Source: Natrialbaceae archaeon Tc-Br11_E2g14
GTDB taxonomy: Archaea > Halobacteriota > Halobacteria > Halobacteriales > Natrialbaceae
Assembly (NCBI GenBank): GCA_001564275.1
Contig: LKND01000004.1
Coordinates: 2,419 to 66,418, forward strand
Direction: 5' to 3'
DNA length: 64,000 bases
Shown here: positions 1 to 64,000 of the stretch, piece after piece
Position numbering within the stretch: position 1 is the stretch's first letter
How the letters are laid out: every line of letters begins with the position of its first letter
Made by a program: the position numbers and the translations under genes
The notes under the pieces: model-generated
What the model was told of the DNA's origin: nothing
The model's input: only the letters and a program-made list of their open reading frames with translations
Databases searched by the model: none

Positions 1-31
1 TGATGCCGTCTGCGTCGAACGTCTCGGTCAT
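1..31 (-). CDS. rtcB: 5' end of probable RtcB RNA ligase (continues off the window)
   Basis: ATG at 31 reads MTETFDADGI, resembling haloarchaeal RtcB N-termini; lies directly downstream of archease, the usual partner. Only 10 codons visible. Confidence 0.5.
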   Translation of the reverse strand, partial: MTETFDADGI

Positions 32-196
32 GGTCGTTACTGGGTCGTCGAGCGAGTTAGGTATCGGGGGTTGCCCGGCAGGCGCGCCCGGACCGAGCAG
101 ATGGCCTGATCCACGAGACGCCGTCGGCAGGGTGGGTCGTGAGACGGGCTCTCTCTGGCGATACGTGAGGCGGCGACGAGGCGGTCCGGGGCGTGC

Positions 197-715
197 CTAC
201 ACGTCGAAGACGACGTACGCCTCCCAGCGGTCCTCCACCTGCTCGAGGCGCATCTCCGAGTAGGTCACGGCCTTCACTTCCCGTGCGTCGATGGAGTCGA
301 GCGGGATGGCGGTGGCCGTTGCCGAGAGCGACCACTCGAGAGCGGCGCTGTCAGTCGCGTCCCCCGACTTCGAGGGGTCGCTGCCCTCACCCCCGTCAGC
401 GTCTTCACCCATCACGTCCGGGCTCTCGGACTGCTCGAGTCGATCAACCCGGTTCGCCACCGGGAGCACGTTTCTGACGTCCCGTTCGTAAATCAACTCG
501 TCGAGGTAATCGAACAGCAGGGCCTCCCGTGACTCGGCCCGCACCTCGAGGTCGACGGTCTCCTCGCCCAATGTACCGGGAGCCTCGATTGGCGCCTCCT
601 CGTCCCAGCCAGCGGCGGCGAGCCCGTTGGCAACCGCGGCGAAGGTTTCCTCGAGGCTGGCTCCAGTCGCCTCGACGGCCACGTCGGCAGTGTGATCACG
701 GAGGACGTATCCCAT
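197..715 (-). CDS. Archease (RtcB cofactor)
   Basis: HTADV N-terminal motif and KAVTY...AYVVFDV C-terminus; start set at MGYVLRDHTAD. Confidence 0.9.
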   Translation of the reverse strand: MGYVLRDHTADVAVEATGASLEETFAAVANGLAAAGWDEEAPIEAPGTLGEETVDLEVRAESREALLFDYLDELIYERDVRNVLPVANRVDRLEQSESPDVMGEDADGGEGSDPSKSGDATDSAALEWSLSATATAIPLDSIDAREVKAVTYSEMRLEQVEDRWEAYVVFDV

Positions 716-781
716 CGTCTCGACTGTCGCTGGCCACGGCCGAGAATGCATCGACTGGCCTCGTCACCGAGCCACGACGGC

Positions 782-2014
782 TCAGCAAGAGCAGTAGTAC
801 TCGACACCACCGAACGTCGTTTCGAGCACCTGCACCGCGGGTCCGGGATCGGACGGGCGGTAGACGCCAGTGGTCAATCCCTGGCTGTGCTCGAACTCGC
901 CAGTCAGGATCGCGCGCCACTCGTCGGTCGAGAGCACGTCCGGCGGTCCCCCGTCACCGGCGAGTCCCGCGAGGTAGTCGGGAAGGTAGAGCCACCGGGC
1001 AGGACGGGGCGCATCGGGCGTGTACGAGTCTCCGACGGCGTCGGCGTAGGCGGCATAGGGCAGGTTCACACCCGCCTCGACGGGCATCGAGATCCACTTC
1101 CACGGACGGGTGTTAATGTCCAGAAGGACGTACTCCGCACGAGCCGTGTCGTACACGAACTCCGCCTCGCTGATGCCGTAGTACCCGGTGTGCTCGAGAA
1201 TCGTCCGAGCGTGAGCCTCGAGGGTGGCGTCCTCGACCGTGTCCACGACACAGGAGGTTCCGTAGGCTTGCGGATGGCGGACGCGCGCGTTGCCGACGAC
1301 GCCGTGGGTCTCCCCGTCGGGTGACACGTAGGAGGCGAACGAACGATCCTCGCCGGTCGCGATCGGCACTTTCTCCTGGGCCATAATTCGGACGTCGGCC
1401 ACCTCGGCCCGCTCGACGATCTCGGCGAAGGCCGCCTCGTCCTCGACCTCGACGACGTTCGTACCCAGCAGTTCCTCGAACTCCCGCTTGCGGGCGGGTT
1501 TGACGACGAAGGGGTACTCGAGCCGTGCAGCGGCATCGGCGGGATCGACGGCTGACAGCTGGTACGTCTCCGGATGGGGGACCTCGAGGTCGGCCGCGAG
1601 GCCGTAGAGGGACTCCTTGTCGAGCACGTCGGCGATGATCGACTGGTCGGCGAAGGGCAATCGGACGCCCGCAGGCTGGGTCTCGGCGAACGCGTGGACC
1701 CACTCGTCCATGCAGGGGAACGCAACTGGCTCGTGATCGAGCGCGTCGGCGATACGCTCGACGTCGCGCCTGAATCCCTCGCGGTCCGCCAGCGGGAACG
1801 TGACCTCGCCAGCGGCAACGACGGCGTCAGTGTAAGAGCCCACGCCATCCCCGTTGCGGTCGAGCGCGATCACCGGCACGTCGTGTGCGGCGAGTGCCCT
1901 GGCGACGCTCCCGCCGGTGATGTGGGCGTTGGCGACGAGTGCTGGTGGGCGATCGAACGACTGGCGCTCGAGACGGTGGCACAGTTCCTCGAGTGACTGA
2001 AATTCGGTGGCCAT
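782..2014 (-). CDS. ATP-grasp carboxylate-amine ligase (D-aspartate-ligase-like)
   Basis: PFVVKP, IMAQEKV, EAEFVYD and LLDINTRPW ATP-grasp motifs. Confidence 0.8.
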   Translation of the reverse strand: MATEFQSLEELCHRLERQSFDRPPALVANAHITGGSVARALAAHDVPVIALDRNGDGVGSYTDAVVAAGEVTFPLADREGFRRDVERIADALDHEPVAFPCMDEWVHAFAETQPAGVRLPFADQSIIADVLDKESLYGLAADLEVPHPETYQLSAVDPADAAARLEYPFVVKPARKREFEELLGTNVVEVEDEAAFAEIVERAEVADVRIMAQEKVPIATGEDRSFASYVSPDGETHGVVGNARVRHPQAYGTSCVVDTVEDATLEAHARTILEHTGYYGISEAEFVYDTARAEYVLLDINTRPWKWISMPVEAGVNLPYAAYADAVGDSYTPDAPRPARWLYLPDYLAGLAGDGGPPDVLSTDEWRAILTGEFEHSQGLTTGVYRPSDPGPAVQVLETTFGGVEYYCSC

Positions 2015-2162
2015 GGAAAGCGGTACCCGCGCCGGGGGCTAAATCGCCCCGGTTCCGGAACCTCCTATACTCTGCGTGATAGCTGGTCGCGAGATTTATC
2101 AACCAGACCCACCATTTGGTACGCGTGTGTCCAATGGAAGACGAGAACGGAGGGGTCTGACG

Positions 2163-2735
2163 ATGACCGACGAGCCTGAAGTACTCGTCGTCGATGACGA
2201 GTCCCGCCTCGCCGACCTGTTCGCAGCCTGGCTGGGAACCGATCGTCCCGTCGCCACGGCCTACAATGGCGAGGAGGCCCTCGAGCAGATGACCGACTCC
2301 GTCGAGGTCGTTCTTCTCGACCGTCGGATGCCGGGGCTGTCCGGTGATGAGGTACTCCAGGAAATTCGTGACAGCGGGTACGATTGCCGCGTCGTCATGG
2401 TAACGGCCGTCGATCCGGACTTCGACATCATCGAGATGGGCTTCGACGACTATCTGGTCAAGCCCGTCTCGAAGGACGACCTCCTCGAGATGGTCGAGAA
2501 CGTAACGACCCGATCTGAGTACAAAACGGAGATCCAGGAGTACTACTCGCTGGTCTCGAAGAAGGCACTCCTCGAGTCGGAGAAGGCGGATCGCGAACTC
2601 GACGATCACGACGAGTATCAGGACCTATGCGCCCGCGTGGACGAACTACGAGGTACCGTCGACGACACCGTCTCCGAGATGTCCTCCCACGACGACTTCG
2701 TCGGGGCATTTCAGGACCTTCAGTCGGAGAAGTAA
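2163..2735 (+). CDS. HalX-domain response regulator
   Basis: VLVVDDE, LLDRRMP, MVTAV and YLVKP receiver motifs plus acidic helical C-terminal HalX region. Confidence 0.88.
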   Translation: MTDEPEVLVVDDESRLADLFAAWLGTDRPVATAYNGEEALEQMTDSVEVVLLDRRMPGLSGDEVLQEIRDSGYDCRVVMVTAVDPDFDIIEMGFDDYLVKPVSKDDLLEMVENVTTRSEYKTEIQEYYSLVSKKALLESEKADRELDDHDEYQDLCARVDELRGTVDDTVSEMSSHDDFVGAFQDLQSEK

Positions 2736-2736
2736 G

Positions 2737-3150
2737 GCTTTCGAAAAACTCGAATCGAGATCCACCGTCGCGACTCCGATGGATACGAGTCCTCCAGCCG
2801 TGACCTTTTGCCACCTCACTGACGACCCACAGCCCGAGTCCGAGTCCGGCTGACCCCGTCGATACGGACGTATCGAACACGTCCTCGCGCACCCCGTCGG
2901 GAACCGCTGCCGGTCGTCGACAACCGAACGTTCTGACCGATCCTCGAGCGGGCCACCCCTATCGACAGCGCCAATGTGGACTCATCTGCCTACCGTCGGC
3001 CGTACCACTCGGCACTGTGAATCAGGTTCTCGAAGCGCCGAAGGAGCGGTGACCGATCCGCCTCGAGGCGATCGATCAGGCGGTCGGCAGTCTCGAGCGT
3101 GTCCACGTCGAGGACGACGTCGACGGCCCCGTGATCGACGCGATCGATTG
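2737..3150 (-). pseudogene. Degenerate sensor histidine kinase HATPase fragment
   Basis: N-box-like LEADRSPLLRRFENLIHSA, then a TAG stop and frameshifts around a VDD-GSG G1 box, then VFDTSVSTGSAGLGLGLWVVSEVAKGHGW...GGSRFEF (F/G2 boxes). Boundaries approximate. Confidence 0.7.
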
Positions 3151-3368
3151 CCCTCGAGTAGAGCCTGACGATGACGGCGCTACCCTCGCCCCCGCGGGGG
3201 CACGAGTCGGTCCGGCGCCAGGGGGAGCCACGTCGACGTTCGAGGGCATACTGGGACCACGGGCAGGACGGCGGGCCGGGTGGGGACACGGCCGCACCTC
3301 GTGGCGGTGGACCACTCGACAGGTCCGGACCGTCGGGACTTTCTGCCCTGGCCACCGACACCGAAGGT

Positions 3369-4730
3369 ATGCGCCCCGCCCACCCACTCGAGCAGGCCGT
3401 CGGTATGGATCACTACGTCGCCGAAACTGCGGGAATCGGGGGCTGCCTGCGGGCCGAGGACGCCCACTTCAGGGTCCGTGAACTCGAGCGCTTCGACGTC
3501 GAACCCGTCGACGCGTCCGCTGACGAGTACCCACATCTCGTCTTCCGAGCGACGCTTCGGGGCTGGGACACCAACGACTTCGCCCGGCGACTCTCCGACC
3601 AGTTAGGGGTCTCCCGCGAGCGCGTCTCCTGGGCGGGGACGAAGGACAAACACGCGATCACCACGCAACTGTTCTCGGTCTACGGCGTCGACGCCGCTGC
3701 CCTGCCGACGACCAACCGGGCCGACGTCGAGGTCCTCGGGCGGGCCGGTCGTGCCATCGAGTTCGGCGACCTCGCCGGGAACGCGTTCGAACTGGTCGTG
3801 ACCGATCACGTCGCTGACGCTCGAGAACGCGTGAATGCCATCGCCGGCGAACTCGCCAGCTTCGGGGGACTCCAGACCGGATCCGAGTCGGCGTCGGCGC
3901 ACACGATCGGCGTCCCCAATTGCTTCGGGCAACAACGCTTTGGCAGCCGTCGGCCGATCACCCACGAGGTCGGCCTCGCCATCGTGCGTGAGGACTGGGA
4001 AGGGGCAGTGATGGCCTATCTGGGACGGCCCACCGAGCACGAACCCGAGGATACCCAGCGCGCTCGGACGTTCGTCGAAGAGAGCCGGGACTGGGGGGCA
4101 GCCCTCGATCGGTTTCCTCACCGATTGCGATACGAGCGATCGATGCTTCACGAACTGGCCGAACGGTCGGGGGACGTCGACGAGTCGGCGTTCAGGGCCG
4201 CTCTCGAGCGCCTGCCCTCGAACCTCCAGCGGCTATTCGTCCACGCCGCCCAGTCGTACGTCTTCAATCGCATCTGCAGCGAACGCCTCGAGCGAGGCCT
4301 GCCGTTCGATCGACCGGTCGAGGGTGACGTGGTTTGCTTTGCCGACCGCGACGGACCCGCTGATCTGACGCTCCCGGACACCAACCGACTCCAGTCAGTC
4401 GACGAGCGTCGTCTCGGATCGGTCACGAGACACTGCGAGCGCGGGCGTGCGTTCGTGACAGCGCCCTTGGTCGGGACGGAGACGACACTCGGTTCGGGAG
4501 AACCCGGCGAGATCGAACGCGAGGTGCTCGCTGCGGTCGGTCTGGAGCCGGCGGACTTCGCACTCCCCGGCGAGTTCGACTCGACCGGGACCCGACGCGC
4601 CATCCTGGTACAAACGACACTCGACGTCGCCGACGACCCGCTGACGTTCTCGTTCGCACTTCCCAAGGGATCGTACGCCACCGTCGTCATGCGGGAGTTC
4701 CTCCAGACGAATCCGCTGGACCTGGGATAA
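3369..4730 (+). CDS. truD: tRNA pseudouridine(13) synthase TruD
   Basis: [30 protein letters not shown] and [10 protein letters not shown] motifs. Confidence 0.93.
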
Positions 4731-4836
4731 GGGCCGTGAGTGATTCGGCCACCCGTCTCCCACCGTGCAGCCACCTGTTTCCCATCTGGTCACCGGGAAC
4801 CACCGCCGTTTTACTCTCTCGCTGGCAAACGGGATC

Positions 4837-5574
4837 ATGAAGTGTCGCCAGTGCGGATTCTCGCTCGAGAAACCCGGCGATTACTGTCTGGTCTGTGATG
4901 CCGGAAACACCGACGCCGTGGTGCTCGAGGCGGCCCGCGACCGGGCGACGCTGACGATGCTCGGCGACGAGACCGTCCTGGGGGAGACGACCGTCACGAC
5001 GGCCCCCGAAGAGGGTGATCTCGAGGTGGTTGAACTCCGGAATTTCGCCGGACTGGTCGGCGACGAACTCCGCCGCAAGCGACCCGACGAGGTGTACGCA
5101 ACCGGTGACAGGAACGTCATCAGACGCGTTCGGGACGACACCCACTACACTTTCTACCGAGTCGCGGACGACGACCCCGTCGAGGCCGTCCTCGAGCGTC
5201 AGGGGACCGAAGCCCTCGACGTCGTCGAGACCGCTCCGGCCGAGAAGATCGGTGGCAGTCACTCGACGCTCATCGGCGGTCGCGCGGGGATGCGTGCGAT
5301 CCAGACCGTTGCGGGTCACCCTCACGTCAAGAAGGTCATCCCCGGCCCGATCGACGCCGGTGGGACGGGATCACAGTCAGGGCTTCGCGCGAAAGTGACG
5401 AGAGCCGACAGCGGCGGCAACGTTCGGATGCTCCTCCGGGACGGCTCGAGCGTGCAGGAAAATCGGATCGTGACCACCGCACGCGATCGAACACTCGGGG
5501 AGGTCATCCGCGAGGATTTAAACGACAGCCTTACCGAGGCGGGGTTCGCCGACTCCAGCGATGGTAACAACTGA
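4837..5574 (+). CDS. Zn-ribbon plus DUF2103-like protein
   Basis: N-terminal CRQC...CLVC; C-terminal EKIGGSHST...[12 protein letters not shown] segment. Confidence 0.75.
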
Positions 5575-5678
5575 AACGGTTGACATCCTCACAGCGATCG
5601 GCTCAGAACCGGTGCCGGACCGGTTCTATGCCATGGTATCGTGAAGGTGTATACAGTGACGTTCGGTGGTTACTGTCC
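5559..5678 (+). mobile_element. Palindromic MITE-like repeat, copy 1
   Basis: Aligns by eye with 26803-26919, 30413-30531 and 45530-45652; central AGAACCGG...CCGGTTCT hairpin; degenerate ends GATGGTAAC...GTTACTGTC. Confidence 0.75.
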
Positions 5679-5729
5679 CCACCCGAACTCAACACCTTTA
5701 TCAAATCGCCGGGAATAGAGAGCGGTACT

Positions 5730-5999
5730 ATGGCCGAAAAGCAGCGAGGACGGGTCGGCAGCGCCGGCCGCTTCGGAGCACGGTACGGACGCGTCGCCCG
5801 CCGACGCGTCAACGAGATCGAACACGACATGCGCACGTCGAAGGTCGATGGTGACGACGTCAAGCGCATCGGAACGGGCATCTGGAAGAACGAAGAGACG
5901 GGCGAGGTCTTCACCGGCGGTGCTTACCGGCCGGAGACGCCAGCGGGCAAGACCGTCCGTCGCTCGATCCGCGCCGCCCTGGGCGAGGACGGCGAATAG
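5730..5999 (+). CDS. rpl37ae: 50S ribosomal protein L37ae/eL43, cysteine-free form
   Basis: [13 protein letters not shown] and [11 protein letters not shown] motifs; first gene of the conserved operon. Confidence 0.95.
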
Positions 6000-6038
6000 A
6001 CCGATAAACATACCCGCCACCAACCCAACGCTCGACAC

Positions 6039-6173
6039 ATGAGCTACAAGTGCTCCCGATGTAAACGCGACGTACAACTCGACGAGTACGGGGGCGTCCG
6101 CTGTCCGTACTGTGGACACCGCGTGCTCCTGAAAGAGCGGAGCCGCGACGTCAAGACCGTCTCCGTCGACTAG
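6039..6173 (+). CDS. rpoP: RNA polymerase subunit P (Rpo12)
   Basis: Manual translation [44 protein letters not shown]; too short for the ORF track. Confidence 0.95.
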
Positions 6174-6185
6174 CGACTGTTTTCC

Positions 6186-6518
6186 GTGTTTCCACACGAC
6201 GCGAGCCTCGAGTTCGCCTACGACCGATGCTCTAAGGCGGCGGTGATCGAACGCGCCGTCGTCCGCGAGGTCGGTGAGATCGAGGACGACCGTTCGCGGA
6301 CCACGGTTTGTCGGGATGACGGGGTGCTCACCCTCGAGGTCCACGCCCGTGATCTGACCGCGCTCCGTGCGGCCTGTAACACCTGGTGTACGCTGGTCGA
6401 GGTGGCCGAACGGACGGCAATCGCTGGCGAGAGGTACACGATCGACGGCGCCTCGAGTTCATCCGAACCGGCCGGCGAGATCCAGTTGGATCGAGACACG
6501 TCCATCAGCGATGGCTGA
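6186..6518 (+). CDS. pcc1: KEOPS complex subunit Pcc1
   Basis: LEVHARDLTALRAACNTW motif and position after rpoP. Confidence 0.85.
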   Translation: MFPHDASLEFAYDRCSKAAVIERAVVREVGEIEDDRSRTTVCRDDGVLTLEVHARDLTALRAACNTWCTLVEVAERTAIAGERYTIDGASSSSEPAGEIQLDRDTSISDG

Positions 6519-7269
6519 GGAACTCGGCGATCGGATCGTCAGCGGGGCAGACACCGTCCGGGCACGCTGGCAACTCACGCCCTCGAACGCTCGGTTCCTC
6601 CACGCGCATCTCACCCTGACGTGGGGTATTTCGGGTGGCATCCTCGCACTCCTTCTCGGCGGTGCCACGGGACTGGCCCTCGACACAGGCGAGGTGGCGG
6701 TTGCGGGGGGTGTCCCGGGACTGATCGCCGTCGCAACCCTCGCCGGCATCGCGCTCCTGTTGTCACTGTTTCCCCTTCTCCTCGGGTCGAGACGGGGTCG
6801 CCAGTTACTACGCTTGCGAGCGCCGGAACCGACCGATCCTGGACGATCGTCACTCGAGCACCTGTCCCTCGGGTGGCTGGTCGCGACGGCTACCCTTGGC
6901 GGACTGGTCCACGCGGGTGGGTTCGCCGTCGTCGTCGGCGCCGGATTGTCTGCCTTCGCCTATCTGTTGCCCCTCGGCGTGGTCTACCTCGTTCTCGTGG
7001 CGACCCGCTGGTGGCTGCCCACGGCGGGCACGCTTCGTGGCGATCGGCTCACGGTCAGATCGTTCCCACGGGACGGCCAACCGGGACGGGGTTGGTACGG
7101 CCAACTCGAGACCGTGGCCACCGTCCAAATGGCGTCCCTGACCGATGTTCGCTCCGTCACCGTCGGCGACGTCTCGCTCGTCGCTCTCGAGCACACCGAC
7201 GGGGCGCCGGTCGTGGCGGCCGTCCCAACTGGGGTTCGCGACCAGCTCGAGGCCGACCTGCGCGAATGA
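6511..7269 (+). CDS. Hypothetical multi-pass membrane protein
   Basis: About four hydrophobic segments and a soluble C-terminus; overlaps the pcc1 stop. Confidence 0.65.
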   Translation: MAEELGDRIVSGADTVRARWQLTPSNARFLHAHLTLTWGISGGILALLLGGATGLALDTGEVAVAGGVPGLIAVATLAGIALLLSLFPLLLGSRRGRQLLRLRAPEPTDPGRSSLEHLSLGWLVATATLGGLVHAGGFAVVVGAGLSAFAYLLPLGVVYLVLVATRWWLPTAGTLRGDRLTVRSFPRDGQPGRGWYGQLETVATVQMASLTDVRSVTVGDVSLVALEHTDGAPVVAAVPTGVRDQLEADLRE

Positions 7270-7384
7270 CCCGAGCGGGCACGGATAGCGATCACAAACA
7301 GGTGTGGACAATCCCCGTGCGGCGACGACCAGCCGACGGGACACAAAGCTTGGCTTTATCAGTCCGGAGGGCGACCGTCGAGAT

Positions 7385-7777
7385 ATGCAGGGCAATTTGC
7401 CGCCGGAAGCACAGGAGAAAATCGAACAGCTGCAGGAGCTCCAGGAGACGGCCCAGACGGTCGCCGTCCAGAAGCAGGAAGCCGAGTCGACGCTGAACGA
7501 CGCTCAGGCCGCCCTCGAGGAACTCGAAGACGTCGACGCGGACACTACGATGTACCGGCAGGTCGGCGAACTGTTCGTCCAGACAGAGTACGACGAGGCC
7601 GAAGCACAGCTCGGGGAGAAAGTCGACACCCTCGAGATCCGACTCGAGACCCTCGAGAAACAGGAAGCGCGCGTCCAGGATCAGTTCGAGAGCCTGCAGG
7701 ACGAACTGCAGAACATGCTCGGCGGCGGTATGGGTGGCCCGGCCGGTCCTGGCGGGCCCGGTGCCGGCGGCGCGTAA
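7385..7777 (+). CDS. pfdB: Prefoldin beta subunit
   Basis: [12 protein letters not shown]...[10 protein letters not shown], coiled coils and Gly-rich tail. Confidence 0.95.
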
Positions 7778-8041
7778 ATGGCTCCCGCGGACGCCCCGGA
7801 CCCGACCGACGAAACGGTCGTGCAAACGGCGGCTGACGCCGCCGAGGACGTCATCTTCGACACCTACAAACAATCGGCCGTCCGGGATTACGACGTCACC
7901 GTAATCTTCGAAGACGGGACGCTCGAGGTCGACGTCTACCTCAACGCGCCGGCCGACGCCGCGGATCGATCCCCCGAGGCGGTGGCCGATGCGGCGGCAC
8001 TCGCCGCCCGATCGGCCGTCGACGAGCTATTCGACGAGTGA
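7778..8041 (+). CDS. DUF3194-like protein
   Basis: DYDVTVIFEDGTLEVDVYL; abuts pfdB as in other haloarchaea. Confidence 0.75.
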   Translation: MAPADAPDPTDETVVQTAADAAEDVIFDTYKQSAVRDYDVTVIFEDGTLEVDVYLNAPADAADRSPEAVADAAALAARSAVDELFDE

Positions 8042-8110
8042 ACATCACCGTCTCCGTCGGTGCAGCCTCGAACGACAACACTTACCCACCAGCCAGTGTG
8101 AAAATCGGGT

Positions 8111-8944
8111 ATGGCAACGAGCGACTGGGGAGACTGGCTCCCAAACGCGATCGAATCGGCCGATCCCGATGGTGTAGCTATCTGGTACCTCGGGTGTAAC
8201 GGGGTCGTCCTCAAGGGATCTGCGGGAACGACGATCTACGTCGATCCGTACGTCGGCCTCGGCGATCCCCCGCGGACGGTCCGAATGATTCCCGTTCCCT
8301 TCGACCCGGCGGATGTCGGCCATGCTGACGCCGTGTTCGCAACCCACGAACACACCGATCACGTCCACGGCCCGAGTCAGGCACCGATTCTCGCCGAATC
8401 GAACGCCGACCTGTATGCCCCCGACGACAGCCTCGCGGTCGCCCGCGAGGAGGAAGCCTGGACCGAGAACTGGGCCGTCACCGACGACCAGTTCGTCGAG
8501 GTCGGCGAGGGCGACACCCTCGAGATCGGCGAGTTCACCGTTTACGTGGAATCCGCCCACGACCCCGACGCCACCCACCCCGTGAGCTACGTCTTCGAGC
8601 ACGACTCGGCAACCGTCTTCCACGGCGGCGACACCAAACCCACCGACGAGTTCGAGCGAATCGGCCGGACGTACGACATCGATCTCGGGATTCTCGCCTT
8701 CGGCACTGTCGGGAACGTTCCGGACAAAGAAACCGGCGAGCCCACGCGGACCCGCTGGTACAACGACGAAAATCAGATCGTCGAGTGCGCGTCAGCCCTG
8801 CAACTCGAGGCGCTCGTCCCGAGCCACTGGGACATGTGGCGGGGACTCACGAGCGACCCGAAGGTGCTGCATCACCACGCCAAGAGCTTCCAGTATCCCG
8901 AGCGACTCGAGCTGGTCGAGATCGGCGACCGCCTCGATTGCTGA
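8111..8944 (+). CDS. MBL-fold metallo-hydrolase (UlaG-like)
   Basis: THEHTDHVH, FHGGD and PSHWD metal-binding motifs. Confidence 0.85.
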   Translation: MATSDWGDWLPNAIESADPDGVAIWYLGCNGVVLKGSAGTTIYVDPYVGLGDPPRTVRMIPVPFDPADVGHADAVFATHEHTDHVHGPSQAPILAESNADLYAPDDSLAVAREEEAWTENWAVTDDQFVEVGEGDTLEIGEFTVYVESAHDPDATHPVSYVFEHDSATVFHGGDTKPTDEFERIGRTYDIDLGILAFGTVGNVPDKETGEPTRTRWYNDENQIVECASALQLEALVPSHWDMWRGLTSDPKVLHHHAKSFQYPERLELVEIGDRLDC

Positions 8945-9092
8945 ACCGGGTTACGGTAAATCAGTCGACGTCACCGAACACTGGTGGGGGTTGTCTCCCC
9001 ACTGGGCTACGGCCTGTATCGACCGATAGACCCCACGGGGACACACTGGCGGTGCCGTTCGTTTTAAGGTAATGCTTGGTTAACGGTTCGTC

Positions 9093-10895
9093 ATGAGCGA
9101 CAGCGCGGAGGCAAGTGACGTCGTCGAGGTAGCCGACGACGGGGTGGTGGTAACGAAGACGTACACAGCAGACGAGTTTCCAGTCCCGGCCATCAGGTTC
9201 GAATTCGAGTCAGAACACGAGGGCTCGGTTGACGTTCGGGTGGCCGAGGACATTCCGGAGTCGTTCCCGATGGATAGCGTCGGCTTTCATCCGGAGTACC
9301 ACAGCGACCAGTGGACGGCCTTCCAAGACAACCACGTGGAGTTCACGGGGACGGTCGATCCCGACGAGACGCTGGTGACAGTCTACGGCGTTCGTCTGGA
9401 AGACGACACCGAACCCGACATGTTCCTCTCGGAGCCCACAGTGACGGTGCTCACCGAGGATGGCGACGACGGTTCGGAGGCCGAAGCCACCGACGACGAA
9501 CTCGAGGAAACCATGATCGACGACATCGCCGGTGAGGACGGTAACCAGGCGGTCAAGGACATGCTCTCCGGGGCGACTGACTCGGTTCCAGGGCTCGAGG
9601 AGGATACTCCCCGTGAGGCCGACACCGAAGCAGGTGAAGGTGGAACCGCCGAGACCGGCGAAGCGGATCTCAACCTCGAGTTCGACGAGGACGAGGTGGA
9701 CGACGGTGCTGTGACCGAGGCCGACGATGGGGATGACGCCACATCGGCGGAAGTCCCGGCCGACTCGTCGGCGGACGAAGCCGACGCTAACGACCCTGTC
9801 CTCGATGCGGACGAGGAACTCGATCTCGACCTCGGCGACGTCGACACGGAGCCCACGCCGGTCGATGAGGAATCGGAAGCCGACGACGACGCGCCGGACA
9901 TCGACCTGGGCTTCGAGGAGGACGAACTTCCGGAGCCCGAAGCCGCCGAGACCGACGAGAGCGAGACGGCCAGCGCAGACGCCGAGACCGACGAGACCGA
10001 CGAGACCGACGAGACCGACGCACCCAAAATCGAACTCGACCTCGAGGCAGCAGCCGAGAGCACTGACGTCGGTGGGGACGATGGTGAGCACGCGGAGAGT
10101 GGATCGGAAACCGATGACGACCCCGACGCCGAGGTGGATGCGGAGCCAGCAGACGTGAAAGCGCCAGACGAGGTCGACACGGACACCCCCGAGTCCCCAG
10201 CAAGCCCCGGCGAGGTGACCGTGGCCGACGGATCGATCGTCGAGGCCCTTGCCGGGGAGATTCGATCGGGCGACGTCGACGAGGCGTCGCTCACGACCCT
10301 CCGTTCGGCACTCGAGAGCGAAGAGGACGCCGAGGGCGACGCTCCGGTCATCGCCAGAGTCGATCACCTGCAATCTCGGGTCGAGGAGATCGCCGCCTAC
10401 ACTGGCGCACTCGAGGAATTCCTGATGGAATCGGGAACGGGCGCGCAGGTCATCGAATCGGTCGAGGGTGGTCTCGAGGCCGTTGAGACCGAACTCGACG
10501 ACGTCGTCGAACGGCTCGAGGCGACCGAGTCGGGACTCGAGGCGACCGACGATCGGTTCGCCACCCTCGAGGAAACGACCGAGTCACTCGAGGACGACGT
10601 GGAGGCGGTTGACGAGCAGGTGTCAGCCGTCGAAACGGAGCTCGAGGGGGTCACCGAGGACCTGGCTGGTGTGACCGAAGACGTCGAAACGACGACCGAC
10701 GACCTGGACGAGCGCGTCGAAGACGTCGCCGAGACGGTCGGCTCGATCGACGACGACGTGCAGTCGGTCGCCGGTGACGTCGAGGCCCTCGAGGACGACG
10801 TCGAGACCCTGGAGGACGATCTCACGTCGGTGCGCGAGGACGTCGTCGACATCGTCGAGTGGCGCGACGAGCTCGGCTCGATGTTCAGCGGCTGA
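9093..10895 (+). CDS. Very acidic protein: N-terminal beta domain, D/E-rich linker, C-terminal coiled coil
   Basis: 600-aa ORF with typical codon usage; heptad repeats in the last ~180 aa; no signal peptide or TM segment seen. Confidence 0.75.
   Translation: MSDSAEASDVVEVADDGVVVTKTYTADEFPVPAIRFEFESEHEGSVDVRVAEDIPESFPMDSVGFHPEYHSDQWTAFQDNHVEFTGTVDPDETLVTVYGVRLEDDTEPDMFLSEPTVTVLTEDGDDGSEAEATDDELEETMIDDIAGEDGNQAVKDMLSGATDSVPGLEEDTPREADTEAGEGGTAETGEADLNLEFDEDEVDDGAVTEADDGDDATSAEVPADSSADEADANDPVLDADEELDLDLGDVDTEPTPVDEESEADDDAPDIDLGFEEDELPEPEAAETDESETASADAETDETDETDETDAPKIELDLEAAAESTDVGGDDGEHAESGSETDDDPDAEVDAEPADVKAPDEVDTDTPESPASPGEVTVADGSIVEALAGEIRSGDVDEASLTTLRSALESEEDAEGDAPVIARVDHLQSRVEEIAAYTGALEEFLMESGTGAQVIESVEGGLEAVETELDDVVERLEATESGLEATDDRFATLEETTESLEDDVEAVDEQVSAVETELEGVTEDLAGVTEDVETTTDDLDERVEDVAETVGSIDDDVQSVAGDVEALEDDVETLEDDLTSVREDVVDIVEWRDELGSMFSG
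9984..10019 (+). repeat. In-frame 9-bp tandem repeat (GAGACCGAC)x4 encoding (ETD)4
   Basis: Read directly from the sequence. Confidence 0.9.
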
Positions 10896-11010
10896 CTCAG
10901 TCGGTTTTCTGGGGGTGAATCACTCGGAATACAGCGACTGACTCGACGAACAGTCTCGAGTGCCGCCGAGAACGCAACGGGTTTACTCGTCGGTCGACCA
11001 CCTTCGCTCG

Positions 11011-11967
11011 ATGGCCAAGCGCATTTCCATTGCGATCCCACGCAAGGGCCGACCGCTCGAGGCGGTGCTCGATTATTTGGCCCGACGATTGGGGGTTCCA
11101 GACCTGGCCGACGACGTGAGTTCGACCCTGCGTCACGAAAAGGCCGTGACGAAAGGGAGCGTCGTCCCCGAGGAATCGAACGTCTACCGCCGTATGGCGG
11201 CTTACAGCACCGTCGACGAGCCGACCGCTCCCGAGTACACGCTGCTCCGGGACGACCGGCCGGGGAAGCCACGGCGAATCGTCTTCGATAGCGTGACCAT
11301 TCCGCTCTCGGACGTGGAGGGCGGAGCCGACGCCGTGGATGGCCCCGAGTTCCCGGCAGACATCGAAATCGTCCTCGTGGGTCGTGAAGAGCCGTTTCGG
11401 GCCCTCAGAACCCACGAGTTCGCGCTCGGATTCGACAGCGCGGATCTGGTGCTCGAGGAGGTCGTCACGCTCTCGGCGGCACCGATCGAACGCATCGCCG
11501 ACATCAACGCCAGAATCGACCCTGCGGACACGGACGTACAGGTCGTCGCCGGCCTCGGAGACACCGTCTATCACACCCTGCTGGCCACGCCCAAAGCGAC
11601 ACCAGTTGGGGCGGAGATCGATCGCACCTTTCTCGCGAACTACGAGGGACCACTCTGTATCACCCCTCGCTACGAGCGACTCGTGCGAGCGGTCCTCGGC
11701 AGCGAGGTCCTCGAGGGCATCCGCTTTACCTTCCCACCCGCGGACGTGGAAGAAGAGCGGGCCATCGCGGAGACGGGTGTTGGCGTCTATCTCACCGTTA
11801 CCGGATCGACGGCCAGAGAGCACGGATTGGTGCTTGGCGACCGACTCTTCCCAAGTGAAACGGTGCTCATGGAAAACGCAGCCGAGGTCACCGAGGCCGT
11901 CGCCGCCGTGAGATCGCTACTCGCGGGGCCGGACCGCGAGACGGTACTCGAGAGTGGACCGTGTTGA
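11011..11967 (+). CDS. Divergent HisG (ATP phosphoribosyltransferase)-like protein
   Basis: ISIAIPRKGRP start and TGSTAREHGL...SETVL end resemble HisG; the internal motifs are divergent. Confidence 0.6.
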   Translation: MAKRISIAIPRKGRPLEAVLDYLARRLGVPDLADDVSSTLRHEKAVTKGSVVPEESNVYRRMAAYSTVDEPTAPEYTLLRDDRPGKPRRIVFDSVTIPLSDVEGGADAVDGPEFPADIEIVLVGREEPFRALRTHEFALGFDSADLVLEEVVTLSAAPIERIADINARIDPADTDVQVVAGLGDTVYHTLLATPKATPVGAEIDRTFLANYEGPLCITPRYERLVRAVLGSEVLEGIRFTFPPADVEEERAIAETGVGVYLTVTGSTAREHGLVLGDRLFPSETVLMENAAEVTEAVAAVRSLLAGPDRETVLESGPC

Positions 11968-12012
11968 GCGCCGCGATTTGGACACGCTCGCTGAAGAGAC
12001 CCTGTGGCCCGC

Positions 12013-12723
12013 TCACGCCCCGAGTCCCTCGAGGTACGACTTGACGTGATCGCGCTGTCTCGCCTCGATGTCGGCAACGATGTCGGCCATCTTTCGGGGG
12101 GTTGCGCTCCAGAGGCCCGGATGGATCAACAGCTGTAACTGCTCCGGTCGGCCCGCCGGGAACGGCGGCTCGGAGCGCCACTTCTGGCTGGAGTCTGATC
12201 GGTAGGTGACCGCCGAAAAGTACTGTGGCTGGTAGGCGTTTTCGAAGCCGTCGAAATCGACGTCGAGCACCCACTCGGGCGGCCGGTGGAAGGAGACGAC
12301 GTTCACCTCGCGGTTGCAGATCGTTCCGAGAACGTCACATTCGGCACGAACCTGGCTCTGCAACTCGTCGTCCGGAGGCGAATCATCCCAGTAGTGGTGG
12401 GTGTTGAAGTGGACGGCCACGTCGTGGCCGAGGGCCTGAATCTCGGCGAGCGCCCGTGACTGCTCGACCTCGAGTAAGTTGTATATCGGCGTCGTCACGA
12501 GCACGCAGTAGGTCGACTCGATCCCGAGTCGGGCCTCGAGGCGGGCCATCTCCAGGGCGAGTTCGGGCGAGAGGTCGACGTCGTGTCGCAACACGATCTC
12601 GTCTTCGGCAAGCGGCCCATCGAACCCGACGAAGCTGAACCCATCGTCCAGCAGGCATTCGAGGAGCGTCTCGTACTCCTCGAAGGTGTACGTAAGCTGG
12701 CCGAGAGCTGTCAACTCAGGCAT
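12013..12723 (-). CDS. Polysaccharide-deacetylase-like (NodB/CE4-type) protein
   Basis: LRHDVD, VAVHF, SFHRP, YRSDS and LLIHP motifs. Confidence 0.75.
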   Translation of the reverse strand: MPELTALGQLTYTFEEYETLLECLLDDGFSFVGFDGPLAEDEIVLRHDVDLSPELALEMARLEARLGIESTYCVLVTTPIYNLLEVEQSRALAEIQALGHDVAVHFNTHHYWDDSPPDDELQSQVRAECDVLGTICNREVNVVSFHRPPEWVLDVDFDGFENAYQPQYFSAVTYRSDSSQKWRSEPPFPAGRPEQLQLLIHPGLWSATPRKMADIVADIEARQRDHVKSYLEGLGA

Positions 12724-13741
12724 CGTTGGTGGATTCCTGGGTACTCGTGGTGCTCGTCGTGAGGTTCGCGTGGTGATCGGGGTGGTCGACGCGGTCGGGA
12801 TCGCCCGGTGACTCGAACCGGTCCCCTGGCGTGGGCGACCAGTCCTCAGCCGCCCAGTCGGTCACGAGAAGGGTCCCATCGGCCGTCGCGACGACGAAGT
12901 CGTCCGTCCAGAACACGTCGACGATCGTGCCCGCGGGTTCGGTGATGGCCAGATCGGCCGAGAACGGGATGGCCTCCCAGATCATGATGCGCTCGTCACC
13001 GATGGTCGTGAACGCGCCCGGATAGGGCTCGGCAACCGCCCGAACGAGATTGTAGACCGCTCGAGTGCCATCGCCCCAGTGGATTTCGCCGTCCTCGGGG
13101 TTCCGTTTCGGGTAGTACGTTGGCTCGCCGAACTGGGGTTTGAACGGATCCTCACCGGCGAGTATGGGATCGATCACTGCCAGCAACATCGCCTCGAGAC
13201 ACATCGCGACCTTGTAGTAGAGCGTCTCGATCGTGTCGTAATCGGTGATGTCGAACTTTTGTGTGGTGACCACATCCCCCGAATCCGCACCGGGATCGAG
13301 CCGAATAACCGAGAGCAAGAACCGATCGCGATCCTCGATGAGCGACCAGTTCAACGGTGAGCGACCTCGCCCGCTTGGCAACCCGAACGCACTCCCGTGG
13401 TTGCCCAGAGCGCCGTACGTCGCCGTCTCGAGGATCGATTCCGGGAGCAGGCGCTGCCAGCCGTTGACGATAATGAGGTCTGGATCGACCGTTCGAAAGT
13501 GGTCGAGTGCGGCCTCGTCGTCCATACTGTAGGTGTTTGGCTCGTAGACCTGGATGTCGTTGGCCACGGCGGTGGGTCGAAGCGAGGCGTATCCCGAGAC
13601 GTGGTTGGCCCCAGCCATCTCGGGATCGATGGTCACGACCGACGTGATCGGGATTCCTGCCTCGAGCAGCCCCTCGAGGACGTGTCTGGCCGGCGCGGTA
13701 CACCCGACGTAGACGATACTGGCGTCACTGGCGGCGGTCAT
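12716..13741 (-). CDS. Formyltransferase (Fmt/ArnA-like, probably a sugar N-formyltransferase)
   Basis: NHGS...LPSGRGRSPLNW, DPGADSGD, PKRNPEDGEIHW and RAVAEPYPGAFT motifs. Confidence 0.85.
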   Translation of the reverse strand: MTAASDASIVYVGCTAPARHVLEGLLEAGIPITSVVTIDPEMAGANHVSGYASLRPTAVANDIQVYEPNTYSMDDEAALDHFRTVDPDLIIVNGWQRLLPESILETATYGALGNHGSAFGLPSGRGRSPLNWSLIEDRDRFLLSVIRLDPGADSGDVVTTQKFDITDYDTIETLYYKVAMCLEAMLLAVIDPILAGEDPFKPQFGEPTYYPKRNPEDGEIHWGDGTRAVYNLVRAVAEPYPGAFTTIGDERIMIWEAIPFSADLAITEPAGTIVDVFWTDDFVVATADGTLLVTDWAAEDWSPTPGDRFESPGDPDRVDHPDHHANLTTSTTSTQESTNDA

Positions 13742-13823
13742 GTCCGGGGTAAAGACGGACGCTGGTATTGTTAGGTACCGATTGTCAACCGATCACCCTC
13801 GTGAGAAGTGTGGTTGGCCGAGA

Positions 13824-14594
13824 CTACGGGTGGGGCTCTTGCTCGTCCGTCAACAACTCGAGTTCGATCGCCTTCGCGGTCGAGACGACCAGGCCGGTGG
13901 TGTCCTCCTCGAGGCGTTTACCGCGCATCCGTTCGATGGGGCCCGAGACGCTAATGGCGCCGACCGGCTCGTCCCTGACGACGATGGCGCTGGCGACACA
14001 CTGCCAGTCGGGTGTCTGTTCGCCGCGGTCGAACGCGACTCGACGATCACGGATCGATCGGAGTTGGCTCCGGAGTGTCGCCGGATCGGTAACCGTTCGA
14101 TCGGTGTAAGCGGGCAGTCCGTGGGTCTCGATGAAGTCGTCGACGGCTTCGTGACCCCGATAGGCGAGGATGGCCTTCCCGGCCGCGGAGGCGTGCAGCG
14201 CGATGCTACCGCCTTCCGGAATCGGATGCTCGTCACCGCCAACCCGATGGAGGTAGACGCCGTGGTCGGCCTCCGGAACGACGAGGTTGACGCTCTCACC
14301 GGTCGTCTGCGCCAGCGTTCTGAGGTTCGCCTTCGCCGCCCGAAACACCGGGTTGCGTTCGCGAGTGCTTAATCCAAGTCGGAGGAACTGATGCGTCAGC
14401 CCGTACGCACCGTTTTCGTTCACGACGTACCCCAGGTCCGTGAGCGTCGAGAGGTGGTTGTGGACGGCGCTTTTCGAGAGGTCGAGATGGTCCGCCAATT
14501 CGGTGACGCCGGCGGTGTGTCGGTCCCGGAGAGCCTCGACGATCCGGAAGGTGGTTGCCGTGGCCTGAACGGAGACGCCGTCGGTATCCCCCAT
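13824..14594 (-). CDS. IclR family transcriptional regulator
   Basis: N-terminal HTH (GVTELADHLDLSKSAVHNHL), LHASAAGKAILA and GAISVSGP. Confidence 0.92.
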   Translation of the reverse strand: MGDTDGVSVQATATTFRIVEALRDRHTAGVTELADHLDLSKSAVHNHLSTLTDLGYVVNENGAYGLTHQFLRLGLSTRERNPVFRAAKANLRTLAQTTGESVNLVVPEADHGVYLHRVGGDEHPIPEGGSIALHASAAGKAILAYRGHEAVDDFIETHGLPAYTDRTVTDPATLRSQLRSIRDRRVAFDRGEQTPDWQCVASAIVVRDEPVGAISVSGPIERMRGKRLEEDTTGLVVSTAKAIELELLTDEQEPHP

Positions 14595-14635
14595 TGTTCG
14601 TAGCTCATACACGGGACCCCAGATACAAAATTGTT

Positions 14636-14652
14636 GTTCTCTCATGGAGAAC
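14636..14652. promoter_or_regulatory. Candidate IclR operator GTTCTC-N5-GAGAAC
   Basis: Perfect inverted repeat in the divergent iclR/ABC intergenic region; related sites at 14769-14785 and 23711-23727. Confidence 0.5.
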
Positions 14653-14879
14653 GCAGGGCGTGAGTTGGCCGATCGGCATCGCGGGTCGGCTGCGTTGAGT
14701 GACATTTACAAGAATTTATTGCCGCTTTTCGGCACGAGACTGCGGCTCATCACTTATAAAAAGCCCGCGTTTCGCTGTGGAGAACAGGTCCAAAATGCAA
14801 TACGGTAACGCGTTCACCCTCCCGCTAGCCAAAAGGTTTATTAAATAGTACCGGTTTTGTCGTGATAGACAGTGAGAAT

Positions 14880-16241
14880 ATGCCACGGAAGAATACAATG
14901 TACGGACGACGGCGCGTGTTGATCGGCGGCGCATCGGCAGGGACGCTCGCGCTCGCAGGCTGTATTGGAACGGGCGATCCAGAGGAGGACGACGATGAAG
15001 GGACCGGTGACGATACGGACGACGACAGCAACGGCGAGGACGTCGAAATGGCCGATCAGATCGACGTCTGGGGCTGGGACGTTGCCGCGCGGTCACTCGA
15101 GTTGACCGCCGACGCCTACATGGAGGAATACGACGCCACCGTGGATGTCGAGGAGTTCGGTCAGGACGCGATGAAGGAAGACCTTCGCAGTCGTCTCACC
15201 GCCGGATCGGGGGCACCCGACGTGGCGATGCTCGAGATGATCGACGGCCCGGCCGAAATCGACACGGGCGCCGTCGCGGACCTCACCGATCGAATCGACG
15301 ACGCGGGCATCGAAGACGACTTCGTCAGTGGAGCCTGGGCCTCCCTGCAGGAAGATGGGGCGACCTACGCGATCCCGTGGGACATCGGCCCGACCGCCGT
15401 CTACTACAGACGCGACATTTACGAGGACCACGGGCTGGACGCCGACGCCATCGAGACCTGGGATGACTTCCAGGAAGAGGGTGAAAAGCTGCCCGACGAC
15501 ATCGCGATGTTCAACATCCCGGTGAACGACCTCGACGGCGTCTGGCGCTTCCAGTTCCGTCAACTCGGCAACCGGCCGTTCACCGAGGACGGCGAGGTGA
15601 ACATTCACAACGACGACTCCGTGATGATCGCGGAGACGATCAAACAACTGTACGATAGCGGCATCGCCTCGGACTACGACGGCTGGTCGACGGAGTGGTT
15701 CAATGGCTACGGCGAGGGTGAGATCGCCTCGCTGCCCTCGGCCGCCTGGATGGAGGGGACCCTTCGAGCCGAACTGCCGGACACCGCCGGTAACTGGGGC
15801 GTCTACCGAATCCCTGCCCACGAAGCGGGTGGCCCTCGCGCCTCGAACTGGGGCGGCTCGAGCCTCATGATTCCCGAACAGATCGAGGACGGCGAGCGCG
15901 AACGCGCCTGGGATTACCTCACGTGGTCGCTGGCGACCGAAGAGATGCAGCTGCTCATGTACGACGAGTACGGGCTCTTCCCGGCACTCGAGACGACCTA
16001 CGACAACGACGAGGTGTTCGACGAGGAACTGGACTTCTACGACGGCCAGCCGGCTCGGCGACTGTTCGCGGACGTCGCCGAGGAGATGCCCGAGTACCAG
16101 TTCTCCATCGACACGCCGTACGTCTCGGATGCGATCAACAACCACCTCTTCCGGATGCTCCGCGACGACGAGGATCCCGAGGAGATGGTGATGGAAGCCG
16201 CCGAGGAAGTCGCCGAACGAACCGGTAGAGACTTGGCCTGA
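14880..16241 (+). CDS. Sugar ABC transporter substrate-binding lipoprotein (Tat)
   Basis: RRR twin-arginine signal with LAGC lipobox; GSGAPDV, YAIPWD and SNWGGS CUT1-type motifs. Start could be 14862-14898. Confidence 0.9.
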   Translation: MPRKNTMYGRRRVLIGGASAGTLALAGCIGTGDPEEDDDEGTGDDTDDDSNGEDVEMADQIDVWGWDVAARSLELTADAYMEEYDATVDVEEFGQDAMKEDLRSRLTAGSGAPDVAMLEMIDGPAEIDTGAVADLTDRIDDAGIEDDFVSGAWASLQEDGATYAIPWDIGPTAVYYRRDIYEDHGLDADAIETWDDFQEEGEKLPDDIAMFNIPVNDLDGVWRFQFRQLGNRPFTEDGEVNIHNDDSVMIAETIKQLYDSGIASDYDGWSTEWFNGYGEGEIASLPSAAWMEGTLRAELPDTAGNWGVYRIPAHEAGGPRASNWGGSSLMIPEQIEDGERERAWDYLTWSLATEEMQLLMYDEYGLFPALETTYDNDEVFDEELDFYDGQPARRLFADVAEEMPEYQFSIDTPYVSDAINNHLFRMLRDDEDPEEMVMEAAEEVAERTGRDLA

Positions 16242-16280
16242 GCGGAGACAGGTTCTGCTCACCCGTTATTCAGAATTTCA

Positions 16281-17285
16281 ATGGCAACGAAACGCTCACG
16301 TGACGACCACCTGGTGCTCTGGGATCGGTTCCGCTACGCACGCCAGCGGCTCACCGCCGTCGCCCCGTCGGTGACGAAGTCCCAGGTGGCGTACCTACTC
16401 ATTTCGCCGTTTTTCGTGTTGTTCGGGTTGTTCTTGCTCTTCCCCGTCGTGTACACGGTGTATCTTTCGTTTTTCGAGTACCAGGGGATTGGACAGGGCA
16501 ACCTGTTTTACGTCGACTTCGGGCTCTTCCACATTACGTTCCCACAGATCGCAGAGCTGCAGTTTGTCGGTCTCGGGAACTACACGCGGATGCTCGGTGA
16601 CAGCCTGTTCTGGCAGTCGATGTACAACACCACGTACATCCTGGTGATCCAGGTCCCGATCATGATCGGCCTGGCGCTCGCGCTCGCGATCGCGCTGAAC
16701 GCGAGTTTCGTCCGATTCAAGGGCGCCTTCAGGACGGCGATTGCACTGCCAGTCTCGGCGAACATCGTCGCTTACTCGACGATATTCCTCATCCTGTTCA
16801 ACGAGACCGGGTTCATCAACTACCTGCTGAGCCAGGTCGGCATCGAGCCGATCTCGTGGCTGCGCAGTGAGTTCTGGGCTCGAAAGACCATCATCGGCGC
16901 TGTCACCTGGCGATGGACCGGCTACAACATGATCATCCTGCTTGCGGGCCTGCAGAACATCCCCCAACAGCTGTACGAGGCCGCCGAGATCGACGGCGCA
17001 AGTCGCTGGGAGAAGTTCCGCTATGTGACCGTCCCCCAGCTGCGGCCGGTCCTGTTGTTCGTGGTCGTCCTCTCGACGATCGGGACGTTCAAGCTGTTCG
17101 CCGAACCCTACGTCATCACCGACGGCGGGCCGACGAACGCGACGATCACCATCGTCCAGTACATCTACGAGGAGGCGTTCGTTGGCAGCCCCAACCTCGG
17201 GTACGCAAGCGCCCTGACGGTCATCTTCGTGGCCATCGTCAGCGCGATCTCCATCGCCCAGATCAAACTTGGGGGTGAGGAGTGA
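16281..17285 (+). CDS. Carbohydrate ABC transporter permease
   Basis: TM helices and the EAA loop LYEAAEIDGA. Confidence 0.92.
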   Translation: MATKRSRDDHLVLWDRFRYARQRLTAVAPSVTKSQVAYLLISPFFVLFGLFLLFPVVYTVYLSFFEYQGIGQGNLFYVDFGLFHITFPQIAELQFVGLGNYTRMLGDSLFWQSMYNTTYILVIQVPIMIGLALALAIALNASFVRFKGAFRTAIALPVSANIVAYSTIFLILFNETGFINYLLSQVGIEPISWLRSEFWARKTIIGAVTWRWTGYNMIILLAGLQNIPQQLYEAAEIDGASRWEKFRYVTVPQLRPVLLFVVVLSTIGTFKLFAEPYVITDGGPTNATITIVQYIYEEAFVGSPNLGYASALTVIFVAIVSAISIAQIKLGGEE

Positions 17286-18121
17286 TGCGCGAACAGCGAC
17301 GAAAGGACGCGGTCTGGAAGTTCCTCACGTACTCGTTCATCCTCGTGATGACCCTGGGGATGATGGTGCCGCTTTACTGGATGATCGTCGCTGCCTCGCT
17401 CCCCCAGGAGGAGTTCATCAGGTTCCCCCCGCGACTCTACCCGGGTACTGAGTTTCTCAACAACCTCTCGGTGCTCCACGAGGAGACGCAGTTCCTGATC
17501 TCGATCTGGAACAGCGTCTTCATCGCCGTCGTCTACACGATCCTCTCGGTGCTGCTATGTTCGATGGCCGGCTTCGCCTTCGCGAAATACGAGTTCCGGT
17601 TCAAGGAGCCGATCTTCTACCTGATACTGGCGACGCTCATCTTGCCCATCCAACTGCTGGTGATCCCGCTGTTCCTGATGATGGCACAGATCGGCTGGAC
17701 GGACACCTTCCGGGCGATCATCCTGCCGTGGCTCGCCAACCCGATCGGGATCTTCCTCATGCGCCAGAACATGAAGTCGATACCCGACGCGCTCCTCGAG
17801 TCCGCACGAATGGACGGCGCGACGGAGTTCCAGCTCTTCTACCGGATCGCCCTGCCGGCGATGCGGTCGTCGCTCGCCGCACTCGCAATCATCCTCTTCC
17901 TGTTCCAGTGGGATCTGTTCCTGTACCCACTGGTCATCCTCGAGGACCCGGGTAACTACACCATCCCGGTTGCACTCTCGGGGCTCGAGGAGAGTCGCCG
18001 CATCAACTTCGACCAGATCATGGTGGCGAGTTCGCTGGCCATCATCCCGATGGCGATCCTGTTCCTGTTCCTGCAGAAACAGTTCGTCAGCGGGATCCTC
18101 GCGGGCTCGCTCAAGGAGTAA
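17282..18121 (+). CDS. Carbohydrate ABC transporter permease
   Basis: LLESARMDGA EAA loop; GTGA overlap with the upstream gene. Confidence 0.92.
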   Translation: MMREQRRKDAVWKFLTYSFILVMTLGMMVPLYWMIVAASLPQEEFIRFPPRLYPGTEFLNNLSVLHEETQFLISIWNSVFIAVVYTILSVLLCSMAGFAFAKYEFRFKEPIFYLILATLILPIQLLVIPLFLMMAQIGWTDTFRAIILPWLANPIGIFLMRQNMKSIPDALLESARMDGATEFQLFYRIALPAMRSSLAALAIILFLFQWDLFLYPLVILEDPGNYTIPVALSGLEESRRINFDQIMVASSLAIIPMAILFLFLQKQFVSGILAGSLKE

Positions 18122-18167
18122 TCATGACCAATACCCACCCCACCACGACATTCACGACCACCGACCC

Positions 18168-19289
18168 ATGGCACGCATAACCCTCACCGACCTCACGAAA
18201 GTGTACGACCCCGGCGGCGAAGCTGTCGTCGCCGCCGACGACATCTCCCTCGAGGTGACCGACGGCGAATTTCTCGTCCTCGTCGGCCCCTCCGGCTGTG
18301 GCAAATCGACCACACTTCGCTGTATTGCCGGCCTCGAGGACATCACTGAGGGGAGCCTCGAGTTCGACGACCAGAACGTCACGACCTACAGCGCGAGCGA
18401 GCGCGACGTCGCGATGGTGTTCCAGAACTACGCGCTGTACCCCCACATGACGGTTCGACAGAACCTCGGATTCGGACTCAAGCTCTCGACGGATCTCCCG
18501 TCCGCGGAGATCAGCGAGAAGGTCGATGCCGTCGCCGAGATGCTCGGGATCAGCGAACTGCTCGGGGACAAACCGAAGGCGCTCTCCGGTGGGCAACAAC
18601 AGCGGGTTGCCCTGGGGCGAGCGATCGTTCGTGAACCCGAAGTGTTCCTGATGGACGAACCGCTGAGCAACTTAGACGCCAAACTCCGGTCTGATATGCG
18701 GACCGAACTCCAGGAGTTACAGCAGGACCTCGGGGTCACGACCGTCTACGTCACCCACGACCAGACGGAGGCGATGGCGATGGGCGACCGCATCGCCGTC
18801 ATGAACGCGGGTGAACTCCAGCAGGTGGGCCCGCCCGAGGAGGTCTACCGTAGCCCGAAAAACGAGTTTGTCGCCGACTTCATCGGCTCACCGAGTATCA
18901 ACCTGTTCGACGCCAACGTGAACGATTCGACGCTGACGGGGCCCGGTGGCTTCGTCTACGAACTCGAGGACGCCTCGCCGGTCGAGAGCTACGATCACGT
19001 TCGGGTCGGCATCCGCCCGGAGGACATCACGGTCGTCGAGGAAAGTCCGAACCGGGCGACGGTGACTGTCGTCGAACCAATGGGCAACGAGAACTTCTGT
19101 TACATGACTCTCGGTGACGTCGAAATGACAGCCCGCATCGCGCCCACGAAACGGCCCGTCGCGGACGAGGAGGTTGCCTTCACGTTCGCCGAGGAGGCGC
19201 TGTATCTATTCGATCCAGTCACCGGCGAGTCGCTGAAGACGAAGACCGACGACACGACGCCCGATCTCACCACGGAGGTATCTGGCTAA
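18168..19289 (+). CDS. Sugar ABC transporter ATP-binding protein (MalK-like)
   Basis: GPSGCGKST, LSGGQ, FLMDEPLSNLD and TOBE-like tail. Confidence 0.95.
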   Translation: MARITLTDLTKVYDPGGEAVVAADDISLEVTDGEFLVLVGPSGCGKSTTLRCIAGLEDITEGSLEFDDQNVTTYSASERDVAMVFQNYALYPHMTVRQNLGFGLKLSTDLPSAEISEKVDAVAEMLGISELLGDKPKALSGGQQQRVALGRAIVREPEVFLMDEPLSNLDAKLRSDMRTELQELQQDLGVTTVYVTHDQTEAMAMGDRIAVMNAGELQQVGPPEEVYRSPKNEFVADFIGSPSINLFDANVNDSTLTGPGGFVYELEDASPVESYDHVRVGIRPEDITVVEESPNRATVTVVEPMGNENFCYMTLGDVEMTARIAPTKRPVADEEVAFTFAEEALYLFDPVTGESLKTKTDDTTPDLTTEVSG

Positions 19290-20438
19290 ATGCGCATCAC
19301 CGATTACGAACTGTTCGAGGTCCCGCCACGATGGCTCTTCCTCAAGTTGACGACCAGCGATGGCACCGTCGGCTGGGGCGAGCCAGTCGTCGAAGGGCGG
19401 GCGAAGACGGTCCGCACGGCCGTCGAGGAACTGCTCGACAACTATCTGCTCGGGGAGGACCCGAGCCGAATCGAGGACCACTGGCAGGCGATGTACCGCG
19501 GCGGCTTCTATCGCGGCGGCCCGGTCCTGATGTCGGCCATCGCGGGTGTCGACCAGGCGCTCTGGGACATCAAGGGGAAGTCCTTCGGTGCCCCGGTGTA
19601 CGAGTTACTCGGTGGCCCCGCACGCAACCGCGTCCGCGTCTACCAGTGGATCGGCGGCGACAGGCCCCGCGACGTTGGCGACGCGGCGACGGAGAAGGTC
19701 AACGAGGGCTTCACCGCACTCAAGATGAACGCGACGCCCGAACTCCGCACCGTTGACAACCCGCGGGCGGTGGCAAACGCCGTCGACCGGATTGCCGCAG
19801 TTCGCGAAGCCGTCGGTGACGAGGTCGATATCGGCGTCGACTTCCACGGCCGCGTGGCCAAACCCATGGCCAGACGGCTCGCCAGTGCCCTCGAGCCCTA
19901 CGATCCGATGTTCATCGAGGAGCCCGTCCTACCCGAACACAACGATGCACTCGCGGACATCCGTGCATCCACGACCATTCCGATCGCGACCGGCGAGCGG
20001 ATGTATTCGCGGTGGGATTTCAAGCGTATCTTCGAGGAAAACGCTGTCGACGTCATCCAGCCAGACCTCTCCCACGCGGGCGGCATCACGGAGGTCAAGA
20101 AGATCGCCGCGATGGCCGAGGCCTACGACGTGTCGGTGGCCCCCCACTGCCCACTCGGCCCGATCGCGCTCGCCTCCTGCATCCAGGTCGACGCCTGCTC
20201 GCCGAACACGCTCATTCAGGAGCAGAGCCTCGACATCCACTACAACGAGACGAGCGACGTCCTCGATTACCTCGCGGACCCCTCGGTGTTCGAGTATCGC
20301 GACGGCTACGTCGACCTCCCCGACGGTCCGGGGCTCGGCATCGACATCGACGAGCGTCACGTCCGCGAACAGACCGGTGGCGTCGACTGGCACAACCCCA
20401 TCTGGCGACACGACGACGGCAGCGTCGCGGAGTGGTGA
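19290..20438 (+). CDS. dgoD: Galactonate dehydratase
   Basis: VPPRWLFLK, FYRGGP, DFHGR, FIEEP and HCPLGPI signatures. Confidence 0.9.
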   Translation: MRITDYELFEVPPRWLFLKLTTSDGTVGWGEPVVEGRAKTVRTAVEELLDNYLLGEDPSRIEDHWQAMYRGGFYRGGPVLMSAIAGVDQALWDIKGKSFGAPVYELLGGPARNRVRVYQWIGGDRPRDVGDAATEKVNEGFTALKMNATPELRTVDNPRAVANAVDRIAAVREAVGDEVDIGVDFHGRVAKPMARRLASALEPYDPMFIEEPVLPEHNDALADIRASTTIPIATGERMYSRWDFKRIFEENAVDVIQPDLSHAGGITEVKKIAAMAEAYDVSVAPHCPLGPIALASCIQVDACSPNTLIQEQSLDIHYNETSDVLDYLADPSVFEYRDGYVDLPDGPGLGIDIDERHVREQTGGVDWHNPIWRHDDGSVAEW

Positions 20439-20439
20439 G

Positions 20440-21267
20440 ATGACCCGACGACCAATACCGCTCGAGCACGCCGTTCCCGGCCGCTACGAGGACCAGACCG
20501 CCATCGTGACGGGCTCGACCCGGGGGATCGGTGCCGGGGTGGCTCGGCGACTCGCTGCGGAGGGCGCGAACGTCGTCGTCTCGGGTCGAAGTGCCGAGGC
20601 GGGCGAGGAGGTGGCCGCGTCGATTCGAGACGAGGGTGGCGAGGCCCGATTCGTCCGTGCGGACATGCGCGACCCAGACGACATCGCCGCCCTCGCCGAA
20701 GCCACCGCCGACCACTACGGGGGCGTCGACGTCCTCGTGAACAACGCCGGCGTCCAGACCGAGACCGCCGTCGGGGACGCCTCGATGGACGACTGGCAGT
20801 TCGTTCTCGAGACGGACTTCCGTGCCTACTGGCTCGCCGCGAAGGCTGCCCTCGAGTTCATGGACCGCGGGACAATCGTCAACGTCTCCTCGAATCACGC
20901 CCGCCAGACGATGCCCGCTCACTTCCCCTACAATGCCGTCAAAGCGGGGATCAACGGCATGACACGCGCGATGGCGGTCGACCTGGGCCCACGCGTCCGC
21001 GCCAACACCGTGGCCCCCGGCTGGATCGAAATCGGACGGACTCGCGAGGAACTGCCAGCGGGTCGCCTCGAGGCCGTGGAATCGATTCATCCGACCGGTC
21101 GCATCGGGGTCCCGGCCGACGTTGCCGGGGCGATCGCCTTCCTCGCGAGCCCCGACGCGGCGTTCATCACCGGGACGACCCTGCTCGTCGACGGTGGCCG
21201 CGGTGCCGTGATGCAGGACGACGTCCTGCCGGACTACCGAGCCCTCGAGGAACGGGCCAGCGAGTGA
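20440..21267 (+). CDS. Classical SDR oxidoreductase
   Basis: TGSTRGIG, NNAG and YNAVK (YxxxK). Confidence 0.9.
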   Translation: MTRRPIPLEHAVPGRYEDQTAIVTGSTRGIGAGVARRLAAEGANVVVSGRSAEAGEEVAASIRDEGGEARFVRADMRDPDDIAALAEATADHYGGVDVLVNNAGVQTETAVGDASMDDWQFVLETDFRAYWLAAKAALEFMDRGTIVNVSSNHARQTMPAHFPYNAVKAGINGMTRAMAVDLGPRVRANTVAPGWIEIGRTREELPAGRLEAVESIHPTGRIGVPADVAGAIAFLASPDAAFITGTTLLVDGGRGAVMQDDVLPDYRALEERASE

Positions 21268-21485
21268 GCGAGGGGCTCGGTCGAATCCACGGATTGTCTC
21301 CTTTGAAACTCCAGAACGCGTAGTTTCACACTTCGATTTTCGAAGTCACGTTATAGGCGATCGTCCCTTCGTCCAGTCTCAATCGGTCGAAAGGAGATTG
21401 GCACGACCCATCACGGTCGTTCCCGCACCGCCGTGGTACTACCCACACCGGGGTGGGGATCACCGGTCGCCAACCAAACCAGCCC

Positions 21486-23555
21486 CTACGAAACCTCGAG
21501 GTCCGCCACGATATCGCCCTCGAAGACGGTCACGTCGAACCCACCGAGGTCAGGCGATCCGATCACGGCGTCGACAGCGTCGACCCCGCCAATCGTCATC
21601 GAGTCACCCGAGAAGTTCGTCACCCAGGTGTACCCGCCACGTGCACCGACACGGATCCCCTCCGGCAAGCGCTCGCTGTACCGAATTCCCGCTCGCTCGA
21701 GGCAGGCGACCACCAGATCGTCCGCGAGGGTGACCTCGGGCCAAACGCCACAGTACACGACGGTTCCCTCACGACCCTCGTTTCGCACCACGGCGGGCCG
21801 ACCGGCGGCCACGTCATCACCCGCGTACTCGTGGGTGACGGTGACGGTGTCCTGGCCGGGCTCCGGCTCGAGCCACTCGGCCCACGTCCGGAAGTCACGT
21901 TCGACCTCACCGTCGACCGCCAGGACGGTGGTCTCGAGGTGGGGTGGCAACGATTCGTGCTGGTCGACGCGCGCCCCGACGAGGCCTGTAAGCGGACCGG
22001 GCTGGAGTTCGGGCCGAAGCTTGTTGTACTGGTCCTTGACGCCCGTCCGGGGACCGAACAGAAGTTCGCTGCCGCCCTCGACATAATCCGCCAACCGGTC
22101 GGCGAGGCTACCGGTGACGAGATGCAAGGCCGGGGCGACCACCAGGTCGTAGTCCTCGAAGTCAGTCGTTGGGTGGACGACGTCGACCTGGACCCCGCGT
22201 GCCCGGCAGGCCCCGTAAAAGGCGTCGAGTAGGTTCCAGTACTCGAACGCCGGCGCGTGAGGTTGTGCCGAGAGTGCCCAGAGATTGTCGTAATCGTGGA
22301 GCAGCGCCACGGAAGCGTCGACGGGGGCGAGGGTCTCGCTCCCGGCGACGTCCGTCGCCGAGTCCGCAGAGCCGTTGCGGATCGCGGCGAGTTCCTCACC
22401 CGCGGTCACGGCGTCGACGTACCCGCGGTCGACAGTGCCGTCCTGTTTCCGAAGCCCCGCGTGGTACTGCTCCTGTGCCTCGAGACAGCGACGCCACCGG
22501 AAGTAACAGACCGCGTCGGCCCCGTGGGCACTCGCGTGATGGGCCCAGAGACGCATCGCGCCCTCGCCAGGCTGGGGACAGTGTGGCGGCCAGTTGACGT
22601 CCCCGGGTTGCTGTTCCATCACCCAGAACGGCCGACCGAGTGCGCCTCGATAGAGGTCGTGGTCCATACCGACCTGATCGGGGTCGCCGGCACGCAGCTG
22701 ATCCGGGGTCGGATCGGTGCCAGCCTCGAGTCGATCCTGGGCGAACCCCGTCGGGTAAGAATCCCACGAAACGAGATCGAGATCCTCGCTCACCGCGTAC
22801 GCATCGAGGCTGTCGAATCGACCCATGAAATTGTGGGTCACGAACCAGTCTTCGTTTGCCGCCCGGAGCAGATTTGCCTGCAACCGGTTGTAGTCGACGA
22901 CCGAATCGCTCGCGAAGCGGGCGTACTCGAGCAACCTGGAGGGATGGTGCTCGGCGGCGGTGTGACGGGGCGGATCGATCTCGTCGAAATCGCCGTATCG
23001 TTGGCTCCAGAACGTATTGCCCCAGGCCTCGTTGAGTTCGTCGATGGACTCGTAGGTTTCGGCGAGCCACTCGCGGAACGCGTCGGCGCAGTTGTCACAG
23101 TAACACCGAACGGTGCCGTGGCACCCGTACTCGTTGTCGGTTTGCCAGCCAGCAACCGTGGGGTGGTCGGCGAATCGGTCGGCCAGTGCCCTGACGATGC
23201 GCTCGGTCTCCTCGCGGTAGGTGGCCGAATTGAAGCAGTAGTGACGACGGCTCCCGAAATCGCGAACGGTGCCGTTCCGTTCGACCTGCAGGATGTCGGG
23301 ATGCTCGTCCACTAGCCATTTCGGGGGTGTGGCCGTCGGCGTACACAATACGGCTTGCATGCCGTGGTCACCGATGTATTCGAGTGCCCGCTCGAGCCAC
23401 TCGAACTCGTACGTGCCGCGTTCGGGTTCGAGCACGGCCCAGGAGAACTCGGCCATTCGAACGTACTCGAGGCCGGCCTCGGCCATCTGTGCGACGTCGG
23501 TTTCCCACCGTTCGTCAGGCCAGTGTTCCGGAAAGTAACAGACGCCTGTTCGCAT
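21486..23555 (-). CDS. bgaH: Beta-galactosidase, GH42 (BgaH-like)
   Basis: GVCYFPEHW, RMAEFSW, DNEYGC (acid/base) and VMEQQ (nucleophile) motifs. Confidence 0.9.
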   Translation of the reverse strand: MRTGVCYFPEHWPDERWETDVAQMAEAGLEYVRMAEFSWAVLEPERGTYEFEWLERALEYIGDHGMQAVLCTPTATPPKWLVDEHPDILQVERNGTVRDFGSRRHYCFNSATYREETERIVRALADRFADHPTVAGWQTDNEYGCHGTVRCYCDNCADAFREWLAETYESIDELNEAWGNTFWSQRYGDFDEIDPPRHTAAEHHPSRLLEYARFASDSVVDYNRLQANLLRAANEDWFVTHNFMGRFDSLDAYAVSEDLDLVSWDSYPTGFAQDRLEAGTDPTPDQLRAGDPDQVGMDHDLYRGALGRPFWVMEQQPGDVNWPPHCPQPGEGAMRLWAHHASAHGADAVCYFRWRRCLEAQEQYHAGLRKQDGTVDRGYVDAVTAGEELAAIRNGSADSATDVAGSETLAPVDASVALLHDYDNLWALSAQPHAPAFEYWNLLDAFYGACRARGVQVDVVHPTTDFEDYDLVVAPALHLVTGSLADRLADYVEGGSELLFGPRTGVKDQYNKLRPELQPGPLTGLVGARVDQHESLPPHLETTVLAVDGEVERDFRTWAEWLEPEPGQDTVTVTHEYAGDDVAAGRPAVVRNEGREGTVVYCGVWPEVTLADDLVVACLERAGIRYSERLPEGIRVGARGGYTWVTNFSGDSMTIGGVDAVDAVIGSPDLGGFDVTVFEGDIVADLEVS

Positions 23556-24890
23556 ACGAAACCGTGACCCGGCAGCTACCTAAGCGTTCTCAATGCGGCC
23601 GGTTTCTCGAGGAATCCTGACTGGATTCTCGTGGATATGTGGGTTACGGCGGCGGCTATTTCTGTGGAACGTGAGCTCCATAGCCACCAGTTACTGGTGA
23701 CATAGATGCAATTCTCTCGCGGAGATTCGGTATAGCATCATAGGATATATGTGGTTGGCACAATCCGGATGTCGAGGCCAGTCAGTAGTCTGGATCGAGT
23801 TGTCATGAGAAATAGTAGCACAGACCTGGCCAGGGACTACCCGGGGCCTCGAGCCACGAGCAACCGCCGTAGTTGCCCCACCGGCCAACCCGTGTGTCAC
23901 CGACCTCCTCACGGACTGCTATTCAGTGCCACCGTTGGGCCATGATCGACCCGGCAGCCCTCGAGGGCACGACTCTCGAGAGGTCCGCCCCAGACGGGAC
24001 TACCGGACCACAGTACGTTCGTCGGGCGAACGGGGGTTGATCGGCCCCGACAGCTGTCGACGCCAGTGACCCCTGTCAGCGGCCGGTGGTGAGTGATGAA
24101 CCCCACTGCAGTGTGTGATACCTGGGGGGTCGTGGCCACGTAAGCAGTATCCACCCTTCGAAAGGATTCATCCGGTCCAGATGGTGTTCTGGCCAGTGAC
24201 TGGAACAAACCGAGGAGCGAGCTGGCCCCCACACGGTTGGCGGAGTGGCGAGCAGTGACTGACAGGTGCCACGGTCACTCGAGCCGCAACTCGGTCAGCG
24301 TACACATCGGCCTCAATGATGAACGCGGGCCGAGGACTCGAGTCCGAACCAACGGTCAAAGCAGCGCCTGCAAGCGCCTGTTGGGCACTCGAGTGGCTCA
24401 GGCAAAGGAATATGTAGAAGCCAAATAGAAGCGACGAGAGGCGGTCTGAGGCGGCGGTGACTGGGGTCAGTCGTGACCCTACGTAGATGGTCACAAGTTA
24501 CAGTCGAAACGACGTTTGGACCGTGAACGGGATCGCGTCCAGTCGATCACGTCCACCCACTGTGGATGTATGCGAGCGGTTTCGCCTGCGGGGCCAGCCA
24601 GACGACTCACCCCCGAATACGGGTCGCGGCCCAGTATCAACGCCCCGAGAGATATCTCGGCTTCGATGAGGCCAGCACACGACTCGCCACGAGATCGGCC
24701 TCGGGAACGGTTCGAGCCGAACGGGGCCATGGGCAGTTCGCTCCAATCGCAGGTATTCCACCAAGCTGGGGGCGGTTTCCAATCTCAACTGGTGGGGCTA
24801 GTTTCGTAACACAGTAATCCCAACTCACAGTATATTGGGGCCGTTAATCTGAGTTCAGAAGCTTATTGATCCGGTATTTTTGGTCCTACT

Positions 24891-24918
24891 ATTCCAGATA
24901 AGGGCTTTTATCTCGAGT
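24891..24918. other. Candidate dif-like Xer recombination site ATTCCAGATAA-GGGCTT-TTATCTCGAGT
   Basis: 11-6-11 inverted repeat, 9/11 arm symmetry, ATAA-N6-TTAT core, 40 bp upstream of DUF5805-xerA; also overlaps the likely BRE/TATA. Confidence 0.45.
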
Positions 24919-24958
24919 AACAGTGACTTTGATACTCCTCCGGTACAGACGGTCACCC

Positions 24959-25351
24959 ATGAGTGAGAGTTCGGCCACCGAGACCGTCGTCGTCAGGACG
25001 TACGTCCCAGCGTATCAAAAATCGCGCTGGGAGTCCCACGCAGACGACCTCGAGATGAGCCAGTCCGAGTATATCAGAACCATGGTACAAGCGGGGCGAA
25101 AGGGGTTCGAATCCGACGACGAGGAACCCCGTTCTCCGGACGCTACCCCTGGGGGTAGCGACCTCGAAACACAGGTCCTCGACTTGCTTTCTTCCGGCAC
25201 GTACAATTGGGAAGAATTATTGGCCACCGTAAGCGACGATATCGAAGGCCAACTCGAGGATGCCCTCGATACGCTGCAAGCTCAGGATCAGGTTCGGTAC
25301 AGCGGTCGCCACGGTGGGTACGTCCGGACGGGTGAGACGGATGGCAACTGA
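24959..25351 (+). CDS. DUF5805-like protein (RHH-like N-terminus, winged-helix-like C-terminus)
   Basis: VVRTYVPAYQK...MSQSEYIRTMVQAGR; overlaps the xerA start. Confidence 0.8.
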   Translation: MSESSATETVVVRTYVPAYQKSRWESHADDLEMSQSEYIRTMVQAGRKGFESDDEEPRSPDATPGGSDLETQVLDLLSSGTYNWEELLATVSDDIEGQLEDALDTLQAQDQVRYSGRHGGYVRTGETDGN

Positions 25352-26381
25352 GGCCGGTGCCAGCGAGGTCGCTCCCGAGGACCCCATTGGGTACTTCCTC
25401 GAGGAACAGGAGTTCCACGGCAAGAGTGAACGGACCCTCGAAGCCTACGAGCGAGTGCTCAGACGGTTCGAGACCTTCGTCGAGACCGAACACGACGTGA
25501 GCCCCGCGAGGGCCGGTCGCCGTGAGTGTATGGCCTGGGTACACTCACTCCGGGGCACCCTCGAGACCAGCACGATCGCCACCTACGCCTCCTACGTCCA
25601 CCGGTTTTACGAGTACATGACCCGTGTGGAGGCGTTCGACGGCAATCCGATGTCCCTCGTGATGGAGGAGATGGGCGAATCGATCGAGACGAACCCCACG
25701 CGCCGGGAGATCACGGTCCCGGAGATGCGATCCTTTGTCGGTTCGATCGCGCATCCACTCGAGCGAGCGGTGATCGTCACCCTGTTGAAAACCGGCATGC
25801 GGGTGGGTGAACTCTGCAATCTCGATCTACAGGATTGTCACTTCGATACGGGGCGTGTCGACCTCGAGTGGACGCCACGAATCCAACTCGAGCACCGACC
25901 ACGATCGCTATACGTGGCCGACGAACCGGCCGTCGGGACGGTCGTCAACGGAGAGGAGCGAACGGCCTCGAACAAGCGAAAACGCCCGACGGTGGTCCCC
26001 GTCGACGGGGAGTTACAGGCGGCCCTCGAGCCGTGGCTCGCCATCCGCCCGGACCCGGTGTCACCTGCCGATCCGCTATTCCTCGACACGGGCGACAGCT
26101 GGGGGGAGCGCCTCGAGCCCTCGGACGTACGCTATATCGTCGAGCGCCATGCCCGGCGGGAGGGCTGGTATCGAACTGGCGGTGGCGCGAGTGAGAACGT
26201 GACGCCCCATTACTTCCGGCACTTTTTCACGACCCATCTTCGTGATCGGACGGGCGACCGGGGTGTGGTAAAGTACCTGCGAGGGGACGTTGCGAACGAC
26301 GTCATCGACACCTATACCCACGACTGGGGCGATCAGGTGCGGTCGGTCTACGAGTCGAACGTGTACTCGATCGTGCCGTAG
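25341..26381 (+). CDS. xerA: Tyrosine recombinase, XerA/XerC-like
   Basis: TGMRVGEL (R), SNKRK (K), PHYFRH (HxxR) and DTYTH (Y). Confidence 0.85.
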   Translation: MATEAGASEVAPEDPIGYFLEEQEFHGKSERTLEAYERVLRRFETFVETEHDVSPARAGRRECMAWVHSLRGTLETSTIATYASYVHRFYEYMTRVEAFDGNPMSLVMEEMGESIETNPTRREITVPEMRSFVGSIAHPLERAVIVTLLKTGMRVGELCNLDLQDCHFDTGRVDLEWTPRIQLEHRPRSLYVADEPAVGTVVNGEERTASNKRKRPTVVPVDGELQAALEPWLAIRPDPVSPADPLFLDTGDSWGERLEPSDVRYIVERHARREGWYRTGGGASENVTPHYFRHFFTTHLRDRTGDRGVVKYLRGDVANDVIDTYTHDWGDQVRSVYESNVYSIVP

Positions 26382-26802
26382 GAATCTTTCAGCATTGCCC
26401 TCCCGAAAACCATTGCGAACTATGTCCGATCGCCACCGTATAAATTCTATAGTGCTATATTGAATTCTTTCACGATCCACAGGTGATTCTGCTCTGCGCG
26501 GGTAGATGTGTACGTGGTATTGAGAACCTCGATTGCTCCTGTAACCTCCATTTCCACGGTGTTGACGTGGTAGCGGGCACCCGAGCCACGAATGGTGTAA
26601 CGTGAGCGCATCAGTGTGAGGGCGGTGATTGACGTGGGAGTATCACGGCACGGATAAAGCGGTCCGGGGTATCAGACTCTCGACCTGCGTATGCTGGCCA
26701 GTGGGTCACCAGGTCGTGGAGGTGATGATAGTTGGAGGCCCGAACCACCCGCGAGCGTATTCATCGAGTCGGATCACCTGTGTGAAAGGACCATTTCATG
26801 TA

Positions 26803-26919
26803 CTATAGTAGCCACTGAGTGACATTGCACACACCCTCACGATACCATGGCGCAAAACCGGTGACAAACCGGTTCTGAGGCGTCTCGGAGGGTATAATTC
26901 GGTTCAGTTGTTACTCTAG
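26803..26919 (-). mobile_element. Palindromic MITE-like repeat, copy 2
   Basis: CTATAGTAGCCA...GTTACTCTAG; its reverse complement is close to the copy at 30413. Confidence 0.8.
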
Positions 26920-26925
26920 AGGGAC

Positions 26926-28278
26926 TTAGCGATCGAGTTTTCCCGCGAGTACCTTTGAAGCGGTGAGAATTGGATCCCAAACAGGACTAAACGGGGGTGC
27001 GTACGCCAGATCGAGGTTCTGGAGTTCGGAGACGGTTACCCCGGTCGTCACGGCGGTCGCAACCGTATCGATGCGCTTTGTGCCCTCGCGGCCAACAACA
27101 CTCCCACCCAATACGCGTTCGGTCTCTCGGTCGGCAACCAGTGTGACAGTGAGATCCGTTGCACCGGGATAGTAATGGGGCCGCGTCGGTGTTTCGATAG
27201 TCACATCGATCGGGTCGAAACCTGCCTCGCGGGCACGATCCAAATCGATTATGCCAGTTCGTGCCGCACCCATTTCGAACGCCTTGACGATCGCCGTGCC
27301 AGCCGTACCGCCGGTTGGGGTCGGGTCACCGGCGACGGTGCTTCCGATGGCCCGACCGGCGCGGTTTGCGGTCAACGCCAGGGGGACGTGATCTGGTTCG
27401 CCGGTCACGACGTTCGTGTCTTCGGCGCAGTCCCCAGCAGCGTAGATGTCCGTGACGTTCGTTTGGCCGTACTCGTCGGTCGCAATCGCACCCGTCGGCC
27501 CAAGTTCGATCCCGGCTTCCACGGCAAGTTCGACGGTGGGCTCGACGCCAACACCGACGATGACGAGATCCGCTGGCACCGCGGGCCCGTCCCCGAGTTC
27601 GACCGATTCGACCGCGTCCCCGCCAGCGAATCCCTCGACGGCAGTCTCGAGGTGGAGTTCGACACCCGCTTCGCTGAGGTGGTCCTCGATGATGCGGGCC
27701 GTCGCGTTGCCGAACGGTTGGAGGACGTGTGGGAGCATTTCGAAGATCGAGACGTGAATGTCGCGGTTGATGAGCGCTTCGGCCATCTCGATACCGACGT
27801 AGCCTCCCCCGACGATCGCCGCTGTTTCGGGGTCTCGACTCGAGATGTACGCCTCGATCGCTTTCGCTTCGTGCATCCCCCTGAGCGTAAACACGCCCTC
27901 GAGGTCGATCCCATCGAACGGCGGTTCGATCGCACGAGCGCCAGTCGCGAGCAGAAGATCGCCGTATGGCTGGTCGAACCGTTCGTCGTTCGTCTCGACG
28001 GTGACGGTCTCGGTCCCGGGATCGATCGCGACGACCTCGTGGCCCGTTCGGAGGTCGACGTCGCGGTCCTCGCGGAACGCCTCGGGAGTCACGGCGACGA
28101 GGTCCTCGAGGTTCTCGACGGTCCCCTTCACGTAGTAGGGCATCCCACAGGCCGCATACGAGACCCATTTCCCCTTCTCGAAAACGATCACGTCCCGGTC
28201 CGGGTCCTCGCGCTTTGCCTTACTCGCGGCGCTCATTCCGGCTGCGTCTCCGCCAACGATGACGAACGGTGCTGCCAT
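26926..28278 (-). CDS. CoA-disulfide reductase / NADH oxidase family flavoprotein
   Basis: GGDAAG, SYAACGMPY (redox Cys), GGGYVG, YAAGD and DLAYAPPFS. Confidence 0.88.
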   Translation of the reverse strand: MAAPFVIVGGDAAGMSAASKAKREDPDRDVIVFEKGKWVSYAACGMPYYVKGTVENLEDLVAVTPEAFREDRDVDLRTGHEVVAIDPGTETVTVETNDERFDQPYGDLLLATGARAIEPPFDGIDLEGVFTLRGMHEAKAIEAYISSRDPETAAIVGGGYVGIEMAEALINRDIHVSIFEMLPHVLQPFGNATARIIEDHLSEAGVELHLETAVEGFAGGDAVESVELGDGPAVPADLVIVGVGVEPTVELAVEAGIELGPTGAIATDEYGQTNVTDIYAAGDCAEDTNVVTGEPDHVPLALTANRAGRAIGSTVAGDPTPTGGTAGTAIVKAFEMGAARTGIIDLDRAREAGFDPIDVTIETPTRPHYYPGATDLTVTLVADRETERVLGGSVVGREGTKRIDTVATAVTTGVTVSELQNLDLAYAPPFSPVWDPILTASKVLAGKLDR

Positions 28279-28306
28279 GAAAGTCAGTAGGCTCGCGACC
28301 GCATAA

Positions 28307-28331
28307 AGTATTACGCAAAATTCCCAATACT
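28307..28331. promoter_or_regulatory. Operator-like inverted repeat AGTATT-N13-AATACT at the reductase promoter
   Basis: Perfect 6-bp arms overlapping the minus-strand TTTAT TATA box, about 29 bp from the ATG. Confidence 0.6.
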
Positions 28332-28542
28332 AGAGTATCGATTAGGGGCTATCCAGTGACACCGCAAACCGGGTGTCTGGAACACGCATTGGATCGAGAC
28401 ACGCTGACGATGAGATGGGTTTTATTCGACGTGTGCGTCGATTGTGGTGCCCTCCGAGTCGGGTTCGAGAGTCCGATTCGTGCCATACAACATATGCGCT
28501 ATCGTGAGTTCAGGGGCCCCATCCTCTGACAGCTACCAGAGT

Positions 28543-28567
28543 AGTATTGTGCTCTGTGCACAAGTAT
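28543..28567. promoter_or_regulatory. Operator-like site TATTGTGC-N5-GCACAAGT at the HTH gene promoter
   Basis: TTGTGC/GCACAA inverted repeat about 30 bp before ATG 28596. Confidence 0.6.
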
Positions 28568-28595
28568 TATGCCAGTCCGCAGCGTACGTTCGAGT

Positions 28596-29009
28596 ATGAC
28601 TGTTCGGCCGTCGATGACCGATCAGCTAGAACGAGACATGACGTGTGAGGGACTGCTCGAGTGCTTACACGGGCTCAACCGCCTCGACAAGGACTGTTAT
28701 CACGTGGTGGTCGAGAGTGAGGTCCCACTGACGACCGACGAAATCGCTGAGCGGGTCGACCGTGAACGCTCCACCGCCTATCGTTCGATTCAGCGGCTCC
28801 TATCGCGTGGCCTGCTCGAGAAGCAACAGGTCAACTACGACCAGGGTGGGTATTACCACGTTTATTCCTCGACGGATCCTGCACGGATTAGCACCGACAT
28901 GCGACACCGACTCAACGACTGGTATGCGAAGATGGGACAACTCATCCAGGAGTTCGAGGACGAATACGGCTCGTCGACGGACCCCGAATCGACGAACGGG
29001 TCCGACTGA
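28596..29009 (+). CDS. Cys-containing HTH transcriptional regulator (TrmB/MarR-like wHTH)
   Basis: CEGLLEC, LTTDEIAERVDRERSTAYRSIQRL and GGYYHVY. Start 28596 or 28614. Confidence 0.85.
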   Translation: MTVRPSMTDQLERDMTCEGLLECLHGLNRLDKDCYHVVVESEVPLTTDEIAERVDRERSTAYRSIQRLLSRGLLEKQQVNYDQGGYYHVYSSTDPARISTDMRHRLNDWYAKMGQLIQEFEDEYGSSTDPESTNGSD

Positions 29010-29012
29010 ACC

Positions 29013-30278
29013 ATGTCCAGACCCGGATTTTCGCCCGAAATACCTCGGGAACGGCTGGTCGAGACGGCACTCGACCTCGTCGCCTTCGATACGTCGAATC
29101 CGCCCGGCGACACCCGCAAAATCGTCGACTGGATCGAATCGGCACTCACCGACCTCGGCCTCGATACCCAACGGGTGGCGACTGATCCGACGAAACCGAA
29201 CCTGCTTGCGACGCTTCCCGGCGAGGGAACGACGACGCTGCTTTACAGCGGACACCTCGATACGGTTCCATACGATCAGGACGGCTGGTCGTACGACCCG
29301 CTCGGCGAGCGCGTCGGTGAACGGCTCTATGGCAGAGGGACGACTGATATGAAAGGCGGCGTTGCCGCAATGATCGAACTCGCCCGGGCGTACACCGTTG
29401 CCGATCGACGCCCGCCGGTGACACTCGAGTTTGCGTTCGTCAGCGACGAGGAAGTTGCCGGCGAGGCTGGACTACAGGCGGTACTCGACGCAGGTCGGCT
29501 CGTGGCCGACGCCTGCGTGGTCGGCGAACCGACGGGCACCCTCGATACGCCGTCGATCACTGTCGCGGACAAGGGCAGTCTCTGGCTCACACTTGAGGCG
29601 ACCGGTGACGCGGCCCACGGCTCGCGGCCAATGCGCGGCACCAACGCGATCGATGTGCTCTGGGAGGCCCTCGAAACGATTCGGGATCGACTCCGAGACT
29701 ATCCCCTCACAGTCCCCGACGCGGTCGATCCGATTCTCGAGGAGTCGGTCGACTACTACAGCACGTCGATGAACGAAGCGGTGGCTCGACGGCTGTTCGA
29801 CAGACCGACGGTCAACCTCGGCACGATCGACGGTGGGGAGACGATAAACAGCGTCCCACGGTTTGCTCGCGCGGAACTCGACGTTCGACTTCCTCCAGGA
29901 GTCGAAACGAACGCTGTGCTCGGGGACGTCAGGAAGTGGCTCCAGGGGCACGCAGCGACCTCCATCGCCGACGTCAGCTGGAGCATTGGAACGTACGAAC
30001 GGCCCAAATCGCCGCTCGTGGACGCGACGACAGCCGCAGCAACCACGGTCCTCGACGGCCAGATTCACCGACGCAGCGCGACTGGGGGTGGCGATGCGAA
30101 GCGGCTGCGCAACGCTTGCATACCTACGGTGGAGTTCGCAATCGGGTCCGATACGGTTCACGCCTGTGACGAGTACACGACAGTCGAGGCCCTCGAGGCG
30201 ACGGCAGCGGTGTACGCACGTCTCCCGAATGCGCTCACGGATCGTCACGTCGACGAGCCACGACCCCAAATCGAGTAG
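29013..30278 (+). CDS. M20/ArgE-DapE family metallopeptidase
   Basis: GHLDTVP, GRGTTDMKGG, DEE, GEPT and HACDE. Confidence 0.9.
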   Translation: MSRPGFSPEIPRERLVETALDLVAFDTSNPPGDTRKIVDWIESALTDLGLDTQRVATDPTKPNLLATLPGEGTTTLLYSGHLDTVPYDQDGWSYDPLGERVGERLYGRGTTDMKGGVAAMIELARAYTVADRRPPVTLEFAFVSDEEVAGEAGLQAVLDAGRLVADACVVGEPTGTLDTPSITVADKGSLWLTLEATGDAAHGSRPMRGTNAIDVLWEALETIRDRLRDYPLTVPDAVDPILEESVDYYSTSMNEAVARRLFDRPTVNLGTIDGGETINSVPRFARAELDVRLPPGVETNAVLGDVRKWLQGHAATSIADVSWSIGTYERPKSPLVDATTAAATTVLDGQIHRRSATGGGDAKRLRNACIPTVEFAIGSDTVHACDEYTTVEALEATAAVYARLPNALTDRHVDEPRPQIE

Positions 30279-30412
30279 CCATCGAAAGTCGCTGCATACC
30301 TGATCGCCAGACGTATCACCATCAATGGGTGACCCTTCCAGTTCACACTGTAGGTCGAGAGCGTCGCTACCGAAGTGAGTACGCGAACGCGCAATCGAAC
30401 GCCACTCGTTGC

Positions 30413-30531
30413 CTATAGTAACAAGTGAACCGAGTCACACACCCTTCGAGTCGCCTCAGAACCGATTTGTCACCGGTTTTGCGCCATGGTATCGTGAGGG
30501 TGTATGCAATGACGTCCAGTGGCTACGACAG
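30413..30531 (+). mobile_element. Palindromic MITE-like repeat, copy 3
   Basis: CTATAGTAACAAGTGAACCG...CAGTGGCTACGACAG. Confidence 0.8.
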
Positions 30532-30836
30532 TTCCAGTGTTCGGCAACTGCTCAGTTGACCGTTACTCGCGGGAGAAATGTGTGTAACACTCAATCCTTG
30601 AGCCCCTGATCGATCAAGGGACTCCCCTCACTGTTCGAACGTCAGTGAAGCGAGAGCGTGGTTCGATAGCAGCGCTGGTGTTGAGACTGGATATTCGAAT
30701 TGCCACGGGTTGTATTTGCTATCGTCGCCACCAATACGGACCTGTTCGGCAGGGTGTCTTGTATGTTGATCCCAACACTGATAGGCTATCGTCCCCTTCG
30801 ATTCGACATGCAGTCGTTTTCGACGAGGTCGGTTCG

Positions 30837-31955
30837 ATGCTAACGCCGAGAGAACTCCGGGCCACTATCCCGACATTACAGGCGGCGACGTATCTGAACT
30901 ACGGTGCCCACGGACCGAGTCCAACCCGCGTGGTCGAGGCCGCTACGGACGCAGTCCACCGCCACGAGTACGACGTTCCTGCGACTGGCGACCCGTACGA
31001 AACGGCGTTCGGTGAGTTTGACGAAACGCGAAAGCAGGTCGCCTCGTTCATCGGTGCACGACCGGACGAGGTCGCCCTTACAGAGAGTACCTCCGCCGGA
31101 ATCAACGCCATCGCCGGTGCAATCGACTGGCAACCAGGCGATGTCGTCGTTCGTACCGACCTCGAGCATCCGGCTGGGATCCTCCCGTGGCAGCGCCTCG
31201 GCCAGGAGGGGGTCACGGTTCGGACAATTGAAACGAGCGATGGGCGACTCGATCGCGAGGCCTACGCCGAGGCAGTCGCCGACGCGAGACTCGTCTCTTT
31301 CAGCGCCGTTACGTGGACCCACGGGACGAAACTGCCGGTGGCTGAACTCGTCGACATCGCACACGATGCCGGGGCACTCACACTCATCGATGCCGTTCAG
31401 GTTCCGGGGCAACTACCGATGGACGTCACCGGGTGGGGTGCGGATATTGTCGCCGCAGCGGGACACAAGTGGTTGCTCGGTCTCTGGGGGAGTGGGTTCC
31501 TGTACGTCGATGACGACGTTGCTGAGCGACTCGAACCACGGGCTGTCAGCTACCGAAGCGTCGACACGCCCACTGCCGCCGAACCAGCGTTTGCCACGGG
31601 AGCTCGTCGCTTCGAGGTCGGGTCCGCCAACCCTGCCCCGCACGTAGCGCTGCGGGAAGCCATTCGGACGATCGAAGCCGTCGGTCTCGACGCTATCGAG
31701 CACCGAATCCAGGATCTAGCCAGTCGACTGGCATCGAAGGTTCCCGACGACCGCCTGCTGAGTCCCGCGGCTCCCGAGTCGGGTCTCGTAACGATAGACG
31801 TGGATACCCCAGAGGAAACCGTCGACCGGCTCAGTGACGAAGGGATTGTCGTCCGAGCACTGCCGTCTCCGGACGCAATTCGGGTCTCAGTGCACGCCGT
31901 CAACACGGCTGCGGAAATAGACGGGCTGGTCGACGAACTTGTCGATGAGTGGTAA
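30837..31955 (+). CDS. PLP-dependent class V aminotransferase-fold enzyme
   Basis: YLNYGA, TDLEHP, IDAVQ and AGHKW (PLP Lys). Confidence 0.85.
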   Translation: MLTPRELRATIPTLQAATYLNYGAHGPSPTRVVEAATDAVHRHEYDVPATGDPYETAFGEFDETRKQVASFIGARPDEVALTESTSAGINAIAGAIDWQPGDVVVRTDLEHPAGILPWQRLGQEGVTVRTIETSDGRLDREAYAEAVADARLVSFSAVTWTHGTKLPVAELVDIAHDAGALTLIDAVQVPGQLPMDVTGWGADIVAAAGHKWLLGLWGSGFLYVDDDVAERLEPRAVSYRSVDTPTAAEPAFATGARRFEVGSANPAPHVALREAIRTIEAVGLDAIEHRIQDLASRLASKVPDDRLLSPAAPESGLVTIDVDTPEETVDRLSDEGIVVRALPSPDAIRVSVHAVNTAAEIDGLVDELVDEW

Positions 31956-32354
31956 CGGCCCGACTGGCCGATCGACCCACAACGACACTTTCTGACGCTC
32001 CGTTTCAAACGGCTCGCTCCCCCGTTGAGCGTGGTGTTCATTGGACCTACGGAATATTCGTACAGCCCTGGTACCAACGCGGATCCCAGGCCGATTCCTC
32101 AAACGGGTGGTCCATGCGAGATTCACCGAAGACCAAGAAATCAACTCCTACAAGGGCGAAGTTTCATACCTAACACAATACTACCTCGGCGAGAGATCGT
32201 GGTATCTGCCGAGTGCGGGGATCGACTCGACGAGTTTGGGATCGGACATTCGGTTCCCACTTCGAATTTATTGTACCTCGAGGAGTATCCTTCCGATGGG
32301 TATCCGGTCGGCAGATCATCAACCGTCGAGCCGCGCGGTCCAATCAAGGGACCA

Positions 32355-32377
32355 TGTATTGTACAATACACACAAAA
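32355..32377. promoter_or_regulatory. Operator-like site at the trxA promoter (TGTATTGTACAATACA palindrome; TATTG-N11-CAAAA)
   Basis: Perfect 16-bp palindrome immediately upstream of the CCCTTAAA TATA box. Confidence 0.6.
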
Positions 32378-32410
32378 CCCTTAAACCGCTTGGGAGCCTA
32401 CACAGGCGTG

Positions 32411-32770
32411 ATGGCAACTGACGCATACCCCGAACCCAGCGATGACCAGACCGAGAAACCGCTTCACGTCGAGAGTGAGGACCACCTCGACGCAATCGTC
32501 GACGAGCACGACGTCGTGCTGGTGGACTTCTACGCCGATTGGTGTGGTCCCTGTAAGATGCTCGAGCCCGTCCTCGAGGAGCTGGCGCGTGAGACCGAGG
32601 GCGTGATCGCGAAGGTCGATGTCGACGGACTAACGCAGCTCGCTGGTGCCTACGGCGTCCGCGGGGTGCCGACACTCGTGCTCTTTGCGGACGGCGAGCA
32701 GGTGGAACAACACACCGGCGCACTGCCAGGGGATCGACTCCGCGACCTGATCGAAGGATACATCGAATGA
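32411..32770 (+). CDS. trxA: Thioredoxin
   Basis: DFYADWCGPC and VRGVPT. Confidence 0.95.
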   Translation: MATDAYPEPSDDQTEKPLHVESEDHLDAIVDEHDVVLVDFYADWCGPCKMLEPVLEELARETEGVIAKVDVDGLTQLAGAYGVRGVPTLVLFADGEQVEQHTGALPGDRLRDLIEGYIE

Positions 32771-33849
32771 ACGGGGACTCGAACGCACCCGTTCGGGACG
32801 TCGTGATCGTCGGCACCGGCGTCGCCGGCCTCTCGGCTGCAGTCTACGCCGCCCGGGCCGATCTCGAGCCGCTCGTGCTCGAAGGCCCGGAACCGGGTGG
32901 CCAGTTGACGCTGACGACCGACGTCGAGAACTTCCTCGGCTTTCCCGAGGGTGTCGGTGGCATGGAGTTGATCCAGCGCGGGAAAGAACAGGCCTCGCGG
33001 TTCGGTGCCGAGTTCGTCCACGGCACCGTCGCAGACGCGACGCTCGACGATCGACCGTTCGAACTCCACCTCTCGAACGGGGAAACACGCCGAACGCGTG
33101 CACTGATCGTTGCAACTGGGGCCAGTGCCCGCTGGGTCGGTGCCGAAGGCGAGGCCGACTTGATGGGATATGGTGTCTCGACCTGTGCAACCTGTGACGG
33201 CGCGTTCCATCGCGGCGACGACGTCCTCGTCATCGGCGGCGGCGACTCCGCAATGGAGGAGGCACTGTTCCTCACGAAGTTCGCCGACAGCGTCACTGTC
33301 GTTCACCGTCGGGATGAACTTCGCGCCTCCGAGGTGATGGCTAAACGCGCTCGTGGCCACGACGGGGTCTCGTTTCGCTGGAACAGCGAACTCCTCGAAA
33401 TCCATGGCTCGAAGGATGAGGGCGTCACCGGTGTCACCCTGATCAGCCATCCCGACGGCTACCCAAGGCAGAAACTCGAGGCGAGTCCGACAGGCGATGG
33501 CCCGGCTGATCGGGCGGCGAAGACACGCGAGACTGGAGGGATCGAACGCGAGTTCCTCGATGTCGGTGGGATCTTTTACGGCGTCGGCCACGTCCCGAAT
33601 ACGGACTTTCTCGAGGGGACAGCGGTCGAACTGGCCGACACTGGGCATATCGAAACCCAAGCGGGAATGACGACGGAGACGACCCTCGACGGTGTCTTCG
33701 CGGCGGGTGACGTGATGGACCCTGACTACCGACAGGCGATCACCTCGGCCGGTACTGGGAGCATGGCTGCCCTCGATGCCGAGGACTGGCTCGAACAGCC
33801 TGCGGCCAGCGGGTCGATAGCGGCTTCCGAAGCGATAGCCGACGACTGA
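32767..33849 (+). CDS. trxB: Thioredoxin-disulfide reductase
   Basis: GGQL, CATCDG, GGGDSAMEEA and FAAGD...RQAITSAG. Confidence 0.95.
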   Translation: MNGDSNAPVRDVVIVGTGVAGLSAAVYAARADLEPLVLEGPEPGGQLTLTTDVENFLGFPEGVGGMELIQRGKEQASRFGAEFVHGTVADATLDDRPFELHLSNGETRRTRALIVATGASARWVGAEGEADLMGYGVSTCATCDGAFHRGDDVLVIGGGDSAMEEALFLTKFADSVTVVHRRDELRASEVMAKRARGHDGVSFRWNSELLEIHGSKDEGVTGVTLISHPDGYPRQKLEASPTGDGPADRAAKTRETGGIEREFLDVGGIFYGVGHVPNTDFLEGTAVELADTGHIETQAGMTTETTLDGVFAAGDVMDPDYRQAITSAGTGSMAALDAEDWLEQPAASGSIAASEAIADD

Positions 33850-34151
33850 TGCTGAACGATCACACTGAACTCCTCCCCGCGTCGAAGTGAGAGGGGTCCA
33901 CTGCAGGAGATCGTGGCCAACCCCGTGACCGATTCGCGCGGTGTGAACGCACCGGTTCCTCCCTCAAACAGCCGCGTCGAGGGCCCGAGACCACCAGCCT
34001 TACTCCTCTCGCGCCGTCACAGACGCGACTCGGCGATACGTGCTGTCGATAATTCACAGCTCCTTTGCATCCGTGGTCGCCACCGTTCGCTGCCATGGCA
34101 GACGTCACGATTGGGTGCCCTCGAGAACACGGGCGAATTGTTCGGTGCGGT

Positions 34152-35111
34152 TCACGTCAACCGCTCGAATCGGTCGGCAACCACGCCGGCGAGGGCGTCC
34201 ATTGCCCGATCGGCTCGTTCGACCTCCTCCGTGAGACTCAGGCCACCGTGGGGCAACCGGGGGTGATGCTGGTGGACGACGTCGACGCCAGCGCTCTCGA
34301 GCGCTCGAGCGTAGGCGATTCCCTCATCACGGAGCGGATCGTGACCACAGGTGACGACCACGGCCGGGGGGAGTCCGCCGAGGCTCGGCCCCCGAAGGGG
34401 GCACACGTAGGGATTCTCGCGATCGATCGGATGTCGGACGTACTGGCTCCAGAACCACTCCATGTCCGCCCGGGTCAACAATGGCCCCTCGCCGTGGTCG
34501 CGATAGGAATCGCGCTCGAAATCGTCGTCGACGATCGGGTAACAGAGGAGTTGCTGACCGACCCCACCGGAGCCGTGGTCGCGGTCCCACCGGGCGAGCG
34601 CAGTCGCCAGGTTCCCTCCTGCACTCGTACCCGCGACGGCCAGTCGAGTCGGGTCACCGCCGATCGAGTCGCCGTACTCCTGGGCCCACTCGAGGACGGC
34701 AACGGCGTCGATCAGTCCCGCCGGGAACGGCTGTTCAGGCGCGAGACGGTAATCGACGGAGAGGACGAGACAGCCGATCCGATGGGCGAGTTCTCGACAG
34801 ATGTCGTCCGCGGAATCCAGTGTCCCGAGGGTCCACCCCCCGCCGTGACAGAAGACCACGATCGGAAGGTCAGCCGACTCTCGGCCGCGATAGATGCGTA
34901 TCGGCACCTCGGCCTCCGGTCCCCGAACGGCGGTATCGATCACGTCCGGAATGAGCGTCGTGGGCTCGCCACCGAAGACGTCGTCCTCGAGTGTTCGAGC
35001 CGACTCGACCGCGAGACTGTGCCATGGTGGCAGCGTTCGAAACTGTGGGGCCTCGAGCAACGTCTCGATTGCAGCGTCGAGTGGCTCGACGGCCGGATCG
35101 CTGGGTGACAT
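34152..35111 (-). CDS. Alpha/beta hydrolase, HSL/family IV esterase
   Basis: HGGGW, GTSAGG, DPLRDE and HGG catalytic motifs. Confidence 0.88.
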   Translation of the reverse strand: MSPSDPAVEPLDAAIETLLEAPQFRTLPPWHSLAVESARTLEDDVFGGEPTTLIPDVIDTAVRGPEAEVPIRIYRGRESADLPIVVFCHGGGWTLGTLDSADDICRELAHRIGCLVLSVDYRLAPEQPFPAGLIDAVAVLEWAQEYGDSIGGDPTRLAVAGTSAGGNLATALARWDRDHGSGGVGQQLLCYPIVDDDFERDSYRDHGEGPLLTRADMEWFWSQYVRHPIDRENPYVCPLRGPSLGGLPPAVVVTCGHDPLRDEGIAYARALESAGVDVVHQHHPRLPHGGLSLTEEVERADRAMDALAGVVADRFERLT

Positions 35112-35172
35112 GTGCGTACACCCCCCTTGCCGAGGCACAAAGATGAATGTGAAGGCCAGCCAAGTGTGCGGT

Positions 35173-36498
35173 ATGAGCGAGGAGTCAGGCGAAGAGGGGC
35201 GACGGGACGTGGACTCGAGAGACAAGCCACGAAGCGACGGTGGTCGGGGGTTGGCAGCCGCCCGTGAACGTGATCGCACCGATCCGCTGGCAAAGGTGGC
35301 TACGCGGTTCGACGTGCCCGATGACTGCTATCTCGACGGCAACTCGCTCGGACCAGCCAGCGACGAGGCCGTCGCCGCCCTCGAGCACGTGATCGAGGAG
35401 TGGCGCACACTCGGCATTCGCGGCTGGACCGAGGGCGAGCCACCCTGGTTCTGGTACGGCGAGCGGTTGGGCGACAGGGTGGCCCCGTTCGTCGGTGCCG
35501 ACCCCGACGAGGTCGCTGTCAGCAACTCCACGACGGTCAACATCCACACGCTCGTTGGCACGTTCCTCGACCTGGCCGATGGGAGCAAAGTGATCGTCAA
35601 CGACCTCGACTTTCCAACCGACCACTACGCCATCCGCGCCCAGTTGCGAGCCCGCGGACGTGACCCCGACGAGCAGCTCGTCCTGGTCGAAAGCGAGGAC
35701 GGGCGAACCATCGACGAAGCGCGCGTGCTACAGGCGATCGACGATGAGACGGCCATCGTCTTTTTCCCCTCGGTCCTCTACCGGAGTGGTCAGCTGTTCG
35801 ACCTCGAGGCTCTGACACGGGCGGCCCACGACCACGGTGCGTTCGCGGGCTTCGATCTGGCCCACTCCGTCGGCGTCGTCCCGCACGATCTCTCGACGAT
35901 CGGCGTCGACTTCGCCGTCTGGTGTCACTACAAGTACTGCAACGCCGGCCCCGGCGCGATCGCCGGCCTCTACGTCAACGAGGCCCACGTTGGCGCGATG
36001 CCAGGGCTCCCTGGTTGGTGGGGCCACGAAAAGGAGACCATGTTCGACCTGCGTCTCGAGTACACCCCCGCCGACTCGGCGGGGGCCTGGCAGATCGGGA
36101 CGGTGCCGATCTTTGCAGCCGCTCCGCTGGATGGCGCGCTCTCGATCATCGAGGACGCAGGCATCGATCGAATCCGTTCGAAGTCGATCGAGTTGACCGA
36201 GTACCTCATCGACCTGACCGACGAACGACTCACCGACCACGGCGTCGCGGTCGGAACGCCGCGGGTAGCCGAGCGTCGCGGCGGCCACGTCGCACTCGAG
36301 CACGAGCGCGCCTATGATCTCGGGGCGGCGCTCCGCGATCGAGGCTACGTCGTGGACGTTCGGCCGCCTGATGTCGTCCGCGTCTGCCCCGCACCGCTGT
36401 ACCAGGGATTCGAGGACGTGTGGCGATTCGTCGACACCGTCGAGACGCTCCTCGAGGGCGACAAGCTGCCATCGGTCGACCCCGATTCGGTCACCTGA
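35173..36498 (+). CDS. kynU: Kynureninase
   Basis: YLDGNSLG, FDLAHSVG, WCHYKYCNAGPG and GWWGH. Confidence 0.92.
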   Translation: MSEESGEEGRRDVDSRDKPRSDGGRGLAAARERDRTDPLAKVATRFDVPDDCYLDGNSLGPASDEAVAALEHVIEEWRTLGIRGWTEGEPPWFWYGERLGDRVAPFVGADPDEVAVSNSTTVNIHTLVGTFLDLADGSKVIVNDLDFPTDHYAIRAQLRARGRDPDEQLVLVESEDGRTIDEARVLQAIDDETAIVFFPSVLYRSGQLFDLEALTRAAHDHGAFAGFDLAHSVGVVPHDLSTIGVDFAVWCHYKYCNAGPGAIAGLYVNEAHVGAMPGLPGWWGHEKETMFDLRLEYTPADSAGAWQIGTVPIFAAAPLDGALSIIEDAGIDRIRSKSIELTEYLIDLTDERLTDHGVAVGTPRVAERRGGHVALEHERAYDLGAALRDRGYVVDVRPPDVVRVCPAPLYQGFEDVWRFVDTVETLLEGDKLPSVDPDSVT

Positions 36499-36662
36499 GC
36501 GGCGAGTATAAGACTGCAAAGGTCAACTATCAACGGGACGCTCGAGGCAACCGCGGTAGGGTCCATAGCGTGCCCTCGGCCCGTCAAGACCCCTGGAGAG
36601 CGGATAGAAAACGGAGGTGACGTCGGTTTCTTCCAGGGCAGGGGAGAGAAGACGGTCGCTTC

Positions 36663-36896
36663 TCAGTGTGTCGCCCGTCGAAGCGAACCGACCTCGAAGA
36701 GGTCTTCCTGGAGACCCTCGCCGTCGCATTCCGCTTCCGGACAGGCATAGTGCCATCCGTCCTCCGTCGCATCTACCTCGCGAAATCGGCTCCCACAGAC
36801 CTGACAGTAGAGTTGTCCTTTTTCACACGAGTCCCGGTGGATCTCGAGGGCGAGTGGCGTCTGGAACGACTGGTTGCAGTCCCGGCAGGTGTGCAT
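36663..36896 (-). CDS. Small haloarchaeal zinc-finger protein
   Basis: CRDC, CQVC and CPEAEC Cys pairs in 77 aa. Confidence 0.8.
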   Translation of the reverse strand: MHTCRDCNQSFQTPLALEIHRDSCEKGQLYCQVCGSRFREVDATEDGWHYACPEAECDGEGLQEDLFEVGSLRRATH

Positions 36897-37101
36897 AATA
36901 GTGACCTCGACGCCATTCGTGAAAACTGCTTGGGTTCGTTTTTTTCGCCCATATCACCGCCGATTGGGGCTCTCTTGCCCGATCCGTGGGGGACAGTGAC
37001 GCACAAAAAACTGTCTCGTGGGCGGGAGTGTCTGCTCGGTTGAAAATTCGAGTTCGACTGCGATCAACAATGGGCCGGAGGGTGGCCCGGAAACACCTTC
37101 G

Positions 37102-38505
37102 CTACTCGTCGCCGAGGATCCCGCGTTCGGTCATCTTTCGGGGATCGAGCACCTCGTCGGCCTCGCCTTCGGTGAGGTACCCCCGCTCGAGGACGACCTC
37201 ACGCACCGTCTTGTCTTCCTTGAGCGCCGTCTTCGCTACCTCGCTCGCCTTGTCGTAGCCCAGGTGCACGTTGAGCGAGGTCGCCATGGCCATCGATTGG
37301 TCGACCGCCTCGGCACAGTGGTCCTCGTTCGCTTCGAGGGGCCGGACGAACCGCTCGGCAAAGACGGTGCTGGCGTTGGCGATGAGTTCGGCCGACTGCA
37401 GGAAGTTGTACGCCAGCACTGGCTTGTAGAGGTTGAGGTCGATCTGTCCCTCGGCCGCCCCGGCAGCGACCGCAGCGTCGTTGCCGACGACCTGCTTGTG
37501 GACCTGGTTGACTGCCTCCGCGATGACGGGGTTGATTTTGCCGGGCATGATCGAGGACCCGGGCTGGTTTTCGGGCTGTTCGATCTCACCCAGCCCGTTC
37601 CGGGGCCCGGATGCCAGGAGTCGAAGGTCGTTGGCGATTTTGTTCAACGATCCGGCCACGGTGCGGAGCGCGCCGTGGGCCTCCGCCATCGCGTCGTGGG
37701 CCGCCTGGGCCTCGAAGTGGTTGTCCGCCTCCCGAAACCCGACGTTGGTCGCGTCGGCGATGTACTCGGCAGCGAGTTCGGGAAACTCGGCGTGGGTGTT
37801 CAGCCCCGTTCCCGTCGCCGTGCCACCCAGTGCCAGTTCGCTCAGGTGATCGCGCACGAGGTCGACCCGGGCGAGCCCCTTCTGGATCTGTGTCCGGTAG
37901 CCCCCGAACTCCTGGCCCAGCGTAACCGGCGTCGCGTCCTGGAGGTGCGTCCGTCCCGTTTTGACTACGTCGTCGAACTCGGCCTCCTTGGACTCGAGTG
38001 CCCCACGCAGGGTCTCGAGGGCCGGGATGACGTCCTTCTCGACGGCCTCAAGGGCGGCGACGTGCATCGCCGTGGGGATGACGTCGTTGCTCGACTGGCC
38101 GAAGTTCACGTGATCGTTGGGGTGGACGATCCGATCACCGATCTCTGCGCCCATGATCTCGGCGGCACGGTTGGCGATGACCTCGTTCGCGTTCATGTTC
38201 GATGAGGTGCCAGACCCGGTCTGGAAGACGTCGACGGGGAACTGGTCATCGTGATCGCCGGCAATGACCTCGTCTGCAGCGGCTACAATTGCTTCTGTCA
38301 CATCGTCCGGGAGGAACCCGAGGTCGTTGTTCGCCCGGGCGGCAGCCTTCTTGACCACACCGAGCGCACGGATGAACCGTCGTCCGAATGAGATTCCCGA
38401 GATTGGGAAGTTTTCGATGGCCCGCTGGGTCTGGGCACCCCAGTAGGCGTCGGCCGGTACCTGCATTTCACCGAGGCTGTCGGATTCAGACCGGAACTCG
38501 TCCAT
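37102..38505 (-). CDS. fumC: Fumarate hydratase class II
   Basis: QTGSGTSSNMN, KTGRTHLQDA and GSSIMPGKINP. Confidence 0.95.
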   Translation of the reverse strand: MDEFRSESDSLGEMQVPADAYWGAQTQRAIENFPISGISFGRRFIRALGVVKKAAARANNDLGFLPDDVTEAIVAAADEVIAGDHDDQFPVDVFQTGSGTSSNMNANEVIANRAAEIMGAEIGDRIVHPNDHVNFGQSSNDVIPTAMHVAALEAVEKDVIPALETLRGALESKEAEFDDVVKTGRTHLQDATPVTLGQEFGGYRTQIQKGLARVDLVRDHLSELALGGTATGTGLNTHAEFPELAAEYIADATNVGFREADNHFEAQAAHDAMAEAHGALRTVAGSLNKIANDLRLLASGPRNGLGEIEQPENQPGSSIMPGKINPVIAEAVNQVHKQVVGNDAAVAAGAAEGQIDLNLYKPVLAYNFLQSAELIANASTVFAERFVRPLEANEDHCAEAVDQSMAMATSLNVHLGYDKASEVAKTALKEDKTVREVVLERGYLTEGEADEVLDPRKMTERGILGDE

Positions 38506-38524
38506 ACACAGCGTCGACCGCGAG

Positions 38525-40384
38525 TCAGGTAAAATCCACCGAAAACGATGGCCCGGACTCGTCGTCTCGTCGTCGCTCAGCCAGCGCGTCCTGGAGTCGT
38601 CGGCGGCTAACGCGGGCGACCTGACGACCGTCTTCAAGGTTCAGGTCGTAAACGGTGGGCGTCGTCCAGAGGAAGGTCTGGGAACTGGCGGTGTCGACGA
38701 CCACGGACGTGAGGCCGAGTCGCCGCTGGAAGATCGACCGGCGGTTGGAGATGGTCTGGATTCGGTAGTAGGGAATAATCGTCGTCCGGCGTTTCCAGAA
38801 CCCCCGTCGGATCACCAGGTGATCCCGACCAACGTAATAGCCCAGGTTCACGTACCGAAGGTGCGCTGCCGGCGGGACAGCGAGATACGCGAGGGCAGCC
38901 AGATACCAGTACTGCACGCCGACGAGCGTCGAGAATACGTAGGCAGCCACGAGCAAGCCGGTGGCCACGATCGAGTAGCGAGCGAGGTATCGTCGGCGAG
39001 CCAGCGACGGCGGGGAGTCGAATTTCGGCGTTTCGACACCCGTGAGGTTCTCGGCGAATCGGTGCACGCGACGGTCCTCGGCGAGGGGCACGGCTGAGGT
39101 ACTGCCGCTTCCGGAATCGGGGCCGTAACCGGCCGTTTCAACCCACATGCCGGCGTAGCCAATCGCTCGCTGGACGGGATTGTCGGTGATCGTCACCGAC
39201 TGGACTTTCTCCGAGGGAATCGACCCGCTGTATCGCTGGAGCAAGCCTCGCTCGTAGACGAAGTCCTCAGCCGCCCGGCCCAGGCGGAAATCGTAGTACG
39301 TTGCGAACGTGTAGGTGACGCTGACGAGGTAGGTGACGATCACCGCATTGACGGCCGAGACGATACCCAACACGAGATAACTCGTCGAAGTCCCCGTCGT
39401 GAGATCCTCGGGTCCACCGAAGGGCTCCGCGGTCGCCAGCAGGATCGCGATGGCCTGGTCGGTGAAGAAAAACACGAGCGCGAGCAGTCCGGCGAAGGCG
39501 GCCGCCCGAATCGTGGTCAGCGAGTAGAGGAGGAGTTCCTTCGCCTGCAGATCAAAGAGCAGGCTCGGGCTATCCTCCTCGAATGGGTCGGGTTCCAGCT
39601 CCGTTTCCGTCCCCAGCCCGGTTTCGGCGTCCTCGAGCGTGGATTCCCCCTCGAGGGGCTGTTGTGGCCCCACCATTGATTCGTCCGCTCGCTCCGGCTG
39701 ATCGTCAGTTTCGGCCCGCTCCGGGTCGAATTCCCGGCGCGATGGATCCCGTTCACCATCGACTGGCTCGGTCTCCGTCGACGCCGCAACTGCGTCCGCG
39801 TCAGGCGTTGGCGATCGGGTGGTCCCCTGGTCGGTCGCCTCGGACCTCGCCCGGGAACTCGAGGGCGGGGTGCCCGCCTGCCGTCGCGTCTTGACGGCAC
39901 GGGTGCGCCGTCTGATCTCCTGCTGGAGGCGTCGTGCCTCGGGTTCGCTCACGAAGTTGAGCTGGGCCTCGGTGGCGCCGCCCCCCGCGGTCTCGATGGA
40001 GACTGTCGCGAGGTCGAACAGCCGGTGGAAGACGCTCTGTCGAACGTCCACGTTTTGGATACGCCGGTAGGGAATCTCACGGGCGCGTCTGGAAAACACT
40101 CCGGAGCCCACGTCGACCGTGTCGTCGGTGAGGGCATAGCCGAACCGATAGTAGTAGGCGATTCCGTAGGCCACACCGAGTACCAGACCGACGGGCGCGA
40201 GGGTAACACTCCAGGTGATATCGATCAGGTCGAAGACGCCACTGAGAATCCCGACGAAGAAAAACGGGAGCGAGAGCCCAATCACTCCCGTTCGAAGGGA
40301 GATGACCATCGCGCTCAACGGATGGAGGCGATTCGACTGGCTGGGGTCACTCGCGGGCGATGAGGTCCTCGAGGGTCCGCTCAT
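38525..40384 (-). CDS. bPH_2-domain membrane protein (YdbT-like)
   Basis: Three IPYxRIQ/IPSEKVQ-type PH repeats separated by TM segments. Confidence 0.85.
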   Translation of the reverse strand: MSGPSRTSSPASDPSQSNRLHPLSAMVISLRTGVIGLSLPFFFVGILSGVFDLIDITWSVTLAPVGLVLGVAYGIAYYYRFGYALTDDTVDVGSGVFSRRAREIPYRRIQNVDVRQSVFHRLFDLATVSIETAGGGATEAQLNFVSEPEARRLQQEIRRRTRAVKTRRQAGTPPSSSRARSEATDQGTTRSPTPDADAVAASTETEPVDGERDPSRREFDPERAETDDQPERADESMVGPQQPLEGESTLEDAETGLGTETELEPDPFEEDSPSLLFDLQAKELLLYSLTTIRAAAFAGLLALVFFFTDQAIAILLATAEPFGGPEDLTTGTSTSYLVLGIVSAVNAVIVTYLVSVTYTFATYYDFRLGRAAEDFVYERGLLQRYSGSIPSEKVQSVTITDNPVQRAIGYAGMWVETAGYGPDSGSGSTSAVPLAEDRRVHRFAENLTGVETPKFDSPPSLARRRYLARYSIVATGLLVAAYVFSTLVGVQYWYLAALAYLAVPPAAHLRYVNLGYYVGRDHLVIRRGFWKRRTTIIPYYRIQTISNRRSIFQRRLGLTSVVVDTASSQTFLWTTPTVYDLNLEDGRQVARVSRRRLQDALAERRRDDESGPSFSVDFT

Positions 40385-40842
40385 ACCGCGTCGTCCGCCT
40401 CGCTCTCGACGGCCAGTTCACGGAGCGTATCCTGCAGGGCACGCGCCCGGTCGGGCGTCAATCCCGGCACACGAACGTCGGCGTTTCGGGAGCCCGCCGT
40501 GTAGACGACCACGCTCGAGAGCCCCAGTGCACGCTCGAGCGGCCCGAATTGAGTGTCCACGTGCTGGACCCGAACGAACGGGACGGCCGTTTCGACGAAG
40601 GTGATGACGCCACGCTCGAGATACAGGGCATCCTCCTCCAGCTCGAAGTGCCAGCGGCCGTAGAGGAGGATGGCGTAGGCCACGCCGGCGAGCAGGGCAA
40701 ACGCGACGATACCGACGATTGCGGGCGTGGGGATCGTGACGAGCCACTGATCGACTGCCGCGATCACCACCCCGATGACGGCCGCCGTCAGGATCCACTG
40801 GGCGATCCAGACGAGGCGAATTCGCGGATGCAACGACTCCAT
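40381..40842 (-). CDS. bPH_2-domain membrane protein (YdbS-like)
   Basis: Two TMs then VPFVRVQHVDTQFGPLER; ATGA overlap with the YdbT-like gene. Confidence 0.85.
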   Translation of the reverse strand: MESLHPRIRLVWIAQWILTAAVIGVVIAAVDQWLVTIPTPAIVGIVAFALLAGVAYAILLYGRWHFELEEDALYLERGVITFVETAVPFVRVQHVDTQFGPLERALGLSSVVVYTAGSRNADVRVPGLTPDRARALQDTLRELAVESEADDAV

Positions 40843-40942
40843 GCCTTTCAATCAGCAGGTCGAAAGGATAAAACTGCGGGTTATCGACACACGAAACCGC
40901 CGTGCGTACGGCGATCGTGGGTGGCCCGCCCTCGCTGGCCGG

Positions 40943-41200
40943 TCACGCTCCCTGGTGATCGTCGTACGCCTCAGGAGTGTACGTCGACAACTCCAGTGCG
41001 TGGATATCCGTCGTCATATGCTCGCCGAGGGCGTCGTACACCAGCTGGTGTTGCTGGACCAGCGGGAGTCCCTCGAAGGCGGGCGAGATGACCGTCGCGG
41101 TGAGGTGGTCGTCGTCGTGTTCGCCGCGGGCCCGGGCGACGGTTGCGGTCGCGTCCTCGAGTGCCGATTCGATGAGTGCCTCGACTTCGTCGGTGTCCAT
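40943..41200 (-). CDS. BolA family protein
   Basis: SPAFEGLPLVQQHQLVYDAL...IHALEL. Confidence 0.9.
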   Translation of the reverse strand: MDTDEVEALIESALEDATATVARARGEHDDDHLTATVISPAFEGLPLVQQHQLVYDALGEHMTTDIHALELSTYTPEAYDDHQGA

Positions 41201-41296
41201 ACCGACTCGTTGTAGGAGAACTGGCAAAACGTCGCCGGTTCGTCACGCAACTGTTCGTGCGGAACCCGTCGACCCCCTCGGTGACGTAGCTCGGGC

Positions 41297-42109
41297 TCAG
41301 CGGCGGACCGGCACGCCCCGATCCGCGAGGTACGCCTTGGTCTCCTCGATCGAGTACTCTCCGAAGTGAAAGATTGAGGCTGCGAGCCCGGCGTCTGCGT
41401 CTGCCTCGGTGAACACCTCGTACATGTCTTCGGGGCCCCCACAGCCCGAGGAGGCGATCACCGGCGTGTCCACAGCGTCGGTGATCGCCCGCATGAGTGG
41501 TATATCGTAGCCGTCTTTGGTCCCGTCGGCGTCGATGGAGTTGACGAACAACTCCCCCGCTCCGCGGGATTCGGCCTCGCTCGCCCAGGTGACCGCGTCG
41601 ATGCCCGTGCCCTCGCGACCACCCTTCTTCGTGCACTCGAACCAGCACGGCTCGCCGTCGATCTCGACGATGTGGTCACCATCCTCGTCGTACCGCCGGC
41701 GAGCGTCCACGCTGATGACGATGCACTGACTCCCGAAGGCGCGTGCCCCCTCGTTGATGAGCTCGGGGCGCTCGAGGGCTCCGGTCGTGATCGATACCTT
41801 GTCGGCCCCCGCGCGAAGCGTCTCGCGGATATCCTCGACGGTGCGGATGCCGCCGCCGACGGTGAGCGGAATAAAGACCTCGTCGGCGACCTGTTCGACG
41901 ACCGAGAGCATCGTTTCTCGTCCGTCCGCCGAGGCGGTGATGTCGAGGAAGACGAACTCGTCGGCCCCCGATTCGTTGTACGCCTTGGCCATCGCCACCG
42001 GATCGCCCGTGTACTCCAGGTCTTCGAAGTTGACGCCAGTGTAGACGGCGGGGGTTCCGTCCTCGTCGACGTCGACGTCGATACACGGTATAATGCGCTT
42101 GGTGAGCAT
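41297..42109 (-). CDS. hisF: Imidazole glycerol phosphate synthase cyclase subunit
   Basis: [26 protein letters not shown] and AASIFH. Confidence 0.95.
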
Positions 42110-42256
42110 CTGTACAGCAGTTGGGGGCACCGTCGCTTGACCGTTTCGACAGCGACGCCCACAGGAGCGCCCAATGCGGGACAATCCTCGAGCGGCGAGC
42201 GCCTCGCAGCTTCTTCTAACCAAAACTACAGGTGCTCGCGAGCCGAGAATCGGGAC

Positions 42257-43843
42257 ATGTCACGGACGAGTGGATCCCGAATCGTCGAGGAGACGACGCT
42301 CGAGCGCGAACGCCTCGAACAACTCGCCGCTCGCATCGAGGCTGGCGACGAGAGACCGTCGCTCGAGGTTCGGACCCCGTTCACCGACGAACCGGTCGGG
42401 TCGATCCCGGCCTGTACGCCCGACGACGTCGCGGGCGTGGTCGACCGTGCTCGGTCGGCCCAGGCCGACTGGGGACGGGCGACGGTCGACCAGCGGGCGG
42501 CGATCCTCGAGCGAGTTGGCGACCTCGTATTGAATCGCCGTGGGGAGTTGCTCGACGTGGTGCAACTCGAAACGGGGAAATCCCGCCACCACGCTCTCGA
42601 GGAGGTACTCGACGTTCCGCTAACATGTTCGTACTACGCGTCGAACGGGGCCGCGATACTCGCGGACGCGGACCGGTCGGGTGCGATGCCCCTGGTCTCG
42701 GATGCGACGGTCACCTACGATCCCGTCGGTGTCGTCGGCGTGATCTCTCCCTGGAACTACCCATTGACGCTTGCGATGACCGACGCGATCCCTGCCCTGC
42801 TCGCTGGCAACGCCGTCGTCTGTAAACCCGACGAGCGCACGTCGTATATCGCGCTGGCGCTCGCGGACCTCTTCGAGCAGGCCGGGCTCCCGGAAGACCT
42901 CTTCCAGATCGTAACCGGAAACGGAGCGACGGTCGGTCCCGCGCTGCTCGACGAAGTCGACCACGTGGCCTTTACCGGCGGCACCGAGACGGGCCGGACG
43001 GTCGCCGAGCAGGCCGGTCGGAACCTGATCGACTGCTCGCTCGAACTCGGCGGGAAGAACCCGATGCTCGTCCTCGACGACGCCGACACCGAGACGGCGG
43101 CTCGCGGCGCGGCCAAGGGTGCGTTCACCAACGCAGGGCAACTCTGTCTCGCTCCCGAACGGATCTACGTCGACGAACGACGGTACGACGGGTTCGTGGA
43201 CGCCTTCGTCGGCGCCACGCGGCGTCTCGAGTGCGGCCTCGAGTTCGACTACGGCCCCGATGTCGGCTCGCTGATCGACGGCGATCACCTCGACGTCGTC
43301 CGCGGGCACGTCGAGAGCGCAGTCGCGGACGGTGCATCGCTGCTCTCGGGTGGCCGTGCTCGTCCCGATATCGGCCCGTTCTGTTACGAACCGACGATTC
43401 TGACCGACGTCGACCCTGACTCGCGGGTCGCCTGCGAGGAGACGTTCGGTCCCGTCGTCTCCGTCTACCCGGTCTCGGGCGTCGAGGAAGCGATCGAGCG
43501 GGCGAACGACTCCGAGTACGGATTGAACGCCAGCGTCTGGACGAGCGACCGCGAGCGCGGTCGGGCGGTCGCCCGCAAGATCGACTGTGGCACCGTCTGT
43601 GTCAACGACCCATACACCGTCGGCTGGGCGGCGACGGACGCCCCCATGGGCGGCTTTGGCGACTCGGGACTCGGCCGCCGTCACGGTCCCGAGGGACTCC
43701 GGCGATACGTCGACACCCGGACGATCGCGACCTCGCGAATCGGCCCGCTCGACGCACCGCCGGGCGTCTCGCCGCACTGGTTCGCACGCTTCATGATCGG
43801 ACTGACGAAGGTACAACGCCGACTCACCAGGTGGTTGCCGTGA
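42257..43843 (+). CDS. NAD(P)-dependent aldehyde dehydrogenase (SSADH-like)
   Basis: [22 protein letters not shown] and EETFGP. Confidence 0.92.
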
Positions 43844-44919
43844 GCGACGGCGCGGTTTTCCTCACGGGCTATCCTGGCTTTCTCGGCTCAGCACTGCTCG
43901 AGCGCGTCCTCGCCCGCGGCGACGGGCCGGTCGCCTGTCTGGTCCAGCCCAGGTACCTCGAGACCGCACGCCGGCGAGCGCGGGAGATTACCGCCGGAAT
44001 CGACGGGGTCACCGACGACGCGGTTCGGCTCTACGAGGGCGACATTACCGAACCCGACCTCGGACTGTGCGAAGGGTCCCTCGAGAGCGTTCGCGAACTC
44101 TACCACCTCGCGGCGGTCTACGACCTCGCCGTCGACCGCGAGCTGGCGGAAGCGGTCAACGTCCGGGGCACCAAACACGTCCTCGAGTTTGCCGCGGACC
44201 GCGAGGTGGATCGGTTCCACTACGTCAGCACCTGTTACGTCAGCGGTCGGTACGATGGCGTGTTCACCGAGGATCACTTGCAGGAGGGACAGACGTTCAA
44301 CAACCACTACGAGGAAACCAAGTACCGTGCGGAGGTCGCGGTTCAGGATCGAATAGCGGCCGGCCTGCCCGCGACGATCTACCGACCCGCCATCGTCGTC
44401 GGCGACAGCCGGACGGGCGAGACCGACAAGTACGACGGCCCCTACTATCTGCTCCGTCTGTTGTTGACCCAACCAGCGTGGCTCTCGGTGACGTTCACGC
44501 TGCCGGGCTCGAGCAACGCCGAAGTGAACGTCGTTCCCAGCGACTACGTCGTCGACGCAATTGCCCACCTCAGCGCCCGCGAGGGGACCTGCGGCGAGGT
44601 CTATCAGCTCTGTGATCCCACGCCGTTGCCCGTCGGGCGGTTCGTCGACGTTCTCGCCGAGGCCGTCGGCCATCGCACTGTCACGCTGCCGACGACGAAA
44701 CCGATCGCCCGAGCGGTATCGAACCGGCTCTCGTCGTCGCTGCCGCTCGAACCCGCAACCCTCGACTACCTCGACCAGCCGACGCGGTACGCCTGTCCGA
44801 AGACGCGGCGAGCACTCGAGGGAAGCGGGATCCAGGTCCCACCGTTCGAGTCCTACGTCGATCGGCTCGTCGACTATGTACTCGAGAATCCAGTCGTCCG
44901 CGACGGGCCGATGGTCTAG
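43840..44919 (+). CDS. Extended SDR (thioester/fatty-acyl-CoA-reductase-like NAD-binding domain)
   Basis: LTGYPGFLG, YVST, YEETK and IYRPAIVVG; GTGA overlap with the ALDH gene. Confidence 0.85.
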   Translation: MSDGAVFLTGYPGFLGSALLERVLARGDGPVACLVQPRYLETARRRAREITAGIDGVTDDAVRLYEGDITEPDLGLCEGSLESVRELYHLAAVYDLAVDRELAEAVNVRGTKHVLEFAADREVDRFHYVSTCYVSGRYDGVFTEDHLQEGQTFNNHYEETKYRAEVAVQDRIAAGLPATIYRPAIVVGDSRTGETDKYDGPYYLLRLLLTQPAWLSVTFTLPGSSNAEVNVVPSDYVVDAIAHLSAREGTCGEVYQLCDPTPLPVGRFVDVLAEAVGHRTVTLPTTKPIARAVSNRLSSSLPLEPATLDYLDQPTRYACPKTRRALEGSGIQVPPFESYVDRLVDYVLENPVVRDGPMV

Positions 44920-45134
44920 CTGGAGTGTCGAGGGACGCTACGGACGTGAATGTGCAATTACTAATCTGTTGTGAGCCGCCTCGGGATCGAGCCCCGAGGC
45001 ACTCGGCGTGTCTTTCCTGTAGAGGTCACCAGAGCCGATACTCGGGATAGTGTTGCCCGGGTTCGGGACCCCCTCGAGCAGGCCCCATGGTGGCGATAGC
45101 AGCGTTTAAGTCGCCCAGTTCGAAACGTCCGTGT

Positions 45135-45320
45135 ATGGTAGCAGATACGGACGATGGCCACGGCGATGACGCGGCGGTCCCGGAAGGCGACGACCCGGCT
45201 GCAACACGGACGACTGCCCCGATGAGTGAGTTCAGCGTTCGCGACGCCGCCTTCGGCTTCGTCGTGATGGTGGTCGGTGTCGTCCTGACGTTCGGTGTGC
45301 CTCTAGCCGTCTCCTTCTGA
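45135..45320 (+). CDS. Small single-TM haloarchaeal protein
   Basis: RTTAPMSEF followed by a hydrophobic C-terminal helix; TTTAA TATA box upstream. Confidence 0.65.
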   Translation: MVADTDDGHGDDAAVPEGDDPAATRTTAPMSEFSVRDAAFGFVVMVVGVVLTFGVPLAVSF

Positions 45321-45529
45321 CCGAATCGTCGTATCGTCCCAACCGAGACGGGTCGCAGTCGGTTGTTGCCCGTGATTGTCGACCCAGTTTGGGTACCCCT
45401 CGGGAAGCAAGGATACTCACCCGCGTGAACCGAATCGGCGAGCGTGCCAGCTCGGAAACGGCGAAAACTCGATGATGAGCCAGGTGTCGTAGAGGGAGGC
45501 TCGATGACGTTGGTGGCGTCGGTACACAA

Positions 45530-45652
45530 CTATAGTACCAAATGAAACGATTTACACACCCTCACAGCGAGTCGGCTCAGAACCGGTTTGTGACCGGTTC
45601 TGCGCCGTGGTCTCGTGAAGGTGCGTGCAATGACGCTCAGTGGTTACCATAG
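45530..45652 (+). mobile_element. Palindromic MITE-like repeat, copy 4
   Basis: CTATAGTACCA...TGGTTACCATAG; central CAGAACCGG-N7-CCGGTTCTG. Confidence 0.8.
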
Positions 45653-45923
45653 CTTCAAACCCACGAGCGGGCGTTTCACGTGCTGTCCGATCCCTTTGCC
45701 ACTCTACGGTTCTCGCCCTGGGCGGAACGGGCAACGCAGTAGTGACTCCCACATGGGAGCCGTTGGACCCCCCTCACTCGAGAAAGACACAGCGGTAGCT
45801 CATCGTCGGTGGACGAGCAAACGATCGAGTTCACGCAGCGCGAGAACCATCGGGGCTGTCGTCTCACTGTACCGCGCGCCGAACGGGGCGAGCCGTCACG
45901 GGTCGGTGACGACACCAACGCTC

Positions 45924-46136
45924 TCAGAAGACGTACTCGTCGTCGTGTCCCATCATCCCGTCGTTCTCGAGGCCCGCGTCCTCCTCGTCCATCGGGCCAC
46001 TCGTCTTGTACGCCTTGATCCCCGTCGAGAGCAGATCCTCGATCGCCTCCTCGCGGTTGACGAACTCGCCGCGTTCGACCATCTGGGCGATCTGCATCTC
46101 GAGATGTTCGGGTATCGTGATCTCTACTTTCGGCAT
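45924..46136 (-). CDS. Ribbon-helix-helix (CopG-like) protein
   Basis: MPKVEITIP...GEFVNREEAIEDLL RHH pattern. Confidence 0.85.
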   Translation of the reverse strand: MPKVEITIPEHLEMQIAQMVERGEFVNREEAIEDLLSTGIKAYKTSGPMDEEDAGLENDGMMGHDDEYVF

Positions 46137-46278
46137 CTGATTCGGGTTTCGGTGAGGGGGTATTTAAGATTGTTGGGGCCGGTCCTTTCGTGAGTCAACC
46201 TTCGCGTCACGGCAGCCGCTCGAGGGAAGACTGGGCGTCCCGACGGGCACGGAAGCGACAGGAAAAAGTATCGCGGCG

Positions 46279-46572
46279 CTATCGAACCATCGACTCGATC
46301 GTATCCTTGATCGTCGAGGCCGGCCGAGTGAGGGTGTCGAGTTGCTGTCGAATCTTCCGCCCGTTCAGATAGCTCGCAAAGGACAGGATGGTCGGTGCCC
46401 ACAGGCCGACGAACAGCCCCCGCTGGCGGTCTCCCTTGAGGAAATAGTAATACAATGCGAGTCCGACCGAGGCGACTGACGCGATGCCGGCCGGCCCGAT
46501 CGGCTGTTCGTCGCCATCCATTCGTCGCTCGGTGCTCCGCTCTTCCTCCGCGAATCGCTGTTTACTCGCCAT
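46279..46572 (-). CDS. Small membrane protein
   Basis: SVGLALYYYF...GLFVGLWAPTILSFASY two-helix segment. Confidence 0.65.
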   Translation of the reverse strand: MASKQRFAEEERSTERRMDGDEQPIGPAGIASVASVGLALYYYFLKGDRQRGLFVGLWAPTILSFASYLNGRKIRQQLDTLTRPASTIKDTIESMVR

Positions 46573-46749
46573 GCGGCTACCACTCTCGCCGGAGGCAAAC
46601 TTGAGGCTGGACCCTGAATGTGCAAGGTCCGCCAGAGAGGCCCTCACGGGTCGAACCTGACTCCAACGTGTCTGTTCGAAGACGAGCGCTCCGGCGAGTC
46701 CCTCGAGCACAAACGGTACGATTACAGTCGCCGCGACCAACGAGTAGGT

Positions 46750-47340
46750 ATGAAAGACGTGACGGATCTCTATCGCGAGTTTGGCGAAGATCGCCTCCCG
46801 CCGGGCCAGCGTGAAACGTCGAAGTTCCCCGTCCTCTCGAAGAGTGGGACCCCGACCTGGGACCCCGACACCTGGGAGTTCAGCGTCACCGGTGCGGTCG
46901 AGAACCCACTCTCACTCTCCTGGGCGGAATTTCGTGACCTGCCCTCGGAAACACAGCAACAGGACTTCCACTGCGTCACCGGCTGGAGCAAGTTCGACTG
47001 CACCTTCACGGGCGTTCCGTTACCCGAACTAGCCGAGCGGGCGGGCGTGCGAGACGACGTCGTTCACGTTATGTTCACCGCCCTGGACGATTACACCACG
47101 GACCTGCCGCTCGAGGACTGCCTGCGCGAGGAGGTGCTGTTTGCGTGGGACTTCGACGGCGAACCCCTGCCCCGCGACCACGGCGGCCCGCTTCGGGTCG
47201 TCACGCCCCACCGATACGCCTACAAGGGGGCCAAGTGGGTGAACGGCATCGAGTTCCTCACGGAACCGGAACTCGGTTACTGGGAACGGCGTGGCTACTC
47301 CGAGACTGCAAACCCCTGGAAGGAAGAGCGGTACAGCTAG
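46750..47340 (+). CDS. Sulfite-oxidase-like molybdopterin oxidoreductase
   Basis: DFHCVTGWS, HGGPLRVV, YKGAKWV and GYWERRGY. Confidence 0.88.
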   Translation: MKDVTDLYREFGEDRLPPGQRETSKFPVLSKSGTPTWDPDTWEFSVTGAVENPLSLSWAEFRDLPSETQQQDFHCVTGWSKFDCTFTGVPLPELAERAGVRDDVVHVMFTALDDYTTDLPLEDCLREEVLFAWDFDGEPLPRDHGGPLRVVTPHRYAYKGAKWVNGIEFLTEPELGYWERRGYSETANPWKEERYS

Positions 47341-47521
47341 ATCGCGCCGATTGAGGGATCACTCGGTCATCGAATGCCGGATGCGGACCCTGCCTGTCTG
47401 ATGTGGAGTCAAACTACCCAATGTGGATCCCAACAGCTCAACGCGAACCCAGACTGTCACACTCGAGCCCAGCGCGGGAACTGCCTCGAAACCCTGAAGG
47501 CATCGCCACCCCGAACTGGCG

Positions 47522-48883
47522 TTGATGGATCGACCGTCGGGACAGGGACGAACTGGTGTCGGTGTCGACGTGCCCACCGAGCGTGTCGACGGTCGACTGG
47601 TCGCCACCGCACGCAAGATCGGTGACGTCTCCTTCGGCGACGTCCTCCAGCGTGCGAATGGCACGCGCGTGCAGTGGACGACACCCGACGGCCTCGAGAT
47701 CGTCGGCTGGGGTGAACAGGTGCGTCTGATCGGAACTGGCCCGAATCGGTTCTCGGAACTCCGCACTCGGTCCCAGGAGGTCTTTGAGAGCCTCGAGTAC
47801 GACGGGCCGGCGATCGCCCGACCCCGCGCGTTCGGTGGCTTCTCCTTTCACGACGAACACCAGCCTCGAGGCCCGTGGGCCGGCTTCGGTGCCGCCTCCT
47901 TCGTCGTCCCGACGGTGACGATCACGAGAACGGAAGACGCAACGTGGCTCACGACGACCGACCCGACCGAAGCCGGGGCCATGGCGCGCCTCGAGGAGTG
48001 GGACGAACGGCTCAGGGGTGGCCCGGCCATGCGCTCGAGCGGCACCGGCCCGGGGATCAGGACCACCGAGCGGACGACCACCCGCGACGACTGGATCGAC
48101 GGCGTCGAAACCGCCATCGACCGCATCGAGCGTGGGCTCCTCGAGAAGGTCGTCATCGCGCAGGCCCTCGACGTGACGCTCGCGGAGGCAATCGACGTTC
48201 CCGCCACTGTGGAGCGACTCCGGCGGCGATACCCCAACTGCTACCGGTTCCTGTACCGCGACGGAGAGAGCGGAACGTTCTTCGGCGCACCGCCGGAACG
48301 ATTGGTCCGCAAGACGGGCCAACACGTTCGGACGGAGGCTCTCGCGGGATCGGTTCCCCGCGGTGGGTCGCCAGAAACCGACGACGACCTCGCCGCCCAG
48401 TTGACCGAGAGCCAAAAAGTCGATCACGAACACGGTGTCGTGGTGGACTCGATCTGTACCCAACTCGAGGCGATCACCAGCGAAGTGAGGGTCCGCGACC
48501 GTCGGGTGAAACGACTGGCGACGATCCAGCACCTGTGGACGCCGATCGAGGCCACCCTCGACGACGGTCAACACGTCCTCGACCTGGTCGAGGCGTTACA
48601 CCCGACGCCCGCAGTCGGCGGGATTCCACCTGCCGCCGCCTGGGAGACGATTCGCGACATCGAGACGTTCGATCGCGGGTGGTACGCCGCGCCAGTCGGC
48701 TGGTTCGATGCGGATGGTGACGGCGAGTTCGCGGTGGGCATCAGATCCGGGGTGGCCACCGACCGGGCCGTGACGCTGTTCGCGGGCAACGGCATCGTCG
48801 CCGACAGCGATCCCGCCGACGAGTGGGACGAGGTATTGCTCAAGTACCGACCGATCCTCGACGAACTCCGCGCCGACCGATGA
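47522..48883 (+). CDS. menF: Isochorismate synthase
   Basis: KVVIA, GAPPERL, EALAGS, HPTPAVGG and GNGIV; adjacent to menD. Confidence 0.9.
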   Translation: MMDRPSGQGRTGVGVDVPTERVDGRLVATARKIGDVSFGDVLQRANGTRVQWTTPDGLEIVGWGEQVRLIGTGPNRFSELRTRSQEVFESLEYDGPAIARPRAFGGFSFHDEHQPRGPWAGFGAASFVVPTVTITRTEDATWLTTTDPTEAGAMARLEEWDERLRGGPAMRSSGTGPGIRTTERTTTRDDWIDGVETAIDRIERGLLEKVVIAQALDVTLAEAIDVPATVERLRRRYPNCYRFLYRDGESGTFFGAPPERLVRKTGQHVRTEALAGSVPRGGSPETDDDLAAQLTESQKVDHEHGVVVDSICTQLEAITSEVRVRDRRVKRLATIQHLWTPIEATLDDGQHVLDLVEALHPTPAVGGIPPAAAWETIRDIETFDRGWYAAPVGWFDADGDGEFAVGIRSGVATDRAVTLFAGNGIVADSDPADEWDEVLLKYRPILDELRADR

Positions 48884-50739
48884 TGGCACCGAACCTCGCC
48901 ACGCTCTGGGGACGAACACTCGTCGACGAACTGGCCGCCGGGGGGCTCGGGGCCGTCTGTATCGCCCCCGGCAGCCGATCGACACCCCTGACCGTGGCCT
49001 TCGCCGCGCATCCCGACATCGAGGTGTACAGCCACCTCGACGAGCGCTCGGCGGCCTTCTTTGCCGTGGGCCGCGCCAGACGAACGGGGGAACCGACAGC
49101 CCTGGTCTGTACGTCGGGGACGGCAGCCGCGAACTTCCACCCGGCGGTGATCGAGGCGAACCAGGCCCGAGTGCCGCTACTCGTGTTGACCGCCGATCGA
49201 CCGCCAGAACTCCGTGACAGCGGCGCGAATCAGACCGTCGACCAGGTGAAGCTGTACGGTGGCAGCGTCCGCTGGTACGGGGAACTGCCACTCCCGGAGG
49301 CCAACGAGCGTGCACTCCGACGGGTCAGAGCGATGGCGGCCCGCGCGCTGGCCACGACGACGGGCACGCCTGCGGGTCCGGTACACGTGAACTGCCCGTT
49401 CAGAAAGCCCCTCGAGCCGACACCGGTCGAGGGTGCCGTCCCGGCGTCGCTTGCGGAGAGTCTCGCGGGAACCGGTCGCGACGGTCCGTTCGTCCACACC
49501 GCCCGTGGGCGGGTGGGCCTCGAAGACGCTACTGCAACGGGACGGATCGCCGGAGCGCTGGCGTCGGCCGACCGTCCGTTGATCGTTGCCGGCCCGGCGG
49601 ACCCGCCAGTTCGGCGGCTCGAGTCCGACCTGGTGATGGCTGTCGCGTCGGCGTCCGAGGCACCGATCTTCGCGGACCCTCTGTCGGGACTTCGCTTCGG
49701 TTCCCACCTCGAGCCTCGAGGGGGGACCAGTTCTGGGGCCACCGCCGACGGCGACTTCGCGGTCACCACCGACACCGTCCCACTCGTCTGTGGCGGCTAC
49801 GATTCCTACGCCGACACGCTGCAGGATCCGGACGTCGTCATCCGGTTCGGCGCCTCACCCACCTCGAAACGACTCCGTCACTGGCTTCGCGACGCCGACT
49901 GTCGACAGTTCCTGATCGACCCAGCGGGCGAGTGGCGAGAGGCCACCTTCACGGCGACGGACCTGATCGCGGCGGAGCCACAGTCGGTGCTCGAGGGTGT
50001 CCTACAGCGTGTCGAGTCGGACGGGTCGGCACGCGTGGCGGACGATGGCAGTACCGAGAGTACCGCCACCACCGAGTGGCTCGAGACGGTTGCAGCTGCT
50101 GAGTCGACCCATTGGTCGATAACCGACCAGGCACTCGAGGGGGCGAACGACGCGCTCGAGGGCGGGGCCCTCGCGACCGTCTTCGACCGGATTCCCGACC
50201 CTGCAACGGTGTTCGTCTCCAACAGCATGCCGATCAGGGACGCTGACCGTTTCGCCAGACCGCGGCCAATCGAGGCGACCGTCCTCGCGAACCGCGGGGC
50301 GAGCGGCATCGACGGCATCACCAGCACCGCGCTCGGGGCCGGGAGCGCCACTGACGATCCGCTCGTGTGCGTCACGGGGGACCTCGCGTTCTACCACGAT
50401 TCGAACGGCCTCCTCGCCCTCGAGCGCTGTGACGTCGACGCCACCATCGTCCTGCTCGACAACGACGGCGGCGGCATCTTTCACCTGCTCCCGATCGAGT
50501 CGTTCGACCCGCCCTTCACCGACCAGTTCAAAACGCCCCACGGCCTCGAGTTCGACGCCCTCGAGGACTGCTACGGATTCGAGTTCAGGGCCGTTGATCC
50601 GGGCGGGTTTGGGACGGCGTTCGACCGCTCGCTCGAGGAACCGGGTACGCAGGTCCTCTCGGTGTCGTTCGACGCGGCAGCGAGTCACCGAAAACGCGAG
50701 GCACTCGAGGAACGGGTCCGCACGGCGATTCGAGAGTGA
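48880..50739 (+). CDS. menD: SEPHCHC synthase
   Basis: PGSRSTPL, DERSAAF, TSGTA, NRGASGIDG, GDLAFYHD and NDGGGIF. Confidence 0.95.
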   Translation: MMAPNLATLWGRTLVDELAAGGLGAVCIAPGSRSTPLTVAFAAHPDIEVYSHLDERSAAFFAVGRARRTGEPTALVCTSGTAAANFHPAVIEANQARVPLLVLTADRPPELRDSGANQTVDQVKLYGGSVRWYGELPLPEANERALRRVRAMAARALATTTGTPAGPVHVNCPFRKPLEPTPVEGAVPASLAESLAGTGRDGPFVHTARGRVGLEDATATGRIAGALASADRPLIVAGPADPPVRRLESDLVMAVASASEAPIFADPLSGLRFGSHLEPRGGTSSGATADGDFAVTTDTVPLVCGGYDSYADTLQDPDVVIRFGASPTSKRLRHWLRDADCRQFLIDPAGEWREATFTATDLIAAEPQSVLEGVLQRVESDGSARVADDGSTESTATTEWLETVAAAESTHWSITDQALEGANDALEGGALATVFDRIPDPATVFVSNSMPIRDADRFARPRPIEATVLANRGASGIDGITSTALGAGSATDDPLVCVTGDLAFYHDSNGLLALERCDVDATIVLLDNDGGGIFHLLPIESFDPPFTDQFKTPHGLEFDALEDCYGFEFRAVDPGGFGTAFDRSLEEPGTQVLSVSFDAAASHRKREALEERVRTAIRE

Positions 50740-50794
50740 GGGTGAGGGTGTGGCCTGTCGCCAACCGAGGGTCCGCTCGAGGCCACCCGTCAGG

Positions 50795-51787
50795 TCAGGG
50801 CCGCAACACCCACCAGACGGCGATCGCGTAGCCGAAGGGAACCCAGAAGGCCGCCAGTCCGAGGCCCCCCAGGATCGAAAGGGGATCGAGCAGCGGTTCC
50901 CGCCAGAACGCGATCGTCGCGAACCCGCTCCAGGAGCCGAAGGTGGCGAGGGCGATGCGGGGTTTCGTGAGTACGTAGCCCGCCAATACGAGCGTGCAGG
51001 CGGCAACGACGACGTTGACGGGCCAGACGAACGTCGGTGAGAGACTCGCGTAAACGAGTATCGGATACGTGAGCGCGATGGCGGCGACCGTGACGGCCGT
51101 CGAGTGGTCGAGTGACTCGTACTGCGTCGAGAGGTCGACGTTCCCGTCCCAGTCGTGGACGGTGTATCCCGTGTTCTCGCCGTTCGCGGCCGCTGTGGCG
51201 TCGCCCTCGGCGCCACTATCAGGGTCGGCGCTCGAGCGAGGCCCACCAGCACGTCCGTGTCCAGTCGCTTGCCTCGAGTCGGTGGCCGTCCGCGAGTCGG
51301 TCCCGAACCAGTCGGATGCCCGACGCCCGCTTCGCGTTCGAGCGCGTCGACGGGCCCGACGCTGTCTGGCGTGGTGGCTCGAACCGTCGCGCTCACCGTT
51401 GGTGGTGGTCGAGCTCCCAGCTGTGCGCTCGCTGCTGGCCCGACTCGAGTGCGCTCGTCCCGTTGTGGTGCGTCGATGGGATCCGGTGGAATCACGGCTC
51501 GGTTCGGCTGCAGCCCCCGCCGTCGAGCTATCGTTCCCGGCACTCGAGTCACCGAACGACCGCAATCGCTCGTAGGCGTCGTGGCCCAGCCGGTCGTAGC
51601 GGGCGCGTTCGGTCCCGTCGGTGAGGACGTCCTTCGCCGTCGTGACGCGGTCGAACCGCTCGGCTGCGTCGGGCCGGTCGCTCCGATCGGGGTGGACCTC
51701 GAGGACTCGCTCACGGTAGGCGGTGATGATCTCTTCGCGCGTGGCGTCGGTGTCCACGTCCAGGATCTCGTAGTACGTTTCGGCCAT
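50795..51787 (-). CDS. J-domain membrane protein
   Basis: N-terminal J domain with HPD, low-complexity linker and C-terminal TMs. Confidence 0.85.
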   Translation of the reverse strand: MAETYYEILDVDTDATREEIITAYRERVLEVHPDRSDRPDAAERFDRVTTAKDVLTDGTERARYDRLGHDAYERLRSFGDSSAGNDSSTAGAAAEPSRDSTGSHRRTTTGRAHSSRASSERTAGSSTTTNGERDGSSHHARQRRARRRARTRSGRRASDWFGTDSRTATDSRQATGHGRAGGPRSSADPDSGAEGDATAAANGENTGYTVHDWDGNVDLSTQYESLDHSTAVTVAAIALTYPILVYASLSPTFVWPVNVVVAACTLVLAGYVLTKPRIALATFGSWSGFATIAFWREPLLDPLSILGGLGLAAFWVPFGYAIAVWWVLRP

Positions 51788-51898
51788 CGCCTGCCCGTGA
51801 CTTCGAGTCAATTCGCTTAAAAATCAGGGTCGCTCGCCTCGGCGCCCCCGGCTTGCCGATGCGAGGGAACTTTTGTCGCCCGGCAGTGAGGCAGGGAC

Positions 51899-53323
51899 AT
51901 GGACCTCGCACTCGAACACACGCTCGCGCTCACGATGGCTGACGACCGTCTCGGCATCCTCGAGGATGCGACCATCGGCATCGACGACGGCCGGATCGTC
52001 GCCATTGGTCCCTCGAGCCAGTTCGAGGGCACGGCCGACCGTCGGATCGACGCCTCGGGGACCCTGACGACGCCAGGTCTCGTCGATGTCCACACACACC
52101 TGGGGCTCACCATCTGTCGCGGCGGCGCTCAGGACGTCCCCGAAATCGAGTGGATGAACCGTGCGCTCGGTCCGCTCACCGAACACCTCACCGCGGCGGA
52201 TCTCGTTGTCGGGGCCAGGTTGGGTGGCCTCGAGGCCCTCCGCTCTGGGGTCACGACAGTGGGGGAGTACGCCGCGAACGTAGACCGACTCGTCGACGAC
52301 GCCCTCGAGCCTCTGGGCCTCAGGGTCGTCGCCACCGAGACGATCAACGCCGTCGCGGAGTCGACGGACGAGCTGGGCCCCGACGATCCGTACCCCCTCG
52401 ACGAGACGAAGGGGAACGCCGCCCTCGAGCGAAACGAACAGTTGTTCGACGCCTACGACGATCACGAGCGGGTGACGGCCTGTTACGGTCCCCAGGCCCT
52501 CGACATGGTGCCGCCCGATCTCCTCGAGACCATCCGGGACCGCGCGGCAGATCGAGACCGAGATATCCACATGCACGTCGCCCAGGGGGCACGAGAGCGA
52601 CGCCAGATCGAGGCCCGCTACGGAATCGGGGAGACGACGGTGAGCGTGCTCGAGAACCTCGATCTCCTCGAGGACAATCTGCTCGCGGCGCACCTCCACG
52701 ACGCCACCCCGGCCGAGCGTGAGCGCCTCGCCGATGCCGGCGTCCGGATGGCCGCCAACCCGAGTTCGATCGCGGCCATCGACGGAATCACGCCACCACT
52801 CACCGAGTACCGCGAGTTCGGTGGCGTCGCCGGGATCGGCACCGATCAGGCCCCTGGTCCCGGCGGCCACGACTTCCTGCGGGAACTCCGCACGACCAGC
52901 CTGCTCTCGAAGACCGACCGCGAGGATCCGACCGCCTTTCCGGCCTGGCAAGCCCTCCGCGTCGCCACCATCGGTGGCGCGCGAGCGCTCGGCATCGACG
53001 ACCAGGTCGGCTCCCTCGAGGTCGGCAAGCGGGCCGACGTCGTCTGTTTCGACCTCGAGCATCCCTCACTCGCACCGACGGTGTCCGAGCCGTTGCACAC
53101 CGCCGTCCCGAACCTCGTCTACGGGGCGACCGGCGGCCACCTCGAGTGGGCCATCGTCGAGGGCGAGGTGGTCGTCGACGAGGGTGACGTGACGACGGTC
53201 GACGAGGCTCGAGTCCTCGAGGAAGCCCAGGAACGGGCCAAGTCGCTGTTCGAGCGCGTGAGGGCGGATTGGCAGGCGGCCGACTCCGAACTCGTCGGGG
53301 CGGTCGACGATGGGTGGCTGTAG
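51899..53323 (+). CDS. Amidohydrolase (MTA/SAH-deaminase-like)
   Basis: DVHTH, HMHVAQ, AAH and GTDQ metal ligands. Confidence 0.85.
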   Translation: MDLALEHTLALTMADDRLGILEDATIGIDDGRIVAIGPSSQFEGTADRRIDASGTLTTPGLVDVHTHLGLTICRGGAQDVPEIEWMNRALGPLTEHLTAADLVVGARLGGLEALRSGVTTVGEYAANVDRLVDDALEPLGLRVVATETINAVAESTDELGPDDPYPLDETKGNAALERNEQLFDAYDDHERVTACYGPQALDMVPPDLLETIRDRAADRDRDIHMHVAQGARERRQIEARYGIGETTVSVLENLDLLEDNLLAAHLHDATPAERERLADAGVRMAANPSSIAAIDGITPPLTEYREFGGVAGIGTDQAPGPGGHDFLRELRTTSLLSKTDREDPTAFPAWQALRVATIGGARALGIDDQVGSLEVGKRADVVCFDLEHPSLAPTVSEPLHTAVPNLVYGATGGHLEWAIVEGEVVVDEGDVTTVDEARVLEEAQERAKSLFERVRADWQAADSELVGAVDDGWL

Positions 53324-53352
53324 GCTGGAGGCGGGGTATTCCAGCGGACCAG

Positions 53353-54282
53353 TTACGATCGCAGCGCTCTGCAATCCGGGTGCGTGTCCTGATCCTCCCC
53401 TGTGGCCACGCGCTCCCGATGGGCCATCCACTCGGGGTGACGGACCAGGAAGACCACGGGCACGGCCTCGAGGTCGAGGAGTTTCGCGATGGCGAGTCGA
53501 TGCTTTCCGGCGACCAGCAGCAACTCGCCGTCGCGGCCGACGTCGACGGTGATCTCGTTTCGCATGACGTGACGGAACCCGATTTCCGGATCGACACCGA
53601 TGCGTTCGCGTTCGGATCGATAACCCAGCGTTCGAATCTGCTCGTAGAGGGTGTCGAGGTGTCGACACCGCGCCCGGATCTCCGTCATCGTCGTGCACTC
53701 GTGCCAGACGCGCTCGGGCGAGTCCGCCTCGAGCAGTGCCGTCGCCGCCCGTATCAACTCGGTCTCCGACCAGGGAACCGCTCGGTTGAATCGGGCCTCG
53801 AGCGAGCGATAGAGCGTCGAGTCTTCGAACTCGTCGGCGAGAAAGAGCGATGCCGGTGGGCCCTCGTAGGTCGGATCGACCGTCGGCGACGTTCGCCGAT
53901 CCCAGTCACCACCTCGCACCGCGCCGAACAACTCGAGGCGATCCCGGTAGGGTGGGTATTCCCGGCGCGTGTGTCGGCGAATTCGATCGGGGTCGACCCA
54001 CTCGAGCACGAACGGGTCCGGGCCGTGGGGCCAGGCTGCGACGTCGTTCGCGCAGATCCGGCTGTAGTAAGCGCTGGCGATCGCCCAGTGGAGTTGCGGA
54101 TGCACGACCGGGCGTCGGATGGCGAACGCCGTACTCGCCCGAGCAAGCCCCCGAAGTCCCTCGTGAGCGTAGACGGTGTGCGCCCGCTGAAGTGACTCGA
54201 GTCGACGGCCCGTGTCGAAGCTTCCAAACGGATCGGGGCGCCCACGCCGCTCGCGACGGTTGGTGGTGGGGCCACCCGTCAT
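53353..54282 (-). CDS. Hypothetical protein with ParB/Sulfiredoxin-like C-terminal domain
   Basis: ITVDVGRDGELLLVAGKHRLAIAKLL...VPV. Confidence 0.65.
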   Translation of the reverse strand: MTGGPTTNRRERRGRPDPFGSFDTGRRLESLQRAHTVYAHEGLRGLARASTAFAIRRPVVHPQLHWAIASAYYSRICANDVAAWPHGPDPFVLEWVDPDRIRRHTRREYPPYRDRLELFGAVRGGDWDRRTSPTVDPTYEGPPASLFLADEFEDSTLYRSLEARFNRAVPWSETELIRAATALLEADSPERVWHECTTMTEIRARCRHLDTLYEQIRTLGYRSERERIGVDPEIGFRHVMRNEITVDVGRDGELLLVAGKHRLAIAKLLDLEAVPVVFLVRHPEWMAHRERVATGEDQDTHPDCRALRS

Positions 54283-54400
54283 GCGATCACCGTGTTGGGG
54301 CGTGCATTCCGGCGAGGGAGCGGCCGAGTCGCGAGTGCTCGACCCCGGGCAGGTGTTCCTCGGCCCGCCCTACGAGTCCTCGAGATGGGGACACTCGCCG

Positions 54401-55183
54401 TCATGGAAGGTCTGGATGGGGGTGATCGTTCAGTTCACCGCGCCGACCGAGTCGATCACGGTGGGCCATCCAGTCGCCGTGACGCACCAGCACGCAGACG
54501 GGCACGGCCTCGAGGTCGAGCAGTTTCGCGATCGCGAGTCGGTGGCGGCCGTTGACGAACAGTATGGTGCCGTCGCGGCCGACGTCGACGACGATCTCGT
54601 CGGTGACCCGCATGATCGAGCGGACGCCCAGCTCTCGCTGGGTTCGATAGCCGTCGGTTCTAATGGACTCGTAGAGCTCGTCGATTCGTCGACAGCGCTC
54701 GAGGATGGCCGCCTTCGAGTCGAGACTCCGCCAGGACGGGCGGTCGGCGGCTGCCAACTCGAGACAGCGAGTGACGAAGGGGGTCCGCTCCCACGGGACG
54801 CCATCACGAAAGTGGGCCTCGAGGGACTGGAAGAAGACGCTCTCGGTGAACGTCGGGCCGCGGTAGAGATCGTAGCGGTCGCGATACCGATCGTCGGCGA
54901 TCGGGGGGCTCGACCGGCGGTCCCAGTCGCCGTCACGGACCGAGCCGAGATCGGCAACCCTGTTTCGGTACGGTGGATAGGGGCGGCTGGTGAACCGCTC
55001 GATGCGCTCGGGGTCGACCCATCGAAGTGCAAACGGATCCGGTGGATGCGCGTACCCCTCGAAATCGGTCTCGAGGATCAGGCGGTGATACCGGTTGCGG
55101 AGGGCCGCAGGGATCGACACCGGCAGGGCCGTAGCCGCCCGCTCGACCGACTCGAGGGCTCGGAGCGACGTGGTTGTGGCCAT
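54401..55183 (-). CDS. Paralogous ParB/Sulfiredoxin-like protein
   Basis: IVVDVGRDGTILFVNGRHRLAIAKLL; start uncertain (open frame extends to 55363). Confidence 0.65.
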   Translation of the reverse strand: MATTTSLRALESVERAATALPVSIPAALRNRYHRLILETDFEGYAHPPDPFALRWVDPERIERFTSRPYPPYRNRVADLGSVRDGDWDRRSSPPIADDRYRDRYDLYRGPTFTESVFFQSLEAHFRDGVPWERTPFVTRCLELAAADRPSWRSLDSKAAILERCRRIDELYESIRTDGYRTQRELGVRSIMRVTDEIVVDVGRDGTILFVNGRHRLAIAKLLDLEAVPVCVLVRHGDWMAHRDRLGRRGELNDHPHPDLP

Positions 55184-55433
55184 CGTCTCGTGGTGGACGA
55201 CATCGAACGTGGGGAAAACCGATGTGGTCGTTCTCGAGGCGTGATAGGGCGAGCCCCCATCACGGACCCCGACCGTCGACACGGGGGCAGGCTCGGGACA
55301 CGTGTTGGAACAACCGCCACGAGACCGAGACGGTGGAGGAAGGGTGGTGGGGAGTGTGGACACTCGAAGGCACAGAATAGCGCCCAGCGGAGGGCCTCCA
55401 CTGTCCCCGAGTCACCTGAAAGCTGAACGGCCT

Positions 55434-56729
55434 CTACTCGTCACCACGGAGTTTTTTCATGTGATCGATCCGTCGTTGCACGAGTGTCGCCGTGCCGATG
55501 TCGTGGCGCATGTGCAACCCTTCATCGCCCGCGACGGCGAGAGCGTCCTCGGCGATCGTCTCGGCGTCGTCGATGGTGTCGGCCACGCCAACGACCGCGA
55601 ACGAGCGCGAGGTCGTGGTGTAGATGCCGTCCTCCCGCTCGTCCACGCTGGCGTAGTAGAGCAGGGCGTCGCCGGCGCTCTCCTCGTCGACCGCCACCCT
55701 GGCACCCGCGACGGGATCCGTGGGATACCCCTCGGGGACCGCGTACTTGCACACGGTGGCCTGGTCGGCGAAGACTGGGTCGGGCAGTGGATCCCGATTA
55801 CGGGCCGCAGTGAGTACGTCCAGCAAGGGCGTTTCGAGGACGGGAAGGGTGTTCATCGCTTCCGGGTCACCGAAGCGGGCGTTGAACTCGATGACCTTCG
55901 GGCCCTCGGCGGTGAGCATGAATTGGCCGTAGAGGATGCCCTTGTAGTCCTCGAGGGCGTCGACGGTCGCCTCGATGATCTCGACGGCGGCCACGTAGTC
56001 CGCATCGGTCATAAACGGGAGGGCGGTCGAGGCAGCGGAGTAACTCCCCATGCCCCCAGTGTTCGGTCCCTCGTCACCCTCGTAGGCCCGCTTGTGGTCC
56101 TGGATCGCCGGCGCGGTGCGTACGTCGCCGTTCGCGACGAACGCCTGCACGGTGAACTCCTCGCCGATCAGGCGCTCCTCGAGGACGAGGCGATCGTGGT
56201 CTGACTCGCGAATGTACGCCTTCCCCTCCTCGGGGGTGACCTGGTCGCCGATGACCTTGACGCCCTTCCCGCCCGTGAGGCCGGCGGGCTTGATCGCGAG
56301 GTCGCCGTCGTACTCGTCGATGTACGCACAGGCCGCCTCCGGGTCGTCGAACGTCTCGAAGTCCGGGCAGCCCGCGATGTGGTTGTCCCGCATGAACCGA
56401 CGCTGGAACGCCTTGTCAGTCTCGATCCGGGCCTCGGCCTGGTTCGGTCCGAAGGCGTAGATGCCCGCGTGCTCGAGAGCATCGGAGACACCGGCAGCCA
56501 GCGGTGCCTCGGGGCCGACCACCGCGATGGTCGCCTCGACCCGCTCGGCGAAGTCGACGACTGCATCCGGATTGGTCGTCTCGAGCGTCTCGAACTCACT
56601 CGCGAGCCCGGCGATACCCGGATTGCGGTTACCCGCACAGGCGTATACCTCGGCCTCACTCTCTGCCAGCGCTCGAGCAATGGCGTGTTCGCGTCCGCCG
56701 CCCCCGATCAGCAACACGTGTTCGCGCAT
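55434..56729 (-). CDS. purD: Phosphoribosylamine--glycine ligase
   Basis: IGGGGREHA, GPEAPL, KPAGLTGGKGV, GPNTGGMG and EFNARFGDPE. Confidence 0.95.
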   Translation of the reverse strand: MREHVLLIGGGGREHAIARALAESEAEVYACAGNRNPGIAGLASEFETLETTNPDAVVDFAERVEATIAVVGPEAPLAAGVSDALEHAGIYAFGPNQAEARIETDKAFQRRFMRDNHIAGCPDFETFDDPEAACAYIDEYDGDLAIKPAGLTGGKGVKVIGDQVTPEEGKAYIRESDHDRLVLEERLIGEEFTVQAFVANGDVRTAPAIQDHKRAYEGDEGPNTGGMGSYSAASTALPFMTDADYVAAVEIIEATVDALEDYKGILYGQFMLTAEGPKVIEFNARFGDPEAMNTLPVLETPLLDVLTAARNRDPLPDPVFADQATVCKYAVPEGYPTDPVAGARVAVDEESAGDALLYYASVDEREDGIYTTTSRSFAVVGVADTIDDAETIAEDALAVAGDEGLHMRHDIGTATLVQRRIDHMKKLRGDE

Positions 56730-56878
56730 GAACGAATCGGGTACACAGCAACCTGTAAAGGTTGCCCTTTGTCGGGTGCGGGGTATGCACGACTGTGTGG
56801 GTCCCGGCGACTGAATCTCGACACACGCTGTCGGCAAACTGTCCGGGCCACACCGAGATATTTGCCCGCGGCTCCGAA

Positions 56879-59035
56879 ATGACTGGTATGGACACACCGC
56901 CGAAGACCCGCCACGACGGGACGAGTTACGAACGTCACGGTACGCGAATCGAGGACCCCTACCTGTGGCTCGAAGATGCCGAGGGCGAAGGGGATGCCAT
57001 CGACGAGTGGGTCGACGCCCAGAACGAGTACGCGAATTCCTCCCTCGAGTCGATCGACGTCCGGGAACGCCTCGAACCCGAGTTCGAGGCCGTCGCCCGC
57101 GTCACCGACTACGGATCCGTGATCGCCCGGCCGTCGGGTTACTTCCAGGAGATCGACCGGCCCGAAGACGAGCAGGCGGTGTTGACCCATCGCGACTCGC
57201 TCCAGGACGAACGCGAGGTGCTCGTCGATCCAAACGAGTGGAGCGAGGACGCCACCGTGGCGATGGGCTGGTGGTCCCTCTCGCCCGCGGGCGACCGCCT
57301 CGCGTATGGCGTCGACGAGGGCGGGGACGAACAGTACGACGTGACGGTCATCGAGGTCGACTCCGGTGCGGTGGTCGACGAACTCGAGGACCTCGGCCGA
57401 TGTCACAGCGTCGCCTGGGCACCGAACGGCCTCTACTATTATCGAACCGGCAGCGCGGACGATGGTGGCCAACTCGAGAAGTCGATCCACTACCACGAGT
57501 TCGGCACCGACACGGCCGACGACGAGGAACTGCGCACGATCGAGGACGCCTCGACGTGGCCGCAGCTGCAGACCGATCGGGATCAGCGACACCTGATCGT
57601 CACCCTGGTGAGCGCCTGGGAACGAAGCGAGGTGTTCCACGCGCCCGTCGATCCGGCTGGTGGCCACGACCTGTCGCCCGTGCTCGAGGGGACCGAGCAT
57701 CTCTTCGTGCCGACGATCCACGACGAGACGGTCTACCTCCGCACCAACCACGACGCCCAGAACTACCGCCTGACCGCGTTCGACCTCGGGCCAGTCGCCG
57801 GCCCGATCGAGCCCGACGAACTTCGCGACGTGATCCCCGAACGCGAGGGAATCCTCAAGGACACGACCGTCGTCGGTAGTGGGGGCCCTGGCGTGGGGCC
57901 GACGGCTACCGACGCCCTCGTCTGTCGGTACGAATCGGCGGCCGTCTCGAGTCTCGAAGCGTTCGATCTCCAGGGTGAGCACCTGACGACGGTCGATCTG
58001 CCGAGCCTTGGCACCGTGACAGGACTCTCGGGGAACCGCGACGCACCCGAACTGTTCTTCGGGTACGAATCGTTCGATCAGCCCCCAGCGGTCTATCGGA
58101 CCGCCCTCGTGGACGACGGCAGTACTGGAGACGGGGCGCGTGGGGCCAGCGACGCCGATGCGACGATCGCTGGCCCGACTCCCGAGGAACTCGATCGCCC
58201 TGCTCTCGAGGTTGACGTCCCCCTGACCGTCGAGCAGGTGTGGTACGAATCGAGTAACGACGTCGAGGTGCCGATGTTCGTCGTCCACCGAGCGGGACTC
58301 GACCTCGATAGTGACAATCCCGCCCTGCTGTACGGCTACGGCGGCTTCGAAATCAGCCAGACACCGTCGTTCAACCGCTTCGCGCAGCCGTTCCTCCGTG
58401 CGGGCGGTGTCTACGCCGTCGGCAACTTTCGCGGCGGTGGCGAGTTCGGCAAGGAGTGGCACCGCGCCGCTCGGCACGACCGTAAGCAACACACCTTCGA
58501 CGACGCGATCAACGCCGCCGAGTGCCTGATCGAGGAGGGGTACACCTCCAGCGACAGGCTGGCGATTCGGGGTGGTTCCAACGGGGGACTCACGGTCGGC
58601 GCGGTCCTGACGCAGCGACCCGACCTCGTGCGGGCGGTGTGCTGTCAGGTGCCGTTACTCGACATGCTTCGGTTCCACACGTTCCTGCTCGGGGAGTCCT
58701 GGACCACCGAGTACGGCTCACCCGAAGACCCCGACGCGTTCGAGTGGATCCTCGAGTATTCGCCGTATCACAACGTGAGCGAAGCGGCCTACCCGGCGGT
58801 GCTGTTCAAGACTGCCGAAGGGGATACGCGGGTCCACCCGGTCCACGCCTGGAAGATGGCTGCGCGATTGCAAGCCCATACCGAGAGCGAGCACCCGATC
58901 CTGTGTAAGACCCAGCGCGACACGGGCCACGGGACGGGGAAGCCCACCTGGATGATCGTCGAGGAGGCCCTCGACGTCTGGTCGTTCCTGTTCGAAGAAC
59001 TGGGCGTCGAGTACGTCGAGGACAGCAGTCGGTGA
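56879..59035 (+). CDS. Prolyl oligopeptidase (S9A)
   Basis: EDPYLWLE, YGYGGF, GGSNGG (Ser), DTRV (Asp) and GHG (His). Confidence 0.92.
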   Translation: MTGMDTPPKTRHDGTSYERHGTRIEDPYLWLEDAEGEGDAIDEWVDAQNEYANSSLESIDVRERLEPEFEAVARVTDYGSVIARPSGYFQEIDRPEDEQAVLTHRDSLQDEREVLVDPNEWSEDATVAMGWWSLSPAGDRLAYGVDEGGDEQYDVTVIEVDSGAVVDELEDLGRCHSVAWAPNGLYYYRTGSADDGGQLEKSIHYHEFGTDTADDEELRTIEDASTWPQLQTDRDQRHLIVTLVSAWERSEVFHAPVDPAGGHDLSPVLEGTEHLFVPTIHDETVYLRTNHDAQNYRLTAFDLGPVAGPIEPDELRDVIPEREGILKDTTVVGSGGPGVGPTATDALVCRYESAAVSSLEAFDLQGEHLTTVDLPSLGTVTGLSGNRDAPELFFGYESFDQPPAVYRTALVDDGSTGDGARGASDADATIAGPTPEELDRPALEVDVPLTVEQVWYESSNDVEVPMFVVHRAGLDLDSDNPALLYGYGGFEISQTPSFNRFAQPFLRAGGVYAVGNFRGGGEFGKEWHRAARHDRKQHTFDDAINAAECLIEEGYTSSDRLAIRGGSNGGLTVGAVLTQRPDLVRAVCCQVPLLDMLRFHTFLLGESWTTEYGSPEDPDAFEWILEYSPYHNVSEAAYPAVLFKTAEGDTRVHPVHAWKMAARLQAHTESEHPILCKTQRDTGHGTGKPTWMIVEEALDVWSFLFEELGVEYVEDSSR

Positions 59036-59205
59036 CCGCCAGTTCGGTCACCACCGACCGCATTACCGTGGTGGTCAGATAGCAATACGAGGGGGGTCGG
59101 GCGATTGGCTCGGTGTGATGGTCACGCCGTTCCGCGCCGGATGTTGTTTTGATGATCCGCGTGAAACGCAGCATCCTTCTTCACTCTACAGCCCCACACC
59201 ATGGT

Positions 59206-59521
59206 ATGGAGTACGGCATCGGGGCCGACGAACCGGTGAGCGGGGCCGTGGTCCGAGCGGTAAGCGCCGTCGAGGGTCGCGAACCGCTGTCTCTCCCCCC
59301 GCTGGGGAACGTGCTCGATACGGACGCGTTGGACGCACTGTTCGCCGACCGATCTAACGGCACGCCACGAACCGGCGGCCGGATATCGTTCGTCTACAGC
59401 AACTGTCGACTCACGGTCGACAACGGGGAGTATCACGCTGACACTCCTCGAGTTCCCGCACCGCGAGGTGCCTACTCGAGCCGTCCACAGGGAACGACCA
59501 CGGGAGGAATCGTCACGCTGA
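59206..59521 (+). pseudogene. HalOD1 output-domain gene with apparent frameshift near 59433
   Basis: MEYGIGADEPVSGAVVRAVSAVEG...DALDALF...RISFVY...TVDNGEY; the expected LTL tail continues in another frame. Confidence 0.6.
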
Positions 59522-59641
59522 CAGCCGCTCATAGGATTTGCTGTAGCTTTTCACCGGGAACGGGCGAGCTTTCGCCTCGCTACCGCTGTAATTGCCGATC
59601 TGGCATGGGCAATCATCGGGAAGAGCCGACAGGAAACCGTC

Positions 59642-60245
59642 TCAGGGAGCCGGGTCAGGAACCGGTATGAGGCCCTGGGCCATGAGTCGGCGGGCAATCA
59701 CGACCAGTCCGTTGCCGAATCCCTCGCCGAAAATCGCCTGTTCCGCTTTCGAGTCGGACATGATCGAACTCACCAGCATCGTCGAGCGGTCGACCAGGAG
59801 CAGCCGCCCGATCGCGGTGTCGCTTTCCGTCGATTGGTCGCCGTGTAACCACTCGAGACCGGAGACGAACGTCGTGGCCTCCGGCACAGCCTGATCGACG
59901 CTGTCCTGCAGTGACGGCGTCAGTGCACCGACGATCACCTCGATGCCGGTACCGGCTTCGTTGAGCGTCTCGATGAGTTCGTCGGTCAGCAGCGATTCGT
60001 CACCGATGACGAGCACGATCTCGTTGGTTGCCGTCTTCAGCAGTTGTTCCGTTCGGTTTTCTATGGCGTCCCGCCCGGCCACGGCCCACACCTCCTGGAC
60101 GGGGAATCGACGGTTTCGTCGACGACTTCGATCGTCTCCAGGGCGTCGTACAGCCGCTGGACACGACCTTCGTACTGATCACGGAGCGTCTCCGTTGCCT
60201 CCACCAGTGAGACCGCACGAAACTGCTGGGGGCTCGAGCGTCGAC
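59642..60245 (-). pseudogene. Truncated, frameshifted TrmB-family regulator
   Basis: SSPQQFRAV...RDQYEGRV fragment and VWAVAGRDAIENR sugar-sensing-type domain are in different frames (C-run near 60103); N-terminal HTH absent. Confidence 0.75.
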
Positions 60246-60335
60246 TGGTGACCGGGCCACCCAAACGGCCCATGGGTCGACGCCCGACGGATCGACCGTC
60301 AACTTTGATAGTGGCCGATTGCCAACGGTGGAGCA

Positions 60336-61397
60336 ATGGAGCAGTATCTCTCGCTGGTCGATGCCGTCCTTTCGGATGGCGCGTACAAGCCCAACCGAAC
60401 CGGCGTCGACACCATCTCGTCGTTCAGCCAGCACTACGAAATCGACCTCCAGGAGGGGTATCCGCTAGTCACCACCAAGCGCATGGACGGCTATCGCTGG
60501 AACTCGATGATCCACGAGATGTGCTGGTATCTCTCGGGTGAGGAGCACATCAGGGACCTCCGCGAGGAGACGAAGATCTGGGATGCCTGGGCCGACGACG
60601 AGGGTCGGCTCGACACCGCCTACGGGCGATTCTGGCGGCGTTATCCCATCCCGGACGAGGAAAGTCGTCTCGCAGGCGAATCCTGGGCCGACGTCGATCC
60701 CACCGTCGCCAGCCTTGCTGACGGCGATCCCGATGCACTGGGCAGTCAGTGGGTCACCGAAGAGGCCGACGGTCGCCGGACGTTCGACCAGCTTCAGTAC
60801 GTCGTCGACACGCTTTCGGATCGCCCAAACTCCCGTCGCCTCGTCGTCAACGCCTGGCATCCGGCGAACGCCGCCGTCTCGACCCTGCCGCCCTGTCACT
60901 TCTCGTTCGTCTTCAACGTGCAGGGAGACCAGCTCCACTGTCATCTGACCCAGCGGTCGGGTGACGTCGCACTCGGCATTCCGTTCAACATCGCCGCATA
61001 CGCCCTCCTGACGAAACTCCTGGCCCAGCAGACGGGGCTCGAGCCGGGGACCTTCGGCCACACGATCGTCGACGCACACGTCTACTGTGGGACCGGCGAG
61101 CGTGGCGACTGGTACGCCGACAATCTCGAGACGCTACAAGAGCGCCTCGAAGCGGTCGACAGTCAGGAGGGATACGGCGACGTCCGCGAGTGGCTCGTGG
61201 AAACGGCCCCCGCGGAAGCCGACGGTCAGGAGCGGTACGATCACGTTCCGAATCTGCTGACCCAGTGTACCCGTGAGCCACTCGAGCGACCGACGCTCGA
61301 GCTTTCGGACGTGACGATCGACGACTTCGCCCACGACGACGTCCAGTTACGGGACTACGAGAGCCACGCCGGGTTGCGCTTTGCGGTGGCCGAATGA
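60336..61397 (+). CDS. thyA: Thymidylate synthase
   Basis: PNRTG, LPPCH, QRSGD and PFNIAAY. Confidence 0.95.
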   Translation: MEQYLSLVDAVLSDGAYKPNRTGVDTISSFSQHYEIDLQEGYPLVTTKRMDGYRWNSMIHEMCWYLSGEEHIRDLREETKIWDAWADDEGRLDTAYGRFWRRYPIPDEESRLAGESWADVDPTVASLADGDPDALGSQWVTEEADGRRTFDQLQYVVDTLSDRPNSRRLVVNAWHPANAAVSTLPPCHFSFVFNVQGDQLHCHLTQRSGDVALGIPFNIAAYALLTKLLAQQTGLEPGTFGHTIVDAHVYCGTGERGDWYADNLETLQERLEAVDSQEGYGDVREWLVETAPAEADGQERYDHVPNLLTQCTREPLERPTLELSDVTIDDFAHDDVQLRDYESHAGLRFAVAE

Positions 61398-61990
61398 CGG
61401 GGGCGTTCGATACATCGGGCGACGGGTCGAGGGACACGGGGAGTGAGGACTCCGCAGGGACATCGGGGGCTGACCTCGAGACGACACTCGAACTCGTCGG
61501 GATCGTCGCCGTCGCCGAGAACGGCGTTATCGGCCGTGACGGCGAGATGCCCTGGCACCTCCCCGAGGATCTCGCCCACTTCAGGGATCACACGATGGGC
61601 CACCCCGTCCTCATGGGCCGTGTCACCTACGAGAGCATTCTCGAGGGCCTCGGCGAACCACTCCCCGGACGCACCTCCATCGTGCTCACGGGTCAGGATC
61701 TCGAGGTTCCACACCGCGTCGACCTCGCCTCGAGCCTGGGGGAGGCGATTCGAGCCGCCGAGCGCGCGGCAGCAACGGAACACGACGGGGTCGATCGGGC
61801 TTACGTCGCCGGCGGCGCGAGCATCTACGAGCAGTTGCTGCCCGCCCTGGACAGACTGGTGGTGACCGAAATTCGGGACCAGCCGGCCGGTGACACGTGG
61901 TTTCCCGACTGGGATCGAGACGAATGGAGGGAGGTCGCCCGCGACGAACGGGACGGGTTTGCCTTCCTCGAGTACGTCCGAGAGCCGTGA
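61394..61990 (+). CDS. folA: Dihydrofolate reductase
   Basis: AENGVIG, MPWHLPED, MGRVTY, LPGR, GGASIY and GDTWFP. Confidence 0.93.
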   Translation: MTGAFDTSGDGSRDTGSEDSAGTSGADLETTLELVGIVAVAENGVIGRDGEMPWHLPEDLAHFRDHTMGHPVLMGRVTYESILEGLGEPLPGRTSIVLTGQDLEVPHRVDLASSLGEAIRAAERAAATEHDGVDRAYVAGGASIYEQLLPALDRLVVTEIRDQPAGDTWFPDWDRDEWREVARDERDGFAFLEYVREP

Positions 61991-62871
61991 CCGGTGAGAA
62001 TTCGTTCGCGGCACTCCTCCGCGATCGGCTCGAGATCCAGATCGATCGGATCGAACCCCTCGAGGGCGGGATGATCGGAACGGTGGCCCGCGTCCACGGC
62101 ACCGATGGGACCTGCGTGGTCGCGAAGACGGGACCCACACCGCTCGAGACGGAGGCGTTCATGCTGGGGCATCTGGCCGACGAGAGCGACCTGCCGGTGC
62201 CGAGCGTCGAATACGCCGACAGAGAGTTGCTCGTCCTCGAGGACCTGCCCGGCACGACCGATCACGGGCACGGCGTGGCTCGAGACGCGGCGAGACACCT
62301 CGGGGCACTCCACGACGTCACGGGGCGGGCCCATGGCTTTCCGCGGGACACCGTGACCGGGCCGGTCCACCAGCCGAACCCCTGGACGGACTCCTGGCGC
62401 TCTTTCTTTCGGAAGCGACGGCTCGAGCACGCGGCGCAACTGGCACTCGAGGAGCCGTCACCGATCGAGGAGTCCTCGGAAACGGGTGCGCTGCCGCCGT
62501 CACTCTACGAGCGACTCCGGACCATTGCGACGGATACCGACGTGTTGCTCGAGGAGCCCCCAGCGCCGTCGTTGATCCACGGCGACGTGTGGCGGACGAA
62601 CGTGCTCTCCGAAGACGGACGAGTCACCGGCTTTCTCGATCCCGCAAGCTATTACGCGGATCCCGAGATCGAACTCGCGTACGTCGATTGGACCGATACC
62701 TTCGGCGAGGCGTTTTTCCAGACGTACGAGAGCCTGCGAGGGATTCGAGAGGGCTTTTTCGAGACGCGGCGATACGTGTATCGGCTCTACCCACTCCTGG
62801 TCCACGTCCACCTGTTCGGCGAGGACTACCTCGCGGAACTCGAGCGAACGTGTGCGAAACTCGGCTACTGA
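61987..62871 (+). CDS. Fructosamine kinase family protein
   Basis: LIHGDVW, FLDPA and EIELAY; GTGA overlap with folA. Confidence 0.85.
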   Translation: MTGENSFAALLRDRLEIQIDRIEPLEGGMIGTVARVHGTDGTCVVAKTGPTPLETEAFMLGHLADESDLPVPSVEYADRELLVLEDLPGTTDHGHGVARDAARHLGALHDVTGRAHGFPRDTVTGPVHQPNPWTDSWRSFFRKRRLEHAAQLALEEPSPIEESSETGALPPSLYERLRTIATDTDVLLEEPPAPSLIHGDVWRTNVLSEDGRVTGFLDPASYYADPEIELAYVDWTDTFGEAFFQTYESLRGIREGFFETRRYVYRLYPLLVHVHLFGEDYLAELERTCAKLGY

Positions 62872-63018
62872 ACACGCCTCTCGCACCCGACTGCGAACGA
62901 CGCACCCAGCCGACTCGATCGGGCGAAACCGTGCGACAGCAACGCATAGGGTGGCAGCATTTGCGACCCGAGACCGATAGGTTCAGAACCCACCCGTTCG
63001 TTCGATCTAGTAACATCG

Positions 63019-64000
63019 ATGACTGAAGATTCCACCGCCGATCCGTTCGGGGCGATCCGCGAACTCGAACACGACGGCGACACGTACACCTACGCCGACC
63101 TCACGGTCCTCGAAGAACAGGGCCTCTGTGACCTCTCGAGCCTGCCCGTCAGTATCCGAGTCCTGCTCGAGTCCGTCCTTCGGAACGTCGACGGCGAGGC
63201 CGTCACCGAGGACGCCGTCCGCAACGCAGCGTCCTGGGAGCCAGACGTCCCCGACGTCGAGGTCCCGTTCTCTCCCTCGCGCGTCGTCCTGCAGGACCTG
63301 ACTGGCGTGCCAGCCGTGGTCGACCTCGCCGCGCTTCGGTCGGCCGCCGACCGCGCGGGCGAGGACCCCACTGTCGTCGAACCGGACGTCCCCTGTGACC
63401 TCGTGATCGACCACAGCGTCCAGGTCGACTACTTCGGCTCCGAAGACGCCTACGAGCAGAACGTCGAACTCGAGTACGAGCGTAACGAAGAGCGCTACCG
63501 CGCGATCAAGTGGGCCGAACAGGCCTTCGAGGACTTCAACGTCGTCCCGCCAGGAACCGGGATCGTTCACCAGGTCAACTTAGAGCACCTGGGACGAGTC
63601 GTCCACGACCGCGAGATCGACGGCGAGCAGTGGCTCCTGCCCGACACCCTCGTCGGCACCGACAGCCACACCCCGATGATCAACGGCATCGGCGTCGTCG
63701 GCTGGGGTGTCGGTGGCATCGAGGCCGAAGCGGCCCTCCTCGGCCAGCCGATCACGATGACGCTACCCGAGGTCGTCGGCGTCGAACTCACTGGCGAACT
63801 CGCCGAGGGTGTCACCTCGACTGACCTCGTGCTCCACATCACAGAGAAACTCCGACAGGTGGGTGTGGTCGACAAGTTCGTCGAGTTCTTTGGCCCCGGC
63901 GTCGCCCAACTGTCGGTCGCCGACCGGGCGACCATCTCGAACATGGCGCCCGAACAGGGGTCGACCATTTCGATGTTTCCCGTCGACGAGAAGACCCTCG
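63019..64000 (+). CDS. acnA: Aconitate hydratase AcnA (3' end off the window)
   Basis: Manual translation: [41 protein letters not shown] and GTDSHTPM. Confidence 0.93.

Follow-up and report, generated by a model that had tools for sequence, protein, structure and literature searches.

Correia elements of Neisseria (CREE/NEMIS) are palindromic MITEs of 100 to 155 bp with TATAG... ends and a TA duplication, and they occur in hundreds of intergenic copies. Their effects on promoters, IHF binding and RNase III are documented; we know of no transposase for them. MITEEc1/ERIC and RUP are likewise small, TA-flanked palindromes in bacterial hosts, placed in the IS630 class by ISfinder. Some MITEs are cross-mobilized by IS630/Tc1-mariner transposases with little shared beyond the terminal nucleotides; plant Stowaway elements belong to this type, and SM1 from Sulfolobus solfataricus is its archaeal instance. 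Among the haloarchaeal insertion sequence (IS) classes, we take ISH16 to be the IS630-family class. In a census of prokaryotic MITEs, MITEEc1_IS630 was the commonest ISfinder match (PMC11602168). The haloarchaeal MITEs in the ISfinder catalogue, namely MITEHsal1-14, ISH2 and the MITEHwa series, are noncoding, transposon derived and classed by the homology of their termini to IS (PMC7002104, PMC3119063). The listed MITEs of Halobacterium fall into the ISH4, ISH8, ISH9 and ISH11 classes, with none in ISH16 (PMC7002104).

The window that we analyzed, a 64,000-nucleotide stretch of contig LKND01000004.1 from Natrialbaceae archaeon Tc-Br11_E2g14, contains repeats which are very probably copies of a nonautonomous MITE of the TA-targeting IS630/Tc1-mariner type. 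The four repeats described by a first-pass annotation are present at the positions and on the strands claimed for them (Table 1) and align with one another over their whole length. A degenerate core pattern of 43 nt matches exactly these four copies, with 0 matches expected from 100 shuffles. The unit consists of two long inverted ends (TAGTAACAAYTGAAACG... / ...CGTTCAGTGGCTACTA) with a short palindromic core between them. It shares the TATAG end and the architecture with Correia, ERIC and RUP, whereas those elements have bacterial hosts and the sequences of MITEEc1/ERIC and RUP appear unrelated to it; the likeness to Correia and ERIC would thus be an analogy of architecture rather than membership. 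SM1 and Stowaway belong to other lineages and have other sequences, and the Halobacterium MITEs have duplications of 5 to 7 bp or longer, in contrast to what is probably TA only in the elements studied here.

Table 1. Repeats in the window and component parts of copy 4
Feature	Positions	Strand	Description
Copy 1	5559-5678	+	123-bp subfamily; ends decayed (CGATGG...TACTGTCC)
Copy 2	26803-26919	-	CTAGAG...CTATAG; convergent genes on either side
Fifth element	30270-30353	-	Decayed 84-bp copy of the 86-bp sister subfamily, GATCGCC-type core; 86-bp profile, 38 bits
Copy 3	30413-30531	+	CTATAG...CGACAG
Copy 4	45530-45652	+	CTATAG...CCATAG; best preserved of the window copies
Copy 4, left terminal inverted repeat	45530-45549	+	C-TA-TAGTACCAAATGAAACG; sequence and family boundary profile
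Copy 4, right terminal inverted repeat	45633-45652	+	ACGCTCAGTGGTTACCA-TA-G; sequence and family boundary profile
Copy 4, inner stem-loop	45574-45606	+	GGCTCAGAACCGG / loop TTTGTGA / CCGGTTCTGCGCC

The window copies sit close to the ends of genes. A 269-amino-acid gene (4765-5574) upstream of copy 1 runs into the element and stops at its TGA, with the tail SDGNN before the stop, and a gap of 52 bp separates the copy from the gene for ribosomal protein L37Ae. Copy 2 starts 7 bp past the stop of a 450-amino-acid pyridine-nucleotide disulfide oxidoreductase gene (26926-28278, minus strand). Copy 3 has an M20 peptidase gene 135 bp upstream and a class-V aminotransferase gene about 300 bp downstream, while copy 4 is flanked by convergent small genes (45135-45320, plus strand; 45924-46136, minus strand). 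A fifth element, overlooked at first pass, lies 59 bp ahead of copy 3, and the M20 peptidase open reading frame (29013-30278) stops at a TAG (30276-30278) that falls within the terminal repeat of this element.

The host genome is a 3.16-Mb draft, 91% complete and metagenome assembled in appearance, from the GTDB genus of Natronosalvus (Natrialbaceae). The element had been supposed to be abundant, and a profile built from the four copies indeed recovered 143 distinct loci in this genome, including 119 that are close to full length; at least 38 further loci with the common termini bring the total to at least 181, or about 0.6% of the genome as estimated from locus count and element lengths. Subfamilies of 123, ~88, 86 and 165 bp have their ends in common, the ~88-bp forms being deletion derivatives without the 33-bp inner stem-loop module. 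With lengths of 84 to 165 bp, inverted ends of about 20 to 30 nt, no coding capacity and many copies, the elements have the features of short MITEs (<300 bp). The copies in the host genome are 70 to 97% identical to the consensus (median, ~90%). Our search of the literature found no description of this MITE family, which is an ordinary sort of selfish DNA and leaves the understanding of MITEs unchanged.

In the family profile, the ends read C-TA-TAGTA...TACTA-TA-G. TA is present at both ends, preceded by C in 80% and followed by G in 71% of the copies, and conservation drops from 80-90% inside the element to background beyond C-TA...TA-G. The flanks show a weak palindromic preference (A-G-C/TA...TA/G-C-T), and of 92 elements in other genera, 60 likewise have C...G flanks. 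Beyond the TA, no direct repeat as long as 3 bp was found, matches between flanking 3- to 8-mers being at the shuffled expectation; we therefore rejected a MITE of the IS classes with 3- to 9-bp duplications (ISH4, ISH8, ISH9, ISH11). Eleven genes read into an element (C/TAT AGT AAC AAT TGA or ...AGC CAC TGA) and acquire MITE-encoded tails, YSNN or YSSH followed by a stop. When flank, TA and flank are joined, an in-frame TAA or TAG comes back in 9 of 9 evaluable cases, and for each of the two genes tested, the stop codon of the orthologues aligns exactly to the TA of the element. The ends, the flanks and the restored stops thus agree with the TA duplication in CTAG proposed at first pass and are consistent with insertion at TA, often within CTAG, although the evidence for the duplication is indirect because no base-precise empty site was recovered from the same species.

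Transposition would begin with a transposase supplied in trans that recognizes the MITE ends. The element would then be cut out and pasted at a TA, preferably in C-TA-G (weakly AGCTAGCT), so that TA would stand on both sides; this cut-and-paste chemistry is inferred, as is the family to which the transposase belongs. CTAG is depleted in the host genome to 0.31 of its Markov expectation, and TAG and TAA stop codons would offer TA targets there. On a stop codon, the element would contribute a four-codon tail (YSNN or YSSH) closed by a TGA of its own, and insertions within genes would presumably be purged. The scarcity of CTAG, the TA offered by stops and the purging of genic insertions would together explain why copies gather between genes (142 of 143 loci are intergenic) and often on stop codons. 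The family thus offers a clean archaeal case of a TA/CTAG-targeting MITE in a genome where CTAG is strongly depleted, with stop codons as insertion sites; annotated stop codons are shifted in at least 11 genes.

The site of copy 1 exists in filled and empty versions: in five congeners (G002, G004, G005, G006 and G007) it is uninterrupted and lacks the element. This comes from a search of a 9.6-kb concatenate of joined flanks, representing 16 loci, against 10 congeners, in which spanning alignments were obtained for copy 1 only; the other loci gave none because intergenic DNA is too diverged between the species. At the same site, 1.45 kb of extra DNA in G009 and G010 was considered as a possible IS and, as read in G010, consists of two ordinary small genes. 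Within the host genome, a BLAST search with the joined 60- plus 60-bp flanks of 119 copies spanned no junction and revealed no paralogous empty site. Where sites are filled in relatives, the gene ends align to the host genome and the spacers do not. Contigs of the same species that match the host genome come from soda-lake metagenomes. Those at copies 2 to 4 and at a young copy on C56 were found by exact protein match of the neighbors. Copies 2 and 3 are in all the same-species metagenome contigs examined and copy 4 is in 10 of 10; we found no polymorphism at these three or at the C56 copy, since the contigs either carry the element or break inside it. The checked copies are fixed in the sampled soda-lake population. 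Around Orc1/Cdc6, among 80 metagenome loci, elements were seen on one same-species contig only, and synteny is lost against the 80-89% relatives.

As first reported, the window encodes no transposase, and IS630 (DDE_3) is also absent from the whole 91%-complete assembly, including its ISNpe3-like form. A survey of 793 kb of MITE-rich loci yielded no transposase-encoding element of 0.3 to 4 kb between MITE termini; a 919-bp pair of termini at L239, considered as a full-length IS, proved to be a chance pairing beside a 301-bp variant and contains no transposase. Sister genomes contain IS630-family elements of 1059 bp with two overlapping open reading frames, matching plasmid copies annotated as ISNpe3 family. 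These end in C-TA-TAGTAGTCGTTAGAA...CTACTA-TA-G or TA-TAGTAACCG... and resemble the MITE in the outer 8 to 10 nt and the flanks. In relatives, the likeness of IS630 termini to those of the MITE is confined to these outer 8 to 10 nt, and the full termini are matched by none of the elements found. ISNpe3-like elements occur in Halovalidus salilacus and other Natrialbaceae and are annotated on Haloferax, Natrinema and Natribaculum plasmids. They are about 1.06 kb long and carry a two-ORF DDE transposase, whereas the MITE is noncoding; the outermost nucleotides are alike (TA-TAGTAG and TA-TAGTAAC), as are the TA flanks, mostly within C...G, but the inner terminal repeat reads GTTAGAA... in the former and AAYTGAAACGATT... 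in the latter. Judging from these ends, ISNpe3-like insertion sequences are the likely partner type of the MITE.

The family is found well beyond its host, with matches in 16 of 41 relatives. Its termini also turn up in Haloarcula, Halomicrobium and Halostella plasmids, and over their 30 nt they show 93 to 100% conservation among Natrialbaceae, Haloarcula and Halomicrobium. One IMG/VR contig carries a solo terminus, which was set aside as an incomplete element. DDE_3 is absent from 8 of the 13 relatives that bear MITE termini, and the presence of the MITE and that of IS630 are uncorrelated.

The consensus folds into one long, very stable hairpin (RNA, -65.2 kcal/mol, z = -9.4; DNA, z = -8.4), and the host might retain the elements, or a subset of them, as structured RNA, such as 3'-UTR hairpins that stabilize or terminate transcripts. 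The first-pass annotation had suggested an mRNA 3' hairpin of this kind, having noted that every copy is 3' of a co-oriented gene. That placement is correct for the four window copies, and across the genome co-orientation is weakly in excess (66:40) once tandem loci are counted together with convergent ones; convergent-gene spacers are also somewhat enriched, with 29% of the loci against 19% of intergenic regions. However, the placement does not extend to the genome at large: divergent gene pairs enclose 34 of the 143 loci, on the promoter side, and the orientation relative to the upstream gene in tandem contexts alone (40:25) is not significant. Targeting of TA and stop codons accounts for the enrichment at gene ends. 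Furthermore, the two strands fold equally well (-65.2 versus -66.9 kcal/mol), the element contains no run of T, and Rfam gave 0 matches both at the gathering score and at E ≤ 1. Within the genome the stems decay uncompensated, with 385 one-sided pair breaks against 17 compensatory changes and 28% of single changes in host-genome copies keeping the pairing, all as raw counts that carry no chance expectation. Neither the curated match nor the host-selected compensation expected of a structured noncoding RNA family was found, the suggested mRNA hairpin is left unsupported, and we judge a host-maintained RNA very improbable.

Covariation is seen only between subfamilies across genera. The 86-bp form has, in its central stem, 106 cells with changes on both sides, where shuffles give 37 and none of 500 gets to 106, and one position takes the pair types CG, UA and GC. 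This strong compensation, together with an inner loop that occurs in both orientations among the copies and is compatible with a hairpin intermediate, would suit a mobile palindrome moved by an unrecognized transposase or by a hairpin/single-strand mechanism, its IS630-like outer nucleotides being convergent. The same could be said of the missing cognate IS630 and the uncorrelated presence of DDE_3; yet orphan MITEs that outlive their partner are common, and arm-to-arm covariation is also expected if the arms are binding sites of one coevolving transposase. Moreover, the TA flanks in CTAG, the TAGT-type ends and the lack of a longer duplication make up an IS630/Tc1 signature that bona fide IS630 copies in the sister genomes have in common with the MITE. 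Such an alternative route of mobility therefore seems very improbable to us. There are two levels of constraint, palindromy being kept between subfamilies across genera and decaying freely in resident copies, and the covariation fits a constraint on mobile master copies. As a probable IS630/Tc1-mariner-type MITE, the family in the host genome looks like an orphan whose copies are decaying neutrally. Given ends of 30 nt that stay 93 to 100% identical from Natrialbaceae to Haloarcula, and modular palindromic cores whose pairing survives through compensation, the superfamily of termini might be something other than the remains of a lost IS630, with an unlinked enzyme or a hairpin-dependent mechanism maintaining it and carrying it among haloarchaea. 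This is unlikely; were it true, insertion on stop codons would make the superfamily a systematic remodeler of protein C termini (YSNN/YSSH) and of 3' ends.

The consensus is of use for annotating Natrialbaceae and Haloarculaceae genomes. The family also interrupts assembly from short reads, with Logan and ENA contigs ending within copies and short Logan contigs breaking inside copy 3.

All four elements that the first-pass annotation had placed in the window were recovered at their positions (see the table) and align end to end, and a 43-nt degenerate core pattern matched exactly these four copies, with none expected by chance. A fifth element had been overlooked; the TAG stop of an M20-peptidase gene falls within it. 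The claim of an abundant element held well beyond the window: a profile of the four copies identified 143 distinct loci (~45 per Mb) in the source genome (3.16 Mb in 136 contigs, 91% complete; the window is C79:2419-66418), 119 of them near full length. Two main size classes were apparent, one of ~123 bp, with the consensus CTATAGTAACAATTGAAACGATTTACACACCCTCACAGCGAGTCGGCTCAGAACCGGTTTGTCACCGGTTCTGAGCCATGGTATCGTGAGGGTGTGTGCAATGACGTTCAGTGGCTACTATAG, and one of ~88 bp that is without the 33-bp inner stem-loop. The 123-bp copies are 70-97% identical to their consensus (median, ~90%). The youngest copies in the genome are those at C41:10486-10608, C42:28636-28757, and C103:16816-16937. Another 38 loci came from a profile for an 86-bp subfamily, whose core differs (..ACACACTGATCGCCGACTCGTCTGGCGATCAGGTGTG..), so that at least 181 elements have common termini. 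In variants of 301 and 148 bp from other Natrialbaceae (L239 and L150), the ends and stem surround unrelated inserts, indicating that the interior is modular. Separately, a 123-bp element on contig C129, outside the window, is interrupted after ~25 nt by an unrelated ~430-bp insert with its own hairpins; this insert may itself be a small mobile element that went into the MITE.

Coordinates of the MITE copies, their variants and associated features (unprefixed, window; C, contig of the source genome; L, locus from another genome or contig)
Feature	Location	Strand	Remark
Copy 1	5559-5678	+	
Copy 2	26803-26919	-	
Copy 3	30413-30531	+	
Copy 4	45530-45652	+	
Fifth element	30270-30353	-	Decayed 84-bp copy of the sister subfamily (86-bp profile match)
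Central loop of copy 1	5613-5619		7 nt; opposite in orientation to that of copy 4, relative to the asymmetric arms
Central loop of copy 4	45587-45593		7 nt
Codon-usage ORF	5628-5999	+	123 aa; window 5580-5999
165-bp variant	C61:3346-3510		Ends as in the MITE family
Interrupted element	C129:75342-75882		
301-bp variant	L239:4353-4653		
Element with similar right flank	C31:10586-10710		
Orc1/Cdc6 region	C103:14498-16939		Gene at 14693-16303, minus strand
Viral terminus	L242:869-886		Contig IMGVR_UViG_3300021856_000254
~67-bp repeat family	C133:40868-40934		
~67-bp repeat family	C13:2676-2742		
~67-bp repeat family	C72:36653-36714		
~67-bp repeat family	C28:27813-27884		~20 more in the source genome
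~67-bp repeat family	L008:1594-1660		Natronosalvus amylolyticus

The boundary profile in the source genome shows 80-90% conservation from C-T-A-T-A-G... to ...C-T-A-T-A-G and background level directly beyond. Direct repeats of 3-8 bp beyond the TA were not above shuffled expectation, which excludes IS families with longer duplications. The flank preference is weak and symmetric (A-G-C/TA ... TA/G-C-T, with slashes at the boundaries) and looks like a target preference as opposed to element sequence; C...G flanks also occur in 60 of 92 elements of other Natrialbaceae. CTAG itself is strongly depleted in the source genome, at 0.31 of Markov and ~7% of mononucleotide expectation; of its 763 sites, 84 lie on predicted stop codons and 334 fall between genes. 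CTCGAG is very common there (12,223 sites; observed/expected, 1.42).

The best evidence for TA targeting comes from stop-codon junctions. Eleven predicted genes enter an element in frame, as C/TAT AGT AAC AAT TGA or C/TAT AGT AGC CAC TGA, and end in YSNN, YSSH or decayed forms such as the SDGNN at copy 1. When the left flank, TA and the right flank were joined, an in-frame stop codon resulted each time for the nine junctions whose ends are intact (TAA in three, TAG in six). Nine aligned orthologues of a class-III aminotransferase (C133) stop at exactly the residue where the MITE tail starts, ending in ...VSA, ...TTA or ...RSA versus ...LEQ/YSNN on C133, and in a phosphohexomutase (C53) the orthologue's CGG TAA aligns with CGG TA/T. 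Together, these reconstructions and alignments indicate that the element inserted into the TA of a stop codon, and one TA copy with the right flank recreates the original stop. For the CTA-element-TAG insertion put forward in the first-pass annotation, the C-TA...TA-G ends and flanks are as described, and the TA duplication at insertion sites is what we infer, indirectly, from the junctions and orthologues.

An empty orthologous site was sought by comparing a concatenate of joined flanks from 16 loci with ten congeners, and the copy 1 junction proved contiguous in five of them (G002, G004, G005, G006, and G007). In the aligned congener loci, the 120-bp element is absent, and the gene's stop codon coincides with the insertion point, with the L37Ae gene immediately behind it. 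One codon-usage ORF begins within copy 1 and extends, in a different frame, into the L37Ae gene region; it is probably spurious. Spacers of the other loci are too diverged between species for this comparison, and no paralogous empty site was found in the source genome. In same-species contigs, each copy examined is present in each contig, with short assemblies breaking within the element; contigs with identical proteins come from metagenomes of brine and sediment (SL_4KL, SL_6KL, and SL_8KL), which are Kulunda-steppe soda-lake samples, and from assemblies GCA_003554885.1 and GCA_001564315.1. Beside one element on C31, the right-flank 260 bp match DNA of two congeners at 95% and 90% identity, against ~80% for the other genes of these congeners, so that the MITE may adjoin a mobile element exchanged in recent times.

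With our own crude codon-usage caller (2,866 genes, 83% coding), 142 of the 143 loci are intergenic: 41 lie between convergent, 34 between divergent, and 65 between tandem genes, against a background of 19%, 18%, and 63% of intergenic regions, respectively. The observation that all copies lie 3' of a gene and are co-oriented with it holds for the four window copies but amounts genome-wide to at most a weak trend (40:25 in tandem contexts, not significant; 66:40 once pooled with convergent ones). The excess near gene ends can be ascribed to the TA/stop-codon target, with no function needed. On C103, an Orc1/Cdc6 gene has an element on either side, in the spacer upstream of it and directly behind its stop codon; this is a possible replication-origin region colonized by MITEs.

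The long hairpin was reproduced, the consensus forming a single one as RNA (-65.2 kcal/mol; z = -9.4) and a hairpin also as DNA (z = -8.4). A role as an mRNA 3' hairpin nevertheless finds no support, since across 75 copies in the source genome, single stem changes broke pairs in 385 cases versus 148 that kept them, and double changes were compensatory in 17 cases versus 22 that were pair breaking. Stem breaks are thus mostly uncompensated, and the host does not maintain the hairpin fold of resident copies. The window matched no Rfam family at gathering score, nor did the surroundings of copy 4 at an E value of ≤1. By contrast, among 75 distinct 86-bp elements from across genera, the central helix covaries strongly, with CG:40/UA:21/GC:3 at one pair and AU:34/CG:29 at another; 106 cells changed on both sides versus 37 in shuffles, and none of 500 shuffles was as high. 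Such covariation indicates that palindromy is kept in the line of master copies that transpose, either because both arms would be binding sites of one enzyme or because a hairpin intermediate would matter. In the 123-bp form, both orientations of the central loop are present (TTTGTCA, 8, and TGACAAA, 8; TCTATCA, 6, and TGATAGA, 2), which points to template switching or to inversion through a hairpin. A loop flip-flop of this kind is expected when the template is switched within a perfect 14-bp stem.

Besides the source genome, one congener (G006; 84-87% identity) has full-length 123-bp copies, and single diverged ones occur in three other genera; five of the ten congeners yielded no family match. 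The Natronosalvus amylolyticus plasmid NZ_CP101160.1 carries a match at coordinates identical to those of one in G001, which places the source genome in that GTDB genus of the Natrialbaceae. The terminal 30 nt recur at 93-100% identity in the Natrialbaceae Natrialba, Natrarchaeobius, Natronococcus, Natronorubrum, Natronolimnohabitans, Natrinema, Halomontanus, and Halovalidus, and also in Haloarchaeobius and on plasmids of Haloarcula hispanica, Halomicrobium mukohataei, Halostella, and Salinibaculum, where they bound elements of 86 bp; the right terminus in this cross-genus alignment was set by the search pattern, and its conservation there carries no information. Patchy spread with highly conserved termini is typical of mobile DNA. 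One predicted viral contig (L242) holds a single exact 18-nt terminus and no complete element.

The reported lack of a transposase in the window extends to the whole genome, which has no DDE_3 domain and no tblastn match to an IS630 transposase. The relatives have IS630-family elements of 1,059 bp with two overlapping ORFs, which match at the protein level plasmid copies annotated as IS630 or ISNpe3 family. Their ends read C-TA-TAGTAGTCGTTAGAA...TTCTAAC.ACTACTA-TA-G, and those of a second clade TA-TAGTAACCGCTAGAAC. These ends agree with the MITE in the outer 8-10 nt and in the flanks, whereas the inner repeat differs; none of these IS630 elements thus has the ends to be expected of the partner (TAGTAACAAYTGAAACGATT). 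MITE termini and DDE_3 do not go together among 18 relatives (both in 5, MITE only in 8, IS630 only in 2). Among the MITE-rich loci of ~20 species (793 kb), no transposase-encoding element bounded by the MITE termini was found, all but one of the termini pairs being ≤363 bp apart; the exception, a 919-bp pair considered as a full-length IS, is a chance pairing and encodes no transposase. The partner may have been lost, may lie in DNA beyond that sampled, or may be an ISNpe3-like enzyme that works across families. Cross-mobilization across families is known for Stowaway and mariner-like elements.

The MITE resembles Correia elements in architecture, TA flanks, and orphan status, and its class is most likely that of the IS630-type MITEs, which include MITEEc1, RUP, Sulfolobus SM1, and plant Stowaway. 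ISfinder lists haloarchaeal MITEs, of which those known from Halobacterium fall in other IS classes (PMC7002104); a prokaryotic census reports high MITE densities in Halobacteria, with the families undescribed (PMC11602168). Our search of the published literature found no description of this family. A second, unrelated repeat family of ~67 bp, with copies 80-90% identical, is common to the source genome and a congener.

Follow-up and report, generated by a model that had tools for sequence, protein, structure and literature searches.

A putative Xer/dif-type resolution module of Halobacteria, with a dif-like site at a fixed distance from the promoter of a DUF5805-recombinase operon

The stretch of DNA analyzed here, referred to as the window, comprises 64 kb of a Natrialbaceae archaeon genome and contains a short palindromic site followed by a two-gene operon. 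The site, ATTCCAGATAA-GGGCTT-TTATCTCGAGT (24891..24918, no strand assigned), is a 28-bp dif-like core site with 11-bp imperfect inverted arms and an asymmetric 6-bp spacer. Its invariant core consists of ATAA (24898-24901) and TTAT (24908-24911), which enclose the spacer GGGCTT (24902-24907). A repeat search of the window returned 12-nt arms, 83% complementary, around a 6-nt spacer at this position; both this search and the sequence itself confirm the 11-6-11 inverted repeat with an ATAA-N6-TTAT core that a sequence-only reading had placed at 24891-24918. The predicted promoter of a leaderless operon follows (24919..24958, plus strand), recognized by a motif whose spacing from both site and ATG is constant in orthologous loci. 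The first gene of the operon encodes a 130-aa DUF5805 protein (24959..25351, plus strand; PF19121), and the second encodes a 346-aa Xer-family tyrosine recombinase (25341..26381, plus strand; PF00589, PF02899, PF13495), the start of which overlaps the DUF5805 stop by 11 nt. Because the DUF5805 gene starts at 24959 and the site ends at 24918, the gap from site to ATG is 40 nt, and the coordinates bear out the earlier description of a site 40 nt 5' of an overlapping two-gene unit. A strain-specific, ORF-poor block of ~1.3 kb (23556..24890, no strand assigned), with no homologue in relatives, abuts the left arm.

GATAA-N6-TTATC occurs once in the 64-kb window versus zero times in 100 dinucleotide-preserving shuffles. 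It occurs twice in the 3.16-Mb assembly, the second copy being within a transducer-like ORF, such that the site is present as one intergenic copy in an assembly that is 91% complete. No other copy of the full site, or of an arm plus spacer, was found in the assembly. Candidate second or hybrid sites were rejected: matches C90 and C132 are inside coding sequence, and C11, located 5' of another integrase, matches only in part.

The recombinase is composed of a SAM-like N-terminal domain and a catalytic domain with an insertion of ~40 aa. Alignment with P. abyssi XerA identifies the catalytic residues R154, K212/K214, H290, R293, and Y325, in keeping with the intact R-K-HxxR-Y set previously noticed. 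The usual second His/Trp is D316, leaving five of six catalytic positions canonical. The best PDB match is P. abyssi XerA (4A8E, E 1.9e-10); E. coli XerD and T. acidophilum XerA are the other top relatives of solved structure. The top NCBIfam match, XerA_Arch (NF040815), scores 115.8 bits, below the equivalog cut-off of 220 bits, and "xerA" is therefore a family-level label and not the name of a demonstrated ortholog. The gene is the sole strong XerA_Arch match in the genome, all others scoring at most 31 bits, and no gene genome-wide reaches the 220-bit cut-off. The earlier naming of the gene as xerA thus holds insofar as it is the only core Xer-like gene in the genome and P. abyssi XerA is its best characterized relative, but fails at the equivalog cut-off. 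The H. volcanii recombinase, HVO_1620, is not among the four xerC/D-like genes reported deleted in that species.

The recombinase was found in 39 of 41 relatives and is single-copy in all 31 high-quality genomes of the order (53-84% identity). Identity drops with taxonomic distance, from 78-84% within the genus to 60-78% within the family and 53-68% within the order. DUF5805 is absent from the phage collection and appears in only three plasmid records, two of which are ~1-Mb replicons. A mobile-element integrase was rejected on these grounds, the gene being single-copy, universal, and tracking taxonomy. Judged from these comparisons, the DUF5805-recombinase module is apparently vertically inherited across the class. 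Paralogous modules, each with a ribbon-helix-helix (RHH)/winged-helix gene and an Xer-like gene, are present in the same genus; their upstream repeats are divergent, and no att duplicates were found around the paralogous module in the genus.

The DUF5805 protein matches PF19121 with 92.6 bits (Pfam gathering cut-off, 28.5). It has an N-terminal RHH-like segment, an acidic linker, and a C-terminal winged-helix-like domain, and a profile search gave a weak match to the MCM4 winged helix. The N-terminus reads as a strand-like VVVRTYVP followed by two helices, and the AF2 monomer model (pLDDT 65.6) contains no strand there. The model has helices at residues 18-30 and 35-44, disorder at 45-67, helices at 68-79 and 84-108, and a beta hairpin at 112-123. 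A Foldseek search with the model returned nothing significant, the weak RHH and winged-helix matches including VapB/NikA at E of at least 1, and a Pfam search of the protein gave no match to an RHH family. DUF5805 is present in 298 of 301 Halobacteria, and in 29 of 30 loci its gene immediately precedes that of the recombinase, which makes it an obligate operon partner, in support of the partnership proposed earlier. Lineages without PF19121 were rejected as a natural test of the loss of DUF5805 because they still carry a diverged RHH gene. A stand-alone DUF5805 gene, without the recombinase, is found near parA on a Halobaculum plasmid, and no upstream palindrome of the dif-like type accompanies it. 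A literature search found no paper on DUF5805, HVO_1619, or HVO_1620.

The site is conserved with the operon. Of 113 upstream regions, 103 contain ATAA-N6-TTAT, in most cases with its first base at -61 to -63 relative to the ATG. In these 103 loci, a potential recombination site lies beside the recombinase operon at the same offset as the 40 nt seen here. Symmetry was assessed with 72 dereplicated orthologous sites. Although each outer arm base differs among sites, the arms remain symmetric: 219 of 504 cells are complementary with the true partner, versus 83-143 when the partner is slid by one to four columns. Complementarity is seen in 37 of 72 sequences for the arm pair (-3,16), versus 22.5 in shuffles, and in 34 of 72 for the pair (-5,18), versus 22.2 in shuffles. 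The 6-bp spacer is without symmetry, being palindromic in 0 of 72. The symmetric arms reach at least 9 bp, which together with the asymmetric 6-bp spacer is the geometry of a tyrosine-recombinase core site. The alignments across Halobacteria thus answer the question of whether the TATA-side half alone is conserved; both arms are, and the 6-bp spacing between them does not change. None of 301 genomes has more than one copy of the strict consensus AGATAA-N6-TTATCT, and at least 13 of its 22 occurrences adjoin a listed DUF5805 gene by coordinate comparison. On secondary replicons, additional consensus sites are no more frequent than a control pattern and were rejected as evidence for dif; the contexts of a perfect palindrome on pHV3 and of one in Haloferax sp. 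are non-homologous to each other. Two divergent lineages (f11 and f12) have a different palindrome, TCTAACGTTAGA, which directly abuts the ATG.

The position of the site relative to the promoter is established by published H. volcanii data. In dRNA-seq, the transcription start site (TSS) coincides with the first base of HVO_1619 (1486496), giving a 5'UTR of 0, and a TATA box is present at -28 (PMC4983044 supplement). The H. volcanii site is located at chromosome 1486431-1486448, and with a leaderless mRNA and TATA at -28 the palindrome therefore spans -65 to -48, upstream of BRE/TATA. These data do not support the sequence-only view that the site overlaps BRE/TATA, and the palindrome does not lie over BRE/TATA or the TSS as expected of an RHH operator. 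The same layout probably holds in the window, where a TATA-like box, ACTTTGATAC, at ~24926-24935 (-33 to -24) can be aligned to tGGG-N2-3-AGATTGAAGG, a motif conserved in the orthologous loci. The TSS in the window is predicted to be the A of the ATG at 24959.

These features suggest a self-contained Xer/dif-type resolution module in which the site doubles as a phased upstream promoter element and DUF5805 is a DNA-binding partner, a reading to which we give about an even chance of being correct. Recombinase monomers, one per arm, would bind the site through the invariant inner ATAA and TTAT, and cleavage and strand exchange would occur at the borders of the asymmetric 6-bp spacer. A dimeric chromosome with two directly repeated sites would be resolved to monomers. 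DUF5805, presumably coupled to the recombinase in translation, may serve as a DNA-binding accessory or control factor, comparable to the small wHTH proteins that aid the haloarchaeal SNJ2 integrase. Since the site is at a strictly fixed distance upstream of BRE/TATA, its occupancy may also set the expression of both operon genes, and the layout would then resemble that of classic resolution modules, in which the res site is in the promoter region of the resolvase. Its universal conservation would also let some proviruses adopt the site for attachment. Several points weigh against a resolution module. A site kept strictly at one distance from the promoter points to regulation, for which a pure dif site has no need; the recombinase scores below the XerA cut-off; and D316 stands in place of the His/Trp of Xer enzymes. 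In addition, palindromes 5' of RHH genes are usually the operators of those genes. The module is the best candidate yet for dimer separation in haloarchaea, with the action of the recombinase on the site being putative.

A bolder proposal can be put forward tentatively, as one that is possible but rather doubtful: HVO_1619/HVO_1620 and the site at 1486431-1486448 would be the long-sought haloarchaeal dif together with the Xer that actually resolves dimers. In contrast to all Xer systems described, this one would require a dedicated RHH/winged-helix partner, which would replace control by FtsK and couple site occupancy to operon expression. The site would also be a class-wide landing pad for proviruses and accessory DNA. 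If true, DUF5805 would represent a new class of accessory protein (RHH plus winged helix) for Xer systems, and it would be explained why genome plasticity and provirus integration recur at one site in haloarchaea. Archaeal chromosome biology is studied genetically mainly in H. volcanii and its relatives. With a universal single-copy recombinase singled out, along with its invariant partner and a precisely defined 28-bp candidate target whose promoter is mapped, dimer resolution in polyploid, multi-origin archaea is directly testable with existing H. volcanii tools.

The module resembles the archaeal XerA/dif systems of P. abyssi, T. acidophilum, and Sulfolobus in having a single Xer-family tyrosine recombinase, a 28-bp 11-6-11 imperfect palindrome, one site per chromosome, and no FtsK. 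The validated P. abyssi dif is ATTGGATATAA-TCGGCC-TTATATCTAAA (PMC2958812); it has the same inner ATAA/TTAT and 6-bp spacing, and 15 of 22 arm positions are identical to those of the dif-like site. In Sulfolobus, the predicted dif is close to xerA, as in the haloarchaeal module. Unlike those systems, the haloarchaeal protein falls below the equivalog cut-off and has the ~40-aa catalytic-domain insertion and D316, a putative RHH/winged-helix gene always precedes and overlaps the recombinase gene, and the site is phased with the promoter. The xer genes adjoin dif sites in XerS/difSL, XerH/difH, Sulfolobus, and some other archaea (PMC5357621; PMC2958812). XerS/difSL of streptococci and XerH/difH of epsilon-proteobacteria are likewise portable modules in which the site adjoins the gene for a single recombinase and is a slightly asymmetric palindrome. 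However, they are FtsK-dependent, lack an RHH partner, and have other arm sequences and spacers (the difSL spacer is 11 bp). A haloarchaeal precedent for accessory proteins is the operon of SNJ2, in which the gene for the tyrosine integrase is co-transcribed with small overlapping genes located 5' of it (products Orf2 and Orf3) that promote recombination, one of them encoding a winged-helix (wHTH) DNA binder (PMC5861418). SNJ2 Int, however, is a pleolipovirus integrase directed at a tRNA gene; it works with accessory proteins other than DUF5805 and belongs to a family separate from that of the core Xer-like gene.

Sites located 5' of a recombinase gene that double as regulatory elements, with a palindromic core and an asymmetric spacer, are found in Tn3 (res/TnpR), Tn4430 (IRS/TnpI), F (ResD/rfsF), and P1 (Cre/loxP). 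Those modules belong to plasmids, transposons, and phages, whereas the haloarchaeal module consists of chromosomal core genes of a whole class. Moreover, their sites lie over the promoter, whereas the haloarchaeal site is upstream of BRE/TATA.

The main, and serious, rival to a resolution module is that the palindrome is only an operator: a binding site for the putative RHH/winged-helix protein DUF5805, acting in autoregulation (activation or repression) from -56, with the target of the recombinase elsewhere. We consider this possible but less likely than a resolution module. It accounts for several features. The first gene has an RHH-like N-terminus, and a small RHH-type gene that opens an operon preceded by a palindrome is the arrangement of the RHH autoregulators (Arc, CopG, antitoxins, and the archaeal aCcr1 type). 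The distances from site to TATA and from site to ATG are invariant across the class, with variable bases between them. The centers of the half-sites are approximately one helical turn apart, as in Arc/CopG-type operators. DUF5805 occurs without the recombinase on the Halobaculum plasmid, the divergent RHH lineages have a different palindrome, and the upstream repeats of the paralogous modules have diverged. However, operators of RHH autoregulators normally overlap the promoter, whereas the haloarchaeal site is upstream of BRE/TATA, which would be unusual for an archaeal repressor, and has an Xer-type core, longer symmetric arms (at least 9 bp), and a 6-bp spacer free of constraint. An RHH operator has no reason to retain an invariant ATAA-N6-TTAT with the 6-bp spacing of a validated Xer site. 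The stand-alone plasmid gene also lacks such a palindrome, and two Natrinema genomes keep the operon after loss of the left arm.

In those two genomes, N. versiforme and N. pallidum, insertions are present with junctions exactly at the spacer; they provide two concrete cases for the integration hotspot hinted at in the sequence-only reading. In N. versiforme, attL (CTCGACATAA-ACTCAC-TTATCTCGG) and attR (TTTGCATTG-ACTCAC-TTAGATCGAAT) are 13.1 kb apart and bound a provirus-like element of that length. The element encodes its own 202-aa tyrosine integrase beside attL (PHROG 1/216, E 1e-14), which is unrelated to the Xer-like protein; the insertion therefore does not show Xer action, and the element is not an IMEX (an integrated element without its own recombinase). 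In N. pallidum, GAGATAA-ACTCAC-TATGATC and AACATTG-ACTCAC-TTAGCTC are 1.6 kb apart with conserved outer flanks. The DNA between them is non-coding, contains no genes, and shares the P arm CATTG with N. versiforme; it looks like the remnant of an integrated element. Both genomes have lost the promoter-proximal left arm and retain the operon, and N. versiforme regenerates the full palindrome 13 kb away. The small N. versiforme integrase was rejected as a general user of the site, as its homologues are at other loci in other genomes. A predicted attP (CATTGACTCACTTATC) gave only chance matches in IMG/VR, without homologous proteins. A search for arm-plus-spacer duplicates across 66 loci yielded N. 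pallidum as the only convincing case (L044 and L099 were at chance level). The block at 23556-24890 in the window is analogous to the 1.6-kb non-coding insert at the equivalent position in N. pallidum.

Flanking DNA bears on a second alternative, that the module is a domesticated or resident integrase cassette derived from a mobile element (attP-int plus an accessory gene) and now serves a different site-specific purpose, for example inversion or the capture or excision of neighboring accessory DNA, and not dimer resolution. Both flanks of the module are non-homologous even among congeners. Homology with congeners starts only at ~24780-24900, and the block at 23556-24890 has no homologue in 40 relatives, including ten congeners, and contains no ORF, tRNA, or Rfam match; it may be a remnant of DNA inserted at the dif-like site. 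No tRNA or Rfam family was found in the entire window, and a tRNA or ncRNA was rejected as the integration target. Paralogous modules within the genus are also consistent with a cassette, and integration roles are suspected for plasmid-borne haloarchaeal XerA genes (PMC13532300). The universal, single-copy, and vertical inheritance of the module across the class makes such an origin improbable, as do the absence of a second or hybrid site from the genome, the lack of a site array upstream, and the near absence of DUF5805 from plasmids and its absence from the phage collection. A centromere-like partition site bound by DUF5805 as a ParG/omega-type protein, with the recombinase merely co-expressed, is very improbable: the stand-alone DUF5805 gene near parA in Halobaculum and a perfect consensus palindrome just 3' of a parA-like pair on a secondary replicon of Haloferax would fit, but neither the window nor the orthologous loci examined have parA next to the module, the site is single in contrast to the iterated repeats typical of such centromeres, and extra palindromes are no commoner than the control pattern.

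Finally, the chromosomal position of a resolution module can be considered. Haloarchaea have several origins and broad termination zones. By locus-tag distance, HVO_1619/1620 are ~100 genes from oriC2 (Orc5 = HVO_1725), and the H. volcanii module would therefore lie outside a termination zone, a point against a resolution module. The GC skew of the window has no inversion. The Sulfolobus dif is likewise far from termination zones.

The window is haloarchaeal in character, with a GC content of 57-69% and acidic proteins, and named relatives assign it to the Natrialbaceae, close to Saliphagus and Natronosalvus. It harbors a dif-like site, ATTCCAGATAA-GGGCTT-TTATCTCGAGT (24891-24918), which ends 40 nt 5' of a gene encoding a 130-aa DUF5805 protein (24959-25351; PF19121, 92.6 bits). 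The next gene encodes a 346-aa tyrosine recombinase with PF00589 and SAM-like N-terminal domains (25341-26381), and its start overlaps the DUF5805 stop by 11 nt. The sequence, a repeat search (arms of 12 nt, 83% complementarity, 6 nt between) and the domain matches confirm this arrangement, which had been proposed in the sequence-only reading. GATAA-N6-TTATC occurs once in the 64-kb window and in 0 of 100 shuffles; the 3.16-Mb assembly has one further copy, within a transducer-like ORF, and no further copy of the full site or of an arm plus spacer.

The site is a class-wide feature. ATAA-N6-TTAT (or TTAG) is present in 103 of the 113 upstream regions gathered, with its start nearly always 61-63 nt 5' of the ATG. 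At a constant distance after it comes another conserved motif, tGGG-N2-3-AGATTGAAGG, whose end is approximately 24 nt before the ATG. Both arms, and not only the TATA half, are kept across Halobacteria with fixed 6-bp spacing, as had been predicted. In the 72 sequences left after dereplication, ATAA and TTAT are near-invariant, a figure partly owed to the selection step, although the fixed position is not. Next to this core, G(-1)/C(14) and A(-2)/T(15) show moderate conservation. Farther out, single arm positions are weakly informative, yet their complementarity is kept: pairing with the true partner gives 219 complementary cells out of 504, compared to 83-143 for partner columns displaced by 1-4. 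For pair (-3,16), 37 of 72 sequences are complementary versus 22.5 in shuffles (reached by 0 of 2000), and for pair (-5,18), 34 of 72 versus 22.2 (reached by 2 of 2000); kinship of the sequences inflates these shuffle statistics, and the slid-partner control, which preserves kinship, gave the same outcome. Lineage-specific variants show compensatory arm changes (TCGAGATAA...TTATCTCGA, CCGGGATAA...TTATCCCGG and CACAGATAA...TTATCTGTG). All three central pairs are random-like, and none of the 72 spacers is palindromic. The functional element therefore consists of symmetric arms of at least 9 bp around an asymmetric 6-bp spacer.

The recombinase has a single ortholog in each of the 31 high-quality genomes of the order, and its identity declines as taxonomic distance grows (78-84% within the genus, 53-68% within the order). 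Of 301 genomes from the class, 298 (78 of 80 genera) encode DUF5805, mostly once per genome, and in 29 of the 30 inspected loci its gene immediately precedes the recombinase. In the two families without a PF19121 match, a diverged RHH gene is still located 5' of the recombinase. DUF5805 was not found in the phage collection, and only three plasmid records contain it, two being replicons of about 1 Mb. A mobile-element integrase is therefore rejected, given a single-copy, order-wide gene whose identity follows taxonomy and whose partner is nearly absent from plasmids and phages. The recombinase is the sole good match to NCBIfam XerA_Arch in this genome (115.8 bits, others at most 31 bits), under the equivalog cut-off of 220 bits. 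Its nearest solved structures are Pyrococcus abyssi XerA (E 1.9e-10), E. coli XerD and T. acidophilum XerA. The catalytic residues R154, K212/K214, H290, R293 and Y325 are present, D316 occupies the second His/Trp position, and the catalytic domain has an insertion of approximately 40 aa. P. abyssi XerA was shown to bind and recombine the oligonucleotide ATTGGATATAA-TCGGCC-TTATATCTAAA (PMC2958812), which, aligned without gaps, is identical to the window site at 8/11 left-arm and 7/11 right-arm positions and has the same 6-bp spacing. Predicted Sulfolobus dif sites are close to xerA (PMC2958812), and xer-dif modules include XerS/difSL, XerH/difH and those of some archaea (PMC5357621). Known Xer sites were not found on haloarchaeal XerA-bearing plasmids (PMC13532300).

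The DUF5805 alignment has an invariant N-terminal pattern, V-x-T-Y-V-P-x-Y-Q-K-x-x-W ... M-S-Q-S-E-F-V-R-T-M-V-Q-A-G-R, compatible with strand-helix-helix, followed by a variable, acidic linker and then a conserved C-terminal domain. The AF2 model (pLDDT 65.6) predicts helices at 18-30 and 35-44, with a disordered linker leading to a helix-helix-beta-hairpin. Foldseek gave no significant match for this model; the weak ones were RHH proteins (VapB, NikA) and winged-helix domains, and Pfam gave a sub-threshold MCM4 winged-helix match. The proposed RHH plus winged-helix architecture is thus plausible, fitting the sequence pattern, but not established by these weak fold matches. SNJ2 offers a precedent from haloarchaea: its tyrosine-recombinase operon has small, overlapping accessory genes whose products, Orf2 and the wHTH protein Orf3, promote integration (PMC5861418).

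Insertions in Natrinema reveal use of the site. In N. pallidum the promoter-proximal site lacks its left arm (AACATTG-ACTCAC-TTAGCTC); the lost arm with the same spacer is found 1.6 kb upstream (GAGATAA-ACTCAC-TATGATC), across AT-rich non-coding DNA. N. altunense, with collinear outer flanks, has the intact site GAAGATAA-ACTCAC-TTAGCTC. N. versiforme JCM 10478 has the same right junction as N. pallidum (GCATTG-ACTCAC-TTAGATCG), with its counterpart 13,088 bp upstream (CTCGACATAA-ACTCAC-TTATCTCGG), and harbors a 13.1-kb provirus-like element in the site (NZ_AOID01000016.1, ~80,540-93,628) with ACTCACTTA as the direct repeat at its ends; attL once more forms a complete canonical palindrome. The matching junctions place the crossover inside ACTCAC(T), which is exactly the spacer. 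As judged from these junctions, the insertions show that the site can be used as a tyrosine-recombinase substrate and landing pad. The element encodes a phrog_29232 protein, a DUF7389 protein, a Gly/Ser/Asp-rich repeat protein and, adjoining attL, a 202-aa tyrosine-type integrase with only the catalytic domain (PHROG 1/216, E 1e-14). Since this enzyme bears no relation to the Xer-like protein and has homologues at other loci in other genomes, the insertion does not demonstrate action by the host enzyme.

The suggested integration hotspot gains modest support from the two Natrinema insertions and from the flanks in the window. Homology with congeneric genomes is limited to about 24780-26420, and in several species pairs it begins only a few bases from the left arm. 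The ORF-poor 1.3-kb block left of the site (23556-24890) has no homologue in 40 relatives. Congener homology stops about the recombinase stop codon, indicating that the right flank is variable too; approximately 540 bp of non-coding DNA (26382-26925) separates this codon from a convergent pyridine-nucleotide disulfide oxidoreductase gene.

The site had also been thought to overlap BRE/TATA, which is not borne out. The module of H. volcanii starts at 1486496, and in the dRNA-seq supplement of Babski et al. 2016 (PMC4983044) a forward-strand TSS for its DUF5805 gene, HVO_1619, is recorded at CHR 1486496 (coverage 371.87). The 5'UTR is given as 0 and the TATA box as -28, and the printed upstream sequence includes the palindrome GGATAACTTCTCTTATTC. 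The operon mRNA is therefore leaderless, with AGATTGAAT as the TATA region, and the palindrome occupies -65 to -48, 5' of BRE. Throughout the class the site keeps a constant distance to TATA while the intervening bases vary, which argues that whatever binds the site also communicates with the transcription machinery.

It is about an even call that the recombinase acts at the site, which also regulates the operon, with DUF5805 as partner. Several features speak for a Xer-type core site: its ATAA-N6-TTAT core is Xer-specific, arms and spacer have the matching geometry with compensatory arm changes, the site is unique in the genome and linked to the one core gene that is Xer-like, such modules have precedents, and the insertion junctions are precise at the spacer. 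Extra consensus sites on secondary replicons are genome-wide no commoner than a control pattern, and the H. volcanii module is about 100 genes from oriC2; both weigh neutral or against dif. A possible but doubtful alternative is that the palindrome is only an operator for DUF5805 and the recombinase acts elsewhere. In its favor, the first gene encodes a DNA binder, the site is strictly phased with the promoter, stand-alone DUF5805 genes exist, and lineages with a diverged RHH protein have a different palindrome. Minor rivals share the remaining weight. Operator and Xer-type core site are not, on this analysis, mutually exclusive. Resolution sites within the promoter region of their own recombinase gene are a classic design (Tn3 res, Tn4430 IRS and F rfsF). 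Xer/dif systems and xer-dif modules are already known. What appears to be new is a haloarchaeal version that spans the class and has a defined site, a partner of RHH/winged-helix type that is obligate, and the promoter phasing; nothing on these was found in the searchable literature, nor any mention of DUF5805, HVO_1619 or HVO_1620 (the H. volcanii recombinase gene).

In the window, CTCGAG at 24912 belongs to the conserved right arm (TTATCTCGAG), and the ORF-poor block has an inverted repeat with 11-nt arms at 24822-24855 (AACTCACAGTA / TAATCTGAGTT). The gene-free 1.6-kb insert splitting the N. pallidum DSM 3751 site at the spacer (contig_21, L072:1334-2960) is AT-rich with internal repeats, and near 2424 on the minus strand has a further site-like GAGATAA-ATATGG-TTAGCC, then TGAATAGTGG. 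Perfect AGATAA-N6-TTATCT palindromes occur in non-homologous contexts on secondary replicons of two Haloferax genomes (G061:C4:229746-229763, a pHV3-sized contig of H. volcanii, and G078:C3:110119-110136), one in AT-rich non-coding DNA and the other just 3' of a parA-like gene pair. A 149-kb plasmid of Halobaculum halophilum (NZ_CP058532.1, L117:3947-4333) contains a stand-alone DUF5805 gene, with no adjoining recombinase and no ATAA-N6-TTAT palindrome upstream; a gene of the ParA family is about 3 kb away. Most congeners, but not the window's assembly, contain a second, paralogous RHH/winged-helix and Xer-like module (47-49% identity; L162-L167, e.g. G008:C1:2354427-2356700). Its upstream repeat is degenerate, in some CATAAG-CCGTC-CTTAAC, and has no duplicate elsewhere in the genomes of the congeners carrying it. 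Finally, in families f11 and f12 (L139:1040-1057 and L140:1035-1055; genomes of ~2 Mb), the RHH partner has no PF19121 domain, and the canonical site gives way to a palindrome without a spacer, TCTAACGTTAGA (or CTAATGTTAGA), which ends 3-8 nt before the ATG and is preceded by a conserved CGTCTGACRAAGAT box.

What the first reader, a model, noticed from the sequence alone, without database searches (positions are those of the whole stretch)
26926..33849. Putative thiol/persulfide redox regulon with a shared TATTG-N11-CAATA operator
Seen: three promoters carry equally spaced sites at BRE/TATA. They are 28307-28331 (reverse: TATTG-N11-TAATA, CoA-disulfide reductase), 28545-28565 (TATTG-N11-CAAGT, the HTH gene itself) and 32357-32377 (TATTG-N11-CAAAA, trxA-trxB). 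The regulator has an N-terminal C-x5-C plus a third Cys. Known: CoADR-family and Trx/TrxR enzymes reduce disulfides and persulfides, and Cys-based wHTH sensors exist in other families. Inference: an autoregulated Cys-switch repressor controlling a local sulfur-redox regulon that I cannot match to a characterised haloarchaeal system.
Basis: partly seen in the sequence, partly recalled or inferred. Interest (0 to 1): 0.65.

Follow-up and report, generated by a model that had tools for sequence, protein, structure and literature searches.

The report
Haloarchaeal sulfur-redox regulon and its operator
A small cysteine-bearing DNA-binding protein found in nearly all salt-loving archaea sits beside thioredoxin and disulfide-reductase genes whose promoters share a conserved 23-base site, which defines a testable sulfur and thiol stress regulon for a regulator family that has never been studied.

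Summary
All three sites exist as written, and each lies at the same distance upstream of a TATA box.

Comparative genomics shows they are not chance:
- The element (G)TATTG-N11-CAAWA(C) is conserved at a fixed offset upstream of the regulator gene in 79 of 79 named haloarchaeal loci.
- It is also conserved upstream of trxA in 19 loci and upstream of most CoADR-like orthologues.
- Outside the window it recurs upstream of DUF7512-TauE, rhodanese-MBL plus YeeE/YedE, VKOR and Usp genes.
- In the window's own genome, GTATTG-N11-CAATAC with at most one mismatch occurs four times, and all four are at such promoters.

The regulator is a single-domain TrmB/Lrs14-type winged helix protein with three invariant cysteines and one invariant histidine. 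By Cys numbering it matches the uncharacterised Haloferax volcanii HVO_1360, a 28%-identical paralogue of the thiol sensor OxsR. It is not OxsR itself.

The regulon is genome-wide and pan-haloarchaeal rather than local. Its gene content resembles bacterial persulfide regulons such as CstR and BigR. The repressor sign and the cysteine switch remain inferences. The window regulator's own site is the weakest.

This scan reached the same regulon earlier on other genomes.

The parts
26926..28278 (-). CoA-disulfide-reductase-like flavoprotein (450 aa) of the single-Cys CoADR/Nox type. It carries the motif SYAACGMPYY.
   Evidence: Pfam Pyr_redox_2, Pyr_redox and Pyr_redox_dim. The best NCBIfam match is CoA-disulfide reductase at 432 bits, below the 579-bit cut-off. 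Orthologues of 59-85% identity occur in 30 loci.
28303..28330 (-). CoADR promoter. It holds the split inverted repeat GTATTG-N11-TAATAC (28330 to 28308) abutting the TATA box CTTTAT (28308 to 28303). The start codon lies 27 nt downstream.
   Evidence: Sequence. The combined PWM scores it 20.7 bits. Orthologue promoters conserve RTATTG-N9-CGAAATACTTTA at -51. It is one of only four GTATTG-N11-CAATAC hits with at most 1 mismatch in the genome.
28545..28570 (+). Promoter of the window's regulator copy. It holds a degenerate operator (TATTG-N11-CAAGT, containing TTGTGC-N5-GCACAA) followed by the TATA box TATTAT at 28565-28570.
   Evidence: Sequence. The closest orthologues carry GTATTGTGCAATAC or GTATTGTACGATAC at the same place. 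The PWM score is only 8.5-12.6 bits because the spacer is 1 nt shorter and the right half is lost.
28596..29009 (+). Single-domain TrmB/Lrs14-type winged-helix regulator (137 aa) with C17, C23, H25 and C34. It is a second paralogue of the core haloarchaeal family that matches HVO_1360.
   Evidence: Pfam TrmB PF01978. PDB sequence and fold neighbours are 3R0A and 6CMV. The three Cys are invariant in 120 of 120 homologues. The family is found in 57 of 61 related genomes. The core copy lies at C129:38388-38792 with 68% identity.
29013..30278 (+). M20 (ArgE/DapE-type) metallohydrolase that starts 3 nt after the regulator's stop codon and is probably co-transcribed with it.
   Evidence: Pfam and NCBIfam matches. 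The same regulator-M20 pair occurs in Salinadaptatus halalkaliphilus.
30757..30777 (+). Weak operator-like site (TCTTG-N11-CAACA) 81 nt upstream of the SufS-like gene.
   Evidence: The PWM scores it 10.6 bits, and it matches the consensus with 2 mismatches. Stronger sites lie upstream of the orthologous gene in Natrialba magadii (24.2 bits, also 81 nt upstream of its start) and in Salinadaptatus (22.1 bits).
30837..31955 (+). Class-V aminotransferase-fold protein that resembles a SufS-type cysteine desulfurase (372 aa). The true start is ATG 30837, not GTG 30645.
   Evidence: Pfam Aminotran_5. NCBIfam sufS scores 158 bits, below its cut-off. The reading frame was checked, and the N. magadii orthologue is also 372 aa.
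32356..32385 (+). trxA-trxB promoter. It holds the perfect palindrome GTATTGTACAATAC (32356-32369), which also reads as GTATTG-N11-CAAAAC, followed by the TATA box CTTAAA (32380-32385).
   Evidence: It is the best PWM hit in the whole genome. It scores 37.0 bits with a model built only from regulator promoters, against 20.9 bits for the next hit not in the training set, and 48.1 bits with the combined model. Nearly identical sites lie 50-53 nt upstream of the trxA start in 19 loci.
32411..32770 (+). Thioredoxin TrxA (119 aa, WCGPC active site).
   Evidence: Pfam Thioredoxin. NCBIfam thioredoxin scores 102.7 bits, above its cut-off.
32767..33849 (+). Thioredoxin-disulfide reductase TrxB (360 aa). 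Its start overlaps the trxA stop.
   Evidence: Pfam match. NCBIfam TRX_reduct scores 323 bits, just below its 343-bit cut-off.

Best explanation
The window holds part of a pan-haloarchaeal sulfur and thiol redox regulon. Its transcription factor is a small dimeric TrmB/Lrs14-type winged-helix protein with three invariant cysteines and one invariant histidine in its N-terminal helices. By Cys numbering the family matches the uncharacterised Haloferax volcanii HVO_1360. This genome has two copies: the core copy on another contig and an extra copy in the window.

The factor most likely binds an inverted repeat of the half-site GTATTG. The repeat is either split (GTATTG-N11-CAATAC, 23 bp) or compact (GTATTG-N2-CAATAC, 14 bp). 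It abuts the BRE/TATA box or ends about 10 bp upstream of it.

In the window the site precedes the CoADR-like reductase gene, the regulator-M20 pair, weakly the SufS-like gene, and trxA-trxB. Elsewhere in the genome it precedes DUF7512-TauE (sulfite exporter type), rhodanese-MBL (persulfide-dioxygenase type) with two YeeE/YedE half-transporters, VKOR, a Usp gene and the core regulator gene.

Shown here: the element, its fixed position, its conservation, its genome-wide specificity, and the gene content of the regulon.

Inferred:
- That this regulator, and not another factor, binds the element. This rests on the element lying at the regulator's own promoter in every genome examined and on conserved gene neighbourhood.
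- That it acts mainly as a repressor by occluding TFB/TBP. This rests on sites that touch strong BRE/TATA boxes. I put it at about 60%.
- That oxidation or persulfidation of its cysteines changes DNA binding. This rests on analogy with OxsR C24 and with the bacterial persulfide sensors CstR, BigR and SqrR. I put persulfide or reactive sulfur at about 55% and general disulfide stress at about 30%.
For: Regulator promoters. A block of about 30 bp, gagATTGyrCAATATTCaCACAACCCTTATA, is conserved upstream of 33 regulator orthologues while the flanks diverge. In 79 of 79 named loci there is a site of at least 15 bits at a fixed offset, 95-103 nt upstream of the first Cys codon. These loci include Natrialbaceae, Halorubrum, Haloparvum, Halobellus, Halogeometricum, Halorussus, Halobaculum, Haloglomus and Halococcaceae.

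Genome-wide specificity. A PWM built only from regulator promoters ranks the window's trx promoter first among 6.3 million positions. The pattern ATTGYRYRAYN5CANAA gives 69 hits against 5 for the reversed control in 61 genomes. Downstream of these hits lie trxA (19 loci), DUF7512-TauE (about 11 loci) or the regulator gene.

Other promoter classes, none of them used to build the regulator-promoter model. CoADR promoters were found starting from the protein and conserve RTATTG-N9-CGAAATAC-TTTA at -51. Rhodanese-MBL promoters (RTATTG at -59 to -61 in 24 of 30) and VKOR promoters (GTATTGGG-N-GCACAATAC-TTATGT) were not used for any model.

Spacing. In the own genome, GTATTG-N11-CAATAC with at most 1 mismatch gives 4 hits, all at regulon promoters. 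N2 gives 2 hits, both in the regulon. Other spacings give 0-3 hits, none in the regulon.

Functions and neighbourhood. Functions were assigned. The genes cluster in several genomes. In Natrialba magadii pNMAG01, exact TATTG-N11-CAATA sites precede TusA-DsrE-CoADR and Usp.

The protein. The three Cys are invariant in 120 of 120 homologues, and H25 is invariant in a 40-sequence alignment. The second Cys aligns with MM_1094 C17, which the OxsR paper equates with OxsR C24. The fold neighbours are 3R0A and AbfR2. The recognition helix RSTAYRSIQRL is identical in both copies in this genome.
Against: - No binding, expression or redox data exist for this family. The OxsR paper only mentions HVO_1360 as a possible heterodimer partner.
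- In H. volcanii, OxsR ChIP-seq peaks lie at a CoADR homologue, thioredoxins and TrxR, so another factor could occupy these promoters.
- The half-site arrangement is not uniform. Spacings of N2 and N13 occur between GTATT and AATAC, and the sites sit at two different distances from TATA. One rigid dimer does not easily explain this.
- In regulator promoters the right half (CACAA) may simply be the BRE.
- The window copy's own site and the SufS-like site are weak (8.5-12.6 and 10.6 bits).
- Identity with HVO_1360 rests on Cys numbering, arCOG class and size, not on a sequence comparison.
- The related genomes are not independent samples.
Confidence: 0.75

Rival explanations
1. The conserved element is real, but a different transcription factor binds it, for example OxsR, RosR or an unidentified protein. 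The adjacent TrmB-like gene would then be just one more target of that factor.
For: In H. volcanii, OxsR ChIP-seq high peaks lie 5' of a CoADR homologue (HVO_A0618), thioredoxins (HVO_1342, HVO_1244) and TrxR (HVO_1031). Many OxsR-bound sites lack its CG-rich motif. This genome has a separate OxsR-like gene (L003).
Against: The element lies at the regulator's own promoter in 79 of 79 loci. The regulator gene sits inside the gene island in many genera. That pattern is typical of an autoregulated local factor. The DNA shown to bind OxsR is CG-rich (CGGnCGnGCG), whereas this element is AT-rich.
Confidence: 0.12
2. The regulator and operator are as proposed, but the sensor is a metal site or an iron-sulfur cluster held by the invariant Cys17, Cys23, His25 and Cys34. 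It would then work like the Rrf2 regulators IscR and NsrR, sensing Fe-S status, oxygen or nitrosative stress rather than persulfide or disulfide formation.
For: Three invariant Cys plus an invariant His occur in a C-x5-C-x-H-x8-C arrangement. From my own knowledge, IscR ligates a [2Fe-2S] cluster with three Cys and one His, including C-x5-C spacings. The regulon includes a SufS-like desulfurase.
Against: There is no Rrf2 or other cluster-binding domain match. The equivalent cysteines in MM_1094 and OxsR form intersubunit disulfides. The regulon content (TauE, rhodanese-MBL, YeeE/YedE, TusA/DsrE, CoADR) is that of bacterial persulfide regulons, not of Fe-S assembly.
Confidence: 0.15
3. The block is a specialised core promoter, that is, an extended BRE/TATA read by one of the several haloarchaeal TFB/TBP paralogues. 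It would not be an operator for a dedicated regulator.
For: The element always sits at or within about 10 bp of the TATA box, and its right half overlaps the BRE position. From my own knowledge, haloarchaea have multiple TFB and TBP paralogues with promoter preferences.
Against: The conserved GTATTG lies 20-30 bp upstream of TATA, beyond the reach of the TFB-BRE contact. In rhodanese-MBL promoters the whole repeat is displaced 9-10 bp further upstream, while a separate BRE/TATA is conserved. The inverted-repeat symmetry and the N11 specificity fit a dimeric factor.
Confidence: 0.05
4. The three window sites are a chance recurrence of an AT-rich pentamer in AT-rich promoters.
For: Within the window alone the statistics are modest: 6 matches against 2.2 expected with up to 2 mismatches, and 3 of 100 shuffles reach 6. 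The second half-sites differ among the three sites.
Against: Cross-genome conservation at fixed offsets and genome-wide specificity exclude chance.
Confidence: 0.01

Closest known systems
OxsR (HVO_2970) of Haloferax volcanii, a thiol-based single-domain TrmB-family transcription factor (PMC9426492)
   Same: It has the same Pfam family (PF01978), the same single winged-helix domain, and the same arCOG02242/Lrs14-type fold with 3R0A and 6CMV as best structural relatives. It has a conserved N-terminal Cys at the position equivalent to OxsR C24. Thiol-relay genes (Trx, TrxR, CoADR homologue) are among its targets.
   Different: It is a different orthologous group: about 134-137 aa with 3 Cys and 1 His, against 123 aa with 1 Cys. 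The paper reports 28% identity for HVO_1360. The element is AT-rich (GTATTG-N11-CAATAC) and touches BRE/TATA, whereas OxsR uses the CG-rich CGGnCGnGCG. This genome also has a separate OxsR-like gene. No experiments exist on this family.
HVO_1360 (UniProt D4GXQ1) of Haloferax volcanii, an uncharacterised arCOG02242 protein named in PMC9426492 as a possible OxsR partner
   Same: Core family members here have Cys at positions 15 and 21 (MANSMAEQLQQDMECEGLLEC...), exactly the residues the paper cites. They are also small TrmB-family proteins.
   Different: The sequence itself could not be fetched for a direct comparison. The window copy is an extra paralogue, 68% identical to this genome's core copy. 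No operator or regulon has been published for HVO_1360 in the library searched.
Bacterial persulfide-sensing repressors: CstR (Staphylococcus aureus, Enterococcus faecalis), BigR (Xylella, Agrobacterium) and SqrR (Rhodobacter). This comparison is from my own knowledge.
   Same: The regulon content is similar: rhodanese and persulfide-dioxygenase (MBL) fusions, TauE, YeeE/YedE-type membrane proteins, TusA/DsrE carriers and a CoADR-type (CoA persulfide) reductase. The regulators are autoregulated local factors with conserved Cys pairs.
   Different: The folds are unrelated (CsoR-like four-helix bundle, or ArsR/SmtB). The system here is archaeal, with an operator placed against BRE/TATA. It also controls Trx/TrxR and VKOR. 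The sensing chemistry is untested.
SurR of Thermococcales, an archaeal redox-switch regulator of the elemental-sulfur response. This comparison is from my own knowledge.
   Same: It is an archaeal winged-helix factor with a Cys switch. It controls its own gene, a protein disulfide oxidoreductase and a CoADR-family sulfur reductase, from sites near BRE/TATA.
   Different: SurR is a larger ArsR-like protein with a CxxC motif and a GTTn3AAC site. It is not homologous at the family level, and its regulon centres on hydrogenases.

Membership tests
TrmB family, single winged-helix domain (PF01978; arCOG02242 / Lrs14 group) | The Pfam TrmB HTH domain is the only domain | tested here: met
   PF01978 matches at E 4.6e-14 with 52.4 bits, above the 25.6-bit cut-off, over residues 34-104 of the 146-aa reading. 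There is no ligand-binding domain.
TrmB family, single winged-helix domain (PF01978; arCOG02242 / Lrs14 group) | A fold like MM_1094 (3R0A) or AbfR2 (6CMV): a winged helix flanked by N- and C-terminal helices | tested here: met
   phmmer against PDB finds 3r0a at E 4.6e-9 and 6cmv at E 2.9e-5. The AF2 model has pLDDT 80, and Foldseek ranks 3r0a (TM 0.66-0.74) and then 6cmv first. NCBIfam Sta1 and Lrs14 hits fall below their cut-offs.
OxsR (HVO_2970) orthologous group | A conserved Cys equivalent to OxsR C24 in the N-terminal helix | tested here: met
   The second Cys of C-x5-C aligns with the MM_1094 Cys that the paper equates with OxsR C24. It is invariant in 120 of 120 homologues.
OxsR (HVO_2970) orthologous group | Orthology: about 123 aa, a single Cys, and one copy per genome that corresponds to HVO_2970 | tested here: not met
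   The family is 130-137 aa with three invariant Cys. The same genome has a separate, distant OxsR-like gene (24% identity, L003). The paper treats HVO_1360 (C15, C21) as a 28%-identical paralogue.
OxsR (HVO_2970) orthologous group | A CG-rich binding motif, CGGnCGnGCG | tested here: not met
   The conserved element is AT-rich, GTATTG-N11-CAATAC. The OxsR motif is described.
OxsR (HVO_2970) orthologous group | DNA binding that depends on an intersubunit disulfide | not testable with these tools
   This needs purified protein, non-reducing SDS-PAGE and EMSA in high salt.
HVO_1360 orthologous group | Cys at positions 15 and 21, a small TrmB protein, arCOG02242 | tested here: inconclusive
   Core orthologues read M-A-N-S-M-A-E-Q-L-Q-Q-D-M-E-C15-E-G-L-L-E-C21, matching the residues named in PMC9426492.
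Bacterial persulfide sensors (CstR, BigR, SqrR) | A CsoR-like or ArsR/SmtB fold | tested here: not met
   Pfam and fold searches give TrmB, Lrs14 and MarR-like winged helices only. The system is therefore an analogue, not a member.
Bacterial persulfide sensors (CstR, BigR, SqrR) | A regulon of persulfide dioxygenase and rhodanese, TauE, sulfur carriers and CoA-persulfide-type reductase | tested here: met
   Sites lie upstream of rhodanese-MBL plus YeeE/YedE, DUF7512-TauE, CoADR and TusA-DsrE-CoADR.
Bacterial persulfide sensors (CstR, BigR, SqrR) | Cys-Cys di-, tri- or tetrasulfide formation releases the protein from DNA | not testable with these tools
   This needs biochemistry and mass spectrometry.
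Rrf2 (IscR/NsrR) Fe-S regulators | An Rrf2 domain with a C-terminal three-Cys cluster site | tested here: not met
   There is no Rrf2 match. The Cys and His residues here are N-terminal.

The most novel reading that the evidence does not exclude
The HVO_1360 family would be the first archaeal sensor of reactive sulfur species (persulfide or polysulfide). It would be a pan-haloarchaeal Lrs14/TrmB-type repressor whose three cysteines form a sulfur bridge. Release from GTATTG-N11-CAATAC operators would then switch on a cst-like detoxification set (rhodanese-MBL dioxygenase, YeeE/YedE, TauE, TusA/DsrE, CoADR) together with Trx/TrxR and VKOR. It would have evolved independently of bacterial CstR, BigR and SqrR.
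Probability: 0.4. Interest if true: 0.75.

Novelty: new variant of a known kind. Interest (0 to 1): 0.6.

Why it matters
Only a handful of archaeal redox-sensing transcription factors are characterised, among them OxsR, RosR, SurR, MsvR and PerR. No persulfide or sulfide sensor is known in archaea in the literature searched.

This work gives an uncharacterised, near-universal haloarchaeal regulator three things:
- a precise 23-bp operator;
- a predicted regulon;
- a clear candidate signal.

All of these can be tested directly in Haloferax volcanii by deletion, ChIP-seq, and EMSA with Cys mutants.

It may also explain why many OxsR ChIP peaks at thioredoxin and CoADR promoters lack the OxsR motif. 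For genome annotation, it links DUF7512, TauE, rhodanese-MBL, VKOR, Usp, an M20 hydrolase and a SufS-like enzyme into one stress response.

Tried and rejected
- I first read the recombinase gene at 25260-26381 as a sign that the window copy sits in a mobile island.
- I considered that the CoADR-like gene might be HvFdR (HVO_2345; PMC13640641). HvFdR is 433 aa with a rubredoxin-reductase-like C-terminus, whereas this protein has the CoADR/Nox dimerisation domain and active-site Cys, so I rejected it.
- The first PWM, built from regulator promoters only, scored the CoADR site at 16.5 bits, inside the noise range. CoADR membership was established from orthologue promoters instead.
- A model with a single rigid half-site spacing does not fit all classes. 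Both N2 and N11 arrangements occur, at two distances from TATA. I left this open.
- H. volcanii chromosomal loci (HVO_1360, HVO_1342, HVO_1031) could not be fetched by name. The Hfx. mediterranei pHM500 CoADR promoter shows only a weak variant at 18.2 bits.
- AlphaFold gave a monomer only, with low confidence in the N-terminal Cys region (pLDDT 55-73). It therefore says nothing about Cys-Cys distances.

Full report
**1. What is in the window**

The genome is a 64% GC haloarchaeon of the family Natrialbaceae. The assembly has 136 contigs and is 91% complete. The region holds the following genes:
- a CoADR/Nox-type flavoprotein on the minus strand, 26926-28278, with the active-site motif SYAACGMPYY;
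- a single-domain TrmB-type winged-helix regulator;
- an M20 hydrolase that starts 3 nt after the regulator's stop, 29013-30278;
- a SufS-like class-V aminotransferase-fold protein;
- trxA, 32411-32770;
- trxB, 32767-33849.

Two gene starts need correction. The regulator most likely begins at ATG 28596 and is 137 aa long. This equals the product on record (P0002), and its closest orthologues share the start context cgttcgagtATG. The SufS-like gene begins at ATG 30837 and encodes 372 aa, the length of its Natrialba magadii orthologue.

**2. The observation**

Each starts 20-23 nt upstream of a TATA-like box, and each TATA box is about 27-30 nt from the start codon. The geometry is therefore equal at all three promoters, and the transcripts are probably leaderless.

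Within the window alone the statistics are modest. TATTG-N11-CAA gives 2 matches against 0.11 expected. The full consensus with up to 2 mismatches gives 6 matches against 2.2 expected. Four of those six lie in promoters of this region, including a weak one before the SufS-like gene.

**3. Phylogenetic footprinting**

The regulator family is nearly universal. It is found in 57 of 61 related genomes and in 552 loci of the species-representative collection.

*Regulator promoters.* Upstream of 33 orthologues, a block of about 30 bp, gagATTGyrCAATATTCaCACAACCCTTATA, stands out from unalignable flanks. In 79 of 79 named loci a site of at least 15 bits sits at a fixed offset from the first Cys codon, and 77 of them score at least 20 bits. 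The named loci include Natrialbaceae, Halorubrum, Haloparvum, Halobellus, Halogeometricum, Halorussus, Halobaculum, Haloglomus and Halococcaceae.

*trx promoters.* A PWM built only from these regulator promoters, leaving out the window's own, was scanned over the 6.3 million positions of the window's genome. It puts the window's trx promoter first at 37.0 bits. The core regulator promoter comes second, and the next hit scores 20.9 bits. The pattern ATTGYRYRAYN5CANAA gives 69 matches against 5 for the reversed control in 61 genomes. Downstream of these matches lie trxA orthologues (19 loci, 50-53 nt from the pattern start to the start codon), DUF7512-TauE (about 11 loci) or the regulator gene.

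*CoADR promoters.* Starting from the CoADR protein instead of the motif, orthologue promoters (59-85% protein identity) conserve RTATTG-N9-CGAAATAC-TTTA at -51. This is the inverted repeat GTATT-N13-AATAC abutting the TATA box.

*Two classes not used for any model.* Rhodanese-MBL promoters carry RTATTG at -59 to -61 in 24 of 30 loci, as GTATTG-N11-(G/A)AATAC followed by a separate conserved BRE/TATA.

**4. Specificity in the window's own genome**

The combined PWM lists these sites:

| Promoter | Score (bits) |
|---|---|
| trxAB | 48.1 |
| core regulator | 33.8 |
| DUF7512-TauE | 33.4 |
| VKOR | 23.5 |
| Usp | 21.6 |
| CoADR | 20.7 |
| rhodanese-MBL with two YeeE/YedE halves | 19.9 |

A plain scan for GTATTG-Nx-CAATAC with at most one mismatch was run for x from 0 to 14. 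At N11 it gives four hits, and all four are regulon promoters: VKOR, CoADR, trxAB and rhodanese-MBL. At N2 it gives two hits, both in the regulon, and the trx site is a perfect 14-bp palindrome. All other spacings give 0-3 hits, none in the regulon.

**5. Gene neighbourhood**

The genes cluster in many genera:
- CoADR lies divergent from rhodanese-MBL.
- DUF7512-TauE lies directly upstream of the regulator gene.
- VKOR lies next to a regulator copy.

These arrangements are seen.

The contig of Salinadaptatus halalkaliphilus is syntenic with the window. Its order is regulator-M20, VKOR, the SufS-like gene, a second regulator copy, then trxAB, and each unit has a site.

On Natrialba magadii pNMAG01, exact TATTG-N11-CAATA sites precede TusA-DsrE-CoADR and a Usp gene. 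PWM sites precede DUF7512-TauE, the class-V aminotransferase and a thioredoxin-family gene.

**6. The regulator**

It is a TrmB/Lrs14-type protein. PF01978 is its only domain. The best solved relatives by sequence and by predicted fold are MM_1094 (3R0A) and AbfR2 (6CMV), which are the same templates used for OxsR.

C17, C23 and C34 are invariant in 120 of 120 homologues. H25 is invariant in a 40-sequence alignment. The second Cys aligns with the MM_1094 Cys that the OxsR paper equates with OxsR C24.

The protein is not OxsR. OxsR is 123 aa, has one Cys and uses a CG-rich motif, and this genome has a separate OxsR-like gene.

Core family members have Cys at positions 15 and 21. These are the residues that PMC9426492 gives for HVO_1360, an uncharacterised paralogue 28% identical to OxsR and proposed only as a possible OxsR partner. 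A library search for HVO_1360 found no functional study.

This genome has two copies, 68% identical, with an identical recognition helix.

**7. Mechanism**

*Shown:* the element, its position, its conservation and the gene set.

*Inferred:* the family binds the element as a dimer. When a site abuts a strong BRE/TATA box, binding would most likely block TFB/TBP and so repress transcription. The rhodanese-MBL sites lie further upstream and leave activation possible.

The sensing step is inferred from OxsR and from the gene content of the regulon. That content (persulfide-dioxygenase-type rhodanese-MBL, TauE, YeeE/YedE, TusA/DsrE, CoADR) mirrors bacterial CstR and BigR regulons. I therefore favour reactive sulfur species over general disulfide stress as the signal. 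The invariant 3 Cys plus His arrangement leaves a metal or Fe-S sensor as a live rival.

**8. Limits**

- The window copy's own site is degenerate compared with its orthologues.
- The SufS-like site is weak.
- Identity with HVO_1360 is by numbering, not by alignment.
- The related genomes are not independent samples.

**9. Prior notes**

This scan had already noted the same kind of island and motif on other genomes (e1-2505578, e1-2635933, e1-2635934, e1-3347863, e1-2506703). I consulted them only after the analysis above, and they agree with it.

Noticed in passing
G000 contig C129:36702-38792 (L135): The core locus of the same system: operator, a 49-aa DUF7512 membrane protein, a TauE/SafE permease, a second operator and the core regulator copy. 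A Usp gene lies divergent from it, behind a near-perfect TATTG-N11-CAATA site.
   Followed up: yes
G000 contig C129:15048-17440 (L134): A rhodanese-MBL fusion (400 aa) is followed by two half-size YeeE/YedE 'sulphur transport' proteins. Its promoter has two overlapping left half-sites (15048 and 15057) that share one right half-site.
   Followed up: yes
VKOR promoters, e.g. L173, L176, L179: A second conserved AGTATTGTATG overlaps the VKOR start codon in several genera. It may be a second operator at the transcription start.
   Followed up: no
window 28285-28289, 32397-32401 and the equivalent positions in relatives: A conserved CTAC or GTAC box lies about 13-15 nt downstream of the TATA box in all promoter classes. 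It may simply be the usual haloarchaeal -10/-11 element, or it may be part of the regulated promoter.
   Followed up: no
window 30645-30836: The long GTG-start reading of the SufS-like gene is probably an artefact. The conserved promoter lies inside it, and the true start is ATG 30837.
   Followed up: yes
G000 contig C34:5273-5833 (L003): A separate OxsR-like single-domain TrmB gene, with one N-terminal Cys in the context VMSC, lies next to a threonine-synthase-like gene.
   Followed up: partly
L190 (Natrialba magadii pNMAG01 88013-113362) and other megaplasmids listed: The sulfur-redox island often lies on haloarchaeal megaplasmids, and it is flanked by several universal stress protein genes, SCO and TlpA-type proteins.
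   Followed up: partly
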